Position numbers and translations under genes: made by a program. Below are positions 1 to 64,000 of a stretch of DNA of 64,000 bases, piece after piece. The first letter of the stretch is position 1. Every line of letters begins with the position of its first letter. Under the pieces are notes generated by a model that was given only the letters and a program-made list of their open reading frames with translations, searched no databases and had not been told where the DNA came from. The DNA comes from Alphaproteobacteria bacterium (GTDB taxonomy: Bacteria; Pseudomonadota; Alphaproteobacteria; MPNO01; UBA830): positions 1 through 64,000 of the forward strand of contig OZ219791.1 in the NCBI GenBank assembly GCA_964291215.2. The letters run 5' to 3'.

Positions 1-856
1 ATCTTCTCGCGCCGTAGCCGAGATGTACATCAAGGGTGTTTCCACGCGGCAAGCCGAAGATGTAATGCGCGAGTTCGGGAGCCTGTCCTCTTCTCAGGTC
101 AGCCGGGCCACTAGGTTGCTCGATGAAGAACTCGCCGCCTGGCGCAACCGGCCCCTTGGGCTGATGAAATACCTGATCCTGGATGCGCGCTATGAAAAAG
201 CCCGCCATGACGGCGTTGTGCGCGATGTCGCAGTGCTCTCGGCCATCGGAATAGGGGCTGCAGGCACGTTCTGGGGCTCTCTGTGGCGCTCTCCGAGGTC
301 GAGGTCCATTGGAGAGCCTTCCTGGAAAGCTTGCTAGCCCTGCATGGTACGACCTTCATCGTCTCGGATGACCATGCTGGGCTGAAAGCGGCACGACGCG
401 CGGTGCTGGGCGCGGCGACATGGCAGCGCTGCCAGTTCCACTTGGCACAAAACGCCGTGCACCGAACAACGACATCAGGAAACGTATTGGAAAACAGCTC
501 GGAGCCATGCGTCCTCACTCCAAACCGCCGAGGCTGAACTGGGCGCCCTCGTGGCCAGCTATCGCGACAAGCATCCAGACTTCGCAGACTGGCTGGAAAA
601 CAATGCGGGGCTCGCTGTCTTCACCTTGCCCGATGCTCACCACAAGCGTATGCGAACCTCGAACGGCATCGAGCGGCCGATCCAGCAAGAGCTCAAGCGG
701 CGCACCTCCAAAGTCAGGGTCTTTCCAAACCTCGCCTCGTTGGAGCGCCTCTCAACCGCGGTCCTCATCGACGAAAAATGGGAAACCGAAACCAAGATCA
801 AATGGGAACAGCTCGATCAGCTTCACGACAATTTCCAGACATCAGGTTGCGTAATC
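1..856 (+). mobile_element. IS256-family element, 3' part, frameshifted transposase (copy 1)
   Basis: Fragments MYIKGVSTR..., YLILDARYEK and RMRTSNGIER...ELKRRT..VRVFPN are IS256/Mutator motifs. Right IR ends ...gacatcaggttgcgtaatc at 856. Near-identical copy at 48407-49649. Confidence 0.9.
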
Positions 857-1313
857 GTTCTGAAGGGTCGGGGCGGAGAACGACAAGCTTCGTTCGAACA
901 GGTCGTACGGGCGCAAGAGCGAGAAGAGGCAGCGGGCGCCATCGAGGCGCGGCCAGCAGTGCGGCACTCCTGGCCGCGGCCGGCGCTCGAGGAGGTGGAG
1001 GAGCGGCTGGAGGTGGCGGAGGACGCCTGCTCGTGCTGCGTTGCCAACGGTTCGCACCAGGATCATCGAGATCAAAAGCGGCGGATTGTCCGCCGGGGCT
1101 GTGACTACCCCGGTTCACCGAGCGAGGTGGCGGCTGTTTCCCGGCACCGCATTCGGGTGTGGACGCATGTGCTGCACGAGCGCGTGCATGCGGCCCTTGC
1201 GCCGCGTCGCGGCTGACCGACCAAGGGCTTTCGCCGGGGGGACGCCGGCCAGCTCCACGAGCCGGATGCTGCCCCTGTTCGAGCCGCTTCGGGACGCGAT
1301 CCTCGCGCACCGG
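857..1313 (+). pseudogene. Internal fragment of IS66 transposase (TnpC-like)
   Basis: Near-identical to 11632-12073 of the IS66 at 11132-16495; begins exactly at the IS256 right end. Confidence 0.8.
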
Positions 1314-1525
1314 AACGAGGCGGCCCTGGCTCTCAGCAAGGTCGCCGAGACCGTCATCAGCAGCGGGGCGGAGCTCGACGACCTTCTCGACGGCAACGCC
1401 GCCGACATTGTCCGCTAGCGCAGACGGCGGGGACGACCTCATGAACAAGGAGTTAACTGTGTCCGGTTGAAAGGCCCCGGCCTGTTCGGACGCCGACGGG
1501 GCCGACGCGCCGGTCGCGCGGAGCT

Positions 1526-2368
1526 TTAATCCGCCGGAGCGAGCGCGACCATGCCCATCCCCGTTGTCATTGGGGCATAGTAGTTGCGGTGCGCCCGGCT
1601 AACTCTGTTCGGCAGTGCGCCGCGCATAACCAGCCACATGATGAGTTCAACGGCCTCCGCTCCGGCCTGTTCCATGATGTCCAAGTGGGTCAGCGCGACC
1701 AGCCGATCCGGATCGGTCTCGATCCGGTCGAGGAAATCGTTGTCGAATTCCGGGTTGAGATGCCCGAACCGCGCTCCGTTGAGCTGGTGCGACATGCCGC
1801 CGGTGCCGAGAATCACCACCCGGGCGTCTTCGGGGTAGGCGGCAACCGCGCGGCCAATCGCCTCGCCGAGCTTCCAGCATCGCCGCGCGGTCGGCAGGGG
1901 ATGCTGAATGACATTGACCGCGATCGGGACCGTCTTCACCGACCAGCAGTCGGCATGGTCGAAGCAGAGATGCATGGGAACCATGAAGCCGTGCTCGACC
2001 GAGAGTTCCTGGCAAACCGAAATGTCGAACTCGTCATAGACAAGGGATTCGCACAGGTGCCACGAAAAGTCCGCGTCACCCGGAAAGTCCGGCAGCGGCC
2101 GGCGGCCCCAGCCTTCGTCACCGACCGGGTAGAGCCCGGCCGCGCCAACCGCAAATGTCGGGTACTTGTCGAAGAAGAACTCCGCGCCGTGGTCGTTATA
2201 GACCACGATCGCGATGTCGGGCTTCACCACGTCGCGCAGCCACGCCTTGACCGGCTCGTAGGCGTCGAACAGCGGCTTCCAGGCCGGTTCCTGGGTGCGG
2301 CCCTGGTCGTAGGCGACACCGATCGAGGGGACATGCGAGGTCCCGATCCCGGCAACGATCTTTGCCAT
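1526..2368 (-). CDS. ligB: Class III extradiol dioxygenase beta subunit (protocatechuate 4,5-dioxygenase LigB-like)
   Basis: MAKIVAGIGTSHVPSIG, YNDH, GTGGMSHQL, GAEAVELIMW motifs; directly downstream of a LigA-like gene. Confidence 0.88.
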   Translation of the reverse strand: MAKIVAGIGTSHVPSIGVAYDQGRTQEPAWKPLFDAYEPVKAWLRDVVKPDIAIVVYNDHGAEFFFDKYPTFAVGAAGLYPVGDEGWGRRPLPDFPGDADFSWHLCESLVYDEFDISVCQELSVEHGFMVPMHLCFDHADCWSVKTVPIAVNVIQHPLPTARRCWKLGEAIGRAVAAYPEDARVVILGTGGMSHQLNGARFGHLNPEFDNDFLDRIETDPDRLVALTHLDIMEQAGAEAVELIMWLVMRGALPNRVSRAHRNYYAPMTTGMGMVALAPAD

Positions 2369-2369
2369 T

Positions 2370-2732
2370 TCAGCGTGCTCCCGATGCGTTGCGGGTCGCC
2401 AGGAACTCCTCGTAGGTCTGGCCCCGCTGGTGCGCGCCAATCTGGTACAGGCCCTGCCCGATCACCGCGCCGATCTTGATGATCATGTAGATGTTGCCGC
2501 CGTGCTCATCCATCATCGCCCGCCAGTCGCGATCCCGAATGAGCTGCTTCTCGACCTCGGTCAGGTCCGAGCGGACCATGTAGGCCTCTTCATCGGCCTT
2601 GAACGCCTCACGGTTCTCGGCCTTGGTCATCGACATCGCGAACTTGTTCAGCCGGTAGCCCAGCCGCGACTCCGTGCTGTCGAATATCCGGGTGTCAGGT
2701 ATCGGCCGGTCCCTGTCGACTTGTGCTGCCAT
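2370..2732 (-). CDS. ligA: Extradiol dioxygenase alpha subunit (LigA-like)
   Basis: GYRLNKFAMSMTKAENREAFKADEEAY...GGNIYMIIK; 120 aa; adjacent to ligB. Confidence 0.88.
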   Translation of the reverse strand: MAAQVDRDRPIPDTRIFDSTESRLGYRLNKFAMSMTKAENREAFKADEEAYMVRSDLTEVEKQLIRDRDWRAMMDEHGGNIYMIIKIGAVIGQGLYQIGAHQRGQTYEEFLATRNASGAR

Positions 2733-2831
2733 GTGTCCGTCTCCTGCCTCTGCAGTTCAGTGCCGGGGGTCCGGGCAGTCCCCGGCGGGCTCCCGCGGCG
2801 GAGTTCCGACGGGCCCGCGCCTGCGCACGGT

Positions 2832-3587
2832 TCACTGATTGTATTTGCCGCCGTCGACATTAAATGTCTGCCCGGTCACGAAGTCGCTGTCCTCGCTTGC
2901 CAGGTACAGAAGCATTCCGACGAGGTCCTCGGACTTCATGTCCCGCTTGATGGCTCGAGTTTGCACGGTCGGCGCGCGGGCGACATGGAGATCGGGGTGA
3001 TTCTCGACGCCCTCGGTCATGGTTAGGCCCGGCGCGATGCAGTTGACCATGATGTTCTTGTCCCCGAACTCCCGCGAGGCCGAACGGGTAAACGCGATGA
3101 CCGCGCCCTTGGAGCTCACGTAGTGGGCCAGCCCGGGGCCGCCATAGTAGAAGGTGCCCGAGCTGATGTTGATGATCTTGCCCCGCTCGTTCCTGAGCAT
3201 GCTGGGAACGACGGCCTTGGTGGTCTGCAGCGTGCCGCGCATGTTCACCGTCATGACCCGGTCCCATTCCTCGTTCGATATCTGCATGATCGGGGTCAGT
3301 CGCAGTTCGGCAAAAAGCGCCGCGTTGTTGACCAAGATCTCGATGGGACCGAACACCGACTCGGCCGCCTCGACCAGCTCCGCGAGCGAACCGTCATCGG
3401 TCACGTCGGCAATCCTGCCGATGGCCGTGCCGCCGGCGCTCGTTATCTCGTCGACCACGCGGGACGGATCTGCGATATCCGAAACGACGACCCTGGCGCC
3501 TTCGGCGGCGAGCGCCTTTGCATAGGTTTCGCCGATGCCCTGGGCGGCACCGGTCACGACGGCGACTTTCCCGTCAAGTCTGCTCAT
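2832..3587 (-). CDS. Short-chain dehydrogenase/reductase
   Basis: TGAAQGIG, NNA, YVSSK, VDGG motifs; AGGAGG RBS upstream of the MSRLDGK start. Confidence 0.92.
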   Translation of the reverse strand: MSRLDGKVAVVTGAAQGIGETYAKALAAEGARVVVSDIADPSRVVDEITSAGGTAIGRIADVTDDGSLAELVEAAESVFGPIEILVNNAALFAELRLTPIMQISNEEWDRVMTVNMRGTLQTTKAVVPSMLRNERGKIINISSGTFYYGGPGLAHYVSSKGAVIAFTRSASREFGDKNIMVNCIAPGLTMTEGVENHPDLHVARAPTVQTRAIKRDMKSEDLVGMLLYLASEDSDFVTGQTFNVDGGKYNQ

Positions 3588-3767
3588 TTCCATTCCTCCT
3601 GTTTTGTTCGGACCGGCCTGACGGTTCAAATCCGGATGGTGATCCGTTTTCGCTCGTTGACTGCATTGATACAGGTCGCCGCCGCTGCGGGCCAACGCTG
3701 CTTGCGCTGGCGCGCACAGCCGCATCCACCGCCTGAATCGACGACGGGCTCGGGCCGCGGCCGGTCA

Positions 3768-5129
3768 TCAGGCCCCCAGCATCGTGTTGGGCAGGAACAT
3801 CGCGATTTCCGGGAACGCGACCAGCAGCGCGAGCATCACCGCCATCGCGAACCAGAACGGCCAGATTCCCCGGAATATCGTGCGCATTGGCACCTCCGGC
3901 GCGATCGACTTCACGACGAAGACATTGATGCCGACGGGCGGCGAAATCATGCCCATCTCGAGGACGATCACGACGATGATCCCGAACCAAATCAAGTCCC
4001 ACTGAAGCTGGGTCGCGAGCGCCATCACTACCGGGATGGTGAGAACGAGCATCGCGATTCCCTCGAGGAACGTCCCAAGAAACATGTAGATCAGGATGAC
4101 GACGATCAGGACGCCGACCTCGCCGATCGGCAGCGAGGTGAGGAAAGTCACCATGTCGCCGGCCAGCCCGGTGATCGACATGAACGGGATGAAGACAAAG
4201 GCGCCGATGATGATCAGGAAGACGGTTGCTGTCGCCTTCATGGTCTGCAGCACCACAGTCCGCAGCCGCGCGCCGTCGAGCGAACGCCTCTGGAGCGCGA
4301 CCAGAAACGTCAGGAACGCGCCCACCGCGGACGCCTCGACGGGGGTGAAGAAGCCGGTATACATCCCGCCAATGGTAACCCCGACCACAAGCGCGATCGG
4401 GATCGCGGCGGCGATCGAGCGGCGGCGCTCGCCGGGAGCCGCGCGGTTGCCGGGCGGCGCCGTTCCAGGGCGCAGCCGGACGGTGATCAACACCGCGCCT
4501 ATGAACAGCAGCGTAAGCACGATGCCGGGCACGATGCCAGCCATGAACAGCCGGCCGATCGACTGATCGGTCAGCACCGCGTAGATGATCATGCCGCCCG
4601 AAGGTGGGATCAGGAATCCCAGGGTGCCGCCGGCAGCGACCGCTCCGGTCGAGAGTTCGGGCGCGTACCTGTAGCGGTTCATCTCGGGCAGCGCGACGCG
4701 GCCCATCGTGACCGCGGAGGCAAGCGACGAGCCCGACAACGCCGCGAATCCCGCACACGCCGAGATCGTCGCCGAGGCGAGGCCGCCGCGGAAATGGCCG
4801 ATCCAGCTCTGGGCCGCGGCAAACAGGTCGCGCGACATGCCCGAGACGCCGGCGAGACTGCCCATGAGCACGAACATCGGGATGACGAGGAGGTTGAAGT
4901 TCGAGGCTACCTCGAACGCCTCGCCCGACAGGTTGGACATCGCCACGTTCCAGCCCCTAGCCCACGCCTGGTCGCTGGCCATGCCGAGGCCGATGAAGCG
5001 GTTAGCCTGGGCGAAGAAGGTGCCGGCCGTGCCGACAAGGATCATCGTGAGCGCGACCGAGAACCGGAGCGCTAGGAGCGCGAACAGGACCAGTAGTCCG
5101 ATCACGCCGATGATCGACATGCTCATCAT
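3768..5129 (-). CDS. dctM: TRAP transporter large permease (DctM)
   Basis: Highly hydrophobic; GGTLGFLIPPS and ISPPVGINVF motifs. Confidence 0.93.
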   Translation of the reverse strand: MMSMSIIGVIGLLVLFALLALRFSVALTMILVGTAGTFFAQANRFIGLGMASDQAWARGWNVAMSNLSGEAFEVASNFNLLVIPMFVLMGSLAGVSGMSRDLFAAAQSWIGHFRGGLASATISACAGFAALSGSSLASAVTMGRVALPEMNRYRYAPELSTGAVAAGGTLGFLIPPSGGMIIYAVLTDQSIGRLFMAGIVPGIVLTLLFIGAVLITVRLRPGTAPPGNRAAPGERRRSIAAAIPIALVVGVTIGGMYTGFFTPVEASAVGAFLTFLVALQRRSLDGARLRTVVLQTMKATATVFLIIIGAFVFIPFMSITGLAGDMVTFLTSLPIGEVGVLIVVILIYMFLGTFLEGIAMLVLTIPVVMALATQLQWDLIWFGIIVVIVLEMGMISPPVGINVFVVKSIAPEVPMRTIFRGIWPFWFAMAVMLALLVAFPEIAMFLPNTMLGA

Positions 5130-5665
5130 GCTTCCCCCTCCGCCTCCGGCATCGGCGCGAGGGTCCGGCCGGCGAGCAGCAGGACCAGATCGGCGATCAG
5201 AACCGCGGCGTAGAGCGCGATCATCGCCCCCATCGCGAAGTAGAACAATTCGTACGAAATCAGGAGCTGCTGCGTCGCCTCGCCGAATTTGCTGGCCGAC
5301 GCGCCCGACCTGAACAGCCGCCAGGCCAGGATTCCGACCACGGGGGCGGCAAGCAGCTTCATCGCGACCAGCGACCAGCGCGCAAAGGCCTTCGACATCC
5401 AGGACTCGAATATCTCGATCTCGATATGTGCCCCGGCGCGGCCGCCATAGGGGATGGCGACCGCGACCAGGAGCACGAGATTGAGGATCAGGATGTCCTC
5501 GGCCCCGAGGATCGGGTCGTTGAAGATCTTGCGCATCACAATGACGTTCCAGGACGTCAGCAGCACCATGACCGCAAGCCCAATACCGCCGACGAGGAAC
5601 GTCAGCGTCGCTATCGCCCGGTCGAGCCGGCGGAGCCAGCCCGGCCGGGTATCGCTGTTATCCAT
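5126..5665 (-). CDS. dctQ: TRAP transporter small permease (DctQ)
   Basis: Four TM segments, GAHIEIE motif, lies between dctP and dctM; start taken as MDNSD. Confidence 0.88.
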   Translation of the reverse strand: MDNSDTRPGWLRRLDRAIATLTFLVGGIGLAVMVLLTSWNVIVMRKIFNDPILGAEDILILNLVLLVAVAIPYGGRAGAHIEIEIFESWMSKAFARWSLVAMKLLAAPVVGILAWRLFRSGASASKFGEATQQLLISYELFYFAMGAMIALYAAVLIADLVLLLAGRTLAPMPEAEGEA

Positions 5666-5678
5666 GCGCAAGGGCGGC

Positions 5679-6710
5679 CTAGCGGTTGATCGCCTCGTAG
5701 ATCTCGCGCGCGTCCTTGATGCCGCGCTTCTCGTAGTCCGCGAACAGCACATCCAGCCCGCGCTTGACTGCGGCGTCCATCTTGGCACGCTCCCCGGCGG
5801 ACGCTTGGATCCACTTGACGCGCGCCATCTTGGGCGAACCCGTCATCATCTTTTTCGCCACCTCGTCGGCGCCATCGAAGGACTCAGCTCCCTTGAGTGA
5901 CATGGCCAGGCCCGACAGATCGTCGATGATCTTGCGGTGCGCGGCCGACAGGCCACGGTAGCGGTCCCTGTTCATCACGACATAGGTAGCCTGGAACTGG
6001 ATCGGAACGTTGCTGACCACGAACTTGGCAACGTCCCAGAAGTTCCACGGCGGGGTGATGTTGTTGAACGAGGCGTAGGTCGCGTCGATCGTGCCGGTCG
6101 AAAGGCCGGTATACATCTGCGTGACCGGCATCTGCACCGGCACCGCGCCCATCGCCTTGATGATCGGGGTCGTTATCGTCGAATAGGGGACGAGCTTCGC
6201 GCCGCGCAGCCCTTCCATGGTCGAGACGTCCCGGGTCGCGGCAATCAGGCTGCCGCCAACCGTGAACACGCCCATCGCCTTGACCGCCTTGTACTCCTGC
6301 GCGAGATAGCGCTCGTAGACCCTCCACAGTCGCTTGGTCGCCTCGACGGCGTTTGCCGACTTGCCCGGCGGGATAATCAGCATCGAGCGCGGAAACAGGT
6401 TGGCGGTGTAGGCCTGGATGCCGAAGGTGATGTCGGCGACGCCCTCGACCGCGCGCTTCCACTGCTGGACGGGTCCGGCGCCGAGCTGGCCGGCGGGGAA
6501 CAGCTGCATTTTCAGGCTGCCGCTGGAGCGTTTGGCGATCTCCTCGCCGAACCAGCCGAAGAGCTTGGAGTTGATGTGGTGCTGCGGCGGCATGAAGGTC
6601 GCAACGGACAGTTCTTCAGCGGCCAGGGGCGCGCCCACCAGCAGGGGTGGGACAACCAGCAACGCTTTTGCAATCCGGCGGCACGTGGGGTTGGTCGGAA
6701 GCTGAGCCAT
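5679..6710 (-). CDS. dctP: TRAP transporter substrate-binding protein (DctP)
   Basis: Signal peptide; GQLGAGP, GVADI, MGAVPVQMP, LSTGTIDA motifs. Confidence 0.92.
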   Translation of the reverse strand: MAQLPTNPTCRRIAKALLVVPPLLVGAPLAAEELSVATFMPPQHHINSKLFGWFGEEIAKRSSGSLKMQLFPAGQLGAGPVQQWKRAVEGVADITFGIQAYTANLFPRSMLIIPPGKSANAVEATKRLWRVYERYLAQEYKAVKAMGVFTVGGSLIAATRDVSTMEGLRGAKLVPYSTITTPIIKAMGAVPVQMPVTQMYTGLSTGTIDATYASFNNITPPWNFWDVAKFVVSNVPIQFQATYVVMNRDRYRGLSAAHRKIIDDLSGLAMSLKGAESFDGADEVAKKMMTGSPKMARVKWIQASAGERAKMDAAVKRGLDVLFADYEKRGIKDAREIYEAINR

Positions 6711-6833
6711 GGGTTCCTCCCGGTCGGTGGCCTTGCGGCGCTGACTTCCCGACAGCGGGCGCAGAGGCCACGGATTCGATTGTGGTCCGGCGGAAGCGTA
6801 AGCAGATTTCGGCAACGGGAAAATGACGAATTG

Positions 6834-7796
6834 CTAATATAACATATAGGCCTCACCTATATCTCGCGACACTGAAAACGCCTTTGAATTGGGCGGCTGC
6901 CACCGGTACTCGCCCGACCGGATCAGCCTGTCGATGTGCTGGCGTATGAGTCCGAAGACCTGCCGCTCCGCTTCGGAAAGGGTCCGGGCGCGCTTCGTAT
7001 TCAGATAGAGTTGGCACCAGATGCTGGGCCTTTCAATATCATGGCACCTCAGCTCCCCGTTCTCGATCTCCTTGTGCATGAACAGATACGGCCCGATGAA
7101 ACCGCGCTGCCCGTTAGCGACCAGCTCTTGGCGGAGCAGCATCGAGCGAACCTCGAGCCCCCTGGTGAGCGGCACCTGCAGCTCCTTCGCGGCGCGGGGC
7201 GCGACGCTGTACTTGTCGAGCGTGAGCGGCAGGTTCGCGGCAACCTCGAATGAGACGGGATCCGGGAGGTCTCCGAAGAGCTCGGGAGTCCCGATCAGGC
7301 GCATCCGGTCAAGGTAGAGCGGCATCGATTCGAACCGTTCGTCCTGTATCGGCGCGAAAGACAGGGCGCAATCGATCTCGCCGGAGGTCAGGGCAAGCGA
7401 CAGGCTGTCGGTGAACTCGACGCGCACCGAAATCTCAAGGTCCGGAACGAACGTTTCCGCGGTTTCCAGCACGCTCGACATCACGGCGATTCCGATCGAA
7501 GGGATGACGCCGATCCTCAGCGCCTGGCGCGGCGCGGTCCGCAGATGATCGATCGACTGCCCGGCAGTCCTGAGGCGCCGCAGCACGTCCTGGATGTGCG
7601 AGAAATAGATGGAGCCCGCCTCAGTCAGCTCGACGCCCCGCGAATGGCGCCGGAACAGCCGAAGGCCGAGTTCTTCCTCCAGGTTCATGATCTGCACGCC
7701 CAGCGTCGGCTGGGACACGTTCAGGGCCTCCGCCGCGGCGGTGAAGCTGCCCTGTTCGGCCACCTTGCAGAAATAGCGGAGTTGTCTCAGCTCCAT
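6834..7796 (-). CDS. LysR-family transcriptional regulator
   Basis: MELRQLRYF...GSFTAAAEALNVSQPTL...LEEELG..LF.R HTH. Confidence 0.95.
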   Translation of the reverse strand: MELRQLRYFCKVAEQGSFTAAAEALNVSQPTLGVQIMNLEEELGLRLFRRHSRGVELTEAGSIYFSHIQDVLRRLRTAGQSIDHLRTAPRQALRIGVIPSIGIAVMSSVLETAETFVPDLEISVRVEFTDSLSLALTSGEIDCALSFAPIQDERFESMPLYLDRMRLIGTPELFGDLPDPVSFEVAANLPLTLDKYSVAPRAAKELQVPLTRGLEVRSMLLRQELVANGQRGFIGPYLFMHKEIENGELRCHDIERPSIWCQLYLNTKRARTLSEAERQVFGLIRQHIDRLIRSGEYRWQPPNSKAFSVSRDIGEAYMLY

Positions 7797-8012
7797 GGGC
7801 CGGAACCCGTCGCGTCGCGCCGGAGCGCGGGAAGATTCAGGCTCGCCCCCGCCATAGCTCTTGTCAATGGCAAAACGATCGCAGCCCGGCAACTTGGTGC
7901 GCCCGAATCCAGTCCTCCCGGGCCCGCCGGGAGGGCGCTCTGCGCCGGACCAGTCATCGGGTGCCGGTTCCGAACCGCCCCTCCCGGACAATGTCGTAGT
8001 CATAAGATTCAG

Positions 8013-9506
8013 GTAACTGCTCACCCCCTGGTTCCGGCTTGATGTCGGGGTAGAGTAACGAACGGGTTTTCGTGGAGATTTGACACTGCAGGCTGATTCG
8101 TTTAGTGGTGGTAATCGAGAACGACGGGGACCGCCAGTGGGCTACTTTGGATCGAAGGCGACGAGTGGGCTGTGCCAGCTGCTTCCGGGGCTCCGCATGA
8201 TCTGTATGTGGAAACGCATCTCGGAGGCGGCGCGCTGATGAAGCGCAAGGCCGGGTGATGGCGACGGGCGGCGCGCGAGGAGTTCGAAGCGGCCAAGATC
8301 GCGGCGCTGCCGGCAAGGTGGCGGAAGAGGCCGTGATCCGCGTCCTCGTCATCCTGCTCGACATCATCATCGTCGTCCTTCTGGAGAAGACCACGCACGA
8401 GCCGGAACTCCGGTCTGCCGCCGTCACAGACGGACGAGAGCGTGCCGGGAGCAACGGCCCGAAGCCGAACCGGCAGATGGGCGACAACCTGCGCAAGATC
8501 ATCGTCGAGGAGACGGTCGCGGCCTGCGACGCCTGCGGCACCGACATCGACGGCCCCGTCGATCGGGAGCGCCGCACGACATCGTGTTCGAGGTCGTCGA
8601 GCGCCGCGCCGAGATCAAGGAATGCCCGAAGTGCAAGGCCCGGGGCCGGTTCCCCGACAACATCCCGTGCAGTACGGCATCCAGGCCCTCGTCATCAACC
8701 TGCTGGTTGCCCAGATGCTGTCCCTGCGCCGTGCTGTCGCGCTCGTGCAGGCGATCTCCGGCATCAAGCTCTCCGAGGCAACCTGCCTCGGCTATGCTTT
8801 CACGATGCGTCATGGGAGGAGGCTGCCGTGGCGCACCTCCTGCAACGCCCGATGTCGACGATTTCGGATCAACAGTAAGTGGCTTCATGTCGTGGGACCC
8901 TGACGTGCAAGTTCCCGCACCGCAAGCGCGGGCAAGAGATCGGCCCGTGCTACAAGGGCGTCCTGGGCCTCGTACATGGGCCAGTGTAGCCACCAGTTGT
9001 GCGGCAGCCACCTGCTGCGCGAACTGACCTTTGTCGTCGAGGCTACCGCGCGACTGATGAAGAGCCTGCTCCGCGAGGTCTGCCACAAGATCAACAAGAG
9101 CGCATCCAAAACCCTGAACGACGCCGGGCGCAAGCGCTACCGCACCATCAGGGCGCCAGGGAACTGCCCGACATCCCGCCGAAAGGAAAACGTGGACGCA
9201 TAGCAAACGCGCACAACCTGCACGAACGTCTCGTGAAACACGAAAACCTGCGCTTCATAGACAACCCCGACGTCAGCTTCACCAACAATGCCGGAGAACA
9301 GAAGATCAGGATGGCAAAGGTCAAGGTGCCCGGATGCTTCCGCTCCACGCAAAAGCATGGTGCCGGGGCTCAAGCTACCTCACCTCCATGGCCGCACTCG
9401 GCTACAATCATCACGTCGCAACCCAGATCGCCCTCGACGGAAAAGCCGCAGACATCATCAACGAGCACTACGACCAATCAGAACCCAACTAGGGGTGAGT
9501 AGATAC
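8013..9506 (+). mobile_element. IS66-family element (single-ORF, ISBst12-like), degraded, with 8-bp TSD (copy 1)
   Basis: Ends gtaactgctcacccc / ggggtgagtagatac; direct repeat AGATTCAG at 8005-8012 and 9507-9514; HQLCGSHLLREL and FTNNAGEQKIRMAKVK motifs. Confidence 0.92.
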
Positions 9507-9595
9507 AGATTCAGCCGCCTGACTGGCCGAACTGTCGGCGCCCGCCCTGCTCCTCCACGCCATCTTCACGTCTCTGCAGAACCGGGCAAATGGCG

Positions 9596-9895
9596 AAGCT
9601 AGGTGGTTCTGCCGTGCCCGAACGCGCGAGCCGAGCTGCGCCCGGGTAGTTCGCGGCAAGCGAACCCGTTCGCATTCGCCAAGCGAGATCACGATCTTTC
9701 CGAAGTGCCGGTCTGAACCCATCGCGTGATAGGCTGACCGCGCATCCTCGAAGCCGAAGACCCTGTCGATCACCGGCCGCATGCGGCTGGCGCCGATAGC
9801 CGCGTTCATGTCGCGGAACATCTCCCGGCTTCCGACATAGACGCCTGAAAGGCGGATCGACTTGCGAAGCAGGAGAACCATGTTCACCTCTCCTA
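9596..9895 (-). pseudogene. C-terminal remnant of a zinc-type/MDR alcohol dehydrogenase
   Basis: GVYVGSREMFRDMNAAI...RPVIDRVFGFEDARSAY...HFGKIVI; 5' part cut off by the IS630 and IS66 insertions. Left boundary approximate. Confidence 0.8.
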
Positions 9896-11124
9896 GTAGT
9901 CCACCGGCATTGTATTGATGGTTTTTTTGTGGGTAGTATTCCTGTGTCGGCATCCGTTGGAATCCGGACAGTGTCGATATCCACACGGGCAAGATGCCGA
10001 ACAGGCAGGCAGCCGCAGCCCCATGTGCAGGTCCGGACAACGGGAGCGGCGCAATGACAGGAGCAACGTATATGGCCAACTCTCGGGGCAGGAAGCTCTA
10101 CCGGGTGACCCTTTCAGCGCAGGAGCGCTGGGATCTGAAGGCGATTGTCGACGGCACCGGGGCTGCCTGGCGCCGGGCACAAATCCTGATGCTGAGGGGG
10201 CGCTCGGCTTGTCGATGCCGACATTGCGCTGGGCACGGCGACGGTCGAGCGTTTGCGCAAGCGCTGCGTCCTGGAGGGGCTGGACGCCGCCCTCAGCCGC
10301 AAGGAGCAGGTGAACCGTCGGCCGAAACGGCTGGACGGGGCGATGGAAGCGAAGCTGGTCGCCCTGTTCGTCCCCGCCCGAGGGCTGTGGACGCTGAAGC
10401 TGCTCGCCGGCCGTCTGGTGGAAATCGTCGAGCGCATTTCGGAAGAAACGGTCAGGAAGACGCTAAAAAAGAGATCAAGCCGTGGCTGAAGCAGTACTGG
10501 TGCATTCCACCACACCGGAGCGCACAGTTCGTGGCGGCGGATGTGCTTGACACTTATCAGCGGGACTTTGCCGGGGACGAGGTGCTGAGACCAGCCGGCA
10601 GCAGACGAAGGAAACCCCCCGTCCTCCGGTCAGCCGGAGGTGGTCGACTATGAATATGAGCGCAACGGCACGGCCAACCTCTTCATGGCCTTTGCGCCCA
10701 ACGAGAACTGGCGCACGGTGAAAGTCACCGACCGCCACGGGACTGGGCGCACTTCATCCGGGAGCTTGCCGACGACCATTTCCCCGACAGGAAGATCGTG
10801 CTGGACAATCTGAACACGCACAGTCCCGCATCACTATATGAAGCCTTCGAGCCCGAGGAGGCGGGTACGAAAGCGGTTCGAGTTTCGCTACACGCCGAAG
10901 CACGGAAGCTGGCTCAACATGGCCGAAATCGAGATCGGTGCGCTGTCGCGGCAATGCCTTCGGCGACGCATTCCCGACCGTGACACCATGCGGCGGGAGA
11001 CGGCAGCATGGGTGGAACGGCGCAATGCGGCCGATGTCACTGTCGACTGGCGTTTCACGACGAAGGATGCCCGGACGAAACTGAAGTCGCTATATCCATC
11101 AATACAATAATGTCAGGATACTAG
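9893..11124 (+). mobile_element. IS630-family element, frameshifted transposase
   Basis: CTAG at both ends with imperfect IRs sharing attgtattgatgg; WTLKLLA, DNLNTH, YTPKHGSWLNMAEIE motifs; A6G slippage site at 10465-10471. Confidence 0.9.
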
Positions 11125-11236
11125 CCCGAAGGTAAGCGTTCGTTCATGCGGTGATGACGATCTGCGCCGAGGTTTGTTTTGGTGATTCGGAGAAGGGGGC
11201 TGGTGAATTTTTTGGCGGTGCCATCAGGTCGTGCAT

Positions 11237-12750
11237 GGTCATGTGCATCGAGGATTTCGTGTCATCATCGGGTGCGGACGCCGCTGGCGACGTGCCGCAG
11301 TCGTCGTGTCGTGATTCGGCCACCTGGAAGTCCCTGTACGATCGCAAGCGTATTCGAGCCGAGGCGGCGGAGGGGCGCTGTGAGGAGCTGCGCTTGCAGG
11401 AGGTGGAGGGGCCGCGCGAATTCCCTGAAGGCGATTTTCGAGAGCAATCGCGAGAAGCTGTCAGCTGCCCGTGCGGAGGTCAGGGAAATTCGGCGGACGG
11501 CGAAGCAGTCTCTTGCGCTGAAGCAGGAGGTTGCATGTCCGGGCCAGCTTCTTGCCGAGGCCGGCGCGCGGAAGCGGTCGACGGTGGTATCGCTGCGCAT
11601 GGAGAATGCCAGCCTGAAGCCCGCGATGAAGGTTCTGAAGGATCGGGGCGGAGAACGACAAGCTTGGTTCGAACAGGTCGTACGGGCGCAAGAGCGAGAA
11701 GAGGCAGCGGGCGTCATCGAAGCGCGGCCAGCAGCGCGGCACTCCTGGCCGCGGCCGGCGCTCGAGGAGGTGGAGGGCGGCTGGAGGTGGCGGAGAACGC
11801 CTGCTCGTGCTGCGTTGCCAACGGTTCGCACTAGGACCATCGAGATCAGGGCGCACAAGCGGCGGATTGTCCGTCCGCGCCGGGGCTGTGACTGCCCCGG
11901 TTCACCGAGCGAGGTGGCGGCCGGCACCGCATTCGGGTGTGGATGCATGTGCTGCACGAGCACGTGCATGCGGCCCTTGCGCCGCGTCCAGGGGCTTTCG
12001 CCGGGAACGCTGGCCAGCGAGCCGGATGCTGCCCCTGTTCGAGCCGCTTCGGGACGCGATCCCCGCGCACCGGGGTCTGCGCCATGCCGATGCATCCGGG
12101 CCCTGAGGGAGGTCCGGAAGTCGCGCCTGGCTCCGGACATCGGTCAGCCGTGACGCGGTTTTCTTCTACCCCTCGCGCAGCGCCGAGGTCGCGGCGAAGC
12201 TGTTTGCGGACGCCCCCATGTCTGCGACCGCTACGGTGCCTGCAAGAAGCTGGCGCGCCTGTGGCCCTTCATCATCCTGTGCTGTTGCCGGGCGCATTGT
12301 CGACGCGACTTTCCGGACTGCGCCGGCCGCAGCTGGAGGGGTGGGCGGACGAACGGGTCGATCGCGGAGATCTGCCGCCTGAACACGGCTCGACTGCCTT
12401 GCTTCCGGCGACGTTCGAGACCGCGCAGGCGGCGCTGGAGACTGCGGTCGCCGCGCTGTTTGCGGAAGCGCCGAGGCTTCCGAAAGCGGCGCCGGAAGGC
12501 AGGCCGCTGCGCTCAACCATCGCGTGTTCGTCGACCATGGACAACAATTTCGGGGAAAGGGCTGTCAGGGGCCCGGGCGGAAGCCCGGCTTCGGTTCCGA
12601 CAGCATGGACGGCTGTCATGTACACGGCACGGTCGCGAGGGGCGGCCTCGACATTCTGCGCTGGCGCCTGCGCGGAGAACGGCGGCCCGGCGATCTGTCG
12701 CCCTGGTTGCCGTGAGCCCGGAGAGGCGGCGGAGATTCGCAGCGCCGCCG
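11237..12750 (+). pseudogene. IS66 TnpC-like transposase, many frameshifts
   Basis: Coiled-coil N-terminus, Cys zinc-finger remnant, DNN.GERAVRG motif; boundaries approximate. Confidence 0.75.
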
Positions 12751-13127
12751 TGAGGTCGAGGGCGCGACTTCATGGTCGCGCAGTGCTGCGACGATCACGG
12801 AGCGGATCCCATCGCCCGCGCCTTCTGCCGCCGCCAGCCCCGCCGGCCCCGAAGCTGATCACGTCGGACACCGCCGCCCCTAAGACCCTTGACGAGCTAT
12901 TGCGGTAGGGAACCGGGTTCCCCGGTCCCCCCGCACAGATCCGGACGTGCGCTGTTCGCATCCGGCTCCTCCCTCAGGTCTGACGACAAGACGCTGATCT
13001 GTCGTATGCGCTCGGCCGCCTGTGACCCGCTTTCCCGCTTCTGAGCGCGGCGCGGGCCAACCGCATTGCCCTTCCCTCCAGCAACTCAGCAGGCTCCGAA
13101 GAACCCTTGTTCGCCGCCTTCGACGGT

Positions 13128-14815
13128 GTCGGGGAGGCGCCCCGCAGGGCTGGCCTCCGTCCGCCGCTCAAACGGCCCTTTCCCGTAAGCCGCTTTCACA
13201 GAGGTGTCTCTTCGAAGGTTCAAGGAAGGGATCACAAGCGAACAAGCCCGTACTCAGCTTGCGCTCCGGCAGCTGTTTCCAGCCGGCGTTACGCTTGCGA
13301 CGATGCAGCCGCCGAACGATCCAGCCGTCAAGCTGGTGGAAGAGCTTGCGGACCTTGCAGTAGTATTGGCCCCAACCCCCTGGGTTGATCTCATCGATCA
13401 ACTCCTGCGTACTGACAGGAGCTTTGCGCCGGGCTGGTCCTTGAAGTGCTGGTTCGCACGGGGAACCGCATCCCCCGCTCTTGATCTTCGAGGCGTGCAG
13501 CCGGAGTGGCTTCTTGCCCTGCTTGATCTTGTAGCCGAGGAACTCGAACCCGTGCCTGGGTTCGGATCTTCCCGGCATTCAGGGTTACTCCCAGCTTGCC
13601 GTTTGGCCAATGCCGCGTGAGCTTCCTCGCGCACGTCACCAGCCAGTCGTCAGCAGTCAATCGATAGCTGCCGCATTTCCCAATCAAACGGTGTCAGCAA
13701 GATGTTACTGAGCAGCGCTGATACAACACCGCCCTGTGGAGTGCCCGTCTCGGTCGGCAGCCTTTTTCCTTCAGCCACCACCGTGAGCATCGCAGGCCCA
13801 ACCATCCGAGACGCGCCGGTTCACAAGCTCAAGACGCTTCGCGTGGGGATCCGAAGAAAAATCCGCGTCAACAACCCACTCCCGGCCCTCTCCTTCCATA
13901 TCTTGCGTAGTGCGGGCGGACCTCCCTTGCCGATACCCGAAGTTGGCATCATCGAAAATCGGCTCCAGCCGGTTCAGCAGCGCCTGCTGACACACCCAAT
14001 CGTCGGGATGCCAAGTAGATTCCCCGGCTGGCCCGCCTTGGGAAGTTGGAGAACCGGCTGCGGACCGTACCCGCAACTCTCGGTGCAAGCGATCGAGACA
14101 AGCGATGCCTCAAACGCCCCTCTCCATCCACGCCACCGCGCTTGACCTTCGGCCACCTCAAGATTCTTCCGCTTGTACACCTTCAGTGAGTGGACCTTCC
14201 TTTCTCCCGTCAGGCCAGTCTCCTCGGCCCATGACGTCCGGGCTCATGGAACTTGTCCGCGTCATGATCCTTACTCGCTCCTTCACCGCCTCTCACCAAC
14301 CACCTCTGCCAACCGCCTTCCCCGCCGCTCGCGCGGCTTTCGCCGGGCTTTATTCGGTTTGCTCGCCGCGCATCCTTTCCTACTTCGCCTCTCAGGGGCC
14401 GGTGCCACCCGGGAACACGACGAGCCCTCCTGGGGTCACGTCCAGATCTTTCGTCGTTCGCAAACACCTTGGTGCGACGGGTGAGTAAGAACGCCTTCGC
14501 CGCCATAGTGCTGGCTCGACCTTGCCCCGTCTTTGGCCAACCGATTCATCATGGGCCCTCGATTACGGCCCGGTACTTCTCCGCAGGCCCTTCAGCTCAC
14601 GGTGGACACCCTGCCCTCCGGTTGTCTCTCGACAGTGAATCAACTTAGCTCTTCCCTTGGCAGTTTCCGTCGTTTCCAACTTCGTGCCCGTTCAGGGCGT
14701 CGCTTATTCGCTCACCCCGGCCAGCGAGGAATTACCCCCGCTTTTGGATATGGCGCCCCTTACCCGAGCGCCAGTGGGACTTGAACCCACCTGATCTGGG
14801 CGCTGCCCAGCACAC
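13128..14815 (-). ncRNA. Group II intron B (nested, carries a degraded RT/maturase ORF)
   Basis: 5' GTGTG at 14815; domain V aaagcggcttacgggaaa...ccgtttgagcggcgg; 3' end cctccccgAC at 13128. Confidence 0.85.
13200..14230 (-). pseudogene. ltrA: Group II intron reverse transcriptase/maturase, frameshifted
   Basis: VCQQALLNRLEPIF, FGYRQGRSA, GTPQGGVVSALLSNI, FEFLGY, GWGQYY fragments; catalytic region reads RLTADDW (residues before ADD lost). Boundaries approximate. Confidence 0.85.
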
Positions 14816-14821
14816 ACCATG

Positions 14822-15683
14822 GTCGGGTAGGCCGCTGGCGCGCGCATCCGTAGGCAGAGGCTTTGTCCGTCACCGCTCTTTCGATTGCGGGCGGGGTCGC
14901 TGAACTACCATAGACCACGTTTCCAGCAGCCCCCCTAAAATTCCGTACGTCCGGTTTTCCCGGTTCAAGCATCAGGCACCCACTTGGAGTTCGGTGCGGA
15001 GCCTTCCGCCGGACGCGCCATGGTCAAGGCTGACCCAACCATACCCACGGCATCTCCGAGCGTTTGCTCCGTCCTTCGGCCTTGCAGTCTGTCGGTCTGA
15101 GTACCGACTTGACCTGCCGCATAGGCCACCTGAGCCCTGAGGTCCTCGCTCAGGACGGGTTGTGTTGTCCCGCCCGTCAACGCTTAATCGACCTCATCCG
15201 CCAGTCAGGAGGACTCCGCGTCCTTTCCCAGTCCTGGTTATAGACGCGGTCCTTGACATTCAAGGGTCACTTCATCCTGTCTGTCCTCCTCACCTTCCGA
15301 TCTTTCACCGCTGTACTGTCCCGGATTGCCGCCGTCTCTACCACCGGGGAACCCGATGCGTGCTCTCCAGTTCTTCCGCATCGACTCTGGCCATCGGGCT
15401 ATCGGCAGGCCCTTGGCATTCCCGTTTACCCCACTAATCAGCTTCATGTGGGAAATCAATTTCGGGGCTTCATCCAATCGTTCGCTTTCGCTACGGCCCT
15501 CCGGTTTGCTCGCCGCCCTGGCTGACCGAACCGGCTGGACACTGCGTTCCAGCCAGCCCACAACGGCTTCTACATCCCAGCTCGCTGGTCCACGGTCACC
15601 CCTGAACCAATGCTACGGCGCCAAACTGGAAATTGCGCCGGCGGGACTCACACCCGCAAGTACAGCAGCTAGACTCGCTGCAC
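14822..15683 (-). ncRNA. Group II intron C (nested, ORF-less)
   Basis: 5' GTGCA at 15683; domain V-like ...cgggaaaaccggacgtacggaattttagggggg; long domain VI ending ctacccgAC at 14822. Confidence 0.8.
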
Positions 15684-16496
15684 GCCGAATCTGACTTCTC
15701 GTTCATCATCGGTTTACGGAATTTCCTCTGCGACCCCTCTACGACAGTGGGGCAAGACCTCCCAGGTCCCTGCTTCGGCCATGGTTCTCGGACCCCGCGA
15801 AGCCCCCCTCACCAACGCGGCTCGTTGCCTTCGGCCACGACCTCGGCACTCCGGTTTCAAAGCATCTCGTGGCTCAATAGCCCGGCCTGCCGCTCACCAA
15901 CGCTTCGCCTCACGACGCATGGTTCACGGAGAAATTAGCCTCTCTTCCTGCCGGGACTCTTACCCGGCGACATCCTACCAGTTAGCTTGGCGCACCCGCC
16001 CGCTGACACTACCTCGGATACACGCGCCTCGGCACCGCAGATGCGCTACGCGGTCCATGACCGGAACGGCGAGCCGCTGCTTCTCGACCGCCGCATGGAG
16101 CGCGCGCTGCAACACCCCGCCCGTGCCCTGCGAGACCTTGGTCGAGGTCCCGTGCCGCGGCGTCTGCCAGGCCGGATCCGCGTCGGAACAACCAACGGGC
16201 GCGGCCGCTACGACCGACATGACAGAAGCCGAAGAAGGACACCTGGCCCGCTCCGCAAGGACTGGAAGCGGACCCTCAATCGCTGAACCCCGCAACCGGC
16301 ACGGGATGGCGCTCAGCTCCTCCTCCGCAGCGCCGGGACAAAGCGCAACCAATGCGGAAAACACGGCATGGCGCCAGTGCCCCTCACCGCGCATCCCGGT
16401 GCACGAAACCGCTCCGGATGACGCTGGAATTCCCTGACAAAAGCCCGTCAAACGGACGAAAACAACAACACCTCACCGCACGAACAAACGCTTACC

Positions 16497-18425
16497 CCCT
16501 GATTTCGGCGGCAGAATCTCTCCAAGCGGTTGATCTTGTTGGTAAAATGGCGCGGAGGCGGTACTAAATTATTCCCCTGTAAAGGTATAATAGTCTGTTG
16601 ATATTAAAGGCCTGATCCTCTATATAAGTTGTCATGTATGTAGACATCGTCCCCAACCGCAATTCGCCCCCCGCCGTCCTCCTGCGCGAAGGATGGCGCG
16701 AGAACGGAAAAGTCAGGAAACGCACCATTGCCAATCTCTCCTCCTGGCCCATGGAGAAGGTGGAGACCCTACGGCGTCTCTTGAAGAACGAACCCCTGGT
16801 TAGCCGTACCGATGCCTTCGACATCGTCCGCTCCCTTCCTCATGGCCATGTGGCCGCGGTGCTGGGAACCCTGAAGAAACTGGGCCTGGACCGGCGGATC
16901 GACCCGAAGCCTTCTCCCGAGCGCGATCAGGTTCTCGCCCTGATCGTGGCGAGGATCCTGGCACCCGCTTCGAATCTGGCCCGAGGGCTGGCCGAGGCCA
17001 CCGCGGCGAGTACCTTGGGCGAGATCCTCGAGGCGGAAGGGGACGAGGACGACCTCTACGACGCCATGGACTGGCTCCTGGAGCGTCAGGAGAGGATCGA
17101 GCGGTCTCTGGCGAAGCGGCACCTCGAAGAGGGCTGTCTGGTGCTGTATGACCTGACCTCGGTGTGGATGGAGGGACGAAAGTGTCCCTTGGCCCGACGC
17201 GGGCACTCCCGGGATGGCAAGAAGGGCAAGCTGCAGATCGAGTTCGGCCTTCTGTGTGATCGGGACGGGTGTCCGGTGTCGGCGCGGGTGTTCCCCGGTA
17301 ACACGGCGGATCCGGCCACGGTGTCCTCACAGATCGCCACGCTGCGGGAGCGGTTCTCCTTTGCGAAGGTGGTACTGGTGGGGGACCGGGGGATGCTGAC
17401 CGAGGCGCGCATCCGCGAGGAGGTGAAGCCTGCGGGCCTGGACTGGATCAGCGCCTTGAGGGGACCGGCCATCCGTTCACTGGTGGAGGCCGGCGACATC
17501 GAAATGTCGCTCTTCGACGAGAGAGACCTGGTGGAGATCACCAGCAATGCGTATCCCGGCGAACGCCTCATGGTGTGCCGCAACCCGCTGCTGGCCGAAG
17601 ATCGGGCTCGCAAGCGCCAGGAACTGCTCGAGACCACCGAGGCCCTGCTCGAACCGATTGCCGCGGCGACCCGGCGCGAGAAACGCCGCCTCCGGGGGGC
17701 CGAGAAGATCGGAGAGCGGGTCGGCAAGGTCCTCGGCCGGTACAAGATGGCCAAGCACTTCACGTGGTCCGTCGACGAGGACGGGGCCTTCACCTGCCAG
17801 CGAAACGAGGCCTCCATCGCCGCCGAGGCCCGGCTCGACGGTCTCTGCGTAGTCCGCACCAGCCTGCCGGAGAGCGAACTCGACGGTCCCGGCACGGTGC
17901 GCGCCTGCAAGCGGTTGAGCTCCGTGAAACGGGCCTTCCGCAGTCTCAAGGACCTGAAAGTCCGTCCCGTCTACCGCCACACCGAGCCTCGGGTCCGGGC
18001 CCATGTCTTCCTGTGCATGCTCGCCTACTACGTCGAATGGCACATGCGTCAGAGATTGAAGCCCCTGCTGTTCGAGGACGAGGATGGCGAAGGCGCCGAG
18101 GCCCGGCGGCCGTCCATCGTGGCACCGGCAAGGGTATCGGAGAGCGCCCGGGCCAAGGCCGGCAGCAAGCGGAACGCTGACGGAGATCCGGTGCACAGTT
18201 TCCGCACGCTCCTCGGCGACCTTGCCACTCTCACCCGCAACACCGTGGCTCCCCGCCTTGCAGGCGCCGACCCCTTCCAGGTCACCACACGCCCCACCTC
18301 ACTTCAGAGAAAGGCCCTGGACCACCTCGGCGTGCGCCTGTAGCGTTCCCAGTAGCGACACACCCGATTCTCTCGAACGTCAATACATTCATAATGATAC
18401 GTCTTATTGTGACTGGAACTTCGGT
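16497..18425 (+). mobile_element. IS1634-family element
   Basis: Encloses the IS1634 transposase; short weak IRs (cctgatttcgg / ccgaagttcc), so ends are approximate. Confidence 0.7.
16634..18343 (+). CDS. IS1634-family transposase (open, but with apparent small in-frame deletions)
   Basis: MYVDIVPNRNSPPAVLLRE, LYDLTS, GHSRDGK, VGDRGM, RVRAHVFLCMLAYYV. Confidence 0.92.
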   Translation: MYVDIVPNRNSPPAVLLREGWRENGKVRKRTIANLSSWPMEKVETLRRLLKNEPLVSRTDAFDIVRSLPHGHVAAVLGTLKKLGLDRRIDPKPSPERDQVLALIVARILAPASNLARGLAEATAASTLGEILEAEGDEDDLYDAMDWLLERQERIERSLAKRHLEEGCLVLYDLTSVWMEGRKCPLARRGHSRDGKKGKLQIEFGLLCDRDGCPVSARVFPGNTADPATVSSQIATLRERFSFAKVVLVGDRGMLTEARIREEVKPAGLDWISALRGPAIRSLVEAGDIEMSLFDERDLVEITSNAYPGERLMVCRNPLLAEDRARKRQELLETTEALLEPIAAATRREKRRLRGAEKIGERVGKVLGRYKMAKHFTWSVDEDGAFTCQRNEASIAAEARLDGLCVVRTSLPESELDGPGTVRACKRLSSVKRAFRSLKDLKVRPVYRHTEPRVRAHVFLCMLAYYVEWHMRQRLKPLLFEDEDGEGAEARRPSIVAPARVSESARAKAGSKRNADGDPVHSFRTLLGDLATLTRNTVAPRLAGADPFQVTTRPTSLQRKALDHLGVRL

Positions 18426-18426
18426 T

Positions 18427-18499
18427 GTAAGCGTTCGTTCATGCGGTGAGGTGTTGTTGTTTTCGTCCGTTTGACGGGCTTTTGTCAGGGAGTTCCAGC
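18427..18499 (-). mobile_element. Isolated right end of another IS66 copy, inverted, truncated by IS30
   Basis: Near-perfect reverse complement of 16423-16495. Confidence 0.85.
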
Positions 18500-19670
18500 C
18501 CCACTTCCAGTCTGAAGTGCAACACCCGGCCCTCATCGCAGTGAGGGCCGGGTGTTGCACAAGTTTTCCTCCTCTGCCCCTCTCGATTCCGCCTGGAAAC
18601 AGCTTCAGTTCCTTCAACATCGAGCTTATGCAACGCCTTTGTCGGCTTCAAGCCACTATTTCCCCGTCGCGCGGCATGGACCCTGCTGCACGTTGCGGCT
18701 TTGGAACATGGCGCAGATGGTCAGCGCGGTTTCACTTCAAGATTACCTCCGTCGGCGATCCCAGGACTTTCCGAGTGTTGAGCCGATCCTGTACCTTCTG
18801 AACATCTTCGTTGCATGTCGCGCGAAAGTCCGTGCCCTTCGGGAAGTACTCCCGCACCAGGCCGTTGGTGTGCTCATTCAAGCCGCGCTCCCAAGAATGG
18901 AAAGGCGAAGAAGAAATCTGCGTCAAGTGCGACACGCCTGTGGTCTGCGAACTCCTTGCCGTTGTGATTGTGTGGACCAATAGCGCACCAGAGCCGAGCA
19001 TCATGACCGAACCAACCGTGTCTTTCTGTCCACCCAGCAAGGCGTATTTCGTGGCACGAGCGACACGACAGCTCCACTGTGAGCTTTGCCGATGATGGCT
19101 CCCAGTCGCCGACCCGTTCCTTTGCCTCCGCAGGGCGCTCGGAAATGTCCACCCGGCCGGAATGGCATCCGTCCTTCCAGTTCGGCTTCTTGCCGCGCCG
19201 CCGAAGCTTCAAGACGCCCCCGGCTCTCCGATCTTCGGCGATCATGAATCCGTTGCCGACCCACGGCCTTCCAGTCGAAAACGGCCGCTGCTCGGGGCCC
19301 TCCCGCAGCTTTTTCTGAGCTTCAACCCGAGGCGTCAACCGCCAGGAAACAGACGAGGCTGCCCTGCGTTTCTGCCATCCTTTGCGCCTGCTTGTGACGG
19401 TAACCCCGTCCCCCGGTGTTGCGCTTGATCTCCCGGAAAATTGTTGATCGGCCCAGCTGCCGAGCAATCGCACCTTGTGAAAGACCGCTTTTCTGCCTCA
19501 ATCTGACATCGCTCTTCACAGGCCAGGTGACGGTAGCCTTTGGACATGAACAAGCTCCCTCCATCTTGTACAGGAACTCTCGCCGCTGCTGGACAGCTCC
19601 GCAACATCATGCGTCTTAAAACACATGGCCACAGCCCATCATGTGTTGCACTTCAGACTGGAAGTGGGGC
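18498..19670 (-). mobile_element. IS30-family element, degraded transposase
   Basis: Perfect 28-bp IR gccccacttccagtctgaagtgcaacac (18498-18525 / 19643-19670); YRHLACEERCQI, IARQLGRSTIFREIKRN, HSWERGLNEHTNGLVREYFPKG. Confidence 0.92.
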
Positions 19671-19880
19671 ATGATCATGGATTTCAACAAGCAGGAAGGG
19701 GACAAGATCGAATTTATAGACATTCGCCGCGACGACTTGAACATCACGGCCGTGAACTTTAAGTGCCCCGGCCGTGACGATGTGGAAGGGGCAAAGATTA
19801 CCCTTAAAAATGGTGAAGATTGGAGTGTGATGCTGTACGATGTGGACGTGAACGAGCTGGAATTCAATTTCCTTGGTTGA
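19671..19880 (+). pseudogene. C-terminal remnant of an RTX/hemolysin-type Ca-binding secreted protein
   Basis: IMDFNKQEGDKIEF...AKITL..G....V.L.DV....L...F resembles an RTX C-terminal domain; begins exactly at the IS30 end. Confidence 0.6.
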
Positions 19881-19891
19881 TGGTCAAAGGA

Positions 19892-19914
19892 ACGGGCGGC
19901 CATAGGCCGCCCGT
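19892..19914. terminator. GC-rich hairpin, probable terminator
   Basis: acgggcggcc-ata-ggccgcccgt just downstream of the stop at 19880. Confidence 0.55.
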
Positions 19915-20030
19915 CTTCATCTCCGATTGTAACTCCGCTTTAACGGAAAATGGTCGCAAGCCGCAGGTCGGCTGCGCCTGCCAAGGGCGACGAAACGCAA
20001 GAAGTGTAACCGTGCGACGCTTACACTTGA

Positions 20031-20420
20031 TCAGTTCGCCATCAAGTTTGCAATCGCGGGCCCGACCCTCTCCGCCGCCGCCTCGATCTCGCGGTCTCCG
20101 ACATGGGCGTAGCGATGGTCATCCGCACGTTGTTGTGTCCGAGCAGGCGGGCGACGACCGGCAGCGGAACGCCGTTCATCGCGGCCTAGCTGGCTACGGT
20201 ATGGCGCAGGTCGTGCAGGCGCACATCCTCGATGCCGGCTTCGCACCGCACCCGATACCAGAGGCGGGGCTTGCTACCGGGGACGGGACGGGTCCCTGAC
20301 GGAGGGGAAGACCCAGGGGCCGTTTCCCTGCTGCATCCGGCGCGCGACGATCTCCCATGCCGGCGCGTTCAGCAGGACCGTTCTCGGTCCCGTCTTGGCG
20401 TCTGCAAGTTCGAGCCGGTC
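20031..20420 (-). pseudogene. Tyrosine (phage-type) integrase C-terminal remnant
   Basis: DAKTGPRTVLLN, VRLHDLRHTVAS*, RLLGH, RYAH..DREIEAAAERVG; internal stop and frameshifts. Confidence 0.85.
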
Positions 20421-20447
20421 GTCCCTCACTCGGTTTGCCGGGGCCGA

Positions 20448-20560
20448 TCAGAGCAACCCACGCTCGAGGAAGCTGACGGAGCCGGTCGGGGTGACGATCA
20501 GATGGTCGAGCAGCGTGACCTCGATGGTCTTGAGGGCGTCGCGGAGGCGGTCGGTCATGG
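20448..20560 (-). pseudogene. Duplicated 3' end of the radC-like gene
   Basis: MTDRLRDALKTIEVTLLDHLIV...ERGLL, near-identical to 25181-25293. Confidence 0.8.
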
Positions 20561-20850
20561 CAGCGCCGCGAGCATGGCCGTACCGGCCCTCGAAACGAGG
20601 CGCCGTCTTCCTGGCTGCCGAACCCGCTGAACCATATGTTCGACCGTTCCCGGGTTCCGCCGCCCTGGAGGCGCACGGCATGGGTGTCGAGCGTGATGCC
20701 GACGATCCGGCAGACGGTCTCGAAGTCGTCGAGGACATGGTCGTGCCATTCGTCGAAGAGGCCCTCGTCGCGATACCGGGCGCAGGCCTGCTCCTTCGCT
20801 GCGTCCGAAAGCTCGTCGATCGTGCAGACCGTGATCTCGATGACCTGGTC
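20561..20850 (-). pseudogene. Remnant of a conserved ICE/plasmid protein (often labelled antitoxin of toxin-antitoxin stability system)
   Basis: DELSDAAKEQA...DDFETVC..VG...VRLQGGGTR...IWFSGF.SQEDGASF pattern. Confidence 0.6.
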
Positions 20851-20972
20851 AGCCCTCCTGCGGACGGGGGTTGCGGGGGATGCCGGCCACGCGCACGAAG
20901 CGGACCGCCTCCCGGACGCGGCGGAGCGCGACGCGGTCGGCGCGGAACCAGTGGGCCGGCATGCGGGCAAAC

Positions 20973-21004
20973 CACGCAAAATGGGAACATTCCCATTTTG
21001 CGTG
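20973..21004. repeat. Palindrome with 15-bp arms at the RIT left end
   Basis: cacgcaaaatgggaa-ca-ttcccattttgcgtg. Confidence 0.9.
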
Positions 21005-21097
21005 TAATGGGAACCAGAGGACTATGGGAACCTTGATTCCCAACTCCCTGTGATCACGAGCTTATTCCGCTGATCAGGTTCACATAAGCATTCGAGC

Positions 21098-22090
21098 TCA
21101 GACGTTCGCGAGCATCGCCATCAGCTCGTCCTTCACGCCCGCGAAGCGTCCCTTGGCGAGACCCGGCGAACGCCACTCCGCGATAGTGCCAAGCTTCTCG
21201 GCGGGATCCGTGCGAAGGTATATCTCCGTGGTCTGGAGGTTCTGGTGCCCCAGCCATAGCGAGACCTTGCGGATGTCACAGGTCGCATTGAGAATCGTTA
21301 GGGCACAAGCGTGCCTCAGCACATGAGGGGTTACTTTCCGGCGCGCGATTGACGGTTCGGTCCGAGCTGCCGTCGCGACATGCAGCGCGAGCCGCCCGGC
21401 GAAGCCGCGCCGGGTCATTCCCCGTCCCATCGCGTTCAGGAACATGTGCCGGTCGGGAACCTCGGGGCGTATGGCGAGCCATGCCCCGAGCGCGTCAGCC
21501 GTTTCCCTCCAGAGCGGCAGGACGCAGGTTCGTCTTCCCTTGCCAGTGATCCGCACCTCGTCCAGCTGCGGCATCCTGACGTCATCGAGGGCGAGGCCGA
21601 CCAGTTCGGAGACTCGGAGCCCGGCATTGTAGGCGAGACACAGCATCGCCCGGTCCCGGGTTCCGGACCTGGTGGCGGCATCGGGAGCCTTCAGCAGCGC
21701 CTTCACCCCGTCCCGGTCGAGATGCCTGAGCGCGGGAATGTCGCCCTTCTTCTGCGGGATCGCGTGCACACGTGCAGCCATGTCGAGGCAGTCCGGGTGC
21801 CGGAACTCGATGAACTTGAAAAAGCTCTTGACCGCGGCCAGTCGGATGTTGCGGGTGCCGATGCCGTTGCCCCGATCCGCCTCGGGATGGTCGAGGAAGG
21901 CGAGGATGGTGTCGACATCGAGATGCCCGACCTCGAGCCTGCAGGGGCGGATGCCGTGCCTGTCTGCGGCAAAGATCGCGAGAAGCTTGAAGCTCGTGGC
22001 GTAGCTCTCGACGGTGTGCCGGCTGGCCCCCCGGTCACGGGGGAGATGCTCTCGCAGGAACGCAGCCAATGGAGATGCGAGTTGGGTCAT
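21098..22090 (-). CDS. ritC: RIT tyrosine recombinase C
   Basis: GLRVSEL, GKGRR, PHVLRH, WLGH, TTEIY; typical RitC N-terminus (FLREHL...ASRHTVESY). Confidence 0.9.
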   Translation of the reverse strand: MTQLASPLAAFLREHLPRDRGASRHTVESYATSFKLLAIFAADRHGIRPCRLEVGHLDVDTILAFLDHPEADRGNGIGTRNIRLAAVKSFFKFIEFRHPDCLDMAARVHAIPQKKGDIPALRHLDRDGVKALLKAPDAATRSGTRDRAMLCLAYNAGLRVSELVGLALDDVRMPQLDEVRITGKGRRTCVLPLWRETADALGAWLAIRPEVPDRHMFLNAMGRGMTRRGFAGRLALHVATAARTEPSIARRKVTPHVLRHACALTILNATCDIRKVSLWLGHQNLQTTEIYLRTDPAEKLGTIAEWRSPGLAKGRFAGVKDELMAMLANV

Positions 22091-23016
22091 GTCGTCTCCT
22101 TTCCTGCTGTTATGTGAAGTTTCTCGGCCGCCTCCGATACTTGGCGCATGAGGAGGGGCGTCGCCTCAAGGTACCAGTAGGTGTGCTTGACGCCGGTGTG
22201 TCCGAGGGTGGTCGACAGCGCGAGCATGTGCCGGCCGACATCCTTCCGGTTGGGGGAGAGGCTGCCTTCCAGTGCGGCGACGGCGAATCCGTGGCGAAGG
22301 TCGTGCAGCCTGGGGCCGGGCTCGCCGAGCCCGCCGCGAACTCCCGCCTTGCGCGCGAGCAGGATGAAGGTTCGGGTCAGATGTGTCGGTCGCAACGGCC
22401 GGCCGGATGCGAGAACGAACAGGTGTTCGCAGGGTCCGCCCTGCCGCTTGCGCACCGCGAGATAGTGTTCGAGGGCGCGGCGGGCGGTCTCGTGCAGGGG
22501 CACGAGGCGGTCCCTGCCGTTCTTGGCATTCCTGAACAGAAGCCCGTCCGGTTTCAGAGCCTCCAGCAACAGCCCGGTCGCTTCCGAGCGCCTCAGGCCG
22601 GTGCATGCCATGAGGCCGATGACATGATGGAAGGTCAGCGGGGTGAGCGATCCCGCTGGCGCCAGAGACAGCGCCTCCTTCATGATCTTCCGGATCTCCT
22701 CTGGCGATGGAATGCGCGGCGGCGGCCGGCGCCGTCGCGGCCTGTCGAGAGCCTCCCGGTGGGGCACCTCGTGACAGTCGTCCCCGACATGGAGGAAGAT
22801 GGCCATGGCGCGGACGATGTGCAGTCGCCTTCGGGCTTGGCCGACCGATGTTGCCGTGCGGGCCCAGTCCAGGACGTTGTCTGCACGCACGAACCTGTCG
22901 CCCCTGGCGTCGGCAAATTCGGCGTAACGCATCAGCATCCGTTCCTCGTCCCTGAAGGACAGGCCCAGCGCCTTCCTGCCGAGGACATAGCCCTTCGCGT
23001 GATCCGTCATGGTCAT
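22087..23016 (-). CDS. ritB: RIT tyrosine recombinase B
   Basis: TGLRRSEA, PRLHDLRHGFAV, LSTTLGH, TYWYL motifs. Confidence 0.9.
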   Translation of the reverse strand: MTMTDHAKGYVLGRKALGLSFRDEERMLMRYAEFADARGDRFVRADNVLDWARTATSVGQARRRLHIVRAMAIFLHVGDDCHEVPHREALDRPRRRRPPPRIPSPEEIRKIMKEALSLAPAGSLTPLTFHHVIGLMACTGLRRSEATGLLLEALKPDGLLFRNAKNGRDRLVPLHETARRALEHYLAVRKRQGGPCEHLFVLASGRPLRPTHLTRTFILLARKAGVRGGLGEPGPRLHDLRHGFAVAALEGSLSPNRKDVGRHMLALSTTLGHTGVKHTYWYLEATPLLMRQVSEAAEKLHITAGKETT

Positions 23017-24575
23017 GGGGCCTCTCCCTCGTACGGCCAGGGCTGAGCCAGTTCGCGAAGCATCCGGACATCGACGCGGGCATAGATCGCGGAGACGTCG
23101 GGAGAGCTGTGCCTGAGAAGGGCGCCGACGGCTTCAAGCGGCGTGCCGTTGCGCAGAAGGTTCGTTGCCGCCGAGTGTCTGAACAGGTGCGACGATGCCG
23201 GGCCGACGCCCCGGATGCCGGCCCGCCTGAGCGCGGGAGCGACGATCGAGGTGCCGATGCTCTTGGACGCCAAGGGGCGGCACGGCGCTCTGCAGCGCAG
23301 AAACACCTTCCTCTCGTCGCTGTGTGGCCGGGCCTTCAGGATGTAATCCCGCAGCGTATCTCCCACGTCCTGCGGCAGCGGCAGCTCCGCCTCCCGCCGC
23401 GACTTGCCGCCGACCCGGATGACGGCCCGGTCCCAGTCGATGTCGTCGAGAGCCAGCCCGGAGACGTCGCCGGCACAGAGTGCCAGCCGGGCGAGCAGCA
23501 GCAGGGCCGCCCTGTCGCGCAGCCCGATCGGCGTGGTCACGTCGCAGGTCGCGATCATGCGCTCGATGTCGTCCTGACCGACGTGCCGGGGCAGGCTCCC
23601 GCCCCGGAGCCTCGGCACCGTCGGGACCGCGTGGCCGAGTTCCGGCCGGCAGAGGCCGTTGTTCCCGAGGAAACGCAGGTACATCCGGAGCGCAATCGCC
23701 TCGCGTCCGACCTGATCGCGAGAGGCGGTTTCAAGGCGACCCAGGACCGTGTTCCGGACCCGGGCGACGTCATACGTTCCGGGGTCGCCGCCGAGAGCTG
23801 GGAGCAACGCGCGAAGACGCCGTTCGTACTGTTCGATGGACGAGTCCCTGAGGCCGCGGTGCTGTCGAAGCCAGTGCAGGAACACATCCAGATGCTCCCA
23901 ATGTTCCGCGTGGCGCTTCGGGACCTTCGGCGCCGGAATGACATTCCTGTCCGCCAAGAACGCGGCAAGAAGCCGGAGCAGATTCCCGGATTTGTCTGAA
24001 CCGACGAAGCCGGCAGGCCTGTCGAGGAACCCGGGATGAACGCAGGTGCAATCGTGGGCGAGAAAGCGGCGCCGAACGCGCTCGTCGGCCACCGCCAGGG
24101 GAATGTCCGACAGGTAGAGCCAGACGAAGAAGTGACGGCACAGGCTCCCGCTCTGAATGAGCACCGAACGCGCGTATCCCTGCATTTCCAGGGACTCCCG
24201 GAACTGCGCGGCGAGATGTCCTCCGGCCTTGATCTCCGGCGGCACCTTCGCGTGCCCGGTCTCGAGCAGATGCCGGAGGAGGCTGATCGCAAAATACCTT
24301 TGATCCTGTCCGGGCCTCTTCCCGATCTGATGCCGGCCCGGGCAATGGCATACATGGCGCATGAAACGGTCAACGAGGCGGATGTCGAATGTTTCGAGGC
24401 CCAGCCCGCTGGCCGCCAGCCAGACCGCGACATGCTTGGCCGTGCTGATCAGCCTGCCGATATTCCTGTCCGAATGGCCAAGGCTTTCCAGGCGATTTGC
24501 GTAGCCCCCGACAGCACAAGCATCGCGCTCCGGACCCACATCGGTGAGCGACGGGCTGAGTGTTTTGGTGGTCAT
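23013..24575 (-). CDS. ritA: RIT tyrosine recombinase A (catalytic Arg apparently replaced by Cys)
   Basis: GLRDRAALLLLARLALCAGDV, SHLFRHS, LLRH, SAIYARVD. Confidence 0.88.
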   Translation of the reverse strand: MTTKTLSPSLTDVGPERDACAVGGYANRLESLGHSDRNIGRLISTAKHVAVWLAASGLGLETFDIRLVDRFMRHVCHCPGRHQIGKRPGQDQRYFAISLLRHLLETGHAKVPPEIKAGGHLAAQFRESLEMQGYARSVLIQSGSLCRHFFVWLYLSDIPLAVADERVRRRFLAHDCTCVHPGFLDRPAGFVGSDKSGNLLRLLAAFLADRNVIPAPKVPKRHAEHWEHLDVFLHWLRQHRGLRDSSIEQYERRLRALLPALGGDPGTYDVARVRNTVLGRLETASRDQVGREAIALRMYLRFLGNNGLCRPELGHAVPTVPRLRGGSLPRHVGQDDIERMIATCDVTTPIGLRDRAALLLLARLALCAGDVSGLALDDIDWDRAVIRVGGKSRREAELPLPQDVGDTLRDYILKARPHSDERKVFLRCRAPCRPLASKSIGTSIVAPALRRAGIRGVGPASSHLFRHSAATNLLRNGTPLEAVGALLRHSSPDVSAIYARVDVRMLRELAQPWPYEGEAP

Positions 24576-24705
24576 GGGTTTTCTCCTGTCAGTGTCAAAA
24601 CCGACAGGAGTGGATCAGATTCTTATGTGAACCTGATCAGCGGAATAGGCTCGTGATCACAGGGAGTTGGGAATCAAGGTTCCCATAATCCTCTGGTTCC
24701 CATTA

Positions 24706-25097
24706 CACGCACCGGAATCCGCGACGAAGCCGTCCGCACAGGCCACGAAGTGGCGGCTCGCGGAGATCGCCCATGTCCCGGCGGGCGCGGCGTCGAGGAA
24801 CGCGCCCAGCGTGATTGCGCGCTCGTCGAAGGGGACGCCGGCGAAGAGGCGCTCCCATTCCCGCTCGCTCCGGGCGAAACGGCGGTTCCGGTATTTCGGA
24901 TGGCGGAGCGCGTAGTCCGGCGCCCAGCCGAACGCTTCGAGCGCGGCGGCGAGTTCGTCGATGAAGACGCCGTTCACCGACGGCCGGTCGAACAGGCGGC
25001 GGATGACGGCAGCGGCCTCGTGGGTCGGCACGCCGGCAATCGCGGAAATCGCGGACGGGCCGCACTTCGTGGCGCGGCCGGTGATCCGGTGGAGCAT
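24706..25097 (-). pseudogene. 5' part of a hypothetical gene split by the RIT (3' part 20849-20972)
   Basis: Removing the RIT at the CACGCA repeat restores a 516-nt ORF reading ...VADSGAW-FARMPAH... Confidence 0.75.
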
Positions 25098-25180
25098 GGC
25101 GGTCTCCGGGCTGGGTGGCGGGGGTCGGCCCGACGCGGCCGGGGGCGCACCGGGGAGATCCATCGGTTCGCCGGGTCCTT

Positions 25181-25909
25181 TCAGAGCAACCCACGCTCGT
25201 GGAAGGTGACCGAGCCGGTCGGCGTGACGATCAGATGGTCGAGCAGCGTCACTTTGATGGTCTTCAGCGCGTCGCGGAGGCGGTCGGTCATGGCGATGTC
25301 GGCTCTTGATGGTTCCGGGTTGCCCGACGGGTGGTTGTGGACCGCGATGACCGCGCTGGCCTGAAGCTCCAGACAGCGGATGCAGACCTCCCGGGGATAG
25401 GTGTGGCAGACGGAGCCTTTCTGGAGGCACTCGTCGGCAATGAGGAGGTTGTTGCGGTTCAGGTAGAGGATGTGGAACTGCTCGACCTCGCGGTGGCCGG
25501 CGAGGGTGCGGCAGTACTCGACCACCCTGTCGTAGCTTGCGAGGGGCGGGCGCAGGGTGTCGGGCATTTCGGCCCGCGCCATGCGGATGGCGAGCGCTTC
25601 GGCGGCCTTAAAGGCGGCGATGGCGTCTCCCGGCAGGCCCGGCACGGTGCGCAGCCGGTCCGGCCGTGCTGCGAGCGCGCGCGGCGCCGCGCCGAAGGTA
25701 TCCAGCAATGCGCGGGCGAGCGCCCCGGCATCGTCCACCGGCGGGCGCCCGGAGAGCAGCAGTTCGAGCAGGTCGCGGTCGTCGACCGCCTCGCGCCCGG
25801 CGCGGAGGAAGCGGCGCTGGAGGCGGTCGGCGGTCTTGCGGATCGAGGCCGGCGCTGCGGGCATGTCGTGCAGCAGCATGTCGTCGAGAGCCGGCAGGGA
25901 ATCGGGCAT
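25181..25909 (-). CDS. radC: RadC/JAB-domain protein
   Basis: ELLELLL-like N-terminus, YPREV, HNHPSGNPEPSRAD, LLDHLIV. Confidence 0.9.
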   Translation of the reverse strand: MPDSLPALDDMLLHDMPAAPASIRKTADRLQRRFLRAGREAVDDRDLLELLLSGRPPVDDAGALARALLDTFGAAPRALAARPDRLRTVPGLPGDAIAAFKAAEALAIRMARAEMPDTLRPPLASYDRVVEYCRTLAGHREVEQFHILYLNRNNLLIADECLQKGSVCHTYPREVCIRCLELQASAVIAVHNHPSGNPEPSRADIAMTDRLRDALKTIKVTLLDHLIVTPTGSVTFHERGLL

Positions 25910-26333
25910 GGCGGCGTCCTCCGCGGGTTTGAAGGCAAACGCCCCGGCTCCGGCGAGCGGGACGGGCCGATGGCGGAACGGGGCAGCGTCGGGGCGAACG
26001 GATCCCGGGCGGATCAGCGGGCCGGAACTTCCGGGTCCGGGCCGTGGGGGCCGGCTCGACCGCGGCCCTGCCGTCGCGGACGGTGACCGTCACGGACGGT
26101 GACGGTGCGGCCGGTCGGTCCACACGGCGATGGCGCGCTTCTGCGCCTCGTCGCCGGGCGGCGGCGCTGTCGGGACGCCGGCGGTATCGGGAACTGCGGC
26201 AGGCTTCATGGGCTCGACCTCCTGGTTCGCAATGCCGGACATGCGGGCTCGGGACGCTTCCGCGCCCCGGCCCTGTCTCGCCCGGACGCATGCCGGCCTT
26301 CGCTCCGGGCGGCGCCGGGACAGCTTCGGGGGA

Positions 26334-27130
26334 GCGTGGCGGCCGGTCAGGCGCCGTCCGCCGCGCTTCCGTCGCCGAGGGTCACGGTGACGTCGGGCCG
26401 GCGGATGTCGACGGCGCGGTTGCGGGGCGCAAGCTACATCAGCTCGCGCCGCACCGCCTCGGCGATGGATGCCCGGCAGGCCTCGTCGTCGGACAGCAGC
26501 AGGCGGGTCGCGAGATGCAGCGCGTCCTCCTCGAAACGGGCGCGCTGGGTCTCCCGGCTGTCGGCGTCGGCATCGTCGGAGGGCGAGAAGAACCCCGCCA
26601 TGAGCAGCGCGGCGAGATCGTGCGGCTGGAGGGCGCTGTCTTCGGTGACCAGCGGCATGGCCTCGTCGATCCAGGACCAGGCCTCGCCGGCGAACGCCAT
26701 GTCGGCCGGCAGGTCGAGGGTGCGTTCCGGACCCGACGCCGGGCGGACGGCAAGCGCGATGCGGATGGCGGCGGGGCGGGCCGGCAGCGGCGCGAGACGG
26801 CCCGGGCAGCGGATACTCCGCGAGCGTCGTCCAGTCGTCCCCGGCGGCAACCCGGACGGTTGTATCCGTCACCCGGTCGAGCGTATCGTACCAGCCATAG
26901 CCCTCCAGCCGCCGGTCGGCCTCGAAGAGGCGCGGCGCGATGCCGGCGCGTTCGGCGGCGCGCCACAGCGCCTGCGCCTCGGGCGGCTCCGGGTCGCGAT
27001 CCATGACCAGGGCGTCATGGCCGGCATCGGCCAGCTTGCCCGGTTCGCGCCAGTCGTTGCAGTCGGCGATCATGGGCCGCCAGGGCCGCAGGGTGGCCGG
27101 CGGCGGCGCGATGGCGATGCCGGCCTCGCG
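26334..27130 (-). pseudogene. C-terminal remnant of a conserved ICE-associated protein
   Basis: Frameshifted fragments EADRRLEGYGWYD and FFSPSDDADADSRETQRARFEEDA; joined directly to the ParB 3' end, consistent with a deletion. Confidence 0.5.
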
Positions 27131-29128
27131 CGCCCGCGTCCAGTCGGCGAAGGCCGGGCGGCGTCCAGGCGAGCGCGGCGGCGTGCATCGCGGCGCTCAC
27201 CCCGACCGGCGGGTCGCCGGCGGCGAAGGCGGCCTCCATCGCCTCGGCGAGCGTGGGCTTCCTGTATTTCGACCGCGCCGAGGCCCAGTTGATGCCGAAC
27301 ACCGTGCGGGCGATGTCGAGGATGCGGCTCCTGGCGATCCGCGACCACAGCATCGCCGCCGTCGGACGGACATGCCTGGCGAAGTCGATGCCGAGCCGGG
27401 CCACCGTGGCTTCGAGTTCGGGCCGCGCCTGGGGTTCGAAGGCGAGCTGTCCCTTCACCGTGCGCGCGACGCAGGCCGCGAACAGCGCCTGCTTCTCCGC
27501 CTCGGACAGCGCCCGGAGCGCCGCGAAGGACTGGCCGTCGTCCTCGATGGTCAGCCAGTCGAGCGACAGGTGCGAGCGGTCCTCCAGCATGGCCTCGCCC
27601 GGCGACCAGGCCGCGAAACCGGCATCGTTCATGCGGGTCATGGGCCTGTCGGGGGTTTCCTTGACCGCGATGTCGAGGGCGTGACGGCCCGGCGCGAACA
27701 CGGCGCGGCCCATCCGGAACAGCGCGAGGCCGAAGGCGGCCTCGAAGTCGCCGGCGAGATGGGCCTTGACCAGCGCGGTGCGGATCGCGCGCAGGTCGTC
27801 GGCAAGCCCGATGCCGACGCCCGCCTCCTTGCGCGCCTCGGATTCGGGGTCCTTCGGCGGCGCCATGGGCGTCGAGATGGGCAGATTGACGGACGGGCCT
27901 GCGGGGCGGTCGTCATGGCCGACGGTGTGGGCATCTTGCGCGTCGTGGCCGTTGCCGGCGGCGCCGGCCTCCGCCTGCATGTCCTCGGGCTTCACCAGGC
28001 TTTGGATGACCTGCATCGCGCCGTCCTGGCCGACAGTGACGATGCAGCCGGCCATCGCGAAGTCCTCGCGCCGGAACACCGCGCGCGCCTCGACGGCGGC
28101 CTCGATCCCGTCGAGCCGGGCCTCGACAGCCTCCGCTTCGGCGGCCAGTTCGTCGGTCCACTCGTCGTCATCGAGATTGACGAGTTCGTCGTGGCGGGTC
28201 GTCAGCTTGTCGATCTCGGCCCGCTCCGCGTCGGTCGGCGTGCCGGGGCTCGATGCGCCCGTAACAGGCGGTGTCGCTCCAGTCGACCTCGACCATGGCC
28301 CACTTCCAGCGCGTCGGCGGCGGCCCGGAGCTTCTCCGCCGCGAGCTTCTCCAGCAGCACCGGGTCCTCGAACCAGACGCCGTGCTCGTATTCGTCGGCG
28401 AACAGGTCGCGCATGACCTGGCCGCCCGCGGCCTCGTAGGCCTCGACCCCGACGAAGCGGGCCACGGCCGAGGCGCCCGGCACGCGCTCTTCGGTCAGCA
28501 GGCGCTTCACCTGCCAGGCCGACGGGCGGCCGGCCTGTCCGGAGAGTTGTTCCCATACCGTCATCTGGCGCGTGCGGTCGGCGGTGACGGCGAACGCCTT
28601 GAGCACTTCGAGATCGATCCCGCCGGCCCGGTAGGCGTCCAGAAGCTCGGGCGTGGCGTTGCCGAGGCGCTGCTCGACGGTGCGCTCCGAGGCGCCGAAC
28701 CGCGCCGCGATGGCGGCAACCGGCTGCCCGGCGTCGGCCAGCTTCGTGAACGCGACCACCTGGTCGGCCGGATGCATGGCGATGCGGACCACGTTCTCGG
28801 CGAGCGAGAGTTCGGCGGCTCGGCGTCGCCGGTCCTGACCAGGCAGGGCACCGGGTGGTCGGCGTCGAGCGCCTTGTCCCCTACGAGCGCCTGCATGGCC
28901 TTGAGGCGGCGCCCGCCGACGACCACGGCATAGCGCCCGATGCCGTCCGAACCGGGCTCCTCGGGCCGGACGACGAGGTTCTCCAGCAGGCCGAGGGCGG
29001 CGATGGAGGCCTTGAGCTCGGCGTCGGCCCGGGCATCGGGCGGGGTCTTGCGGACGTTCTCGGGGGCGAGGCCGGGCGAGCGGGATATCCCGGATCAGCG
29101 GCGCGGCCCCGGGGGCGATGAAGTTCAT
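27130..29128 (-). pseudogene. ParB/RepB/Spo0J-family plasmid/ICE partition protein, frameshifted
   Basis: ENVRKT, GLLENLVVR, VVGGRRLKA, ELSLAENVVRIAMHPADQVVAF, IAARFGASERTVEQRL. Confidence 0.85.
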
Positions 29129-29434
29129 GCCAGTCTCCATGGAGGGTTGCGGATGGTCGGCGCGGGCGGCCCACTCCGGCTGCCCCGCGCCTGCCCGGAC
29201 CGCCGCCCCGCTCCGGCTCCGGGCGGCGCAACCCGACGGCGCGGTGCGGCGGTATCGGAAACGGCGGCAGACGGCGCGCGGCCGGAAGTGGTCCGGCCGG
29301 CGCTGCTGCGGGCAGGGAGCGGCGGTCCGCCCCGCGTCACGGGGTCCGGATGCGCAGATGGCCAGCAGCGCCGGGGGCCGCCGGCAGACGAAGGCGCCGT
29401 GGAGGGTCGGGAAGCGGTGCGCCGCCGTTGGATG

Positions 29435-30620
29435 TCAGGCGGCGATGCGCTCGCCCCAGGGCGCGGGTCGCCGCCACGGGTTGTCCCCGTGGTCGCACCA
29501 CAGCACCGGGAACGGGGGCTCCGTCGACGGATAGCGGGAGCACTCCATGTCGGTGAAGTAGAGACACACGCCCGGCTGTATCCCCTGTTCGTCGAGCCAC
29601 TCGAAGCCCGGGCGGAAGTCCGTGCCGCCCCGGCCCCTGACGGCGATCTCTTCGGGGAGGTCGTCGGGCGCGTATTCCGCCGCGTCCTGCACCGCGGCGT
29701 CGACCTGGAGCACGACGACGCGCCCGGGCCGGATGTCTGCCGCCACCTCGCGCAGTTCGGCCCGGAACGCGGCCAGCGTCTCCGCCGGCAGCGAGCCCGA
29801 GGTGTCGATGATGACGGCGATGGTCTCCATGCCCTCGGAACGGATCGAGGGGAGATAGAGGCCGGAGTCGATGAAGCGCCGGTTGGGCAGGCTCCAGCTG
29901 TAGTCGCTCTTCGCCGCGTCGGTCATGTGGCGGCGCAGCAGCGAGCGCCAGTCGAGCGCGCCCGCATGGGCGCCGCGGACGGTTTCCTCGACCGCGCCGG
30001 GCAACCGGCCTTCGGCCTTGGCGAGACCGAGCGCCTGGTGCATGGCCTCGTCCCAGGCCTGTTCCTCCAGTGTCATGTCGCCCGGCGGAGGCGCGCCGTC
30101 CCCGGCGCCGCCCGCCGGCGCGTCCATGACCTCGCCGGTGCCCGACGGATCGCAGCTTGCGTCGCCGCTGTTGTCATCGTTGCCGGAACCGCCGTCATCG
30201 TTCGAGGCGTCTGTCGAAGCATCCGCCTTCCCGTCATCGCCATGGTCGGATGGGCCGCTCCCGTCGGGCATGGGAGCGCCTGCCGAACCGGCGCCGTCAT
30301 CACCGCTGCCGGACGGCGGAGCGCCATCGCCGGATCCACCTTCGTCCGGCTTCGGCAATTGCTCGTATGCTTCCTCGACGCTGATCCCGTCCCACGCTTC
30401 CGCGTCGGGCGGCAGGGTGAAGCCGGCATCGCGCAGCAGGCCGTGGGTGACGAGCTGGGATGCGCGCTGCCAGCGCTCCGGGTCGCGGTCGCCCCGGCGC
30501 GTGTGGTGCTTCAGCGCGCAGGCCAGCACCACCCGGACGATCGCGGTCCCGATCAGGTGGGCGTCGGCGCGGACCGGCAGGCGGAGCGCCAGGCTGCCGA
30601 AGAAGGGCTGCTCCCGCACG
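29435..30620 (-). pseudogene. DUF2201-type metallopeptidase-like/VWA protein, N-terminally deleted and fused to the upstream gene
   Basis: QPFFGSLAL, acidic linker, LDWRSLLRR, IIDTSGS (MIDAS), GRGGTDFRPGF, YFTD. Confidence 0.8.
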
Positions 30621-31500
30621 GGCGCCGGGGAGACCGCCGCCGCGAAATATCCCGCGAACCTCTCCGCCAGCGCATCCGCGTCGCGCTTCACCCGCGCGCG
30701 GGCGACCGGATCGAAACTCTTCGACGGCCTGAGCGCGTCCGGCTCGACGCCGGCGATCTTCTCCTTTACCTGCCCGCAGAGCCGGGCGAGTTCGTCGTCG
30801 CCGAAGATATTCAGCCGCGGCACGATGTCGACAAGGTCGCGGATGTTGCCGATCATCGAGTCCCGGAACACCAGCGGCTTGCCCTCTCCGTCCTCCCGCA
30901 GGCGTTCGGAGACCCGCTCCACGGCCTCGCCGAGGCGCCGGTAGAGGTCGCCCACCGCATCGTGCAGCCGCTCCTCCACCTGGCTCTCGATGTCGCGCTT
31001 CACCCGGTCGGTGTCGTCGGAGGCGAGCTTCGCCATGAAGTGGTCGGCACCGGGACGATCCGCCAGCGCAGGCCGAACCTGTCCCGGAGCGCCTCCTTCG
31101 AGGGATAGTCCCCGATACGGAACAGCTTGCCGAGATCGAGCCGGGCCTTTTCGATATTGTCGTCATAGTCCTCGATGAAGCGGGCGCGCTCGCGCACCAT
31201 GCGCTCGCGCAAGCCGTCCATCAGCCCCGTGTAGCGCTCGTGGTTGGCGACGGGGAGCAGCCGGCTCCCCCGGTCGTCCCAGGGCAGGGTCTGGGCGTCG
31301 TGGGCCGCGCGCGCCGCGCTGACGGTGGCATTGAGGGCGGCGAAGGCGGTTCGGGGCAGCAGGCACTTGTTGTAGCGCCCGGCGCTGACGCTCGCCTCGT
31401 AGTGGACGGCGACATGGGTGCTGGCCTGGCGGTCATGGAGCCGGCCCGACCAGGCAGCGATGCGCAGGCTGACCAGCATGGCGTCGTGGCTGAGATTCAT
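30621..31500 (-). pseudogene. DUF3150-like protein, frameshifted near 31050
   Basis: MLVSLRIAAWSG, YNKCLL, TLPWDDRG.RLLP, DYPSKEALRDRF, FRDS...N..DL...VPRLNI.GD; lies between the AAA and VWA genes. Confidence 0.6.
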
Positions 31501-31523
31501 GGGTGTTCTCCTGAAGGGGCGGT

Positions 31524-32515
31524 CATTGCGTGCGTGCGGCGGCCCAGCGGATGAAGGCGGGCGAGTGCTGGAGGGCGGCGGATGCAGGACCCGACCAGGA
31601 ACTCGCCGACCTCGCGGCGCAGCCGTCCGGCATAGGTGACGATGGCGTCGAGCGTGATGTCGTCGGCCATGCGGTAGAGCGCGCCGCAGAGCGCGATCAA
31701 CGCGCTCGCGTTGTCCGGCACGACCGCGTTCCCGGGATCGTCGAGCACGGCCCGGGGATGGGGCAGTTCGCGCCACACCTTCAGGAAGGCCGAGAACTCG
31801 ACCGCCGCCGCCTCGCCCGCCGTGCCCCGGAACAGCGCCCGCTCGACCGAGGGGTCGGGACCGGCGCGCCGGTTGACGATGCCGGAGACCATCTCCCAGG
31901 TCCGGGGGCAGCAGAACGCCTTCTCCTGCGGATCGAAGCAGTGCAGCAGGTCGGGGCGCATCCGGATGTAGAACAGCACCTGGGGCGCGATGCCGTTGGC
32001 CGCCCCCCAGGCGAGCCAGTCTTCCGCGTCCACCCGGACCTCCAGATGGACGAAGCGCGAGGCGTCGGCATGCGGTGGACCACGCCGCGGTCGCTCTCGC
32101 GGTTGCCGCAGGCGATCAGCGAGGCGCCCTCGGGCAGTTCGTACTCGCCCACCTTGCGGTCGAGCACCAGCTGGTAGAGTGCCGCCTGCACCATCGGCAC
32201 GGCGGACGGCAGTTCCTCCAGGTTGATGAGCCAGCGGCCGGGGTCGTCCGCCGGCGGCAGGAAGGCGGGCGGCGCCCAGCGGGTGCGCCTGTCCGCATCG
32301 CGCCACGGGATGCCGCGCAGGTCCACCGGATCGAGCAGCAGCGCGCGTACGTCGACATAGCTGCGCGAGCCCTCGGCGGCGGCCTGCTGCGCGAGCGCGC
32401 TCTTGGCGCAGCCCGGCGCGCCCCACAGGATGCAGGGCTGGCGCGCCTCGACCAGCAGCGCCAGGGTCGGCGCAAGCTCGCGCAGCGTGTAGTCGGCGGA
32501 AACGGTGTCGGTCAT
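31524..32515 (-). pseudogene. MoxR-like AAA+ ATPase, frameshifted near 32065
   Basis: Walker A-like WGAPGCAKS, DPVDLRGIP, LEEL, VQAALYQLVLDR, GNRESD, SRFVH, PRTWE. Confidence 0.85.
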
Positions 32516-32780
32516 CGGCAGCCTCCGGATTGGCGGAAATGCGGCGCGGGCTCCCTCCGGGCGCCCGGCCGTTCACCGAAACCTCGGCGGCCCTTTCCTC
32601 ATCGTGCCGGGGGAGCTTGTGCCGGCGCGCCAGGCGGGGGGCCGGCGCAGGACGGGAATGTGAGATCGGGCGCCGACCGGATCCGCCGGGGTCTTCGAGG
32701 TCGCCGCCAGCCAGGGAAACGCCGGTCGGTTCCGGAAGCGCTTGCCGATGACAGGATGTCCGGCTTTCGGGCGCGGCGTG

Positions 32781-32809
32781 TTGAAACCGGCCTGCGGACG
32801 GGTTATAGT
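32781..32809 (+). promoter_or_regulatory. Sigma70-like promoter of the autotransporter gene
   Basis: TTGAAA-17 nt-TATAGT, followed by GGAGG (32866-32870) and ATG at 32879. Confidence 0.65.
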
Positions 32810-32897
32810 TTGCACCGGCGGGTTCGCTGCGGTCCTGCGGGCGCGGCGGCTTGGAATCAGGGACGGGAGGATTAGATCATGACGCGGATGCCGGGCG

Positions 32898-35800
32898 ATG
32901 TCGGGATGCATGACCTGCGGCTCTTCGGGCGGAGCGCCTCACGCGCGCGCGAACTCGTTGTACCCCCCCCCCCCCCCCCCTCAAGAGTCAGGGCGCGGGG
33001 CTGAGCCGGTGGGCGCCCCCGGGAGAACCGCCCGCCGCCTGAAGGCGGGACTCGCTGCCCTCTTCCTCATCGCGCTGGCCGCCGCCCTCGCGCCCCAGGA
33101 CGCGCAAGCGCAGACCCCCGTTCTTACCGCCGCGGCGGGCAACGAACAGGTGACGCTGAACTGGACGTATACCGGCAGCGGGCTAACCGGTTGGGGGTAC
33201 AAGATCAATGGCGGTACATATACTTGGGCTGGGACACCCATCGTTATTCCAGCTTCCAACTCCGGCACCAGAAGCCACACGGTAACGGGCCTGACGAACG
33301 GAACCCCTTATCAGTTCATTGTCTACGCGCAGACTGATGCCAATACAGCTTTCCGTCAAAGCAACCAGGCGAGCGCCACACCGCAGGTGCCGGCCCCGAC
33401 GCTGATCTCCGGCCCGGACAGTACCATCAGAACCGCCGAGACGACGACGCTGGTGTGCTACAACCTGCTTTCGGTCTCGCAGGGTGGGGTCACGTATCTG
33501 GAGGCGCGTCAGGGAAAGACGGCCGTGACCGCGCATTCGGTGCTCTCCGACGCGAGCCTCGGCGTCGAGATCACACAGGCTCCCGCCGGCATCACGAAGG
33601 GGCGCCGCGTCAACCTCAGTCCCTGCGTCAATCTGGGCAAGGGCACACATACCGTCACCTGGAGCTGGAGGGGCCAGGACGGTACCGCCACGGCGGGCAC
33701 GACCTCCACCACCGTCACCATCACCGACCCCGCGCCCGCTTCCAAGACCGTCACCATATCGACCGCATCGACCACGATCACCGAGGGCGATTCCGGCAAG
33801 AAGGATGTGACGATCAACATCAAGCTCGGGGAGGGCACGCCATCTCGCACGGGGTTTGACGTTGAGTTTGTTGCCGCCAGCAGCACGGCAACCGACAACA
33901 CCAATGTTGGCACCACGTCTTGCAGTGCTCCGTCCAGCGGTGCGGATATCTGTTATCCCGGTGTATTCAGCAACAACGCATTTGCAAATGTTGAATTCGG
34001 GACGAATGGAAGTTTCAAAATCGGCATACTGGGCGACACGGTCGATGAGGGAACCGGGGAAACCGTCGCCCTGAGGCTTGTGCCCAACAGTCTGGCACGT
34101 TCGGATGGCTGGACGCAGAACAGCAACATGCTCATTCTCACCATCACTGACAACGACGTAACGACCACGACCATGACGCCCTCTGCCCCGACGGGCCTGT
34201 CGGCAGCGGCGGGAAACGGGCAGGTGGTGCTGACGTGGAGCAACCCAAACAATGCGAGCATCACCGGCTACAAGCTGCGCCACGGCAAGACGAGCGAAAA
34301 AAGCAGCGCGACCCTGGCCGCCATCCCGAGCTCGGGCGCCGGCACCACGACCCACACGGTGACGGGCCTGGAGAATGGCAACGAGTACAGCTTCAGGCTG
34401 CTCGCGGTGAACAGCGTCGGCGATGGCGCCGAGACGACCTGGGTGACGGCGACGCCGCGGACACCGACGGTCGCTGGCGTGACGATTTCGACGGCGGCGC
34501 TGACGGTGGCGGAAGGCGCCAGCGGCGCCTACACGGTGAATCTGGACAAGGCGCCCTCGGCGGACGTGACAGTGACGGTGGGCGGCGCTTCGGGCGACGT
34601 GACGGTGGAGGGTTCGCCGCTGACCTTCACGACTGCCAACTGGAACATGGCGCAGACGGTGACGGTGCGCGCGGCCGAGGACCCGGACACGGCGGCGGAC
34701 CCCGACGTGACGCTGACGCACAGCGCCTCGGGCGGCGGCTACGGCTCGGTGACCATCGCCTCAGTCGTGGTGAGCGTGACCGAGAATGACACGCCGCCCG
34801 CGACGACGCCCACGCCTCCCACCGCAGACGCAAGCGTGACGGTGACGCCGACCGCGCTGACGGTGGCGGAGGGCAGCAGTGCGGCCTACACGGTGGTGCT
34901 GGACACGGAACCCTCGGACGATGTCACGGTGACGGTGGGCGGCGCGTCGGGGGACGTGACGGTGGAACCGGCCAGCCTGACCTTCACGACCGCCAACTGG
35001 GACACGGCGCAGACGGTGACGGTGCGCGCGGCCCGAGACGAGGACACGACCGACGACACGGCGACGCTGACCCACGGCGCCTCGGGCGGCGGCTACGGTT
35101 CGGTGACCATCGATTCGGTGGCGGTGACGGTGACGGACACGACGCTGTTGCCGGTGCTGACGCTGGCGCAGGATCCTGCGGCGGTGACCGAGGGCGACGA
35201 CATCCGCCTCGCGGTGACCGCCGACCGGGCGCTGACGGGCAGCCTGTCGGTCAGCCTGACGCTGGCGGCGCGCAATGCCAGCGGCTTCGATGCCGGTGAC
35301 GTTCCGGGCGGTCTGGGGCCGCGTTCGTTCGATGCGGTGTTCGGCGCCGCGGCGCGCACCACGGGGGTGGTGACGATCCCGACCGCGGCCGATGCGGATG
35401 CGGAGGGGGCGGAAGCCTACCGCATCACGCTGAACGACGGTGCGGGCTACGCGGTGGGGAGCGACGCGACGGCTGCGGGCGCGCTGCGCGACCGGGCGGC
35501 GGGTTCCGCGGCGCGGGCGAACCGGGTGAATGCGGCGGTGCTACCGCATGTGGCGGCGGCGGCGATGTCGCAGACGCTGGGGGCGGTGACGGACCGCATC
35601 GAGGCGGCCGGCAGGCCGGGCAGTTCGCTGCGGTTCGGCGCCCTGCCGCCGGATGCCCGGGCAGCCCGGCCGCCGCGCCCTAAGGAGCCGACCCTGAGCG
35701 AGATGCTGGACGGGGCGTCCTTCACGCTGGCGGCGGGCGCCGGGAAGGATGGAGCGTCCGCGCTGCCGTTGGCGGTGTGGGGCCGGGGCGAGTGGCTGTC

Positions 35801-36851
35801 GCTGTCGGGTTCGGAGAAGGATGTCACCTGGGACGGCGGCCTGTGGTCGGCGCAGCTGGGGGCGGACCTGCGGGTGCGCCCGGACCTGCTGGCCGGAGCG
35901 GCGTTCTCCCATGCGCGGGGCGAGCTGGACACGGAGGCGGCCGGCGGCCAGGTGAAGGGCGTGCACGAGACCACGATCACGTCGGTGCACCCCTATGCGG
36001 CGTGGCTGGCGCCGGACGGCTCGACCCTGTGGGCGAGCCTCGGCTACGGGACCGGCGAGGTGCGGATTACCGAGGAAGGCGCGCCTTCGCGCAGCGCCGG
36101 GCTGACGCATTGGAGCGTGTCTGCGGGCGGCCGCAGCGTCCTGGCCGAGGATGCAGAGCTGATCGAGGGCGGGATGACGCGCCTTGCGGTGAAGGGCGAG
36201 GGCTCGGCGGCGCGTCTGCGCACGGAGGCCGATGACGGTCTGGAGGGGCTGACGGCGAGGACGACGCGGTTGCGGCTGCTGCTGGAGGGCTCGTACGAGC
36301 ACGCGCTGGCGGGCGGTGCGACGCTGACGCCGGCTCTGGAGGCGGGGGTGCGCCATGACGGCGGCGCCATCGCCGAAGGGGCGGGCCTCGAGGCCGGGGC
36401 GGGCGTGACCTGGCGGGACCCGGCGGCGGGTCTGACGGCGGAGTTGCGCGCGCGGCTTCTGGCGGCGCACGAGGCGGACCGCGACGAGTGGGGGGTAAGC
36501 GCGCTGCTGCGCCTCGACCCCGGAGCCGACGGGCGCGGGACGTTCCTCGCCTTCGGTCCCGCGCACGGGCGCACGGAGAGCGGCCTCGGCCAGTGGTTCG
36601 ACCTGCCCGCGGCTGCATCCGGCGCAGCTGAGAGCCGTCTGGAGGCGGAGGTGGGCCACGGGTTCGGCCTGCCCGGTCCGGGGCCGTTGGCGGTGCTCAC
36701 CCCCTGGGCCGGACTCAGCCTGGCGGGCGCACGCACCCTGCGGCTCGGCGCGCGCTACCGCCTGGGCGCGGGGCTGTCTCTCGGCCTCGAGGGCGCGCAC
36801 CGGCCGGGCCCCGAAGACAGCCTCATGCTGCGCGGCGCACTGCGCTGGTAG
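32898..36851 (+). CDS. Large autotransporter-like adhesin with FN3 and Calx-beta/Ig-like repeats (true start possibly 32879 across the poly-C tract)
   Basis: Signal peptide ...AQAQ; two FN3 domains (VTLNW...VTGLTNGTPY; APTGLSA...GLENGNEYSF); C-terminal beta-barrel (GVRHDGG, ends LRW). Confidence 0.85.
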   Translation: MSGCMTCGSSGGAPHARANSLYPPPPPPQESGRGAEPVGAPGRTARRLKAGLAALFLIALAAALAPQDAQAQTPVLTAAAGNEQVTLNWTYTGSGLTGWGYKINGGTYTWAGTPIVIPASNSGTRSHTVTGLTNGTPYQFIVYAQTDANTAFRQSNQASATPQVPAPTLISGPDSTIRTAETTTLVCYNLLSVSQGGVTYLEARQGKTAVTAHSVLSDASLGVEITQAPAGITKGRRVNLSPCVNLGKGTHTVTWSWRGQDGTATAGTTSTTVTITDPAPASKTVTISTASTTITEGDSGKKDVTINIKLGEGTPSRTGFDVEFVAASSTATDNTNVGTTSCSAPSSGADICYPGVFSNNAFANVEFGTNGSFKIGILGDTVDEGTGETVALRLVPNSLARSDGWTQNSNMLILTITDNDVTTTTMTPSAPTGLSAAAGNGQVVLTWSNPNNASITGYKLRHGKTSEKSSATLAAIPSSGAGTTTHTVTGLENGNEYSFRLLAVNSVGDGAETTWVTATPRTPTVAGVTISTAALTVAEGASGAYTVNLDKAPSADVTVTVGGASGDVTVEGSPLTFTTANWNMAQTVTVRAAEDPDTAADPDVTLTHSASGGGYGSVTIASVVVSVTENDTPPATTPTPPTADASVTVTPTALTVAEGSSAAYTVVLDTEPSDDVTVTVGGASGDVTVEPASLTFTTANWDTAQTVTVRAARDEDTTDDTATLTHGASGGGYGSVTIDSVAVTVTDTTLLPVLTLAQDPAAVTEGDDIRLAVTADRALTGSLSVSLTLAARNASGFDAGDVPGGLGPRSFDAVFGAAARTTGVVTIPTAADADAEGAEAYRITLNDGAGYAVGSDATAAGALRDRAAGSAARANRVNAAVLPHVAAAAMSQTLGAVTDRIEAAGRPGSSLRFGALPPDARAARPPRPKEPTLSEMLDGASFTLAAGAGKDGASALPLAVWGRGEWLSLSGSEKDVTWDGGLWSAQLGADLRVRPDLLAGAAFSHARGELDTEAAGGQVKGVHETTITSVHPYAAWLAPDGSTLWASLGYGTGEVRITEEGAPSRSAGLTHWSVSAGGRSVLAEDAELIEGGMTRLAVKGEGSAARLRTEADDGLEGLTARTTRLRLLLEGSYEHALAGGATLTPALEAGVRHDGGAIAEGAGLEAGAGVTWRDPAAGLTAELRARLLAAHEADRDEWGVSALLRLDPGADGRGTFLAFGPAHGRTESGLGQWFDLPAAASGAAESRLEAEVGHGFGLPGPGPLAVLTPWAGLSLAGARTLRLGARYRLGAGLSLGLEGAHRPGPEDSLMLRGALRW
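32963..32980 (+). repeat. Poly-C(18) tract in the 5' coding region
   Basis: ta-C18-tcaag. Confidence 0.95.
34479..35140 (+). repeat. Two tandem ~100-aa domain repeats in the autotransporter
   Basis: ALTVAEG..AYTV.LD..PS.DVTVTVGGASGDVTV...LTFTTANW..AQTVTVRAA...ASGGGYGSVTI occurs twice (~34479 and ~34836). Confidence 0.9.
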
Positions 36852-36872
36852 GAGAACGCTTGGCGGTGATGC

Positions 36873-36966
36873 GTTAGGTCGCCATGATGGCGCTCATGGC
36901 CTGGCCGACGCGTTCCGCGGCGGCCTCGATGTCACGGTCGGCGAGACGGGCGTAGCGCAGCGTCAT
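36873..36966 (-). pseudogene. Extreme 3' end of a tyrosine integrase
   Basis: MTLRYARLADRDIEAAAERVGQAMSAIMAT*, homologous to the tail of 20031-20420. Confidence 0.75.
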
Positions 36967-37028
36967 CCGCCCCGGCCGTGACAGTCCGCAGGAAGCCGCG
37001 CCGCCCCCGGCAAGGCCCGCGCCGTGTG

Positions 37029-37060
37029 TTGACTTCACCCCCCCCCCCCCCCGGTATTGT
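37029..37060 (+). promoter_or_regulatory. Promoter-like element with poly-C(15) in the -35/-10 spacer
   Basis: TTGACT-tca-C15-gg-TATTGT; spacer currently 20 nt. Confidence 0.55.
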
Positions 37061-37071
37061 CAAGGATATTG

Positions 37072-38596
37072 GTAACTGCTCACCCCCTGGTTCCGGCTTG
37101 ATGTCGGGGTAGAGTAACGAACGGGTTTACGTGGAGATTTGACATTGCAGGCCGATTCGCTTAGTGGTGGTCATTGAGAACGACGAGGACCGCCAGTGGG
37201 CTACTTTGGATCGAAGGCGACGAGCGGGCTGTGCCAGCTGCTTCCGGGGCTCCAGCCCCCGCATGATCTGTATGTGGAAACGCATCTCGGAGGCGGCGCG
37301 CTGATGAAGCGCAAGGCCGGGTGATGGCGACGGGCGGCGCGCGAGGAGTTCGAAGCGGCCAAGACCGCGGCGCTGCCGGCAAGGTGGCGGAAGAGGCCGT
37401 GATCCGCGTCCTCGTCATCCTGCTCGATATCCTCATCGTCGTCCTTCTGGAGAAGACTACGCACGAGCCGGAACTCCGGTCTGCCGCCGTCACAGACGGA
37501 CAAGGACGAGAGCGTGCCGGGAGCAACGGCCCGAAGCCGAACCGGCAGATGGGCGACAACCTGCGCAAGACTATCGTCGAGGAGACGGTCGCGGCCTGCG
37601 ACGCCTGCGGCGCTGACATCGACGGCCCCGTCGATCGGGAGCGCCGCACGACATCGTGTTCGAGGTCGCGCCGCGTCGACGCCGAGATCAAGGAATGCCC
37701 GAAGTGCAAGGCCCGGGGCCGGTTCCCCGACAACATCCCGTGCAGTACGGCATCGGCATTCAGGCCCTCGTCATCAACCTGCTGGTCGCCCAAATGCTGT
37801 CCCTGCGCCGTGCCGTTGCGTTCGTGCAGGCGATCTCCGGCATCAAGCTCTCCGAGGCCTCGGCTATGCTTTCACGATGCGTCATGGGAGGAGGCCGCCG
37901 TGGCGCACCTCCTGCAACGCCCGATGTCGATGATTTCGGATCAATAGCAAGTGGCTCCATGTCGTGGGACCCTGACGTGCAAGTTCCCACACCGCAAGCG
38001 CGGCCGGGAGGCAAGAGATCGGCATCATCCCGTGCTACAAGGGCGTCCTGGGCCTCGTACATGGGCCAGTGTAGCCACCAGTTGTGCGGCAGCCACCTGC
38101 TGCGCGAACTGACCTTTGTCGTCGAGGCTACCGCTGGGCGCGACTGATGAAGAGCCTGCTCCGCGAGGTCTGCCACAAGATCAACAAGAGCGCATCCAAG
38201 ACCCTGAACGACGCCGGGCGCAAGCGCTACCGCACCATCAGGGCGCCAGGGAACTGCCCGACATCCCGACGAAAGGAAAACGTGGACGCAAGTCCGACGC
38301 GCACAACCTGCACGAACGTCTCGTGAAACACGAAAACCTGCGCTTCACAGACGACCCCGACGTCAGCTTCACCAACAATGCCGGAGAACAGAAAATCAGG
38401 ATGGCAAAGGTCAAGGTGTCCGGATGCTTCCGCTCCACGCAAAAGCATGGTGCCGGGGCTCAAGCTACCTCACCTCCATGGCCGCACTCGGCTACAACCC
38501 ACTCGTCGCCACCCAGATCGCCCTCGACGGAAAAGCCGCAGACATCATCAACGAGCACTACGACCAATCAGAACCCAACTAGGGGTGAGTAGATAC
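37072..38596 (+). mobile_element. IS66-family element (ISBst12-like), degraded, copy 2, no TSD
   Basis: Near-identical to 8013-9506 with the same ends; flanks ggatattg / ctcggcga do not match. Confidence 0.92.
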
Positions 38597-39116
38597 CTCG
38601 GCGAACGAGAAGCAGGAATGTCCGATCGGAACCGCCTCGGGAGGGGACAGGGGAAGCGTGTACATGGGCCACCTAGAGCAAGAAAGCAGGGTTGCGTACC
38701 TTACTCGATAGCAGATTCACTTGTCAAGCCCGCCAAACCCTGAAAACCCTTGGTTTCCCTGTGGAAAAGGGCTCCATCAGACCAAAGACGGCTTTCCGAA
38801 GTCAGGACGTCTGAGACTGGCGGGTACCGGGATCGCAACCCGAGCCCGGACACCAGATCATGTGGCGCAACCCGCCTGACCAGCGCCGTTCTTGGCCATC
38901 AAGTCGGCTTCCGAGCCGGACAGCGGCAGGCCTTGCAACACATTCAGACCCGCGACGTCACGTCGTAATTGTCATTACTCGGCAGGGCTAGCTCCGCCAA
39001 ATCCTGATCCTGGCTGAATATCACGGCCACATCGAGAATGCACAACACCAAACCCACCTCTACGGAGGGTTGAGCAGATACGGACATTGTTCACCTGACC
39101 TTGAGGAGAGATCGTC

Positions 39117-41327
39117 ATGGCAACCCATTACATCGACAGCGAAGAGACGGTGGATCGATCCCGGGATACCGGAGAAAACCGATACGAGGCCAGGCGCGGG
39201 GAGGGCGGAAGTCCCTACGAAGGCCCGATGAACGTTGTCGGAGGGGCAGGCAAGGACACCTTCATCGGACAGAAGGGCAATGACTGGTTCAAGGATTCCG
39301 GCGGCGGCAGCGACGCACACGGCGGTGGCGGGCGCGACTATCTCGAAGGCGGCAACGGACCGAACACCCTGCGCGGCGGCTGGGGCAACGACATCCTGGT
39401 CGGGAACCAGAAGGACCAGATCGCCGACCGCCTCTACGGCGGCTCCCACAACGACTTCCTGATCGCGGGCAAGCTCAAGGCGAGCAACCGGCAGGACGAC
39501 GGCACCGGCGCGCTGACCGACGCGACGCTTGGCCGGGGGCCGATCTCCAACCAGGCCGGGGATCCGCAGGGAAGCCTCCTCCATGGCGGCCATGGCGGCG
39601 ACCACTTCATCCTCAACCCCGACAGCTATGTCTATATCGAGGACTTCCGGAATTGGTACGACTACATCTACGTGACCGGTATCCGGGACGGGGCGGAGCT
39701 CACCATTGTCCACCACCCCGACGGCCATTACGGGAATGCCCACTTCCGGATCATGCTCGGCAACAAGGTGCTCGCCGAGCTCAAGTTCGAGGAGGATGTC
39801 AATCCCGATGACGCCGAAGCCGTGAGGGTGGCGAAAGGGAAGATTGACGAGTTCCTGGAGACCGCGAGCGGGGACTGGATCAACGGCGACCACAATGGCA
39901 ACACCATTCAGGGCACCGCGCATTCCGACCATATCTACGGCCATGGCGGCGAAGACACGCTCAAGGGCGGCGCGGGGGACGACGCTCTCGTCGGCGGCAA
40001 CGGCAACGATACCCTCCGCGGCGGGGACGGCGACGACCGGCTGCAAGGCGGCAACGGCAACGACACGCTTTGGGGCGGCGCGGGCATGGACTCGCTGGAC
40101 GGCGACGGCGGCAACGACCTGCTCTACGGCGGCGGCGGCGACGACGGGCTCTACGGCGGCGACGGCCACGACCGGCTCGACGGCGGCGACGGCAGGGATG
40201 TGCTCTATGGCAACGCCGGCCGGGACATCTTCGTGATCAGCGAGGGCCGGAGCAGCGACGGGGCCGCTGACATCATCGGGGACTTCAAGGTCGAGGAGGA
40301 CTACATCCGGTTGCCGTTCAGCATCTCGTGGGACGATGTCCGGTTTGTCCGGAGCATCACGGACCCGAACGATGTGACCACGCACCTTGTCACCGGCACG
40401 GGCGATTCGCAGAAGGTGCTGGCCCGGTTCCAGGGCTTCGAGAATCTCACTGCCCAGCAGCTGCAGGAGCTCAAGAACAAGGTCGACTTCATCTGGGACT
40501 TCGACCCGAACGAGGAGTATCCGGACCCGCAGGCCGGGAAGACGCTCAAGGGCACGAACAGGAAGGACATGCTCGTCGGCGGGAACAACGACGACACCAT
40601 TGACGGCAAGGGCGCGGCGGACGTGCTCTACGGGCGCGGCGGCGGCGACAGGCTCTTCGGCGGCAATGGCAAGGACACGCTGTATGGCGACAGCGGCGAC
40701 GACTCCCTGTTCGGGGATGACAACAACGACATCCTCCACGGCGGCGCCGGCGGCGACACGCTGAACGGCGGGAAGAGCGCCGACCGGCTGTACGGCGAAG
40801 ACGGCGATGACACGCTCAATGGCGGCAATGGCGACGACATGCTGTATGGCGGCGCCGGCAGCGACGAGCTGGACGGCGGGGACGGCAATGACCGGCTGGA
40901 AGGCGGCGAGGGCGATCTCGATGTGCTGGCCGGCGGCGCGGGCGAAGACCGGCTGTTCGGCAACGGCGGCAACGACCGTCTGGAGGGCGGCAGGGATGCC
41001 GACCGTCTGCGTGGCGGCGAGGGCGCCGACGAGTTCCTGTTCCGCCAGGGCGACGGCGTCGATGTCATCACCGACTCCGAGGACGGGACCGACGCCATTA
41101 TCTTCCTGGCCCAGACCGGGGCGAATGCCGGGACCGACACGAAGTTCCTTTCGTTCTCCGACCTGGTGCTGACCGACAGCGAGGAGGCGGGCGGCGTGGT
41201 CATCACCTCGGACAAGCTCGAAGGCAACGAGATCATCGTCAGGGGCGTGACGTCCGAGATGCTGACGGCCGACGACTTCGGCTTCCTGACGGTCGATCAG
41301 TACAACGAACACCTCGACATCGGCTGA
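39117..41327 (+). CDS. RTX/hemolysin-type calcium-binding protein
   Basis: Many GGxGxDxLx nonapeptides in three blocks; GAGGAG RBS; no N-terminal signal peptide; T1SS-type C-terminus. Confidence 0.92.
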   Translation: MATHYIDSEETVDRSRDTGENRYEARRGEGGSPYEGPMNVVGGAGKDTFIGQKGNDWFKDSGGGSDAHGGGGRDYLEGGNGPNTLRGGWGNDILVGNQKDQIADRLYGGSHNDFLIAGKLKASNRQDDGTGALTDATLGRGPISNQAGDPQGSLLHGGHGGDHFILNPDSYVYIEDFRNWYDYIYVTGIRDGAELTIVHHPDGHYGNAHFRIMLGNKVLAELKFEEDVNPDDAEAVRVAKGKIDEFLETASGDWINGDHNGNTIQGTAHSDHIYGHGGEDTLKGGAGDDALVGGNGNDTLRGGDGDDRLQGGNGNDTLWGGAGMDSLDGDGGNDLLYGGGGDDGLYGGDGHDRLDGGDGRDVLYGNAGRDIFVISEGRSSDGAADIIGDFKVEEDYIRLPFSISWDDVRFVRSITDPNDVTTHLVTGTGDSQKVLARFQGFENLTAQQLQELKNKVDFIWDFDPNEEYPDPQAGKTLKGTNRKDMLVGGNNDDTIDGKGAADVLYGRGGGDRLFGGNGKDTLYGDSGDDSLFGDDNNDILHGGAGGDTLNGGKSADRLYGEDGDDTLNGGNGDDMLYGGAGSDELDGGDGNDRLEGGEGDLDVLAGGAGEDRLFGNGGNDRLEGGRDADRLRGGEGADEFLFRQGDGVDVITDSEDGTDAIIFLAQTGANAGTDTKFLSFSDLVLTDSEEAGGVVITSDKLEGNEIIVRGVTSEMLTADDFGFLTVDQYNEHLDIG

Positions 41328-41351
41328 GCCGCTTCTGGCCAGCGGTAAGAC

Positions 41352-41382
41352 TGCGGCCGCTCCTCGGCGAGGGGCGGCCGCA
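41352..41382. terminator. GC-rich hairpin after the RTX gene
   Basis: tgcggccgctcctc-ggc-gaggggcggccgca. Confidence 0.5.
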
Positions 41383-41774
41383 ACTGCGATTACCGCAATC
41401 AGGGCGGGGGGCAGCCGGCGCCAACCGGTTTGCCGGCAGACCGCAAGCCCGGTGGACGGGCCACTAGGGCGATGCGGGAGCGGGCGGTTTCGTGAGGGCC
41501 ATGTCCCTGTCGCGGGAACAGTCTCTGTTGCGTCTGTTTGCACGGGGCGTGCCGCAGCCGGGTAGCCGGCGCGGGCGGTGACACGCGGCGGTGCGGGGGG
41601 CGACTTTCATCATCATGCACACCGGACGCCGCACCTGCGGTGCTAACGATCTGACATGATTGTGGATTTCCCCGTTTCCGGTGCAACCGGGGGCGTTGGA
41701 GCGAACCCAGCTTTGCACACCGTGCAACTGATCGGGGGACCGCAGTCATGGCAGCCATTCGCCTCACCCAGCAC

Positions 41775-42250
41775 CGGGTCGACAGCCGCCAGCCGATTCG
41801 GTAGTCCCGCGCGCCCGTGATCCCGAACCCGACGTTCGGCGTCTCGGTGAAGCGGTCGCCGAACAGCGCCATGCCGTAGCGGAGCTCACTCGCCAGCCGG
41901 CTCTCCGGCTCGAACGTCCCGCCGTCGGGGGCAAGCCCCCGCGCATCCCGCGCCTACCACAGCCGGTCGACACCGCTCCCCCGGCGCGCCGTATGTGGGC
42001 GCCAGGCTGAACGAGAGGCCGCGACCGCGCTCCCCGGGCGCCAGACGCACCGCGCCCCATTCGCGGTAGTTCGAGTCCTCGTGGGCAATGAGCGCGCGGA
42101 CGCTGGCCTCCATGCTGAGCCCCGTCTCCGGGTCCGCGTACGACAATCGCCCGCCGAGCTCGACGCCCGTGCCGGTCTCGGCATCGCCGCCGTCATGGCG
42201 CAACCCGAGCTCCAGGCCCGGCGTGAAGACGCCGCCATCGCCCATCCTCC
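41775..42250 (-). pseudogene. Autotransporter beta-barrel C-terminal remnant
   Basis: FTPGLELGLRHDGGDAETGTGVELGG..., GLSFSLAPTYG, GFGITGARDYRIGWRL; frameshifted. Confidence 0.8.
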
Positions 42251-42537
42251 AGGCGCCGCGAGGCGCCGTATGCCGATTCGGATGCAGACTGGCACGAAGC
42301 GGCGCGGATGCGCGCGCGGACCGGCGGGATCGATGTCCGGCGGTACCAGCCAGCATGCATGCCGCGCGAAATTTTTTTCATCATGCCACAGGGGGCGCAT
42401 GCGGGGCCTGCCGTGTCCTGGAGGGGACAGGCTGTTGATTCCGCACAGGAAATCCCCTTGCTGCACCGTTTGACAATGCCATTTCGCAGGGACAAATCTG
42501 CTCCCGGAGACGCGGTTATGCGGGGGAGCGGCAGGCA

Positions 42538-42747
42538 TGGAGACAGGCAGCGACGACGGCGCGCGCGGGGACCTTCGCCGCGCCGCCGCCAACGACAATC
42601 CCGCCCCGGACAGTGGGCCGGAAGCCCGGATCGAGGCCGCAGCGCTACGCCTCGCCCGCTTGCTGGGCCGGCAGATCGCGCGCGCGCTTCGAGGCGGGCC
42701 GCGCCGCCAACGACAACGCGCTGGCGGACGAGGCCGGCGACGGATAG
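42538..42747 (+). pseudogene. Small hypothetical protein (AANDN repeats), frameshifted
   Basis: RRAAANDN...RLARLLGRQIAR, with a second AANDN in another frame. Confidence 0.4.
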
Positions 42748-42783
42748 GTGACCCGGACCCCCGCGCGCGGCGTCCTGGGCCCG

Positions 42784-43293
42784 CTACAGCCCGAGCCGTT
42801 CGAACGTCCGAAGCGGCAGGTACAGGCGCAGCGGCCGCAACGGGAACGGCACGAAGCCGTACCGCTCGTAGAAGGCGCTGGCGCGGTCGTGCAGCGCATC
42901 GACCACGACGGCATAGACGCCGATGGTGTCGCCCGCGCGGACGACCCGATGGATCGCATCGAGCAGCAGGGTCTCGCCGAGCCCGCTTTCCTGACTGCGA
43001 AGATCGACGGCCAGCCGCCCGATGACGGCCGCCGGCACGGGATAGTGCGGCAGCCGCCGGGCGAGGTCCGCCGGCAGGTTGTCCTTCTCGAAGCTCGCCG
43101 CGCTCAGCGTGTAGTAGCCGGCGATCCGTTCCGACGGGTCGCCCGGTGCGACTAACACCCGCGCGACGCGCCGCCGGGCGTCCTGGGAAGCTTGCCGGCG
43201 GATGTAGCGGTCGAGCGACGGCTCCCCGCAGGAGAAGGTCGCGCGGTCGTGATGCGGGCCGAGCGGCTCGACCGTCAGCGGCGCTTCATCCAC
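42784..43293 (-). CDS. GNAT acetyltransferase toxin (TacT/AtaT-like)
   Basis: HDRATFSCGEPSLDRY, GYYTLSA, IGRLAVD, VVDALHDRASAFYERYGF. Confidence 0.92.
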   Translation of the reverse strand: MDEAPLTVEPLGPHHDRATFSCGEPSLDRYIRRQASQDARRRVARVLVAPGDPSERIAGYYTLSAASFEKDNLPADLARRLPHYPVPAAVIGRLAVDLRSQESGLGETLLLDAIHRVVRAGDTIGVYAVVVDALHDRASAFYERYGFVPFPLRPLRLYLPLRTFERLGL

Positions 43294-43570
43294 CGATGCG
43301 CTCGCGGTAACGGCGCGCGGCGCGGCGCAGCGCCGCGTTCGGCGCGGGCGGGTTGAGCAGCGCGTCGTGGAAGGCGTCCCAGTCCGTCGCCAGGAGGACG
43401 ATCCGCTCGCGCGCCTCGATCACCCGCTCGGCCTCGGCTACGGCGCTGTGCAGCACGAAACGGCTGACCGTGGTTTCCTCGTAGGCCGCCGCGCGTTCGA
43501 GCTTGCGCTTGCTCCTGGCGTCGAGGCGCAGGTGGACCCGCTCGTGCTTCGTCTCGGCTGTTTCGGCCAT
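43286..43570 (-). CDS. DUF1778 RHH antitoxin (TacA/AtaR-like)
   Basis: KHERVHLRL...KLERAA...SRFVL..A..EAERVI...FHDALLNPPAPNAALRRA; overlaps the toxin start. Confidence 0.92.
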   Translation of the reverse strand: MAETAETKHERVHLRLDARSKRKLERAAAYEETTVSRFVLHSAVAEAERVIEARERIVLLATDWDAFHDALLNPPAPNAALRRAARRYRERIGG

Positions 43571-43669
43571 TACGATGTCTCCCGCGTGAGTTGACGATAG
43601 ACATATGCACCAAATTGGCGTACATTGCAACCGTGTCGGCGGAGGACGCCGGCGAGAGACAGGAGAATC

Positions 43670-45408
43670 GAGACCCTTCGCTGTGCGCTTTACGCCCGCT
43701 ATTCGTCCGACCAGCAGCGGCCGGCCTCCATCGAGGACCAGTTCCGGGTCTGCCGCGAGCACGCGGAGCGCGAGGGCTGGAAGATCGTCGGCACGTACAG
43801 GGACTCCGCCATCTCGGGAGACAGCGTGATCCTCCGGCCCGGCGTCCAGGCGCTTCTGGAGGACGCGCGGCGGGGCGCGTTCGAGATCGTCGTCGCCCTC
43901 GACCGGATCAGCCGCGACCAGGCCGATGTTGCGACCCTCTACAAGCATCTGCGCTTCGCCGGCGTGACGATCTTCACGCTCGCGGCGGGCGAAGGCGAGA
44001 TCAACGAGCTTCACGTCGGCCTCAAGGGGACCATGAACGCGCTCTTCCTGAAGGACCTCGCGGCGAAGACGCACCGGGGGCTCCGGGGCCGCGTCGAGGC
44101 CGGCAAGTCGGGCGGCGGCATCTGCTACGGCTACGACGTGGTGAAGCTGCACGACGAGGCCGGCGAGCGCATCCGGGGCGAGCGGGAGATCAACGAGGCC
44201 GAGGCGGAGATCGTCCGGCGCATCTTCCGCGAGTTCGCCGCCGGCACCAGCCCGCGCGCCATCGCGCGGCGCCTCAACGACGAGGGCATCCCCGGCGCCA
44301 AGGGCAGGCTCTGGAGCGACTCCGTCCTGCGCGGCCACGCCAGGCGCGGCACCGGGCTGCTCAACAACGAGCTCTATATCGGCCGGCTGGTGTGGAACCG
44401 CCAGCGCTTCCTGAAGAACCCGGACACCGGCAAGCGGGTCGCGCGCGTCAACCCGCCCGAGGAATGGATAATCGCCGAGGTTCCGGAGCTCCGCATTGTC
44501 GACGACGCGCTGTGGCAGGACGCCAAGGCCCGGCAGGGAGAGCTTGCCGAGAAATACGCCATCGCGGCGACGCGGAACGCCCACGCCAACCGCATGAACG
44601 CCGCCCACCGGCCGCGTTACCTGCTCTCCGGGCTGCTCGAATGCGGCGTCTGCGGCGGCCCCTATTCCATGCGCGGACAGGGCCGCTACGGCTGCTCTAA
44701 CCACGTCATGACGGGCTCGTGCGCCAACAGCCGGACCATCCGGCGCGTCGAGATCGAGGAGCGGGTGCTGGCGGGGCTGAAGGACAAGCTGATGGAGCCC
44801 GAGGCCGCCGCCGAAGCGATGAAAGCGTATGCCGAGGAGACCAACCGGCTCAACCGCGAGCGTCGGGCGCGAGCGACCGCGCGGAGCTGGCCGGGATCGA
44901 GAAGAAGATCGCGTCGATGCTCGACGCCATTGAGGAGGGTGGCTACGTGCGGGGTATGTCCGACCGGCTCCGCGAGCTGGAGGCCCGCCAGGACGAGATC
45001 AACGAACGGCTGTCAGCCGCTCCGGTCGACATCCCGGACGTTCACCCCAACATTGCCGGCGTCTACCGCCGCAAGGTGGAGCGGCTCGCGGAGGCGCTGG
45101 CCGATCCCCGCGACCAGGCGGCGGAAGCCATAAGGGGGCTGATTGAGCGGATCGTGCTGACCCCCGGCGCGAAGCGTGGCGAGTTGCACGCCGCGCTCCA
45201 TGGCGACCTCGGCACCATCCTCGAATGGGCCGGGAGCGGCAGGGCGAAGGGAGCGACCGACATCCTGCGAGGCGGAATGTCGGTCTCGGTGGTAGCGGGG
45301 GCACGCAACGGCCGACAGCAGGAGGGCCTTTCCAAGCCGCGGCATGATGGTTTGACGAAGGAGCTGGCCATCCGTTTCTCTGAGTTGGGTCAGACGATAA
45401 CCCGCTAG
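43670..45408 (+). pseudogene. Large serine recombinase, frameshift near 44870
   Basis: ALYARYSS, DRISRD, recombinase domain (GILNNELY-like), LLSGLLECGVCGG zinc ribbon, IRGLIERIVLTP. Start uncertain. Confidence 0.88.
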
Positions 45409-45422
45409 GCTGCACATTAGCT

Positions 45423-45540
45423 CTATGCGCAACCATTTGCCTAAACGCAACCAGAAGCCGGCTATGCGCAATATTAATTGCGCATTGGATTGATGGTTGC
45501 GTATATACATGCTTTAATTGCGCATATAGTCTATGCGCAA
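45423..45540. promoter_or_regulatory. Cluster of TGCGCA-core repeats and palindromes upstream of fic
   Basis: ctatgcgcaa x3 (45423, 45462, 45531); palindromes 45464-45485 and 45518-45540. Confidence 0.6.
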
Positions 45541-45551
45541 GATGGAGTGAC

Positions 45552-46979
45552 ATGGCAAAGCCCATACCAGAGCAGGAATTGAAAGCCATTGAAGCGGTGG
45601 TGTCTGCCCACCCCGAGGGCATCGCAATTCAGGACATCCAGGATAAACTGGAAGAGGAAATAGCTCGTCGTACGCTTCAATATCGCCTCAAGCACCTTGT
45701 CGACGAAGGCCGTCTAGTCACGGAGGGCAAAAGGCGCTGGGCCAAGTATCTACTGCCTACTGCCGCCAAACGTCAGGCAAAGGCTCCCGAAGTATCCGAA
45801 GAGGGGATGGCTGGCGAAGTGCCGCTCTCAAAGCAGGCGGCTAAAGTCCAGAAACATGTCCGCAAGCCTCTCCGCGCCCGAAAGCCCGCCGGTTATCAAC
45901 GCGCGTTCCTTGATGCCTACAGGCCCAACGACACCGTCTACTTGTCAGCGAAGGAACGTGCGCACCTGCGGGAGGTCGGGACCCCGACTTCCGGGGAGCA
46001 ACCCGCCGGAACATACGCGAAGCAGATATTGAACCGACTGCTTATCGATCTGTCATGGAACTCCAGCCGTCTGGAAGGGAACACATACTCGCTGCTCGAT
46101 ACAAAGCGGCTGATTGACTTCGACGAAGTGGCCGAAGGCAAAGAACAACTCGAAGCGCAAATGATCCTGAACCACAAGGACGCAATCGAGTTTCTCGTGG
46201 GTTCGGCGGAAGAGATCGGGTTCAACCGGCACACGATCCTGAACCTGCATGCCCTGCTGGCGAACAATCTTCTAGCCGATCTGGAAGCGATGGGCCGCCT
46301 GCGCCGGATCGCGGTCGGCATAGAAAAATCGGCGTTTCATCCGCTCGAAGTGCCTCAACTCATAGAAGAATGCTTCGATCAAATTCTCGCCACTGCCGAG
46401 GCCATCGAAAACCCGTTCGAACAAGCGTTTTTCGTTATGGTGCAGTTGCCCTATTTGCAGCCGTTCGATGACGTGAATAAGCGTGTCTCGCGCCTTGCCG
46501 CGAACATACCTTTAATCAAGACGAACCTCATGCCGCTCTCATTCACCGACGTTCCAGTCATAACCCACACGGAAGCGATGCTCGGTGTGTACGAACTGAA
46601 CAGGATCGATTTGCTAAAGGACGTTTTCATCTGGGCTTACGAGCGTTCGGCGTTACGCTACGCGGCGGTCAGGCAATCGCTTGGTGAGCCGGATCCATTC
46701 CGCCTGAAGTATCGCGAAGCCTTGCTTGAGATCGTCCAGACTATCGTACTTGAGCGGCTGAACAAGAAAGTAGCCTTCTCCCACATCGCCGCCTGGGCCG
46801 GAAAGAACATCGAAGCCGATGAACAGGACCAGTTCAGGGAAGTTACTGAAAATGAAGTTCTGGGACTCCACGAGGGCAACTTCGCACGCTACCGGATAAA
46901 GCCGTCGCAGTTTAAGGCATGGCAGGACGCCTGGAACTGGCCGGGGAAAGAGCAAACTGCTGCGATGGAGAACGACTAA
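45552..46979 (+). CDS. Fic-domain protein with N-terminal wHTH
   Basis: Inhibitory motif SSRLEGN; Fic-like motif QPFDDVNKRVSR. Confidence 0.9.
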   Translation: MAKPIPEQELKAIEAVVSAHPEGIAIQDIQDKLEEEIARRTLQYRLKHLVDEGRLVTEGKRRWAKYLLPTAAKRQAKAPEVSEEGMAGEVPLSKQAAKVQKHVRKPLRARKPAGYQRAFLDAYRPNDTVYLSAKERAHLREVGTPTSGEQPAGTYAKQILNRLLIDLSWNSSRLEGNTYSLLDTKRLIDFDEVAEGKEQLEAQMILNHKDAIEFLVGSAEEIGFNRHTILNLHALLANNLLADLEAMGRLRRIAVGIEKSAFHPLEVPQLIEECFDQILATAEAIENPFEQAFFVMVQLPYLQPFDDVNKRVSRLAANIPLIKTNLMPLSFTDVPVITHTEAMLGVYELNRIDLLKDVFIWAYERSALRYAAVRQSLGEPDPFRLKYREALLEIVQTIVLERLNKKVAFSHIAAWAGKNIEADEQDQFREVTENEVLGLHEGNFARYRIKPSQFKAWQDAWNWPGKEQTAAMEND

Positions 46980-47249
46980 TGAATGATCTGGTTCGCATCG
47001 TTGTGGCCGAACTCGTGCGTTTCCTCGCGATCGATGCGATGATCTTCCTCAAGTAGGAGCGCGGCTGGGATTCTTAAGGAAAACCGCATTCCTCCTACCC
47101 GTCCCGCCGATTCCACACGAGCCAAGCGGCCCCATCCTCCTCGAAAAGGGCTGCCCGAACGGGCTCCGGGAATCTCGGATTATCCAGTTGGACGCTAAGG
47201 TCAGACGTCCTGACCTCGGCTTCGATGTTTCCAAATCAGGGGGATGCTT

Positions 47250-48372
47250 CTAGTGTTATGTCAGCAATGATATGTCGTACATTTGGTGCTAGACTGTCCG
47301 TCCATTCGGGATGGAGGTCGGAGTATGAAACGCTACGTGGTGACCCTGGACGAACGGGCAGAACTTTCGGAGATCAAGGGCTCGCACCTGTCGCAAAAGG
47401 TAATCAACGCCCTGCTTAACTGCGACGAGGGCGCGTTCAATGAATGCCAGATGACCGGGAAGGTCATTGCTGGGATTCTGCGCATCAGCATGCGCAAAGT
47501 AGACCGAGTAAAGAAGCGTTTCGAGGGGCTGGAGGCGGCATTGGGTGGCCGGCGCCGTCCTACCTATATGCGAAAAGCCGACGGCGTCTTCGAGGCGCGT
47601 GGCCCTGAGTTGTGGTGAACCGCCTGAGGGTTACGCGCAATGGTCGTTGCGGCTGCTGGCCGACCGCGTTGTCGAGCTTGGTTACATTGATACCGTGTCA
47701 CACGAGACGGTGCGGCGTGTTCTAAAAAAAACTGCCTCAAGCCATGGCAGCGGGTGGGTGATTCCTCCTCAAGGGAACGCCGACTTCGCCGCAGCGAAGG
47801 TGCTCGATGTCTATCGCCGCCCCGCCGCCTTCCCCGTGGTCTGCATGGACGAAACGCCCCGACCGGCGAGACACGGCAACCGATCGCCATGGCGCCGGGA
47901 CGGGCGTAACGACTACGAGTATCGACGTTGCGGTACCTGCAACGTCTTCACGGAACCCCTGGCCGGCAAGCGCATGACCAAGGTAACCGAGCGCAAGATC
48001 GATTGGGCGCAGTTCCTGGCCGACATCGCCGGGCGCTACCAGGACGCCACCACCATCACCCTGGTGATGGACAACCTCAACACTCCCCGGCGCCTTCTAT
48101 GAGGCCTACCCGCCGGACGAGGCCTTGTGGGACCGCTTCGAGTTCGTCTACACTCCCAAGCACGGCAGTTGGCTGAACGTGGTCGAACTCAACGTCATGA
48201 TCCGCCTGAACCGCCGCATCGACTGCATCGAGGTGCTACGCCGGGAAGTTGCCGCCTGGCAGGCCTCCCGCGACCGCATCCAGGCCAAGGTGGATTGGCA
48301 GTTCACCACCGACGATGCCCGCGTGAAACTCAAACGCCTTTATCCGACATTTGACGAATGACAAGACACTAG
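47250..48372 (+). mobile_element. IS630-family element (second type), degraded
   Basis: CTAG at both ends with IRs; WSLRLLAD, CMDET, MDNLNT, YTPKHGSWLN. Confidence 0.9.
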
Positions 48373-48406
48373 GCCGAGTTTGCGTGCGTTGTCTGGCCCC
48401 CAGTCG

Positions 48407-49649
48407 GGTACTGTAACTTGATGTCTGGAAATTTGTCTGAGGTTTGCGCTTTGAGGCGTTTCACTGGGGGGGGCTAGCCCCCCAGTGAAACGCGGCGCCA
48501 TCGTGCTATCCCATGGAGTTGGAAAAATTCATGGAGGAAGCGAATGGACCTGCGACACACTACGACGATCGGGACTGTTTTGGAACATCTGATCGCAAAC
48601 GGAGCAACGGATCCGGGGCGGGTCTTTGGCCAGCTCTTCGAGCTTGCGATGCAAATCGAGCGCGAGCAGCACTTGAAAGCGGGCCACCGGACACCGGAGC
48701 GACAGGGCTATGCCAACGGCTACAAGCGGATCGACACCCCCACTGTTACCGTTCAGGTGCCAAAGACGGCCGGTCACGGGGACGATCCGTCCCCAGTCGC
48801 TTGAACGCGGCCAGCGATCTTCTCGCGCCGTGGCTGTAGCCGAGATGTACATCAAGGGTGTTTCCACACGGCAGGATGTAATGCGCGAGTTCGGGAGCCT
48901 GTCCTCTTCTCAGGTCAGCCGGGCCACCAGGTTGCTCGATGAAGAACTCGCCGCGCAACCGGCCCCTGATGAAATACCTGATCCTGGATGCGCGCTACGA
49001 AAAAGCCCGCCATGACGGCGTTGTGCGCGATGTCGCAGTGCTCTCGGCCATTGGAATAGGGGCTGCAGGCACGTTCTGGGGCTCTCTGTGGCGCTCTCCG
49101 AGGCCGAGGTCCATTGGAGAGCCTTCCTGGAAAGCTTGCTAGCCCTGCATGGTACGACCTTCATCGTCTCGGATGCCGGGCTGAAAGCGGCACGGTGCTG
49201 GGCGCGGCGACATGGCAGCGCTGCCAATTCCACCTGGCGCAAAACGCCGTGCACCGAACAACGACATCAGGAAACGTATTGGAAAACAGCTCGGAGCCAT
49301 GCGTCCTCACTCCAAACCGCCGAGGCTGAACTGGGCGCCCTCGTGGCCAGCGACAAGCATCCAGGCTTCCTGGCTGGAAAACAATGCGGGGCTCGCTGTC
49401 TTCACCTTGCCCGATGCTCACCACAAGCGTATGCGAACCTCGAACGGCATCGAGCGACCGATCCAGCAAGAGCTCAAGCGGCGCACCTCCAAAGTCAGGG
49501 TCTTTCCAAACCTCGCCTCGTTGGAGCGCCTCTCAACCGCAGTCCTCATCGACGAAAAATGGGAAACCGAAACCAAGGCATACATCAAATGGGAACAGCT
49601 CGATGACTGAGAGCTTCACGACAATTTCCAGACATCAGGTTGCGTAATC
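48407..49649 (+). mobile_element. IS256-family element, degraded (copy 2)
   Basis: IRL ggtactgtaacttgatgtctggaaatt / IRR aatttccagacatcaggttgcgtaatc; GYANGYK..., matches 1-856; no TSD. Confidence 0.9.
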
Positions 49650-49902
49650 GGCCTTGTGGGATCGATTCGAATTCGTCTACACCCCCAAGCACGGCAGTTG
49701 GCTGAACGTGGTGGAACTCAACGTCATGATCCGCCAGTACCTGAACCGCCGCATCGACCGAGGTGCTACGCCGGGAGGTCGCAGCCTAGCAGGCCTCCCG
49801 CGACCGCATTCAGGCCAAGGTGGATTGGCAGTTCACCACCGACGATGCCCGCGTGAAACTCAAACGCCTTTATCCGATATTTGACGAATGACAAGACACT
49901 AG
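49650..49902 (+). mobile_element. 3' fragment of IS630 (duplicate of 48121-48372)
   Basis: Near-identical sequence ending gacaagacactag. Confidence 0.88.
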
Positions 49903-49936
49903 GGTAGCGAAACAGGAAACCCGGGAGCATTCAGCC

Positions 49937-51264
49937 ATGAATCACCTTGGTGCGCTTGCGGCTCATGCCGCCGAATCTGTCCCTTCAGAGGAGGTGCGCG
50001 CGAAAGCCGCGTTGGTGCTGGCCGATACGCTTGCGCCGATCGTGGGCGGGTCGGTGGAAGCCGAGGTGCAGGCGCTGACGGGACGACTTTGCACGGACGC
50101 GACAGGCGAGGTCTTGATCATAGGGCCGGGGCGGCGCACAGATCCAAAGACGGCAGCGCTTTTGAATGGCACCGCAGGCACAGCGCTGGAGATGGATGAA
50201 GGACACCAGTTCTGCAAGGGACACCCGGCGATCTATGTTATCCAGGCGGTTCTGGCTGCCGCCCAGTACCAACACCCGTCCCGCCAGGCGATCCTGACCG
50301 CAATTGCCGTTGGTTATGAAGCGGCGGCATGGGTCGGCATCGCCACCCAACTGCGTCCTTCGATGCATGGCACATGGGGGCCATCGGCGCGGTGGCGGCT
50401 GTTCTTCGGTTGCAGGGCGCATCACAGGCCGAGATCCGGGATGGCATGAACATGGCGGCAAGCCTTGGGCTGTCGACTTCGCGCCGGACAATGCTGGAGG
50501 GCGGTACGGTCAGAAACCTCTTCGCGGGCGTGTCGAACCAGATGGGTCTACTGGTTGCCGATCTCGTGGCGACCGGGTTTTCAGGCGACACCGAGGGTGT
50601 TGCTCATGTATTTGGACAGGTCGTGTCGGACCGGTTCGATCCAAGCGCGCTGACGGACGACCTGGGTCATCGCTGGGAGATCATGCGCAATTACTTCAAG
50701 CTGCATGCCTGTTGCAGGTTCAATCATGCCGCTCTTGATGCGCTGGACTTGCTGCTTGCGGACGCGCCGGACTTCGTGCCGGAAGACATCGCCGAGATCA
50801 TCGTCGAGACCTATGGGCTTGCCGTCGAATTGGACGATGCCGCACCAAGGAACGTTCTGGCCGCCAAGTTCTCGGTATCCTTCGCGATGGCGGCTCGGTT
50901 GATCACGGGGGTCAGCACGGTCGAGAGTTTCTCGGCAGAGCGCGTGAGAGACGAGGTGATCCAGGCATTGGCCAGTCGCGTGCGGCTGGTCGAGGATCCC
51001 GCGATGACCGCCAAACTTCCCAACCAACGACCTGCGCAGGTGACGGGCGCCTTGCGCGACGGGCGCCGCTTCACCGCATCGACCGAGACAAACCGGGGGG
51101 ACTGGGCCGACCCGTTCACAAAGACCGAGGTGCACGGCAAGTATATGTCTCTCACCGCCCGAGTCCGGTCACGCGAGAAATCGCAGGAGGTTTGGGACGC
51201 AGCACTGGAACTGGACAGCGGAGATGGTGCGGCTTTTCTCGACCTTCTTGCCCGGCCAGACTGA
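49937..51264 (+). pseudogene. MmgE/PrpD-family protein, frameshift near 50370
   Basis: AALLNGTAG..LEMDEGH...GHP, KLHACCRFNH, AKFSV motifs split over two frames. Confidence 0.85.
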
Positions 51265-51274
51265 TGGGGGTGAC

Positions 51275-51661
51275 ATGACATCGGAAGAACAGATCGCACT
51301 GGTAGAACGCTATTTCACAGCCGTCGATGCAGAGGACTTGCCTGCTCTTTTGGGCACACTCAGCCCCGATTGCATCTTTACCGTGGAAACTCACGGCGTG
51401 CGGCTTCAAGGTCTGGCTGAAATCAGCGGGATGTTCGAGCGGCTCTGGAGCGACCACAAAGCAGTTCGTCATCACAAATTCACCCATGTTCCGGATCCGG
51501 CAGGCGGGCGTATCGCCTCGCGGTTCCAGGTCGAGAACACCGAGTTGGATGGCAGCCTGACACACAAGTCCAACTGCAACTTCTTTGAGGTCAACGGCGA
51601 AAGGTTCTCGTCCATCGCGGTCTACATGGCCGGACCGAACACTTTGGAGGCATCGACATGA
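51275..51661 (+). CDS. NTF2/SnoaL-like protein
   Basis: LVERYFTAVDAEDL...L.PDC.F...; 128 aa; ATGA overlap with the next gene. Confidence 0.8.
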   Translation: MTSEEQIALVERYFTAVDAEDLPALLGTLSPDCIFTVETHGVRLQGLAEISGMFERLWSDHKAVRHHKFTHVPDPAGGRIASRFQVENTELDGSLTHKSNCNFFEVNGERFSSIAVYMAGPNTLEAST

Positions 51662-53028
51662 GTATTCGCCCCTGGCCTGCGGAAGGGTTCGACATCACGA
51701 CGGAAACGCTGATCGTGGGTGCTGGTGCCGCCGGTTTGATCGCGGCCCTGTCAGCGCAGGAGGCGGGACAGGAGGTTTTGGTGTTGGAGGCGGATCCCGT
51801 GCCATCGGGTTCAACCGCGCTTTCCGCCGGGTTGATCCCCGCCCCCGGAACCAGGGCACAGAAGGCCGCCGGGATCGAAGACAGCGCCGCTCTCTTTGCC
51901 GCCGACATCATGCGAAAGGCCAAGGGCGAGAACGACCCCGAGCTGGTCGCCGCAATGACCGAGGGCGTCGGCGAAGCCATCGACTGGTTAAGCGACACCT
52001 ACGGCCTTCCCTTCACCGTCGTGGACGACTTCACCTATCCCGGCCATTCGCGCCGCCGGATGCATGGCCTGCCCTCGCGCGCAGGGATCGATTTGATCAA
52101 CGCACTGCGGGCCACCGCCGAGACGCAGTCCATCCCGATCGCCACCGAACGGCGGGTCGAGGTGCTGTTTGCCGATCCAGACGGCACCATTCGCGGCGTC
52201 GAGGCGGTGCGCCCAGATGGCGGGCGCGAAACGCTGGGCTGCGCGCGCTTGATCTTGGCTTGCAACGGCTATGGCGGCAATCGCGAGATGCTGCGGCGAC
52301 ATATGCCCGCAATCAGCGAGGCGATCTATTTCGGGCATGACGGCAACCGGGGCGACGCGATTTTGTGGGGCGAGGCTTTGGGGGCCGCAACCAAACACCT
52401 CGGCGCCTTTCAGGGCCACGGGAATGTCGCCCATCCCCACGGCATCCTGATCAGTTGGGCGGTGATCATGGAAGGCGGCGTTCAGGTCAATCTTGAGGGC
52501 CACCGGTTCTGGAACGAAACGCAAGGCTACTCGGAAGCCGCGGCGGCGGTTCTGGCGCAACCCGAGGGCGTGGCCTGGGCGATCTATGACCAACGCATCG
52601 CAGGGATTGCGCGTCAGTTCGTTGATTTTCAGGACGCCGAGGCACAAGGCGCGGTGCTGTGGGCCGACAGCTTTGCGGAACTTGCCGAAAAGACCAAACT
52701 CCCCAAAGAGGACCTGGCGGCAACCATGGGCCAAGTCGAGGCTGGGGACTGCCCGTTCGGGCGCGCTTTCGATCCCGCTCAAAGGCTGAAGCCGCCCTTC
52801 GCCGCGACACGGGTAACGGGCACTCTGTTTCACACCCAGGGCGGGCTGGATGTAACGGGCAACGGTCAGGTCAAGTGTCGGGATGGCGGGCTGTTTCCCA
52901 ATCTCTATGCCGTCGGCGGTGCTGCCGTCGGCGTCTCGGGATCGGGCGACGCGGGATACCTTTCGGGCAACGGGCTGATGAGCGCGGTGGTTCTCGGCAG
53001 AAAGGCCGGATTGGCCGGTCAGAGTTGA
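51658..53028 (+). CDS. FAD-dependent oxidoreductase (FAD_binding_2, flavocytochrome c/KstD-like)
   Basis: IVGAGAAG, GSTALSAG, LACNGYG, FHTQGGL, NLYAVG, YLSGNGL. Confidence 0.88.
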   Translation: MSIRPWPAEGFDITTETLIVGAGAAGLIAALSAQEAGQEVLVLEADPVPSGSTALSAGLIPAPGTRAQKAAGIEDSAALFAADIMRKAKGENDPELVAAMTEGVGEAIDWLSDTYGLPFTVVDDFTYPGHSRRRMHGLPSRAGIDLINALRATAETQSIPIATERRVEVLFADPDGTIRGVEAVRPDGGRETLGCARLILACNGYGGNREMLRRHMPAISEAIYFGHDGNRGDAILWGEALGAATKHLGAFQGHGNVAHPHGILISWAVIMEGGVQVNLEGHRFWNETQGYSEAAAAVLAQPEGVAWAIYDQRIAGIARQFVDFQDAEAQGAVLWADSFAELAEKTKLPKEDLAATMGQVEAGDCPFGRAFDPAQRLKPPFAATRVTGTLFHTQGGLDVTGNGQVKCRDGGLFPNLYAVGGAAVGVSGSGDAGYLSGNGLMSAVVLGRKAGLAGQS

Positions 53029-54977
53029 CGTGCGGCCTCGTGGCCTTCGAACACGGCTTCGAGTGCCGTGCGCGCCGAAAGGCAATCGCCGACCGCGATC
53101 TGGATAGCCGAAGCACTCGCAGCCTTGCGCTGTAGGGTGCGCGGCTGGCCCGCAAGGGGTGCGATTACAGCGGTTGCAGGAACCTCGGTTTCAGTGTCCA
53201 GCGACAGGTCTTTCAGAACCGCTATTCCGCCCGAGTAATCCAACAGTGCGTGATGTCCGATGATCCGCACCTTCTTTTCCCGCAGCCGGTGGCGAAGCGC
53301 AAAAGAGCTGTACATGCTGATCATCCAGCCGGGTGTGCCAGAGGGCGCAATCAACGTGACCCGCTTGCCAAGATCGGCAAGGTGTTCGGCCAGCGAGACA
53401 ACCGACCAGCCGCCCAGATTATCGACCAGAAGCACCTCGTCGCCCAGCTGGGTTGGGGCGGCAAGTGCAGCTTCCATTGTCAGCGCAGCACCGCCCGAAC
53501 GAAGGCCCTGCCCCACCGGATCGGCCCCCGTGGCCCAGACCACGGCATCCGCCGCCGCCAATGCCTCAGCACTCGCCTCGGTCTCGAGCAAGACCCTTGC
53601 GCCTGAGACCTCAAGGCGCGCCTTTTGACGAGAAAGAAGCTTGCCCCAATCCTGCCGAAGCGGCATCTCCGCCGTCCAGTTCAATGCCCCACCAAGCCGC
53701 TCGCTTCCCTCAACAAGCGTCACGGTGTGGCCCCTCTCTGCTGCGGTCGCCGCCGCTTCCATTCCGGCGGGCCCACCACCGACAACCAGCACGCGCTTTG
53801 GAGTATCGGTGCGCTCGTCGGCGGGCCAATCCGCTTCGCGCCCGGCACGGGGATTGGTTAGGCAGGTGATCGCAAGGTTCAGCGCCAGGAAATTCGCACA
53901 GCCCTGATTGCAGCCGATACAAGGGTTGGTCTCGGCCTCGCGGCCTTCCTCAGCTTTCCGGACAACCTCGGGGTCGGCGATATGCGTCCGGGCCATCCCG
54001 ACCATGTCTGCCCCGCCCGAGGCAATCATCTCTTCCGCCTGGGCGACCTGTTGATAGCGGCAGACGGTCATGATCTTTGGTCGATGTTCAACGCCTTCCG
54101 GAGCGGAGCCTATAGAGCGTGTCAGTGGCTGGAATGTATCAAGCTGAAACGCCATATCGGCCATCTGGGTCGAAACGGTGTAGCTGCCGTGATAGGCGGA
54201 ATGCGACACGTTGACGAAATCGACCTGCGTTTCGTTGGTCAAGGTTTGGATGACCTCGCACATGTCGCCCAGTGAAAGCCCGCCTTCCATGAACTCGTCG
54301 GCGCTGATCCGGAGGCCAAGCGTCTGGTCAGGGCCGATCCGCTTTCGCACCGCCTGCAACGTCTCGCGTGCAAAGCGCAGGCGGTTGTCAAACGAACCAC
54401 CATAGCTGTCATCGCGCTTGTTCGAGGCTGGCGAGAGGAACTGTTGAATCAGGTGGCCATGGGCCATTTGCAACTCGATCCCGTCAAGCCCCGCTTCGAT
54501 CAGGTTCTCGGCCACATCCGCGTGGGCTTCGACAACCATGGAAATCTCGTCCAATGTCATCGGGTGTGGCGGCGGCGCGGTGGCTGACCATGGGATCGGC
54601 GAGGCCGACCACGACGGCATTCGGGCATAGTTGCCGTCGATGTGGCGGCCAAGGTGGATGATCTGGCCAAAGAGCCGCCCGCCCTCGCCCTGCACCGCCT
54701 CGGCGATGCGACGAAAGCGCGGGATACAGTCGCGCTCGTATCCGTTCACCCCCTGCTGTCGGCCAAGACTGGAGCGGTGGACACGGATGCCTTCGAAGAT
54801 GATCAGCCCCGCCCCCCCAGCAGCGCGCGCCTGATGATAGGCCAGGTGGCGGTCTGATGGCAGGTTGTTTTCGCCGTAGTTGGTGGTGTGAGCCGGAACA
54901 AAAATGCGGTTCCGGATATCAGTTGATCCAACCCGGATCGGTTCGAATACGTTGGGGTATGTCGCGTGACGGCTCAT
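53019..54977 (-). CDS. NADH:flavin oxidoreductase (old yellow enzyme, Fe-S/FAD extended type)
   Basis: RAAGGAGLII, AHGHLIQQFLSP.SNKRDD.YGGS, CIGCNQGC, VVGGGPAG. Confidence 0.92.
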   Translation of the reverse strand: MSRHATYPNVFEPIRVGSTDIRNRIFVPAHTTNYGENNLPSDRHLAYHQARAAGGAGLIIFEGIRVHRSSLGRQQGVNGYERDCIPRFRRIAEAVQGEGGRLFGQIIHLGRHIDGNYARMPSWSASPIPWSATAPPPHPMTLDEISMVVEAHADVAENLIEAGLDGIELQMAHGHLIQQFLSPASNKRDDSYGGSFDNRLRFARETLQAVRKRIGPDQTLGLRISADEFMEGGLSLGDMCEVIQTLTNETQVDFVNVSHSAYHGSYTVSTQMADMAFQLDTFQPLTRSIGSAPEGVEHRPKIMTVCRYQQVAQAEEMIASGGADMVGMARTHIADPEVVRKAEEGREAETNPCIGCNQGCANFLALNLAITCLTNPRAGREADWPADERTDTPKRVLVVGGGPAGMEAAATAAERGHTVTLVEGSERLGGALNWTAEMPLRQDWGKLLSRQKARLEVSGARVLLETEASAEALAAADAVVWATGADPVGQGLRSGGAALTMEAALAAPTQLGDEVLLVDNLGGWSVVSLAEHLADLGKRVTLIAPSGTPGWMISMYSSFALRHRLREKKVRIIGHHALLDYSGGIAVLKDLSLDTETEVPATAVIAPLAGQPRTLQRKAASASAIQIAVGDCLSARTALEAVFEGHEAARQL

Positions 54978-54978
54978 C

Positions 54979-55698
54979 TCAGTCCATCCTCAAACCACCG
55001 TTCACCGCCATGACTGCACCGGTGGTGAAGGCAGAGTCCTTGGACAGAAGAAAGCAGACGGCGGCCGCGATCTCTTCGGGTTTTGCCATCCGTTTCAAGG
55101 GCGTCGCCGCCAACATCGCCGCTTTCTTCTCGGGCGGGTGCGCCGCCAGCATCGGGGTTTCGACGGTACCAGGGGCCACGCAGTTCGCAGTGATCGACCG
55201 AGGTGCAAATTCCTGCGCCATGGATTTCGTTAGGGCCTCGATCCCGCCTTTCGAAGCCGCATAAGCGGTGCCGGTAATCACCCCGCCCGTCCGCCCGGCA
55301 AGCGAGCCGAGGGTGACGATGCGCCCGCCATCGGTCAGCAGGTTCCTGGCCGCATGGCAGCAGAGAAACGGCCCGGTCAGGTTGATCGCGAGGATCTCCT
55401 CCCAACGGTCGGGCGTAAGATCGGCAAGCTTGCCATTATCCACGACGCCTGCAGCAAGCACGAGGCCATAAAGCGCGGGGGCCTTTTGGCGGATGCGGTC
55501 AAACGCCTGGTCGACCGCGCTGGCGTCGGTGAAATCCACCACGACAGCCGTGCCTCCGGTTTCTTCAGCCACAGAGGCCAGCGCATTCTCGTCCCGGTCC
55601 ATGAGGAAAAGCGGCGCATAGCCTTCGGCGGCGGCTCGGCGCGCGATGGCCGCCCCGATCCCGCCAGCCGCGCCGGTGATGGCAAGCGCGCGTGTCAT
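54979..55698 (-). CDS. Short-chain dehydrogenase/reductase
   Basis: TGAAGGIG, YAASK, VNGG. Confidence 0.92.
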   Translation of the reverse strand: MTRALAITGAAGGIGAAIARRAAAEGYAPLFLMDRDENALASVAEETGGTAVVVDFTDASAVDQAFDRIRQKAPALYGLVLAAGVVDNGKLADLTPDRWEEILAINLTGPFLCCHAARNLLTDGGRIVTLGSLAGRTGGVITGTAYAASKGGIEALTKSMAQEFAPRSITANCVAPGTVETPMLAAHPPEKKAAMLAATPLKRMAKPEEIAAAVCFLLSKDSAFTTGAVMAVNGGLRMD

Positions 55699-57053
55699 GG
55701 CTTTGTCTCCTTGCGTTTGTCGATGAACCGTGGTGCTTTGAGTGAAGCGTCAGGGTCGTAGATGTCCTGCATCGCGACGATATCAATCTCCGGCCTGACC
55801 CCGACCGCCGATTTCACCGCATCGCAAAGCGCAGCGCCCGGGTCGGCTCCGGCCTTGGGTGCAAGCCGCAGGCGCATCACGTCCATGGAAAGCGCGTCAT
55901 CGGGATTCTCCCGATCGATCACGATCTGGAATTCCTCCACGCGGCCGTCAGCAATCAGCACTTCTGCGACATGCCCCGGATCGATCAGCATGCCCTTCAC
56001 CTTCACCAGATCGTCAGCACGGGACGGTAGCGCGATAAACCGGTCGGTCTCGGCCCCGCAATGCGGGCAAGGCGCGCGGGTCAAGGCGGTCATGTCACCC
56101 AAGGCATAGCGCAACAGCACCGTACCGCGCCGATCCAGATGGGTCAGCACAGCAAGCCCCGTTTCCCCATCGGGAAGCGCTTCGTGGGTTACGGGATCGA
56201 CAACCTGGAAATGGAACTGGTCGGGTGCCGGGTTGTGGTAGCCGGAACCAGGGCAACATTCCACGGAACCGACCTGCATCTCGGTCGCCGCATAGGAAAT
56301 ACTGACCCAGGGATCGTTTGCGCCTAGGTCCACCATCCGCCGTGTCAGATCGGCGCGCATCGCGTCGGTGACGGCTTCTCCGGTGACGAAGGCGAGACGA
56401 ACCGCAGAAAGGTCTGCGCCCATTTCACCTGCGCGCATCAAGACGCGGCGCACATAGCTTGTCACCCCCCAAAGGATCGTGGCGCGATGGTGTTCGACGG
56501 TTCGGATCACCTCGTCAAGGCTGGACGCGTGATGAAAATCAGGGCTCGGGCGGCCAGGCATCGGGCTGACGACGGGGATCTTCATCGCATTGGCCGCGGC
56601 AATGGTGCGGTGAAAGGCACCATAAGGGTAAAGCGTCATGGGGCAGAGATTGGCGACGAGATCGGTCTCGTGCACGCCACGAATCTCCAGCGCCCGGCGA
56701 TTTGCAGTTAGGATGCGGTAGAAATCATGCACCGTGGAGTAGAACGGCGTCGGTTTGCCGCCCGATGTGCCCGTGGTGTGCATCACGTCGAAACCGACCT
56801 GGGCTTCCTCCGGCAACCCTTCTGTTTCCAATCGGAAAATCTCAGGGTCAGCGGCATAGTCAACCTTGGCGATCAGCGGTATCTTTCCGATGTCGGCAAG
56901 GCCGCCGATATCCTCGCGCTTAAGTCCGATGTCTGAGAACACCTGCCGGTAGTACGGGTGGCGTGTGAAGCAAAGGTCCAGCATCTCGGCGAACTTCGCC
57001 TCCTGCACCGCGTCGATTTCGGCGCACGACTGATATGGTAGGTCGGCAGTCAA
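55695..57053 (-). CDS. Phenylacetate-CoA ligase (PaaK)-like protein
   Basis: HTTGTSGGKP, YAATE, LLRYALGD, RADDLVKVKG. Confidence 0.88.
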   Translation of the reverse strand: MTADLPYQSCAEIDAVQEAKFAEMLDLCFTRHPYYRQVFSDIGLKREDIGGLADIGKIPLIAKVDYAADPEIFRLETEGLPEEAQVGFDVMHTTGTSGGKPTPFYSTVHDFYRILTANRRALEIRGVHETDLVANLCPMTLYPYGAFHRTIAAANAMKIPVVSPMPGRPSPDFHHASSLDEVIRTVEHHRATILWGVTSYVRRVLMRAGEMGADLSAVRLAFVTGEAVTDAMRADLTRRMVDLGANDPWVSISYAATEMQVGSVECCPGSGYHNPAPDQFHFQVVDPVTHEALPDGETGLAVLTHLDRRGTVLLRYALGDMTALTRAPCPHCGAETDRFIALPSRADDLVKVKGMLIDPGHVAEVLIADGRVEEFQIVIDRENPDDALSMDVMRLRLAPKAGADPGAALCDAVKSAVGVRPEIDIVAMQDIYDPDASLKAPRFIDKRKETKP

Positions 57054-57919
57054 GGGTCGAGCCCGAAGACACGCAACGCGTTGTCCCGCAGAAACGCCCG
57101 TTTGCTTTCCGGGCGCAACTGAAGTGCCTCGACCTCGCTCCGATAGCGCTCGAAGGTCAGAACCGGAAAGTCGGTGCCATACATCACCTTGTGCCGGCCA
57201 TAACTGTCGATGAAACGCACGAAACTCTGGGGCCAGTATTTCGGCGCATGGGCGTCAGCAATGATGAAGACGTTTTCGTGCTTGAAGGCCATCGCCGTCA
57301 TCTCGTCCGCCCAGGGGATGCCCACGTGAATGCCAACCAGCTTCAACTCGGGGAAATGGCAGGCGACCGGGTCGAGCGTGATGGGCCGACCGACACTTTC
57401 CAGCGGCCGGTTCGGGTCATAGACCAGCGATTGGCCGACCTGGGTCAGGAACGGAACGCCGAGTTCCACACATTTGGCATAGAAGGGATACCAGCGGGCG
57501 TGGTTCGGTGGCAGTTCGAACCAATGCGGATAGGCATGCGCGCCGATGAAGCCCAACTCGCGGACCGCATGTTCAAGCGCCCTCACACCCGCCATGCCTT
57601 CGGTCGGATCGATCCCGGCGAGCCCATGAAAGCGGTCGGGGTGCTTGGCGACGGCCTCGGCAATCACGTCATAAGGCAAGTGCCACGACCCCGGCAGCCC
57701 GGGTTGCCCGGTCTTGTGCGCCACGAGAAACGCGCGCTCGGTCCCTGCTGCGTCCATCATGCGCAGCATCTCTTCATAGCTGTAGCCCTGAAGTACGCTG
57801 TCGTCGCGCCCGAACTTTCGCTTGTGGAACTTGCCGGACCAATCGGGGCGCATCGCCACGATCTCGGGCGTATGCGGATTGACCACGGTGTCGATGGCAA
57901 GGATGTCAAAGTTACTCAT
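57050..57919 (-). CDS. Amidohydrolase_2-family protein
   Basis: HPDRFHGLAGIDP, YPFYAKCVELGVP, HVGIPW, YGTDFP. Confidence 0.9.
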   Translation of the reverse strand: MSNFDILAIDTVVNPHTPEIVAMRPDWSGKFHKRKFGRDDSVLQGYSYEEMLRMMDAAGTERAFLVAHKTGQPGLPGSWHLPYDVIAEAVAKHPDRFHGLAGIDPTEGMAGVRALEHAVRELGFIGAHAYPHWFELPPNHARWYPFYAKCVELGVPFLTQVGQSLVYDPNRPLESVGRPITLDPVACHFPELKLVGIHVGIPWADEMTAMAFKHENVFIIADAHAPKYWPQSFVRFIDSYGRHKVMYGTDFPVLTFERYRSEVEALQLRPESKRAFLRDNALRVFGLDP

Positions 57920-59058
57920 GTCGCAAGCGCCCGTCCAAGGCCCATGTCGAGGGCTATGAGATCAAGCTGTATCTCGCTTGACCCCTCCCCGAATGTGTAA
58001 AGCCGTGCATCCCGCCAATATCGCTGCATGTCGCTGTCAGCGGCATAGCCTGCACTTGCCATGATCTGCATCCCTTCTTCCGTCACCCGTTTCAGCATTT
58101 CGGTGGTGGCCCACTTGGTTTGGGCCGCAAGCCGCGCACAATCCTCGCCCTCGTCAATGGCCCAGGCAAGGTTGCGCAAGAAAAGGCGCGCCTGATCCAC
58201 CTCGGTCTGCATGATTGCCAAACGGTGCGCGATGGCCTGAAAGCCGCCAATGGGCTGACCGAACTGTCGGCGCTCCTTCGCATGGGACACCGCCGCGTCC
58301 ACTGCTGCCTGCGCCGTGCCCACTACGACAGCGGCAAGGCCGGACCGACCGTAGAACAGCGTTTTCTTGAGGCAATCGAAACCTGACCCCTCCTGTCCGA
58401 GAAGCGCGCCTTCCGGCACGGCAACCTCGTCGAAGGCAACCTCGTAGGTCAGCGAGCATCGGTTTCCGATCTTCTCCAGCGGGGTCAGCGAGACACCTTT
58501 TGCATCCGGCGGAACAAGGAACAGAGTGATCCCCTCGTCGGTTTGCGCGGCCACAACCAGGCGAAGCGAGGAAGCGGCACCGCTGATCCAGTGCTTCAGA
58601 CCGGTGATCCGCCATCTCGACCTGTCCCTTGTCGCGCGCGTCGTCAGGGCACCGGCATCGCTGCCAGCACCGGGTTCCGTCAGCGCCAGCGCGAAAGCGC
58701 CCTCGCCTGCCAGCATACGCGGCAGGAATTCGTCGCACTGCACTTCGCTGGCCGAGGTCAAAAGCGTCATGATCCCGAAACAGGTCACCCGATTGAAAAG
58801 GATCGCCGCCATGGTCGCGTGATAGCCCAGCCGTTCTTGCACATGCGACATGGTCTGCCAGTCGCCGCCCTGCCCGCCTTTGGCTTCGGGAACGGCAAGG
58901 CCAAGCAGCCCCATTTCGGCCATCATGGGCAGCAGGTGATCCGGCGGGTTGGCCTCGGCATCCCGGCGGCGAACCTCCTCAGGCGGAAGGTGGCGCGCCA
59001 TCAACCGATCGACACTGTCAAGAAGCAGCCGTTGTTCTTCGGTTATCCTGAAACCCAT
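57916..59058 (-). CDS. Acyl-CoA dehydrogenase family protein
   Basis: ALTEPGAGSD, GLKHWISG, RRQFGQPIGGFQ, RYWRDARL..FGEGSSEIQ. Confidence 0.93.
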   Translation of the reverse strand: MGFRITEEQRLLLDSVDRLMARHLPPEEVRRRDAEANPPDHLLPMMAEMGLLGLAVPEAKGGQGGDWQTMSHVQERLGYHATMAAILFNRVTCFGIMTLLTSASEVQCDEFLPRMLAGEGAFALALTEPGAGSDAGALTTRATRDRSRWRITGLKHWISGAASSLRLVVAAQTDEGITLFLVPPDAKGVSLTPLEKIGNRCSLTYEVAFDEVAVPEGALLGQEGSGFDCLKKTLFYGRSGLAAVVVGTAQAAVDAAVSHAKERRQFGQPIGGFQAIAHRLAIMQTEVDQARLFLRNLAWAIDEGEDCARLAAQTKWATTEMLKRVTEEGMQIMASAGYAADSDMQRYWRDARLYTFGEGSSEIQLDLIALDMGLGRALAT

Positions 59059-59095
59059 TTTTTAATGCTAGGCGGCAAGGCCTTCCCGGATCAAG

Positions 59096-60679
59096 ATGTT
59101 TCTCGTGGGCAAGGATTCGGAAAGCGATGTTTTGATTGTAGGTGCCGGAGCAGCGGGTGCGGCAGCTTCCTGGCGGTTGGCCTGTCTCGGGTTCCGCGTC
59201 ACCTGCCTCGAACAGGGAGGCTGGGTGCGGCCCGAGAGTTCACCCTCGTCCGATCCGGATTGGGAAGTCTTGCGCCAGGGCCCGTGGCATCCGAACCCGA
59301 ACCTCCGCCGTAGCAGAACAGACTACCCAGTCGACGACAGCGCAAGCGATATCCAGCCCCTGCTTTTCAATGGCGTGGGTGGCAGTACTGTCATGTGGTC
59401 GTGCCATTTCCCACGGCTACACCCCAGCGACTTCGCGACAAGAACGCTTGATGGCGTGGGGGATGACTGGCCGATCCGCTATGGCGAACTCGACCCATAC
59501 TACGAGTTAAACGAACGCATGATGGGCGTGGCGGGATTGGCCGGTAATCCGGCTTATCCGCCGATGAAGGCTCCGCGAACCCCGCCCATCGGATTGTCGC
59601 CGGGCGCGCGGCGCGTGGCCGAGGCGTTCAATCGGTTGGGCTGGTCCTGGTGGCCTGCCGATCTGTCGATGGTTACCGGAACTGGCGATCACTGCTGCAA
59701 CAACTGCGGCCCTTGCGAGTTGCATTGCCCTCGCAAGGCCAAGGGCGCCGCAGACCTGAGCTACTGGCCCGCAGCCCTGTCCAAGGGAGTGTGCCTGATC
59801 ACTGGCGCGCGGGTGGTCGATATCGAAACCTACGAAACATTTGCCACCGGTATCGTTTACGCAAGCAACGGCGCGCACCACCGTCACAAGGCGCCGGTTG
59901 TGATCCTGGCCGCGAACGGCATCGGCACACCTCGGCTCTTGCTGCACTGCGGATTGGCAAACCGCAGCGGGCTTGTCGGGCGAAGACTTATGCTGCACCC
60001 GCTGGCCCGCGTCACCGGGCTTTTCGACGAACCGGTTGATGGCCACCTCGGCATCTCGGCGGGGGCCATCGTCAGCCATCATTTCTACGAAACGGACGAA
60101 ACGCGCGGCTTCCGGCGCGGCGTGAAATTGCAGGGGCTTGGCACCCATGGGCCTGCGTTGACAGCCCTGGGATCGCTTGGCCAACGACTGCCCTGGGGCC
60201 GCCAACATCACGGCGAATTTGCCCGCACTTTCGGGCATGCCTTCAGCCTTTCGATCTGTAGCGACGACATGCCCGATCCTGACAATTGCATTCTCCTTTC
60301 AGACGAGTTGACAGACAGTGACGGACTTCCAGCTCCGAAAATGATCTACCGCGTCCCCGAAAGCGCAAGGAAGGCGCTTGATTTTGGGAGGATGCGCGCG
60401 AAAGAAGTGCTGGAGGAAGCGGGCGCATCGAATTTCATCGCGATGGAAACCGTGGCAAGCGCGGGGTTTCATCTGATGGGCACCGCGCGCATGGGTGACG
60501 ACCCTGAAACCTCGGTGATCGACCGATGGGGCGAAGCGCATGACGTCGCGGGGCTCTTTGTTCTGGATGGCTCGGCTTTCGTGACTGCGACCGCCGCAAA
60601 CCCGACGAATACCATTCAGGCTCTGGCGCTGAGAGGCGCCGACAGGATCGCGGATACCAGACGGATTCGGCAATTCTGA
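59096..60679 (+). CDS. GMC-family oxidoreductase
   Basis: IVGAGAAG, GVGGSTVMW, CNNCGPC, GIGTPRLLL, HLMGTARMG, NPTNTIQALA. Confidence 0.92.
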   Translation: MFLVGKDSESDVLIVGAGAAGAAASWRLACLGFRVTCLEQGGWVRPESSPSSDPDWEVLRQGPWHPNPNLRRSRTDYPVDDSASDIQPLLFNGVGGSTVMWSCHFPRLHPSDFATRTLDGVGDDWPIRYGELDPYYELNERMMGVAGLAGNPAYPPMKAPRTPPIGLSPGARRVAEAFNRLGWSWWPADLSMVTGTGDHCCNNCGPCELHCPRKAKGAADLSYWPAALSKGVCLITGARVVDIETYETFATGIVYASNGAHHRHKAPVVILAANGIGTPRLLLHCGLANRSGLVGRRLMLHPLARVTGLFDEPVDGHLGISAGAIVSHHFYETDETRGFRRGVKLQGLGTHGPALTALGSLGQRLPWGRQHHGEFARTFGHAFSLSICSDDMPDPDNCILLSDELTDSDGLPAPKMIYRVPESARKALDFGRMRAKEVLEEAGASNFIAMETVASAGFHLMGTARMGDDPETSVIDRWGEAHDVAGLFVLDGSAFVTATAANPTNTIQALALRGADRIADTRRIRQF

Positions 60680-60704
60680 AACCCCGAAACCAGAAGTGGA
60701 CAAG

Positions 60705-60724
60705 ATGGTATATTGATATATCAT
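60705..60724. promoter_or_regulatory. Palindromic operator, GntR-like
   Basis: atggtata-ttga-tatatcat in the intergenic region before the TauD operon. Confidence 0.5.
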
Positions 60725-60798
60725 TAGGCCAACCATGCGGCGTTTTGCAGCGAGAATCGTTGTCTGTGCCGCCGGGAACCGTGTCGGAAGGGGAACGA

Positions 60799-61845
60799 AT
60801 GGCATCGTTGCGTTGTCAGGAGGAGCAAAGTTTGGGGGCTGCTGTCACGCTGCCGACAAACGAGCCTCGGGCACGTCAATGGGATGCCGACGCGCTGCGA
60901 AATGACGACAGGGTGCATTTCTACATTCTGACGCCCGACGCCTTGAATGAGATTCGCACGGCCCTTGATCTCGCCCGGACCAACGGCTTGACAGTGGACA
61001 CGGTCGAGCAAGAGGATTTCCGGGTCCCTTCCTTTGCACGGGATGTCGGAAAACTCCGGGACCGGCTTGATACCGGGCGAGGGTTTCTGGTCATCCAGGG
61101 TTTTGATCCCGAAGCCATTTCCGAGGGCGAAGCCGAGATTGTCGCCTGGGGGCTTTGCAACTATCTCGGACGCCCCATTCGCCAGGGAATCGACCATGAC
61201 CGGCGGCTCTTCACCGTGGCTGACAAAGGTGCGGCCAACACCGACCCGACGCGGATTGGTGCCAGCCCGGCACGGTCGCGCAAGCACACCGACAATGGTT
61301 GCCTGGAGCCTCGCCCCCCCGATTATCTGGGTCTGTTCTGTGTGCGCTCGGCCACCGAGGGTGGCGACAGCACGATCATCTCGGCCCGCACGATCTATGA
61401 CACGGTTTCAGCGGAACGTCCCGATATTCTGCCCATGCTCTTCCAGAGCTATCACTTCAGGGCACCGCAGGCCCATGTCTGGCCCAGTCGCGGTCTAACC
61501 GTTCAAAAACCGATCTTTGACATCAGCGCCGGTGAACTGCGCATCCATTATGCCCGTGTGATGATCGAGCCAGGGATGGAGATGGCGGGCACCCCCCTTT
61601 CCGAGGAAGAACTTGCGGCCTTTGACTACCTCGACGAATTGGTCGAGCGGCCGGAGCTCAACTTCCGTCATGTCCTGCAGCCGGGCGAGCTTTTGCTTCT
61701 GAATAATCGCGTCATGCTTCACGGTCGCGAAGCTTTCCCGCCGGGAACCTCCGGCGGGCGTACGTTGAAAAGGCTCTGGATGTGGCGGCGGCATATCGGC
61801 CCTGGCGACGATCCCGTCGCTCTGGATCTGGAGGAACTGGCATGA
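60799..61845 (+). CDS. TauD/TfdA-family Fe(II)/2-oxoglutarate dioxygenase
   Basis: HTD motif, GGDS, LQPGELLLLNN..MLHGR, LKRLW. Confidence 0.88.
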   Translation: MASLRCQEEQSLGAAVTLPTNEPRARQWDADALRNDDRVHFYILTPDALNEIRTALDLARTNGLTVDTVEQEDFRVPSFARDVGKLRDRLDTGRGFLVIQGFDPEAISEGEAEIVAWGLCNYLGRPIRQGIDHDRRLFTVADKGAANTDPTRIGASPARSRKHTDNGCLEPRPPDYLGLFCVRSATEGGDSTIISARTIYDTVSAERPDILPMLFQSYHFRAPQAHVWPSRGLTVQKPIFDISAGELRIHYARVMIEPGMEMAGTPLSEEELAAFDYLDELVERPELNFRHVLQPGELLLLNNRVMLHGREAFPPGTSGGRTLKRLWMWRRHIGPGDDPVALDLEELA

Positions 61846-62579
61846 CACGTACGCTTGCGGCCACCGTGACCCGGCTTGACGGCACAACCTCCAGCGCCGA
61901 TTTCCAGATCCGGCGGATGTACAATTTCGGCTCGGCTACACGTGACCCCGAAACGGCCGTTGCCCATCAGGAAGAGGTCGCCAAGTCCGGCATCCACATT
62001 GCCTTCGATGTCCCTGCCCCGCGCATCTATCCGATCGCGCTACACGCGCTGACCACAGACGACGAGCTTTTCGTGCAATCGCACCGCACCTCGGGTGAGG
62101 TCGAGATCGTCATCTATGTCGGCGACGAGGTCTATGTCGGCGTCGGCTCTGACCACACGGACCGTGCGCTGGAAACCGTGTCGATCCCTGGCTCGAAACA
62201 GGCCTGCGCCAATCACATGCCTCCGGTGTTTTGGCCCTACGAGGAAATCCGCGACAGTTGGGACGACTGCGTGCTTCGCAGTTGGGTCGACGGACGACTT
62301 TATCAGGAGGTCGGCGTCAACGCATTTTTGCGTCCCGAAGACATTGTGGCGCTTCTGCGTGAACGGGTCGACGATGTGCCGGACCGAGATTTCCTGATCT
62401 TCTGCGGCACCATCGTGAGCGTCGACAAGGCGCTCGGGTATGGGTCGGAATGGCGCTACGAAATCGACGCGCCCGGGGTCCGCAAGATCGAGGCGACCTA
62501 CCGCGTCGTGGATATTCTGAAGGAGGTGAAACCGGAGTTTCTCGTGCCCTTCTTCAATCCAAAACCATCTGAAGAATAA
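61842..62579 (+). CDS. DUF2848-family protein
   Basis: TSGEVE, VGVGSDHTDRALE..S..SKQAC, LYQE, FCGT. Confidence 0.8.
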   Translation: MTRTLAATVTRLDGTTSSADFQIRRMYNFGSATRDPETAVAHQEEVAKSGIHIAFDVPAPRIYPIALHALTTDDELFVQSHRTSGEVEIVIYVGDEVYVGVGSDHTDRALETVSIPGSKQACANHMPPVFWPYEEIRDSWDDCVLRSWVDGRLYQEVGVNAFLRPEDIVALLRERVDDVPDRDFLIFCGTIVSVDKALGYGSEWRYEIDAPGVRKIEATYRVVDILKEVKPEFLVPFFNPKPSEE

Positions 62580-62608
62580 GTGGAAAGTCGAAAACTGGGA
62601 GAAAAGCA

Positions 62609-64000
62609 ATGCGAATGAAACGGACCAATTTCCTGGCAACCACCGCCTTTGCGGCGATGTTGACGGCAGGTGCTGCGACAGCCGAAACGCTGATCGTCGC
62701 CTCGCCGCAGGTGCCCGAAGGCTTCGACGGCGATGCCTTGAAGGCCCACACGCAGAACGTCGTGGTGCAGACCTACGAAAACCTCGTCGTCTACGGCAAG
62801 AAGGAAGTCGATGGCCGGATGGTCAATGACCCTGGAAGCGTGGAACCGCATTTGGCCGAAAGCTGGACCATTTCGGAAGACGGCAAGACCTGGGTCTTCA
62901 AGCTCCGCGAAGGCATTATGAGCCCCCATGGCAACGAATTGACCGCTGATGACGTGGAATGGAGCTGGGCAAAATCCTTCGACCAGAAACGGACCGGCAA
63001 CTTCATCGCGCGCGTGTCCAACGTGACGAGCGTCAAGGCCATATCAAAGTACGAGGTCGAATTCACGTTGAACGCGCCAAGCTCGATCTTCCTGAAGGCT
63101 CTGACGCTCTACGTGCCGGGCATCTACGATTCGACGAAGATGAAGGAACACGCCACCGCTGACGATCCATGGGCGTTGGAGTGGATTCGGTCGAACACTG
63201 CTGGGTTTGGTGCCTATCACCTTGAATCGCTCAGACCCGACGATCAGGCTGTCTTCGTAGCAAACCCGAACTATTTCCTCGGCCAGCCGCACTTCGATCG
63301 AGTGATCTACAAGGAAGTGCCGTCCGAGGCCAGCCGGGTGACGCTCTTGAAGACCGGGCAAGTGCATCTGATCGACCGACCCTCGATCCAGAAGGTTGTT
63401 GATCTTCAAAACGATCCGAATGTGAAAGTCGACAGAGCATCGGGCCGTTCTATCGCTTCGGCGCGGATGAACCCGACCTGCGAACCTTTTGATGACGTCA
63501 GAGTGCGCCAGGCCGTCAACTACGCTGTCGACAAGGATGCCCTGAACATGGCTGTCTTTGCCGGTCAGGCGGACATCGCCAAATCCATCGTGCCGCCGAT
63601 TGTCGACGGCTATAACCCGAATCACTTCAAGTACGACTACAACCCTGAGAAAGCAAAGAAACTCCTGGCGGAAGCAGGATATCCGGACGGTATTGCCGAG
63701 CCGATCCAGCTTCTCTACGCCGACGCCTTCTGGCACCAGGAGCCGGTGGCAATCCAAATAGCCGACCAGTTGAAGAAGGTCGGGATCACCATTCAGCCGA
63801 CACGGGTGACGACATCCGAGATGCGCGCCAAAGGCTCGCCTAAAGAGCAGAGCATGTGCTTTTTCACCTGGGAAGACGGACCCATCGTCCTTGATCCGGT
63901 CTATTCGATGTACCTGATGTCGCACACAAGCGGCGTTTCGAACCGGGCGAAGTACTCCAACGCGCGGGTTGACGAGCTGATCGACAAGTCGCGCGAGGAA
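62609..64000 (+). CDS. ABC transporter substrate-binding protein, family 5 (partial, runs off the window)
   Basis: Signal peptide MRMKRTNFLATTAFAAML; PHLAESWTISEDGKTWVFKLREG, DVRVRQAVNYAVDK, YNPEKAKKLLAEAG; no stop in the window. Confidence 0.9.
   Translation, partial: MRMKRTNFLATTAFAAMLTAGAATAETLIVASPQVPEGFDGDALKAHTQNVVVQTYENLVVYGKKEVDGRMVNDPGSVEPHLAESWTISEDGKTWVFKLREGIMSPHGNELTADDVEWSWAKSFDQKRTGNFIARVSNVTSVKAISKYEVEFTLNAPSSIFLKALTLYVPGIYDSTKMKEHATADDPWALEWIRSNTAGFGAYHLESLRPDDQAVFVANPNYFLGQPHFDRVIYKEVPSEASRVTLLKTGQVHLIDRPSIQKVVDLQNDPNVKVDRASGRSIASARMNPTCEPFDDVRVRQAVNYAVDKDALNMAVFAGQADIAKSIVPPIVDGYNPNHFKYDYNPEKAKKLLAEAGYPDGIAEPIQLLYADAFWHQEPVAIQIADQLKKVGITIQPTRVTTSEMRAKGSPKEQSMCFFTWEDGPIVLDPVYSMYLMSHTSGVSNRAKYSNARVDELIDKSREE

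Follow-up and report, generated by a model that had tools for sequence, protein, structure and literature searches.

Short deletions of 5–7 bp pervade the mobile DNA of the studied alphaproteobacterium (G000), a marine, transposon-laden organism in which repeats make up 30% of the genome. They are genuine rather than an assembly artefact, restricted by lineage, confined to a narrow size range and concentrated in mobile DNA. Most are shared among repeat copies, on many SNP backgrounds, and need about six identical bases at the nearer flank. It is rather probable that a deletion-biased, short-patch conversion between repeat copies spreads them, with loops beyond the reach of MutS as its substrate. 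The window is the whole 64,000-nt stretch of DNA that was analysed. It was considered together with the rest of G000, with a relative 93% identical to it (G001; pairwise comparison spanning 705 kb), with a distant congener (G002; the two species are ~70–76% alike), and with read-derived contigs from three runs (X16, X17 and X18), of which X16 may be the source sample. The relevant features of the window are as follows.

1–857, forward strand: IS256-family remnant (family F1, ~80 near-full copies), with Transposase_mut at 23–337.
857–1313, forward: F12 fragment, IS66-type by reading of its ends, without a library match.
8013–9506, forward: internally deleted IS66-derived element (F0; 163 near-full copies, 17.9 deletions/kb).
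9893–11124, forward: IS630-like element (F3, 56 copies) with a DDE_3 domain.
11132–12898, no strand assigned: eroded F12/F17 with IS66-type ends, resuming at 15997–16495 past the intron.
13007–14825, reverse: group II intron RT/maturase segment with a GIIM domain match.
15783–15960, reverse: group II intron RNA domain (RF02005), within F25 (22 copies).
16622–18397, forward: element with a DDE_Tnp_1 (Pfam) transposase and 6-bp target duplications (F10), called IS1634 in an earlier sequence-only reading.
18499–19669, no strand assigned: F5 element, with 14 deletions/kb; the family has 46 copies and makes target duplications of 3 bp.
25395–25410, reverse: in-frame 6-bp deletion in radC, in a low-copy integrative region.
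37072–38596, forward: second F0 copy.
47250–49902, forward: eroded IS630-like element (F8, DDE_3), interrupted by an eroded F1 IS256 copy at 48407–49649.
49937–51264, forward: single-copy mmgE/prpD gene with a frameshift near 50380, broken but not riddled.

In three copy pairs within the window, 21 of 25 gaps are 5–7 bp long and just two are of 1 bp, in agreement with the sequence-only reading, which had proposed short deletions instead of 1-bp slips. Its six DNA examples are all found where it placed them. The sequence reads GGAC-aa-GGAC at 37498 where position 8432 has a single GGAC (6 bp, with 4 bp of microhomology); GC-aacct-GC lies near 8780 (7 bp, with 2 bp of microhomology), CGGCAT is doubled near 37755, and ATG-acc-ATG, GC-tatc-GC and CT-tggg-CT are at 368, near 560 and near 157, respectively. 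The IS256 remnant at 1–857 shows ten 5–7 bp gaps relative to the F1 copy at 48407–49649, and the adjoining F12 fragment has gaps of the same size relative to the copy at 11632–12073. The F3 copy lacks 13 segments of 5–7 bp and retains 16 that others have lost. The F10 copy has an open frame, with 6 bp missing at 17950 (present in 12 of 27 homologues in the genome) and 23 segments retained that other copies lost. Compared with its only paralogue (C1:96884-94843), the intron RT segment is missing 31 segments, 25 of them 5–8 bp, and has only 45 substitutions; X17 holds the same eroded form. The RF02005 domain sits in a family of 22 copies, so this intron family is or was multi-copy.

Besides IS1634, two of the other three protein examples offered earlier also held: radC lacks 6 bp at 25401 relative to one of two paralogues, and prpD lacks 6 bp at 50369, without microhomology, relative to a 76%-identical G001 homologue, although prpD is split by its frameshift and is not the open gene it was taken for. 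The RT example found no confirmation, as the sole paralogue has no gap at that place and the RT itself is a wreck. Eroded elements are still mobile, at least in F0: the copy at 8013–9506 lies in a perfect 8-bp target duplication (8005–8012 and 9507–9514), its insertion site is empty in X18, and perfect 8-bp duplications flank 80 of 121 F0 elements. Where target duplications could be read, they measure 8 bp in IS66 and F22 and 3 bp in F5; those of F10 are 6 bp long around a TA core.

Genome-wide, distinct clean indels were counted in 24 repeat families of G000, and 547 of 903 are 5–7 bp long. Deletion sites of 4, 5, 6, 7, 8 and 9 bp number 24, 174, 388, 250, 43 and 29, so the narrow peak first noticed stands, but its proposed width of 5–9 bp shrinks to 5–7 bp. 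In G002 the peak is at 5–6 bp, and in both genomes its lower edge falls between 4 and 5 bp. Tandem duplications account for just eight of 365 "insertions" of 4–9 bp, and 71 segments of 5–7 bp are absent from G000 as against three from G001; the events are therefore deletions. The lineage restriction suggested earlier is upheld. Density averages 13.8 deletions/kb in IS copies, ~40 times the 0.35/kb of non-coding unique DNA. It rises with copy number (rho 0.54 over 22 families, partly a detection effect), although some two-copy elements are riddled despite their low copy number.

Only 20 deletions, against 2427 SNPs, are private to a single copy, while 265 deletions and 943 SNPs occur in at least four copies, an odds ratio of 34 (the copies being non-independent). 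Because private deletions are rare and shared ones common, spread rather than mutation rate appears to be the key. The private deletion/SNP ratio, 0.008, matches that of unique non-coding DNA (34 deletions and 9496 substitutions, both branches). The excess of sharing is specific to size, with shared/private counts of 287/23 at 5–7 bp, 22/36 at 1 bp and 9/12 at 15 bp or more, and the bulk of the IS load consists of a few hundred identical deletions common to many copies. The top decile of carrier frequency holds 76 of 358 sites. This frequency spectrum suggests a one-way bias, though the recent arrival of some intact copies could also produce it. A small 6-bp peak persists among private deletions (14 of 92), so the supply of deletions may also be raised.

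Shared deletions are only loosely tied to their surroundings. Linkage (r2) at 1–12 bp is 0.20 for deletion–SNP pairs and 0.48 for SNP–SNP pairs, and beyond 25 bp ~0.1 and 0.2–0.27, respectively. Carriage of a deletion drops only in the presence of a differing SNP no more than ~11 bp away, whereas SNP controls are linked further out; beyond ~12 bp, carriers and non-carriers have equal flank diversity. Movement of neighbouring variants as a tract is thus not seen. Identical deletions are found in subfamilies 8–13% apart without the flanking SNPs having been carried along. One seven-copy F2 subfamily, 7–9% diverged, has kept its own allele at 95% of the 85 SNPs that are diagnostic for it, and yet it bears 27 of the 39 deletions that are frequent in the main group; 17 are still segregating. 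In G002, copy L194 shares 7–9 of its 22 deletions with copies 12% away, and these are absent from L189, only 4% from those copies. In 12 comparisons with a shared deletion the shorter identical flank measures 6 bp, and in 48 with an unshared one it measures 2 bp. Four-gamete failures (24–42% for SNP and deletion pairs, 24–38% for SNPs) indicate mosaic copies.

Under short-patch conversion, a rare 5–7 bp deletion would arise once and then be copied one-way to other repeat copies. A single origin of each deletion is indicated by the few motif starts (described below) that bear one, 173 of 1407, and by a second deletion length at only 15 of 345 common sites. Two copies would pair, and a segment present in just one would bulge out as a heteroduplex loop. 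MutS would cope with mismatches and loops to ~4 nt, so that SNPs and 1–4 bp indels would not travel; larger loops would be left to another nuclease, which would excise the looped strand over a stretch barely exceeding the loop itself. Eroded elements moved in trans would provide more deletion donors. The same bias between strains would give the 71:3 ratio in unique DNA, with selection keeping mainly in-frame 6-bp events. The size edge at 4–5 bp and the open mutS and mutL frames are consistent with MutS-independent loop repair, as far as sequence can indicate. UvrABC would be the first candidate nuclease; it excises 12–13 nt, a length that would limit loops to about 7 nt. Some low-copy riddled elements for which the genome offers no deleted donor (13007–14825, and 7 of 76 low-copy pairs, at 7–12 deletions per kb) count against a copy-to-copy reading; for these a lost family would be needed.

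A more specific form, repeat-induced deletion, is tentative: a homology-dependent nuclease activity might pair repeats and stamp 5–7 bp deletions from one into the next, with a size window and end motif particular to each species. It would be the bacterial analogue of fungal repeat-induced point mutation (RIP) and would halt transposon and intron expansions. In RIP, a dedicated methyltransferase-like enzyme makes new C-to-T changes in repeated DNA and inactivates transposons. Here too the damage is concentrated in repeats, appears to rise with copy number and inactivates transposons, but small deletions that already exist seem to be copied, and the nuclease and recombinase families searched in G000 yielded no responsible enzyme.

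The ends of the deletions bear on another possibility, repeated site-directed cutting that is restricted to mobile DNA: an element-encoded or guide-directed nuclease would cut every copy independently at identical sites, and the ends would be rejoined minus 5–7 bp. Deletion starts are biased to S|R-Y-C, one-sidedly and on a single strand, most strongly at the commonest sites. Scored on the sites on which it was trained, the motif climbs with carrier fraction, from -0.05 for private deletions through 0.42 and 0.60 to 0.84 (-0.08 for events in unique DNA, -0.53 at random). An oriented model outperforms a symmetric one on held-out events of both genomes (186 vs. 156; 108 vs. 96), and the G002 matrix fits G000 events badly (score -199). 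Eight overlapping pairs of different length share one edge, five of them visibly at S|R-Y. No bias was found by coding strand (107 vs. 121) or replichore (0.626 vs. 0.629). Cutting would fit the motif and its rise with frequency, the shared edges, the weak linkage, the very short identity required and the riddled low-copy elements; sharing over as few as 4–8 identical bases is equally expected from a local hot-spot. It is nevertheless unlikely, given that 88% of motif starts are unused, that 96% of common sites have a single length, and that target duplications (8, 3 and 6 bp) do not resemble the deleted segments. No Piwi/Argonaute, NucS, TopIB, Ku or ATP-dependent ligase was found in G000, nor were EndoV, S1-P1, EndoVII, RecT or ERF, and GIY-YIG was found only as UvrC.

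The sequence-only reading had proposed a genome-wide deletion mutator, by slippage or microhomology end-joining, acting on unselected DNA, to which purifying selection would be added. Some evidence points this way. Among 598 G000 sites, 33% have no microhomology (null 51%), 41% have at least 2 bp (null 20%) and 23% at least 3 bp (null 7%), with a mean of 1.5 against 0.8 by chance; at least 3 bp is found in 31 of 70 unique-DNA events. Besides the 71:3 asymmetry in unique DNA, events there are in frame more often in coding (30 of 36) than in non-coding DNA (17 of 34; p 0.005), and an E. coli SbcD query had no match in G000 (SbcC one weak match). The microhomology noted earlier is thus about twice chance in G000, but it is no rule for most events: it is 0–1 bp at 59% of the G000 sites and 85% of 115 G002 sites (imperfect quasi-repeats unscored), and in G002 it is at chance (0.69 vs. 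0.84), with none at half the sites. Microhomology-mediated end joining, which would call for high junction microhomology at almost every event, is likewise not supported. A mutator predicts many private deletions and riddled single-copy pseudogenes, and neither is seen. IS-split single-copy genes have one event in 6.6 kb, so that "unselected DNA" was too wide a description, although this control is small (five IS-split genes and 21 frameshift calls, some doubtful, the genes undated). The most numerous single class of gaps in unique DNA remains that of 1 bp (86, vs. 71 of 5–7 bp). The repair-gene survey suggested earlier gave an intact standard set: mutS, mutL, recA, uvrABCD and homologues of recF, recO and recR (recO weakly, E 8e-5) are in open frames in G000. 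The repair genes named here are present in all five genus members searched, so those genes do not explain G001, which lacks the pattern. Ku was not found in G000 or 12 family members, nor an ATP-dependent ligase (PF01068) in any of five genus genomes, and Ku/LigD non-homologous end joining finds no support. As the main engine a mutator is thus doubtful, more so than site-directed cutting; it may supply raw deletions, but does not explain the sharing.

It is improbable that the deletions originate in the act of transposition or retrohoming, build up in non-autonomous master lineages and are shuffled by unbiased recombination. Eroded F0 elements do move and SNPs also fail the four-gamete test, but unbiased recombination should carry deletions and SNPs jointly, which is not observed, and one spectrum is seen in unique DNA and across IS256, IS66, IS630-like and group II intron elements, whose copying chemistry differs. 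It is very improbable that the deletions reflect short RNA primers lost at Okazaki junctions. The deleted segment starts purine–pyrimidine, primer-like, and a one-sided motif with variable length, better fitted by the oriented model in both genomes, would suit it. However, there is no lagging-strand bias (unique-DNA events 7 G-rich vs. 3 C-rich, private 7 vs. 9, at low power), no Prim-Pol family was found in G000, the sharing is left unexplained, and the gammaproteobacterial DnaG primers described in one source start pppAG (PMC2978363). An assembly or polishing artefact is hardly credible: although the evidence is from read-derived contigs, both alleles of 5–7 bp indels are present in those of all three runs, X17 contigs cover 13149–13555 and 13755–14183 gap-free, coding DNA keeps its frame, and young families are clean (F9 at 0.18 deletions/kb in the same assembly; eight near-identical intact IS66 copies in G002).

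Partial parallels exist. In the sections of the Ca. Sodalis pierantonius account considered here, deletogenic replication slippage gives 2–100 bp deletions at direct, gapped or quasi-repeats and is linked to the absence of both recFOR and sbcCD, which have been lost (PMC4948707). Both are IS-rich, host-associated genomes with strong deletion bias and an in-frame excess in selected genes, but G000 and G002 have sharp peaks (5–7 and 5–6 bp) and mostly 0–1 bp microhomology, and G000 has an intact recFOR and a deletion load that its repeat copies have in common. Slippage of this type is not supported for G000, where flanking repeats are not the rule and broad sizes and recFOR loss are lacking. In Wolbachia wBm, gene conversion is described as homogenising dead IS copies (Cordaux, 2009; PMC3196728, PMC3205602). 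Non-functional copies there likewise exchange sequence and share inactivating changes, but here one deletion size class spreads, across 8–13% divergence, and flanking SNPs stay. The relevant parts of the loop-repair literature put the efficient limit of MutS at ~4 nt (PMC2504288, PMC8235422), with 5–8 nt loops still repaired by MMR, less efficiently (PMC2504288), so the lower size edge need not be sharp. Large loop repair, to which loops past the efficient MutS range also go, acts on laboratory substrates with loops of up to hundreds of nt, and its loop-directed form removes the loop (PMC2504288, PMC8235422). Those parts contain no report of a 6–7 nt upper cut-off, an end motif or a genome-scale IS effect. 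No paper was found describing size-restricted deletions moving between transposon copies.

Deletion bias in bacterial genomes is usually ascribed to mutation plus drift. Here, in two species, one deletion size class appears to be self-spreading through 30% of the genome with the repair set intact, and by copying deletions from transposon to transposon bacteria may erode selfish DNA in a new manner. If such a drive is confirmed, shared indels would be unfit for dating or grouping IS copies, and it would become possible to test, with a defined size and motif, what deals with the loops that MutS misses, a long-standing question. A nuclease removing 5–7 nt loops with ~6 bp of flank would be a useful tool, and the drive itself would be a new route for killing IS bursts.

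The window covers the opening 64 kb of C2, one of the two contigs of the source genome (G000; 6.15 Mb, 64% GC), and about 1.83 Mb of this genome consists of repeats of at least three copies. These were clustered into 143 seeds, and 24 large families were compared with their own majority sequences. The sequence-only reading had claimed that mobile DNA here is eroded by pervasive 5-9 bp microhomology-flanked deletions, and all six of its DNA examples are present in the window. A narrow peak is also evident in the indel-size spectrum, with 547 of 903 distinct clean indels in the 5-7 bp class. Since only 8 of 365 apparent insertions are tandem duplications, the apparent insertions are taken to be retained ancestral sequence. 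In a second count, against references with retained segments (22 families, with F9 and F18 left out), deletion sites of 4, 5, 6, 7, 8, and 9 bp numbered 24, 174, 388, 250, 43, and 29; only segments of 4-14 bp were restored, which favors that range, but the majority-sequence count shows the same peak without restoring. A further bump at 11-13 bp is compatible with adjacent double events. Reading-frame length was uninformative as a polarity test since at 64% GC even antisense frames run long. For most families, target duplications could not be called.

The load per IS copy comes to 13.8 deletions of this kind per kb; substitutions number 20.7 per kb. Among 598 non-redundant sites, 33% have no microhomology (51% expected by chance), 41% have at least 2 bp (chance 20%), and 23% have at least 3 bp (chance 7%). 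The deletions proposed from sequence thus exist, but their size is 5-7 bp, and microhomology flanks only part of them. Private substitutions in the IS families are skewed to A+T (G>A 730 and C>T 707, vs. T>C 246 and A>G 194).

The distribution of these deletions among copies differs from that of SNPs. In families of at least 15 copies, private variants comprise 2427 SNPs and only 20 deletions, while those found in at least four copies comprise 943 SNPs and 265 deletions. Looser counting gives 58 private deletion sites, with the contrast unchanged, and the excess of shared over private is restricted to the 5-7 bp class. Recombination does occur among the IS copies, but the deletions move separately, with deletion-SNP linkage less than half of SNP-SNP linkage. 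Deletion carriage is lowered only where a differing SNP lies within about 11 bp; beyond about 12 bp, flank diversity is equal in carriers and non-carriers, and the drop at 1-3 bp is perhaps partly an alignment effect. In family F2, a subfamily of seven copies (7-9% diverged) is still distinct from the main group at 95% of the 85 SNPs that are diagnostic for it, yet has 27 of the 39 deletions common in the F2 main group. Across families, no shared sites were seen where 1.1 were expected, in the single diverged family pair compared. Deletions travel between IS copies without SNPs, and the pattern is better read as one of spread than of rate.

The ends of the deleted segments carry a one-sided motif. 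In 72% of the 204 microhomology-free events, a pyrimidine occupies the second deleted position (50% expected). In G000 the segment is preceded by C/G and starts with G/A, T/C, C; in G002, a more distant member of the genus, it starts with A, T, C, and in both the other end has little signal. An oriented model did better than a symmetric one on held-out data from both genomes, and a palindromic staggered-cut motif, which looked likely at first, was beaten by the one-sided model in cross-validation. The G000 matrix gives G002 events positive scores, but not the reverse. The motif occurs on either strand of an element, is indifferent to replichore, and is strongest at the most widespread deletions and weak at private and unique-DNA ones. 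Of 1407 motif starts only 173 are in use, and a second length occurs at just 15 of the 345 common sites. Repeated cutting fits this less well than a deletion that arises once at each site and is then copied, with some preference for sequence. A dedicated repeat-induced deletion system is possible but less likely than not.

For copying between repeats, the copies would pair with one another, and the loop would be removed within a very short patch and with a one-way bias; the same process, acting between strains, would account for events in unique DNA. How the deletions first arise probably varies, with slippage giving the microhomology-rich part. The excision patch of UvrABC is 12-13 nt, and from this UvrABC could be guessed at as a candidate nuclease. 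UvrC is 96% identical to the G000 protein in the sister genome, G001, and 74-80% in G002, G003, and G004. A survey of repair genes found the standard set in G000: of the 41 E. coli proteins compared, all from repair or replication, 37 match open frames (including RecA, MutS, MutL, UvrA/C/D, PolA, RecJ, XseA, RecFOR, RuvABC, RecG, DnaQ, and both RNases H), and only RecX, Ung, SbcD, and RecC had no match. Mismatch repair is intact, as are UvrB and an alphaproteobacterial-type AddA, which scores above its cut-off and marks G000 as an alphaproteobacterium; Ku and an ATP-dependent ligase were not found in G000. According to two sources, bacterial mismatch repair is efficient on loops to about 4 nt and weaker at 5-8 nt, and E. 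coli has a separate large-loop repair pathway (PMC2504288; PMC8235422).

Several other enzymes were considered and rejected. Mismatch-triggered cutting of the NucS type has neither a NucS in G000 nor a SNP excess within deleted segments (23.4 vs. about 21 per kb), and topoisomerase IB religation has no TopIB there. Piwi was found in none of 21 genomes, which removes Argonaute, and EndoV, S1-P1, RecT, ERF, and Prim-Pol in none of five each; EndoVII gave nothing in G000 and two sub-threshold matches, in G002 and G004. Mini-hairpins are not supported, as the deleted segments have no clear self-complementarity, and IS21 was dropped as a source because istB is more frequent in G001, where the pattern was not seen.

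Unique DNA was compared with G001 (about 93% identical) over a 705 kb alignment, from 1.07 Mb of about 5 Mb. Segments of 5-7 bp are absent 71 times in G000 and three times in G001, while 1-4 bp gaps are more even (112 vs. 85). Six-bp events make up 30 of 36 in called genes and 17 of 34 in non-coding DNA (p 0.005), which argues that deletions are filtered by selection. Five IS-split genes (6.6 kb) contain one such event, 21 frameshift calls (31 kb) contain four, and 97 kb of non-coding DNA contains 34; the prpD gene of the window has one. Broken single-copy genes of G000 are not riddled with deletions.

Elements of the window, in window coordinates:
8013-9506 and 37072-38596, F0, a 163-copy non-autonomous IS66 derivative, still mobile
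13341-15341, group II intron region
21098-24575, three tandem tyrosine recombinases (RIT type), open frames, no other copy at 85% identity or above
24619-33400 and 41706-45303, radC/DUF2201-pair integrative region (3-5 copies, 1-2 such deletions per kb) and a serine recombinase/TacA block (2 copies, 0.6% divergence)
32898-36851, fibronectin-III autotransporter, 1317 aa, internal repeat of about 360 bp, around 10 related genome copies
39082-41339, RTX calcium-binding repeat protein, 4 copies, 98-99% identity, no 5-7 bp deletions

The clean RTX copies suggest selection or recent copying. The left part of F0 has matches in F9, a young family of 12 intact copies, and in IS66 copies of G004; by motif it may be an adenine methyltransferase passenger fragment. 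Within G004, one IS66 copy (L014) and two others (L011 and L012) are nearly identical except for an additional palindromic stretch of 60 bp.

Low-copy sequence gives evidence against copying between repeat copies: in seven of the 76 listed pairs, from elements with two or three copies, just one member is riddled, and the reverse transcriptase segment of the group II intron (31 gaps, 45 substitutions) is among these. Since the RNA domain of this intron is part of a family with 22 copies, the riddled segment plausibly had a donor pool that is lost or external.

The deletions are very unlikely to be an assembly or polishing artefact. For several 5-7 bp indels, both alleles are carried by contigs of runs X16, X17, and X18 (read-derived contigs, not raw reads, from three runs of one study, of which X16 may be the source sample). 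X17 contigs cross the eroded intron gap-free in two stretches, and X18 (53 differences in 6.7 kb) is unoccupied at the position of the window's eroded IS66 element. Intron-region contigs of X18 reach summed depths of up to about 51,000, against a genome depth near 55, and keep segments absent from the window; these contigs point to a large intact group II intron expansion in that sample, in the same strain or another organism.

Sampled G000 words are present at 69-92% in these runs and 21-24% in sponge metagenomes; runs with small shares (X2-X15, X19, X20) were set aside. One sponge run holds a relative whose unique DNA is about 95% identical, which makes a sponge-associated lifestyle likely. 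The 6.15-Mb genome has a single 16S rRNA gene, with an IS256 copy about 500 bp away; none of five relatives has a match to the IS256 DNA of the window. Most of contig C1 and the initial 600 kb of C2 have negative GC skew, the remainder of C2 positive skew. With dnaA located on C1, the two contigs look like parts of one chromosome.

Among the more distant relatives (G002, G003, and G004; 69-79% identity), a 400 kb sample of G002 selected around IS66 matches has repeat indels of 5, 6, and 7 bp in numbers of 44, 68, and 8 among 155 junctions. Degenerate copies there are without 25-29 segments, all of which an intact copy has, and microhomology is at chance level. One copy has 7-9 deletions in common with copies 12% away that are absent from a copy 4% away from those. 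Sharing tracks the nearer identical flank (6 bp when shared, 2 bp when unshared), although the comparisons are not independent. No 5-7 bp indels were seen in 1.6 kb (G001), 3.9 kb (G003), and 15.1 kb (G004) of repeat pairs, too little to show absence. With the deletions present in G000 and G002 and the pattern not seen in the sister genome G001, the trait looks patchy in the genus.

The combined pattern was not described in the literature searched, mostly main texts of open-access papers. Deletion bias and in-frame filtering are common to G000 and Sodalis (PMC4948707), but G000 departs from Sodalis in deletion size, repeat association, and recFOR. IS gene conversion in Wolbachia, as covered in PMC3196728 and PMC3205602, resembles the exchange in G000, except that in G000 the deletions move without SNPs. 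The pattern is filed as a variant of biased ectopic gene conversion.

Follow-up and report, generated by a model that had tools for sequence, protein, structure and literature searches.

A RIT element interrupts a small protein gene

The window analyzed here is a stretch of 64,000 nucleotides from the start of an alphaproteobacterial contig, and within it a gene for a small protein, downstream of radC, is interrupted by an element bordered by 6-bp repeats, here called cores (Table 1). In parts of PMC3414803 and PMC2864759, RIT elements are described as units of about 3.5 kb that insert into genes of mobile regions and consist of three tyrosine recombinase genes lying side by side and overlapping by 4 bp, with terminal inverted repeats (IRs) and a flanking palindromic sequence. 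The element of the window has the same gene trio, the ATGA (4-bp) overlaps, within the 4-8 bp typical of RITs, the terminal IRs, the length of about 3.5 kb, the insertion within a gene and the palindrome. It is recognized as a RIT by its three adjacent tyrosine recombinase genes on one strand, each with a PF00589 domain, and only these three genes lie between the IRs. The sequence-only reading had also called it a RIT, which the gene trio, PF00589 and the IRs uphold, and in itself the element is an ordinary member of the family. Catalytic motifs are present in RitB and RitC, and the position of Cys367 in RitA is occupied by Arg in 14 of 15 other loci checked, with no match in the remaining one. 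The element is present as a single copy in its genome, and a single-protein query with its RitC gave no match in viral contigs. The second RIT of the same genome is present in two copies; a shared 73-bp flank, like the palindrome, is found at one end of the first copy and at the other end of the second.

Table 1. Features of the interrupted gene and the inserted RIT element, in window coordinates
Feature	Position	Strand	Remarks
Target gene, 3' part	20849..20972	-	Small protein, downstream of radC; defined by an uninterrupted paralog and 119 relatives
Outer core c1, CACGCA	20973..20978	+	Element-carried, judging from related copies; opens the 3,733-bp insertion
20-bp palindrome P	20979..20998	.	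IR arm motif twice, back to back; missing from empty sites
Inner inverted core c2 (reverse complement of CACGCA)	20999..21004	-	Carried; equal to an earlier target in related copies
ritC-side terminal IR	21005..21091	+	Length 87 bp; arm motif at offsets 1 and 18, and inverted at ~73
ritC, tyrosine recombinase, 330 aa	21098..22090	-	
ritB, tyrosine recombinase, 309 aa	22087..23016	-	Overlaps both ritA and ritC by ATGA
ritA, tyrosine recombinase, 520 aa	23013..24575	-	Cys367 replaces the first catalytic Arg of close relatives
ritA-side terminal IR	24619..24705	-	
Far core c3, CACGCA	24706..24711	+	Target's own 6 bp (Gly-Ala-Trp codons); letters identical in empty-site contigs
Target gene, 5' part	24706..25097	-	Begins MLHRITG

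The two IRs differ at 3 positions and extend to 93 bp if the core is counted, so the 89 bp given previously was slightly off. They delimit 3,701 bp. The palindrome pairs at 9/9 positions about a 2-bp center, and 11-mers resembling the IR arm motif occur in both of its halves as well as within the IRs, which bears out the proposal that the palindrome arms are copies of that motif. Perfect palindromes by a 30-of-32 measure number 39 in the source genome, which is rich in repeats, and such palindromes are not rare there; what is not due to chance is the position of this one and its recurrence.

Deletion of 20973-24705 yields, as anticipated, an in-frame ORF of 516 nt that reads ...DSGAWFARM.... 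The product has no Pfam family, and an in-frame search gave the 119 relatives. A paralog elsewhere in the same genome (contig C1, ~819.1 kb) encodes the DSGAWFARM peptide with one core and no palindrome, its core, CAGGCA, being one synonymous base away from CACGCA, and an empty site with CACGCA itself was found in contigs from two public runs. The corresponding residues of a more diverged second paralog (C1, ~463 kb) are DSADS. Because uninterrupted homologs have a single core and lack the palindrome, the palindrome arrived with the element, as the sequence-only reading had held. A loose end following position 24711 (X21) was considered as an inverted form of the element and rejected, as it is instead the left junction placed on the right IR.

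The layout is shared across RITs

The order core, 20-bp palindrome, inverted core, IR-ritABC-IR and core is found in 123 distinct insertions from 84 element clusters, and this layout is family-wide among RITs. The copies compared are few and related to one another, so p-values drawn from them are too optimistic. The palindrome lies on the ritA side in 67 of the insertions and on the ritC side in 56. Similarity among the three sites is limited to the 6 bp of the core (68-94% inside, compared with 14-43% in the target flanks), and none of the 123 control segments reaches 7/9 pairs, either in the 20 bp past the far core or in the 20 bp ahead of the outer core. Exceptions noted by eye are about nine IR pairs without a palindrome and three with a palindrome at each end. 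The three cores agree fully in 37/123 insertions and at least one differs in the other 86; the outer cores c1 and c3 differ in 65/123, at up to 5/6 bases (L131 and L211). The 84 clusters contain 78 different far cores.

The far core belongs to the target

Comparisons among related insertions indicate that the 6 bp of the far core are native to the target and that the two palindrome-side cores are carried by the element and match earlier targets. Among 18 pairs with flanks at least 90% alike, c3 was the closer core in 12 and c1 in one, with 5 ties, and the single pair favoring c1 (L005/L006) is the inversion pair considered below. With the flank threshold lowered to 75%, a weaker comparison, the ratio of c3 to c1 was 27:17 with 17 ties among 61 pairs. 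Empty alleles with at most 3/60 flank mismatches equal c3 in 3/3 cases, and the empty allele of L131 has identical flanks and is 5/6 bases away from c1. When alleles with up to 12/60 flank mismatches were admitted (67 tested, 22 calls), 12 favored c3 and 9 favored c1 with one tie, and most of the c1 calls with distant alleles are wobble differences within one gene family. The L209 paralog reads the c3 peptide, GPQDW; for L038, the search for an empty allele in genome G191 returned only the insertion site itself. The notion that either outer core might be the target's was dropped, as L131 and L209 both resolve to c3, and a target-site duplication is ruled out by the frequent difference between c1 and c3 and by the identity of c3 with the target. 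Since the far core comes from the target and the palindrome-side pair is carried, the direct repeats represent neither a target duplication nor a lox-like address of fixed sequence. The expectation that all three cores would change with the target thus does not hold. The view of the cores as crossover points is supported.

The identity of the three cores in the window most likely reflects recent targets that were the same allele of a multi-copy gene. Two copies 95% identical to the window element (L001 and L002) interrupt members of this gene family at the identical codon, and each has the core CAGGCG three times, which differs from CACGCA only at wobble positions.

Relations between copies

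A shift rule, in which the old c2 would become the new c1, the old c3 the new c2 and the target the new c3, connects 7 parent-daughter pairs of near-identical copies, and in three of the seven (L131 to L134, L212 to L211 and L182 to L181) the parent has three different cores. Five of the near-identical daughters fit the shift rule only, two (L133 and L160) fit either a shift or a 'stay', and none fits a 'stay' only; L113-L115 and L210 have no parent under the rule among the copies compared. A comparison of the predicted two-core circles in 44 pairs found them shared with the right IR adjacency in 10 and flipped in 3, with 31 uninformative. At the first base of the core, c1 alone agrees with c3 in 12 cases and c2 alone in none (8:0 when counted once per cluster).

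Asymmetric palindromes allow the orientation of the palindrome to be followed relative to the element body, and it is kept in 8 near-identical sets and flipped in 3, being flipped also between the window element and L001/L002. That the palindrome moves with the body in 8 sets versus 3 is what a single circle able to integrate by either of its cores would produce, and in most cases the palindrome's side tells which core was used for insertion and does not result from inversion. Inversion in place does exist, as the sequence-only reading had supposed for the body between inverted cores, since L005 and L006 occupy the same site with the palindrome fixed and the body inverted. Excision of the whole unit, also suggested there, is consistent with the links between copies, and identical relatives occupy different sites, with empty sites existing as well. 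A circle junction was found neither among the 123 called insertions nor at contig joints of the public runs, which are assembled contigs and may miss it.

Proposed mechanism and alternatives

Four points are shown by the comparisons: the layout, its distribution among RITs, the derivation of the far core from the target, and cores that recur between copies. From these we propose, with a probability of roughly 0.7, that the RIT of the window inserted its 3,733 bp directly beside the target's 6 bp and likely moves as a circle that presents two mirror-image tyrosine recombinase sites, the carried cores being likely leftovers of earlier targets. As read from genome comparisons, excision would involve crossover where the outer core meets the palindrome and where the far core meets the target, and the circle would retain the inner core and the core of the last target, with the junction IR-core-palindrome-core'-IR. 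In integration, crossover where one of the carried cores borders the IR would make this core the new outer core and the target would keep its own; use of the older core would flip the element and produce the shift described above. Mismatches between cores would be tolerated, although mostly not at the first base, which resembles IntDOT, and in-place inversion between inner and far cores would be a less frequent side reaction. Counting against the model are the Cys in place of a catalytic Arg in RitA of the window element, the copies with no parent under the shift rule, the sets with a flipped palindrome, the IR pairs with no palindrome or with two, and the weaker splits obtained with more distant flanks and alleles.

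A Cre/lox-like system, in which three identical cores let the body invert and the unit excise and inversion produces both palindrome sides, was in effect what the sequence-only reading had described. It would account for the window element and the other insertions with identical cores, for L005/L006 with its breakpoints at the cores, for L010/L011 and L192, in which the palindrome is reversed with respect to the body, and for the opposite palindrome ends of the second RIT of the source genome. Dependence on identical cores is contradicted by the 86 insertions with unlike cores, and the 8 sets in which the palindrome flips with the body refute it as the sole mechanism; host recombination, acting on the 31-93 bp that IR and core make up together, could invert the body as well, and we consider the Cre/lox-like explanation unlikely. 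A similar objection meets the proposal of a phage-like integration at a fixed address, where one constant core seeks an identical one. The recurrence of one core three times in all copies of some elements (e.g., L039/L047/L048 and L055/L056) fits it, but identical elements have different cores within single genomes (G1267 and G425, for both of which it is refuted) and the window element and L001/L002 differ at wobble bases in the same target codons, which leaves it barely credible.

The circle model must also be weighed against a double-strand exchange of the Tn916 type with heteroduplex cores, after replication of which either outer core may be the target's. Mismatched cores are common, Tn916 Int works without homology of the coupling sequences (in the relevant part of PMC5812530), and 9/22 empty-allele calls favor c1 once distant alleles are included, but near-identical targets assign the far core to the target by 12:1 and the closest alleles by 3/3, with only the inversion pair as an exception in the pair test, so we regard such an exchange as improbable. 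Much the same is to be said of exit in linear form, closed by hairpins that arise at the palindrome and without a circle, which we hold to be quite improbable. The core-P-core' segment does fold as a hairpin, and an account of the RITs of Sphingobium MH in PMC5737581 reports their enrichment in exonuclease-resistant DNA, no circle junction found, and a suggestion of hairpin intermediates. The palindrome is nevertheless at one end only, and yet it switches between the ritA and ritC sides with its orientation to the body fixed, which requires joined ends, and a junction that is 198/206 self-complementary, as predicted for the circle, could be hidden from PCR and short reads.

A more specific form of the circle model, possible but distinctly tentative, is that one strand of a RIT is copied out as a circle. 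This circle would fold back, IR on IR and core on core with the palindrome as the hairpin tip, to form one recombination site. The cut for excision would then fall at the palindrome arm and that for integration at the IR arm, both on one strand, and every hop would have to flip the element and shift a log with three slots that records where it last inserted.

Relation to known systems

RIT transposition has not been reproduced in the laboratory (as stated in PMC10214605), and the pertinent section of PMC3414803 notes that the 28-9 bp IR and an overlapping palindrome 'do not fit well' with the usual sites. That section mentions no 6-bp cores, side switching or mechanism, and the IRs here are 87 bp. 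A model with two carried cores was not found in the passages of RIT literature examined, although Ricker 2013, its supplements or theses may contain part of it.

The strand-biased circularizing elements (SE) and Tn554, as portrayed in part of PMC10214605, likewise use several tyrosine recombinases and leave the donor's 6-bp spacer on one side and the target's 6 bp on the other with no target duplication; a carried donor 6-bp footprint with the target's 6 bp kept on one side is found in related RITs. They differ in having one crossover site and one footprint, compared with two inverted sites, a palindrome, two carried cores and either orientation in RITs, and the gene sets IntA-Tfp-IntB-Srap and TnpA-TnpB-TnpC of SE/Tn554 are absent between the IRs. 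The attP of CTXphi resembles the predicted RIT circle in having two inverted recombination sites on a circular form that can be folded into one in single-stranded DNA, but according to the portion of PMC4246890 concerned it relies on host XerC/D and fixed dif sites, with its sites 90 bp apart and without excision, whereas RITs have their own recombinases, a 20-bp spacer, variable cores and a target inside a coding gene rather than dif. Tn916 and the IntDOT of CTnDOT similarly recombine with mismatched overlap regions (in passages of PMC5812530 and PMC2817482), and IntDOT needs identity only at the first base of cleavage (PMC2817482), as core position 1 suggests here. They differ in using one att site, while RITs have the target core at one fixed end and the element lacks excisionase and transfer genes.

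Implications

RITs are widespread, and their anatomy as described here fixes the true ends of the element and names three crossover sites. The carried cores allow insertion events to be ordered among copies, for example in G425 and G1267, and the near-perfect 206-bp palindrome of the predicted junction suggests why circle junctions were missed. The anatomy predicts the circle and product sequences base by base, which makes the mechanism directly testable, and the single-strand fold-back, if true, would make the RIT a transposon with integron- or CTX-like hairpin chemistry and would explain why it has several recombinases.

The Element in the Window and Its Target Gene

The window element is an ordinary recombinase-in-trio (RIT) member, with ritA, ritB and ritC between terminal inverted repeats (IRs), and the sequence-only reading had resolved its junction correctly to the base: the outer core (c1), 20-bp palindrome (P), inner inverted core (c2) and far core (c3) were reproduced as tabulated. 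RitA, RitB and RitC all match PF00589 and their genes overlap at ATGA. RitA codon 367 is Cys; of 15 further loci compared, 14 carry Arg at this place, the first catalytic Arg of the tyrosine recombinase. Contigs of two public sequencing runs (X21 and X22) show no alternative letter, so Cys367 is probably a real lesion and RitA of this copy is likely impaired.

Features of the window element, its surroundings and related loci (window positions unless a locus or contig is named)
Feature	Position	Remark
c1, CACGCA	20973-20978	
P, 20-bp palindrome	20979-20998	
c2, inverted core	20999-21004	
First IR, 87 bp		directly after c2
ritC-ritB-ritA		between the IRs, minus strand
ritA codon 367	23475-23477	Cys
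Second IR	24619-24705	
c3, CACGCA	24706-24711	
Target protein	20849-20972 + 24706-25097; L276:2685-3212	no Pfam match
DDE transposase gene	16634-18343	upstream
radC 3' end and second partial copy	20430-20561 / 25163-25294	90% alike; second copy beyond target gene
Second RIT family, L050 and L051	G000 (this genome) C1:452374-456097, C2:1174853-1178532	three-core anatomy like window element
Nested RITs	L005:1355-4773, L006:1355-4773	in HDLRH codons of ritB of a window-element relative
RIT lacking an adjacent palindrome	L106:6644-9340	
Body-fixed palindrome sets	L001/2, L162/178, L181/182, L187-189, L055/56, L209/210/212, L085/122, L117-119	8 sets

Deletion between the direct repeats was said to restore the target gene in frame, and removal of 20973-24705 indeed recovers a 516-nt ORF downstream of radC, whose protein carries a CGP-x-A motif near its start and H-x-V-A...DS near its end, a putative likeness to papain-like (C39-type) peptidases. 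Neither outcome named as refuting the sequence-only reading was seen: a same-genome paralog lacks the palindrome, has CAGGCA as its core and encodes DSGAWFARM, and among 119 relatives 29 fit the junction pattern, with DSGAW in 8/29. CACGCA itself is present in empty-site contigs of X21 and X22, which are likely other alleles rather than excision products because they differ elsewhere and are ~10-fold (X21) and ~2-fold (X22) above the element in depth. The same target codon is struck in L001/L002, with CAGGCG three times, and a diverged target homolog (P0032) runs into a RIT end (DSGACNGNQRI), suggesting a further insertion there. Successive hits on one allele are the most likely reason that the three cores of the window element are identical.

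The second RIT of this genome has core TCGCAG, and in its two copies (99.97% identical) the palindrome, together with one shared 73-bp flank, lies at opposite ends. One inner core equals the core of an empty paralog, and a repeat with many copies in the genome interrupts the ritA-side IR of the C2 copy.

Survey of RIT Loci

The 276 RIT loci drawn from GTDB genomes, IMG/VR and JGI contigs held 230 trios in 225 loci, 56 of them (many in short loci or at contig ends) with no IR pair. Among the remaining 174 trios, which include 8 false IR calls and 3 long repeats, a 20-bp palindrome (at least 7/9 pairs) lies 6 bp outside one IR in 132 and is absent in 31. Judged by eye, these 31 plus one mis-registered row comprise ~9 genuine IR pairs that have no palindrome; in 5 the palindrome is degenerate, 19 bp long or had been missed, 1 has two, and the remainder are false IRs or short flanks. 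Removing 4 mis-registered, 2 truncated and 3 duplicate rows from the 132 leaves 123 insertions in 84 clusters; 67 have the palindrome at the ritA end and 56 at the ritC end. Their cores are all the same in 37, c1=c3 in 21, c1=c2 in 19, c2=c3 in 11 and all different in 35; likeness among the three sites spans exactly 6 bp, and element arms resemble target flanks weakly (11-43% per base).

L106, L012, L135 and L143, which have no adjacent palindrome, share a short motif ~7 bp from the IR. For L106 the motif forms one terminus of a unit made up of an integrase and an IS91-type transposase, with an orphan palindrome ~50 bp past its other end. L009, L094 and L112, and L003 and L151, have the palindrome, or one same flank, at both ends, which may stem from recombination of oppositely arranged copies or from artefacts of assembly. 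Identical G-R-K target codons recur across several clusters (L041, L165, L195, L209-L212, L221, L222, L226, L228, L229) in what look like IS66 transposase genes, a putative label. RITs of 5.1-5.8 kb (L131, L133, L134, L160; L162, L177, L178, L184) hold ~1.4-2 kb of additional DNA within the IRs.

Origin of the Cores and Change of Side

Comparison of interrupted and empty sequences shows that c3 belongs to the target, and hence that the inserted DNA is c1-P-c2'-body. In pairs with flanks at least 90% alike (n=18) the closer core is c3 in 12, c1 in 1 and tied in 5, and at 75% likeness (n=61) the counts are 27, 17 and 17. Empty alleles were located for 22/67 insertions having c1 unlike c3; they equal c3 in 3/3 at up to 3/60 flank mismatches, favor c3 over c1 by 6 to 4 at up to 6/60, and by 12 to 9 with one tie at up to 12/60. 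The empty allele of L131 has identical flanks and the c3 core, from which c1 differs at 5/6 bases. The cores are thus a moving record, and the fixed lox spacer implied by a lox-like site was not borne out.

Two genomes (G425 and G1267) each have four identical copies that share cores. A shift rule with side flip (new c1 = old c2, new c2 = old c3, new c3 = target) joins 7 pairs, in 3 of which the parent's three cores all differ; a rule without flip fits 3, of which 2 are also explained by the shift and 1 pairs elements of unequal length; 5 daughters fit the shift only, 2 either rule and 0 the alternative only. At core base 1, 12 cases have c1 agreeing with the target and none has c2 doing so. 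This would follow if exchange takes place with c1 and identity is read next to the cut, the behavior described for IntDOT (PMC2817482).

Inversion of the body between inverted cores, proposed earlier, is real and a minority route. With the asymmetric palindrome as orientation tracer, 8 near-identical sets switch its side yet keep its orientation to the body, which is what a circle entering via either core would predict, whereas it is flipped in 3 (L005/6, L010/11, L192), as it also is in two comparisons of elements 95-96% identical, the window element with L001/2 being one. L005 and L006 share host flanks at 99.9-100%, and their nested RIT is inverted exactly between the cores, which host recombination could have produced. 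The window ritB holds the 6-bp core of this nested RIT as an empty site.

A Possible Mechanism

At the level of sequence comparison, the anatomy, the target origin of c3, core sharing and both side-change routes are established. We infer a circle with junction IR-core-P-core'-IR, in which excision would retain c2 and c3 and integration would occur at the IR-side edge of one carried core. Tyrosine recombinases cut in a staggered fashion, on either strand at the 5' edge of a spacer of 6-8 bp, and by this usual geometry the shift path would cut the same strand in excision and integration. Since one strand would be cut twice and the predicted junction is 198/206 self-complementary, a folded single strand is a possible substrate; a double-stranded circle able to use either core is equally compatible with the daughter counts.

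An IR with overlapping palindrome is noted at RITs without a model (PMC3414803), RIT DNA is nuclease-resistant with no circle junction found (PMC5737581), and SE/Tn554 has a 6-bp footprint while RIT transposition has so far not been reproduced (PMC10214605). No two-site model for RITs was found in the literature searched, which includes PMC4246890, PMC5812530, PMC5385486, PMC8138268 and PMC2864759. With the junction resolved and the cores as a moving record, the RIT mechanism becomes directly testable.
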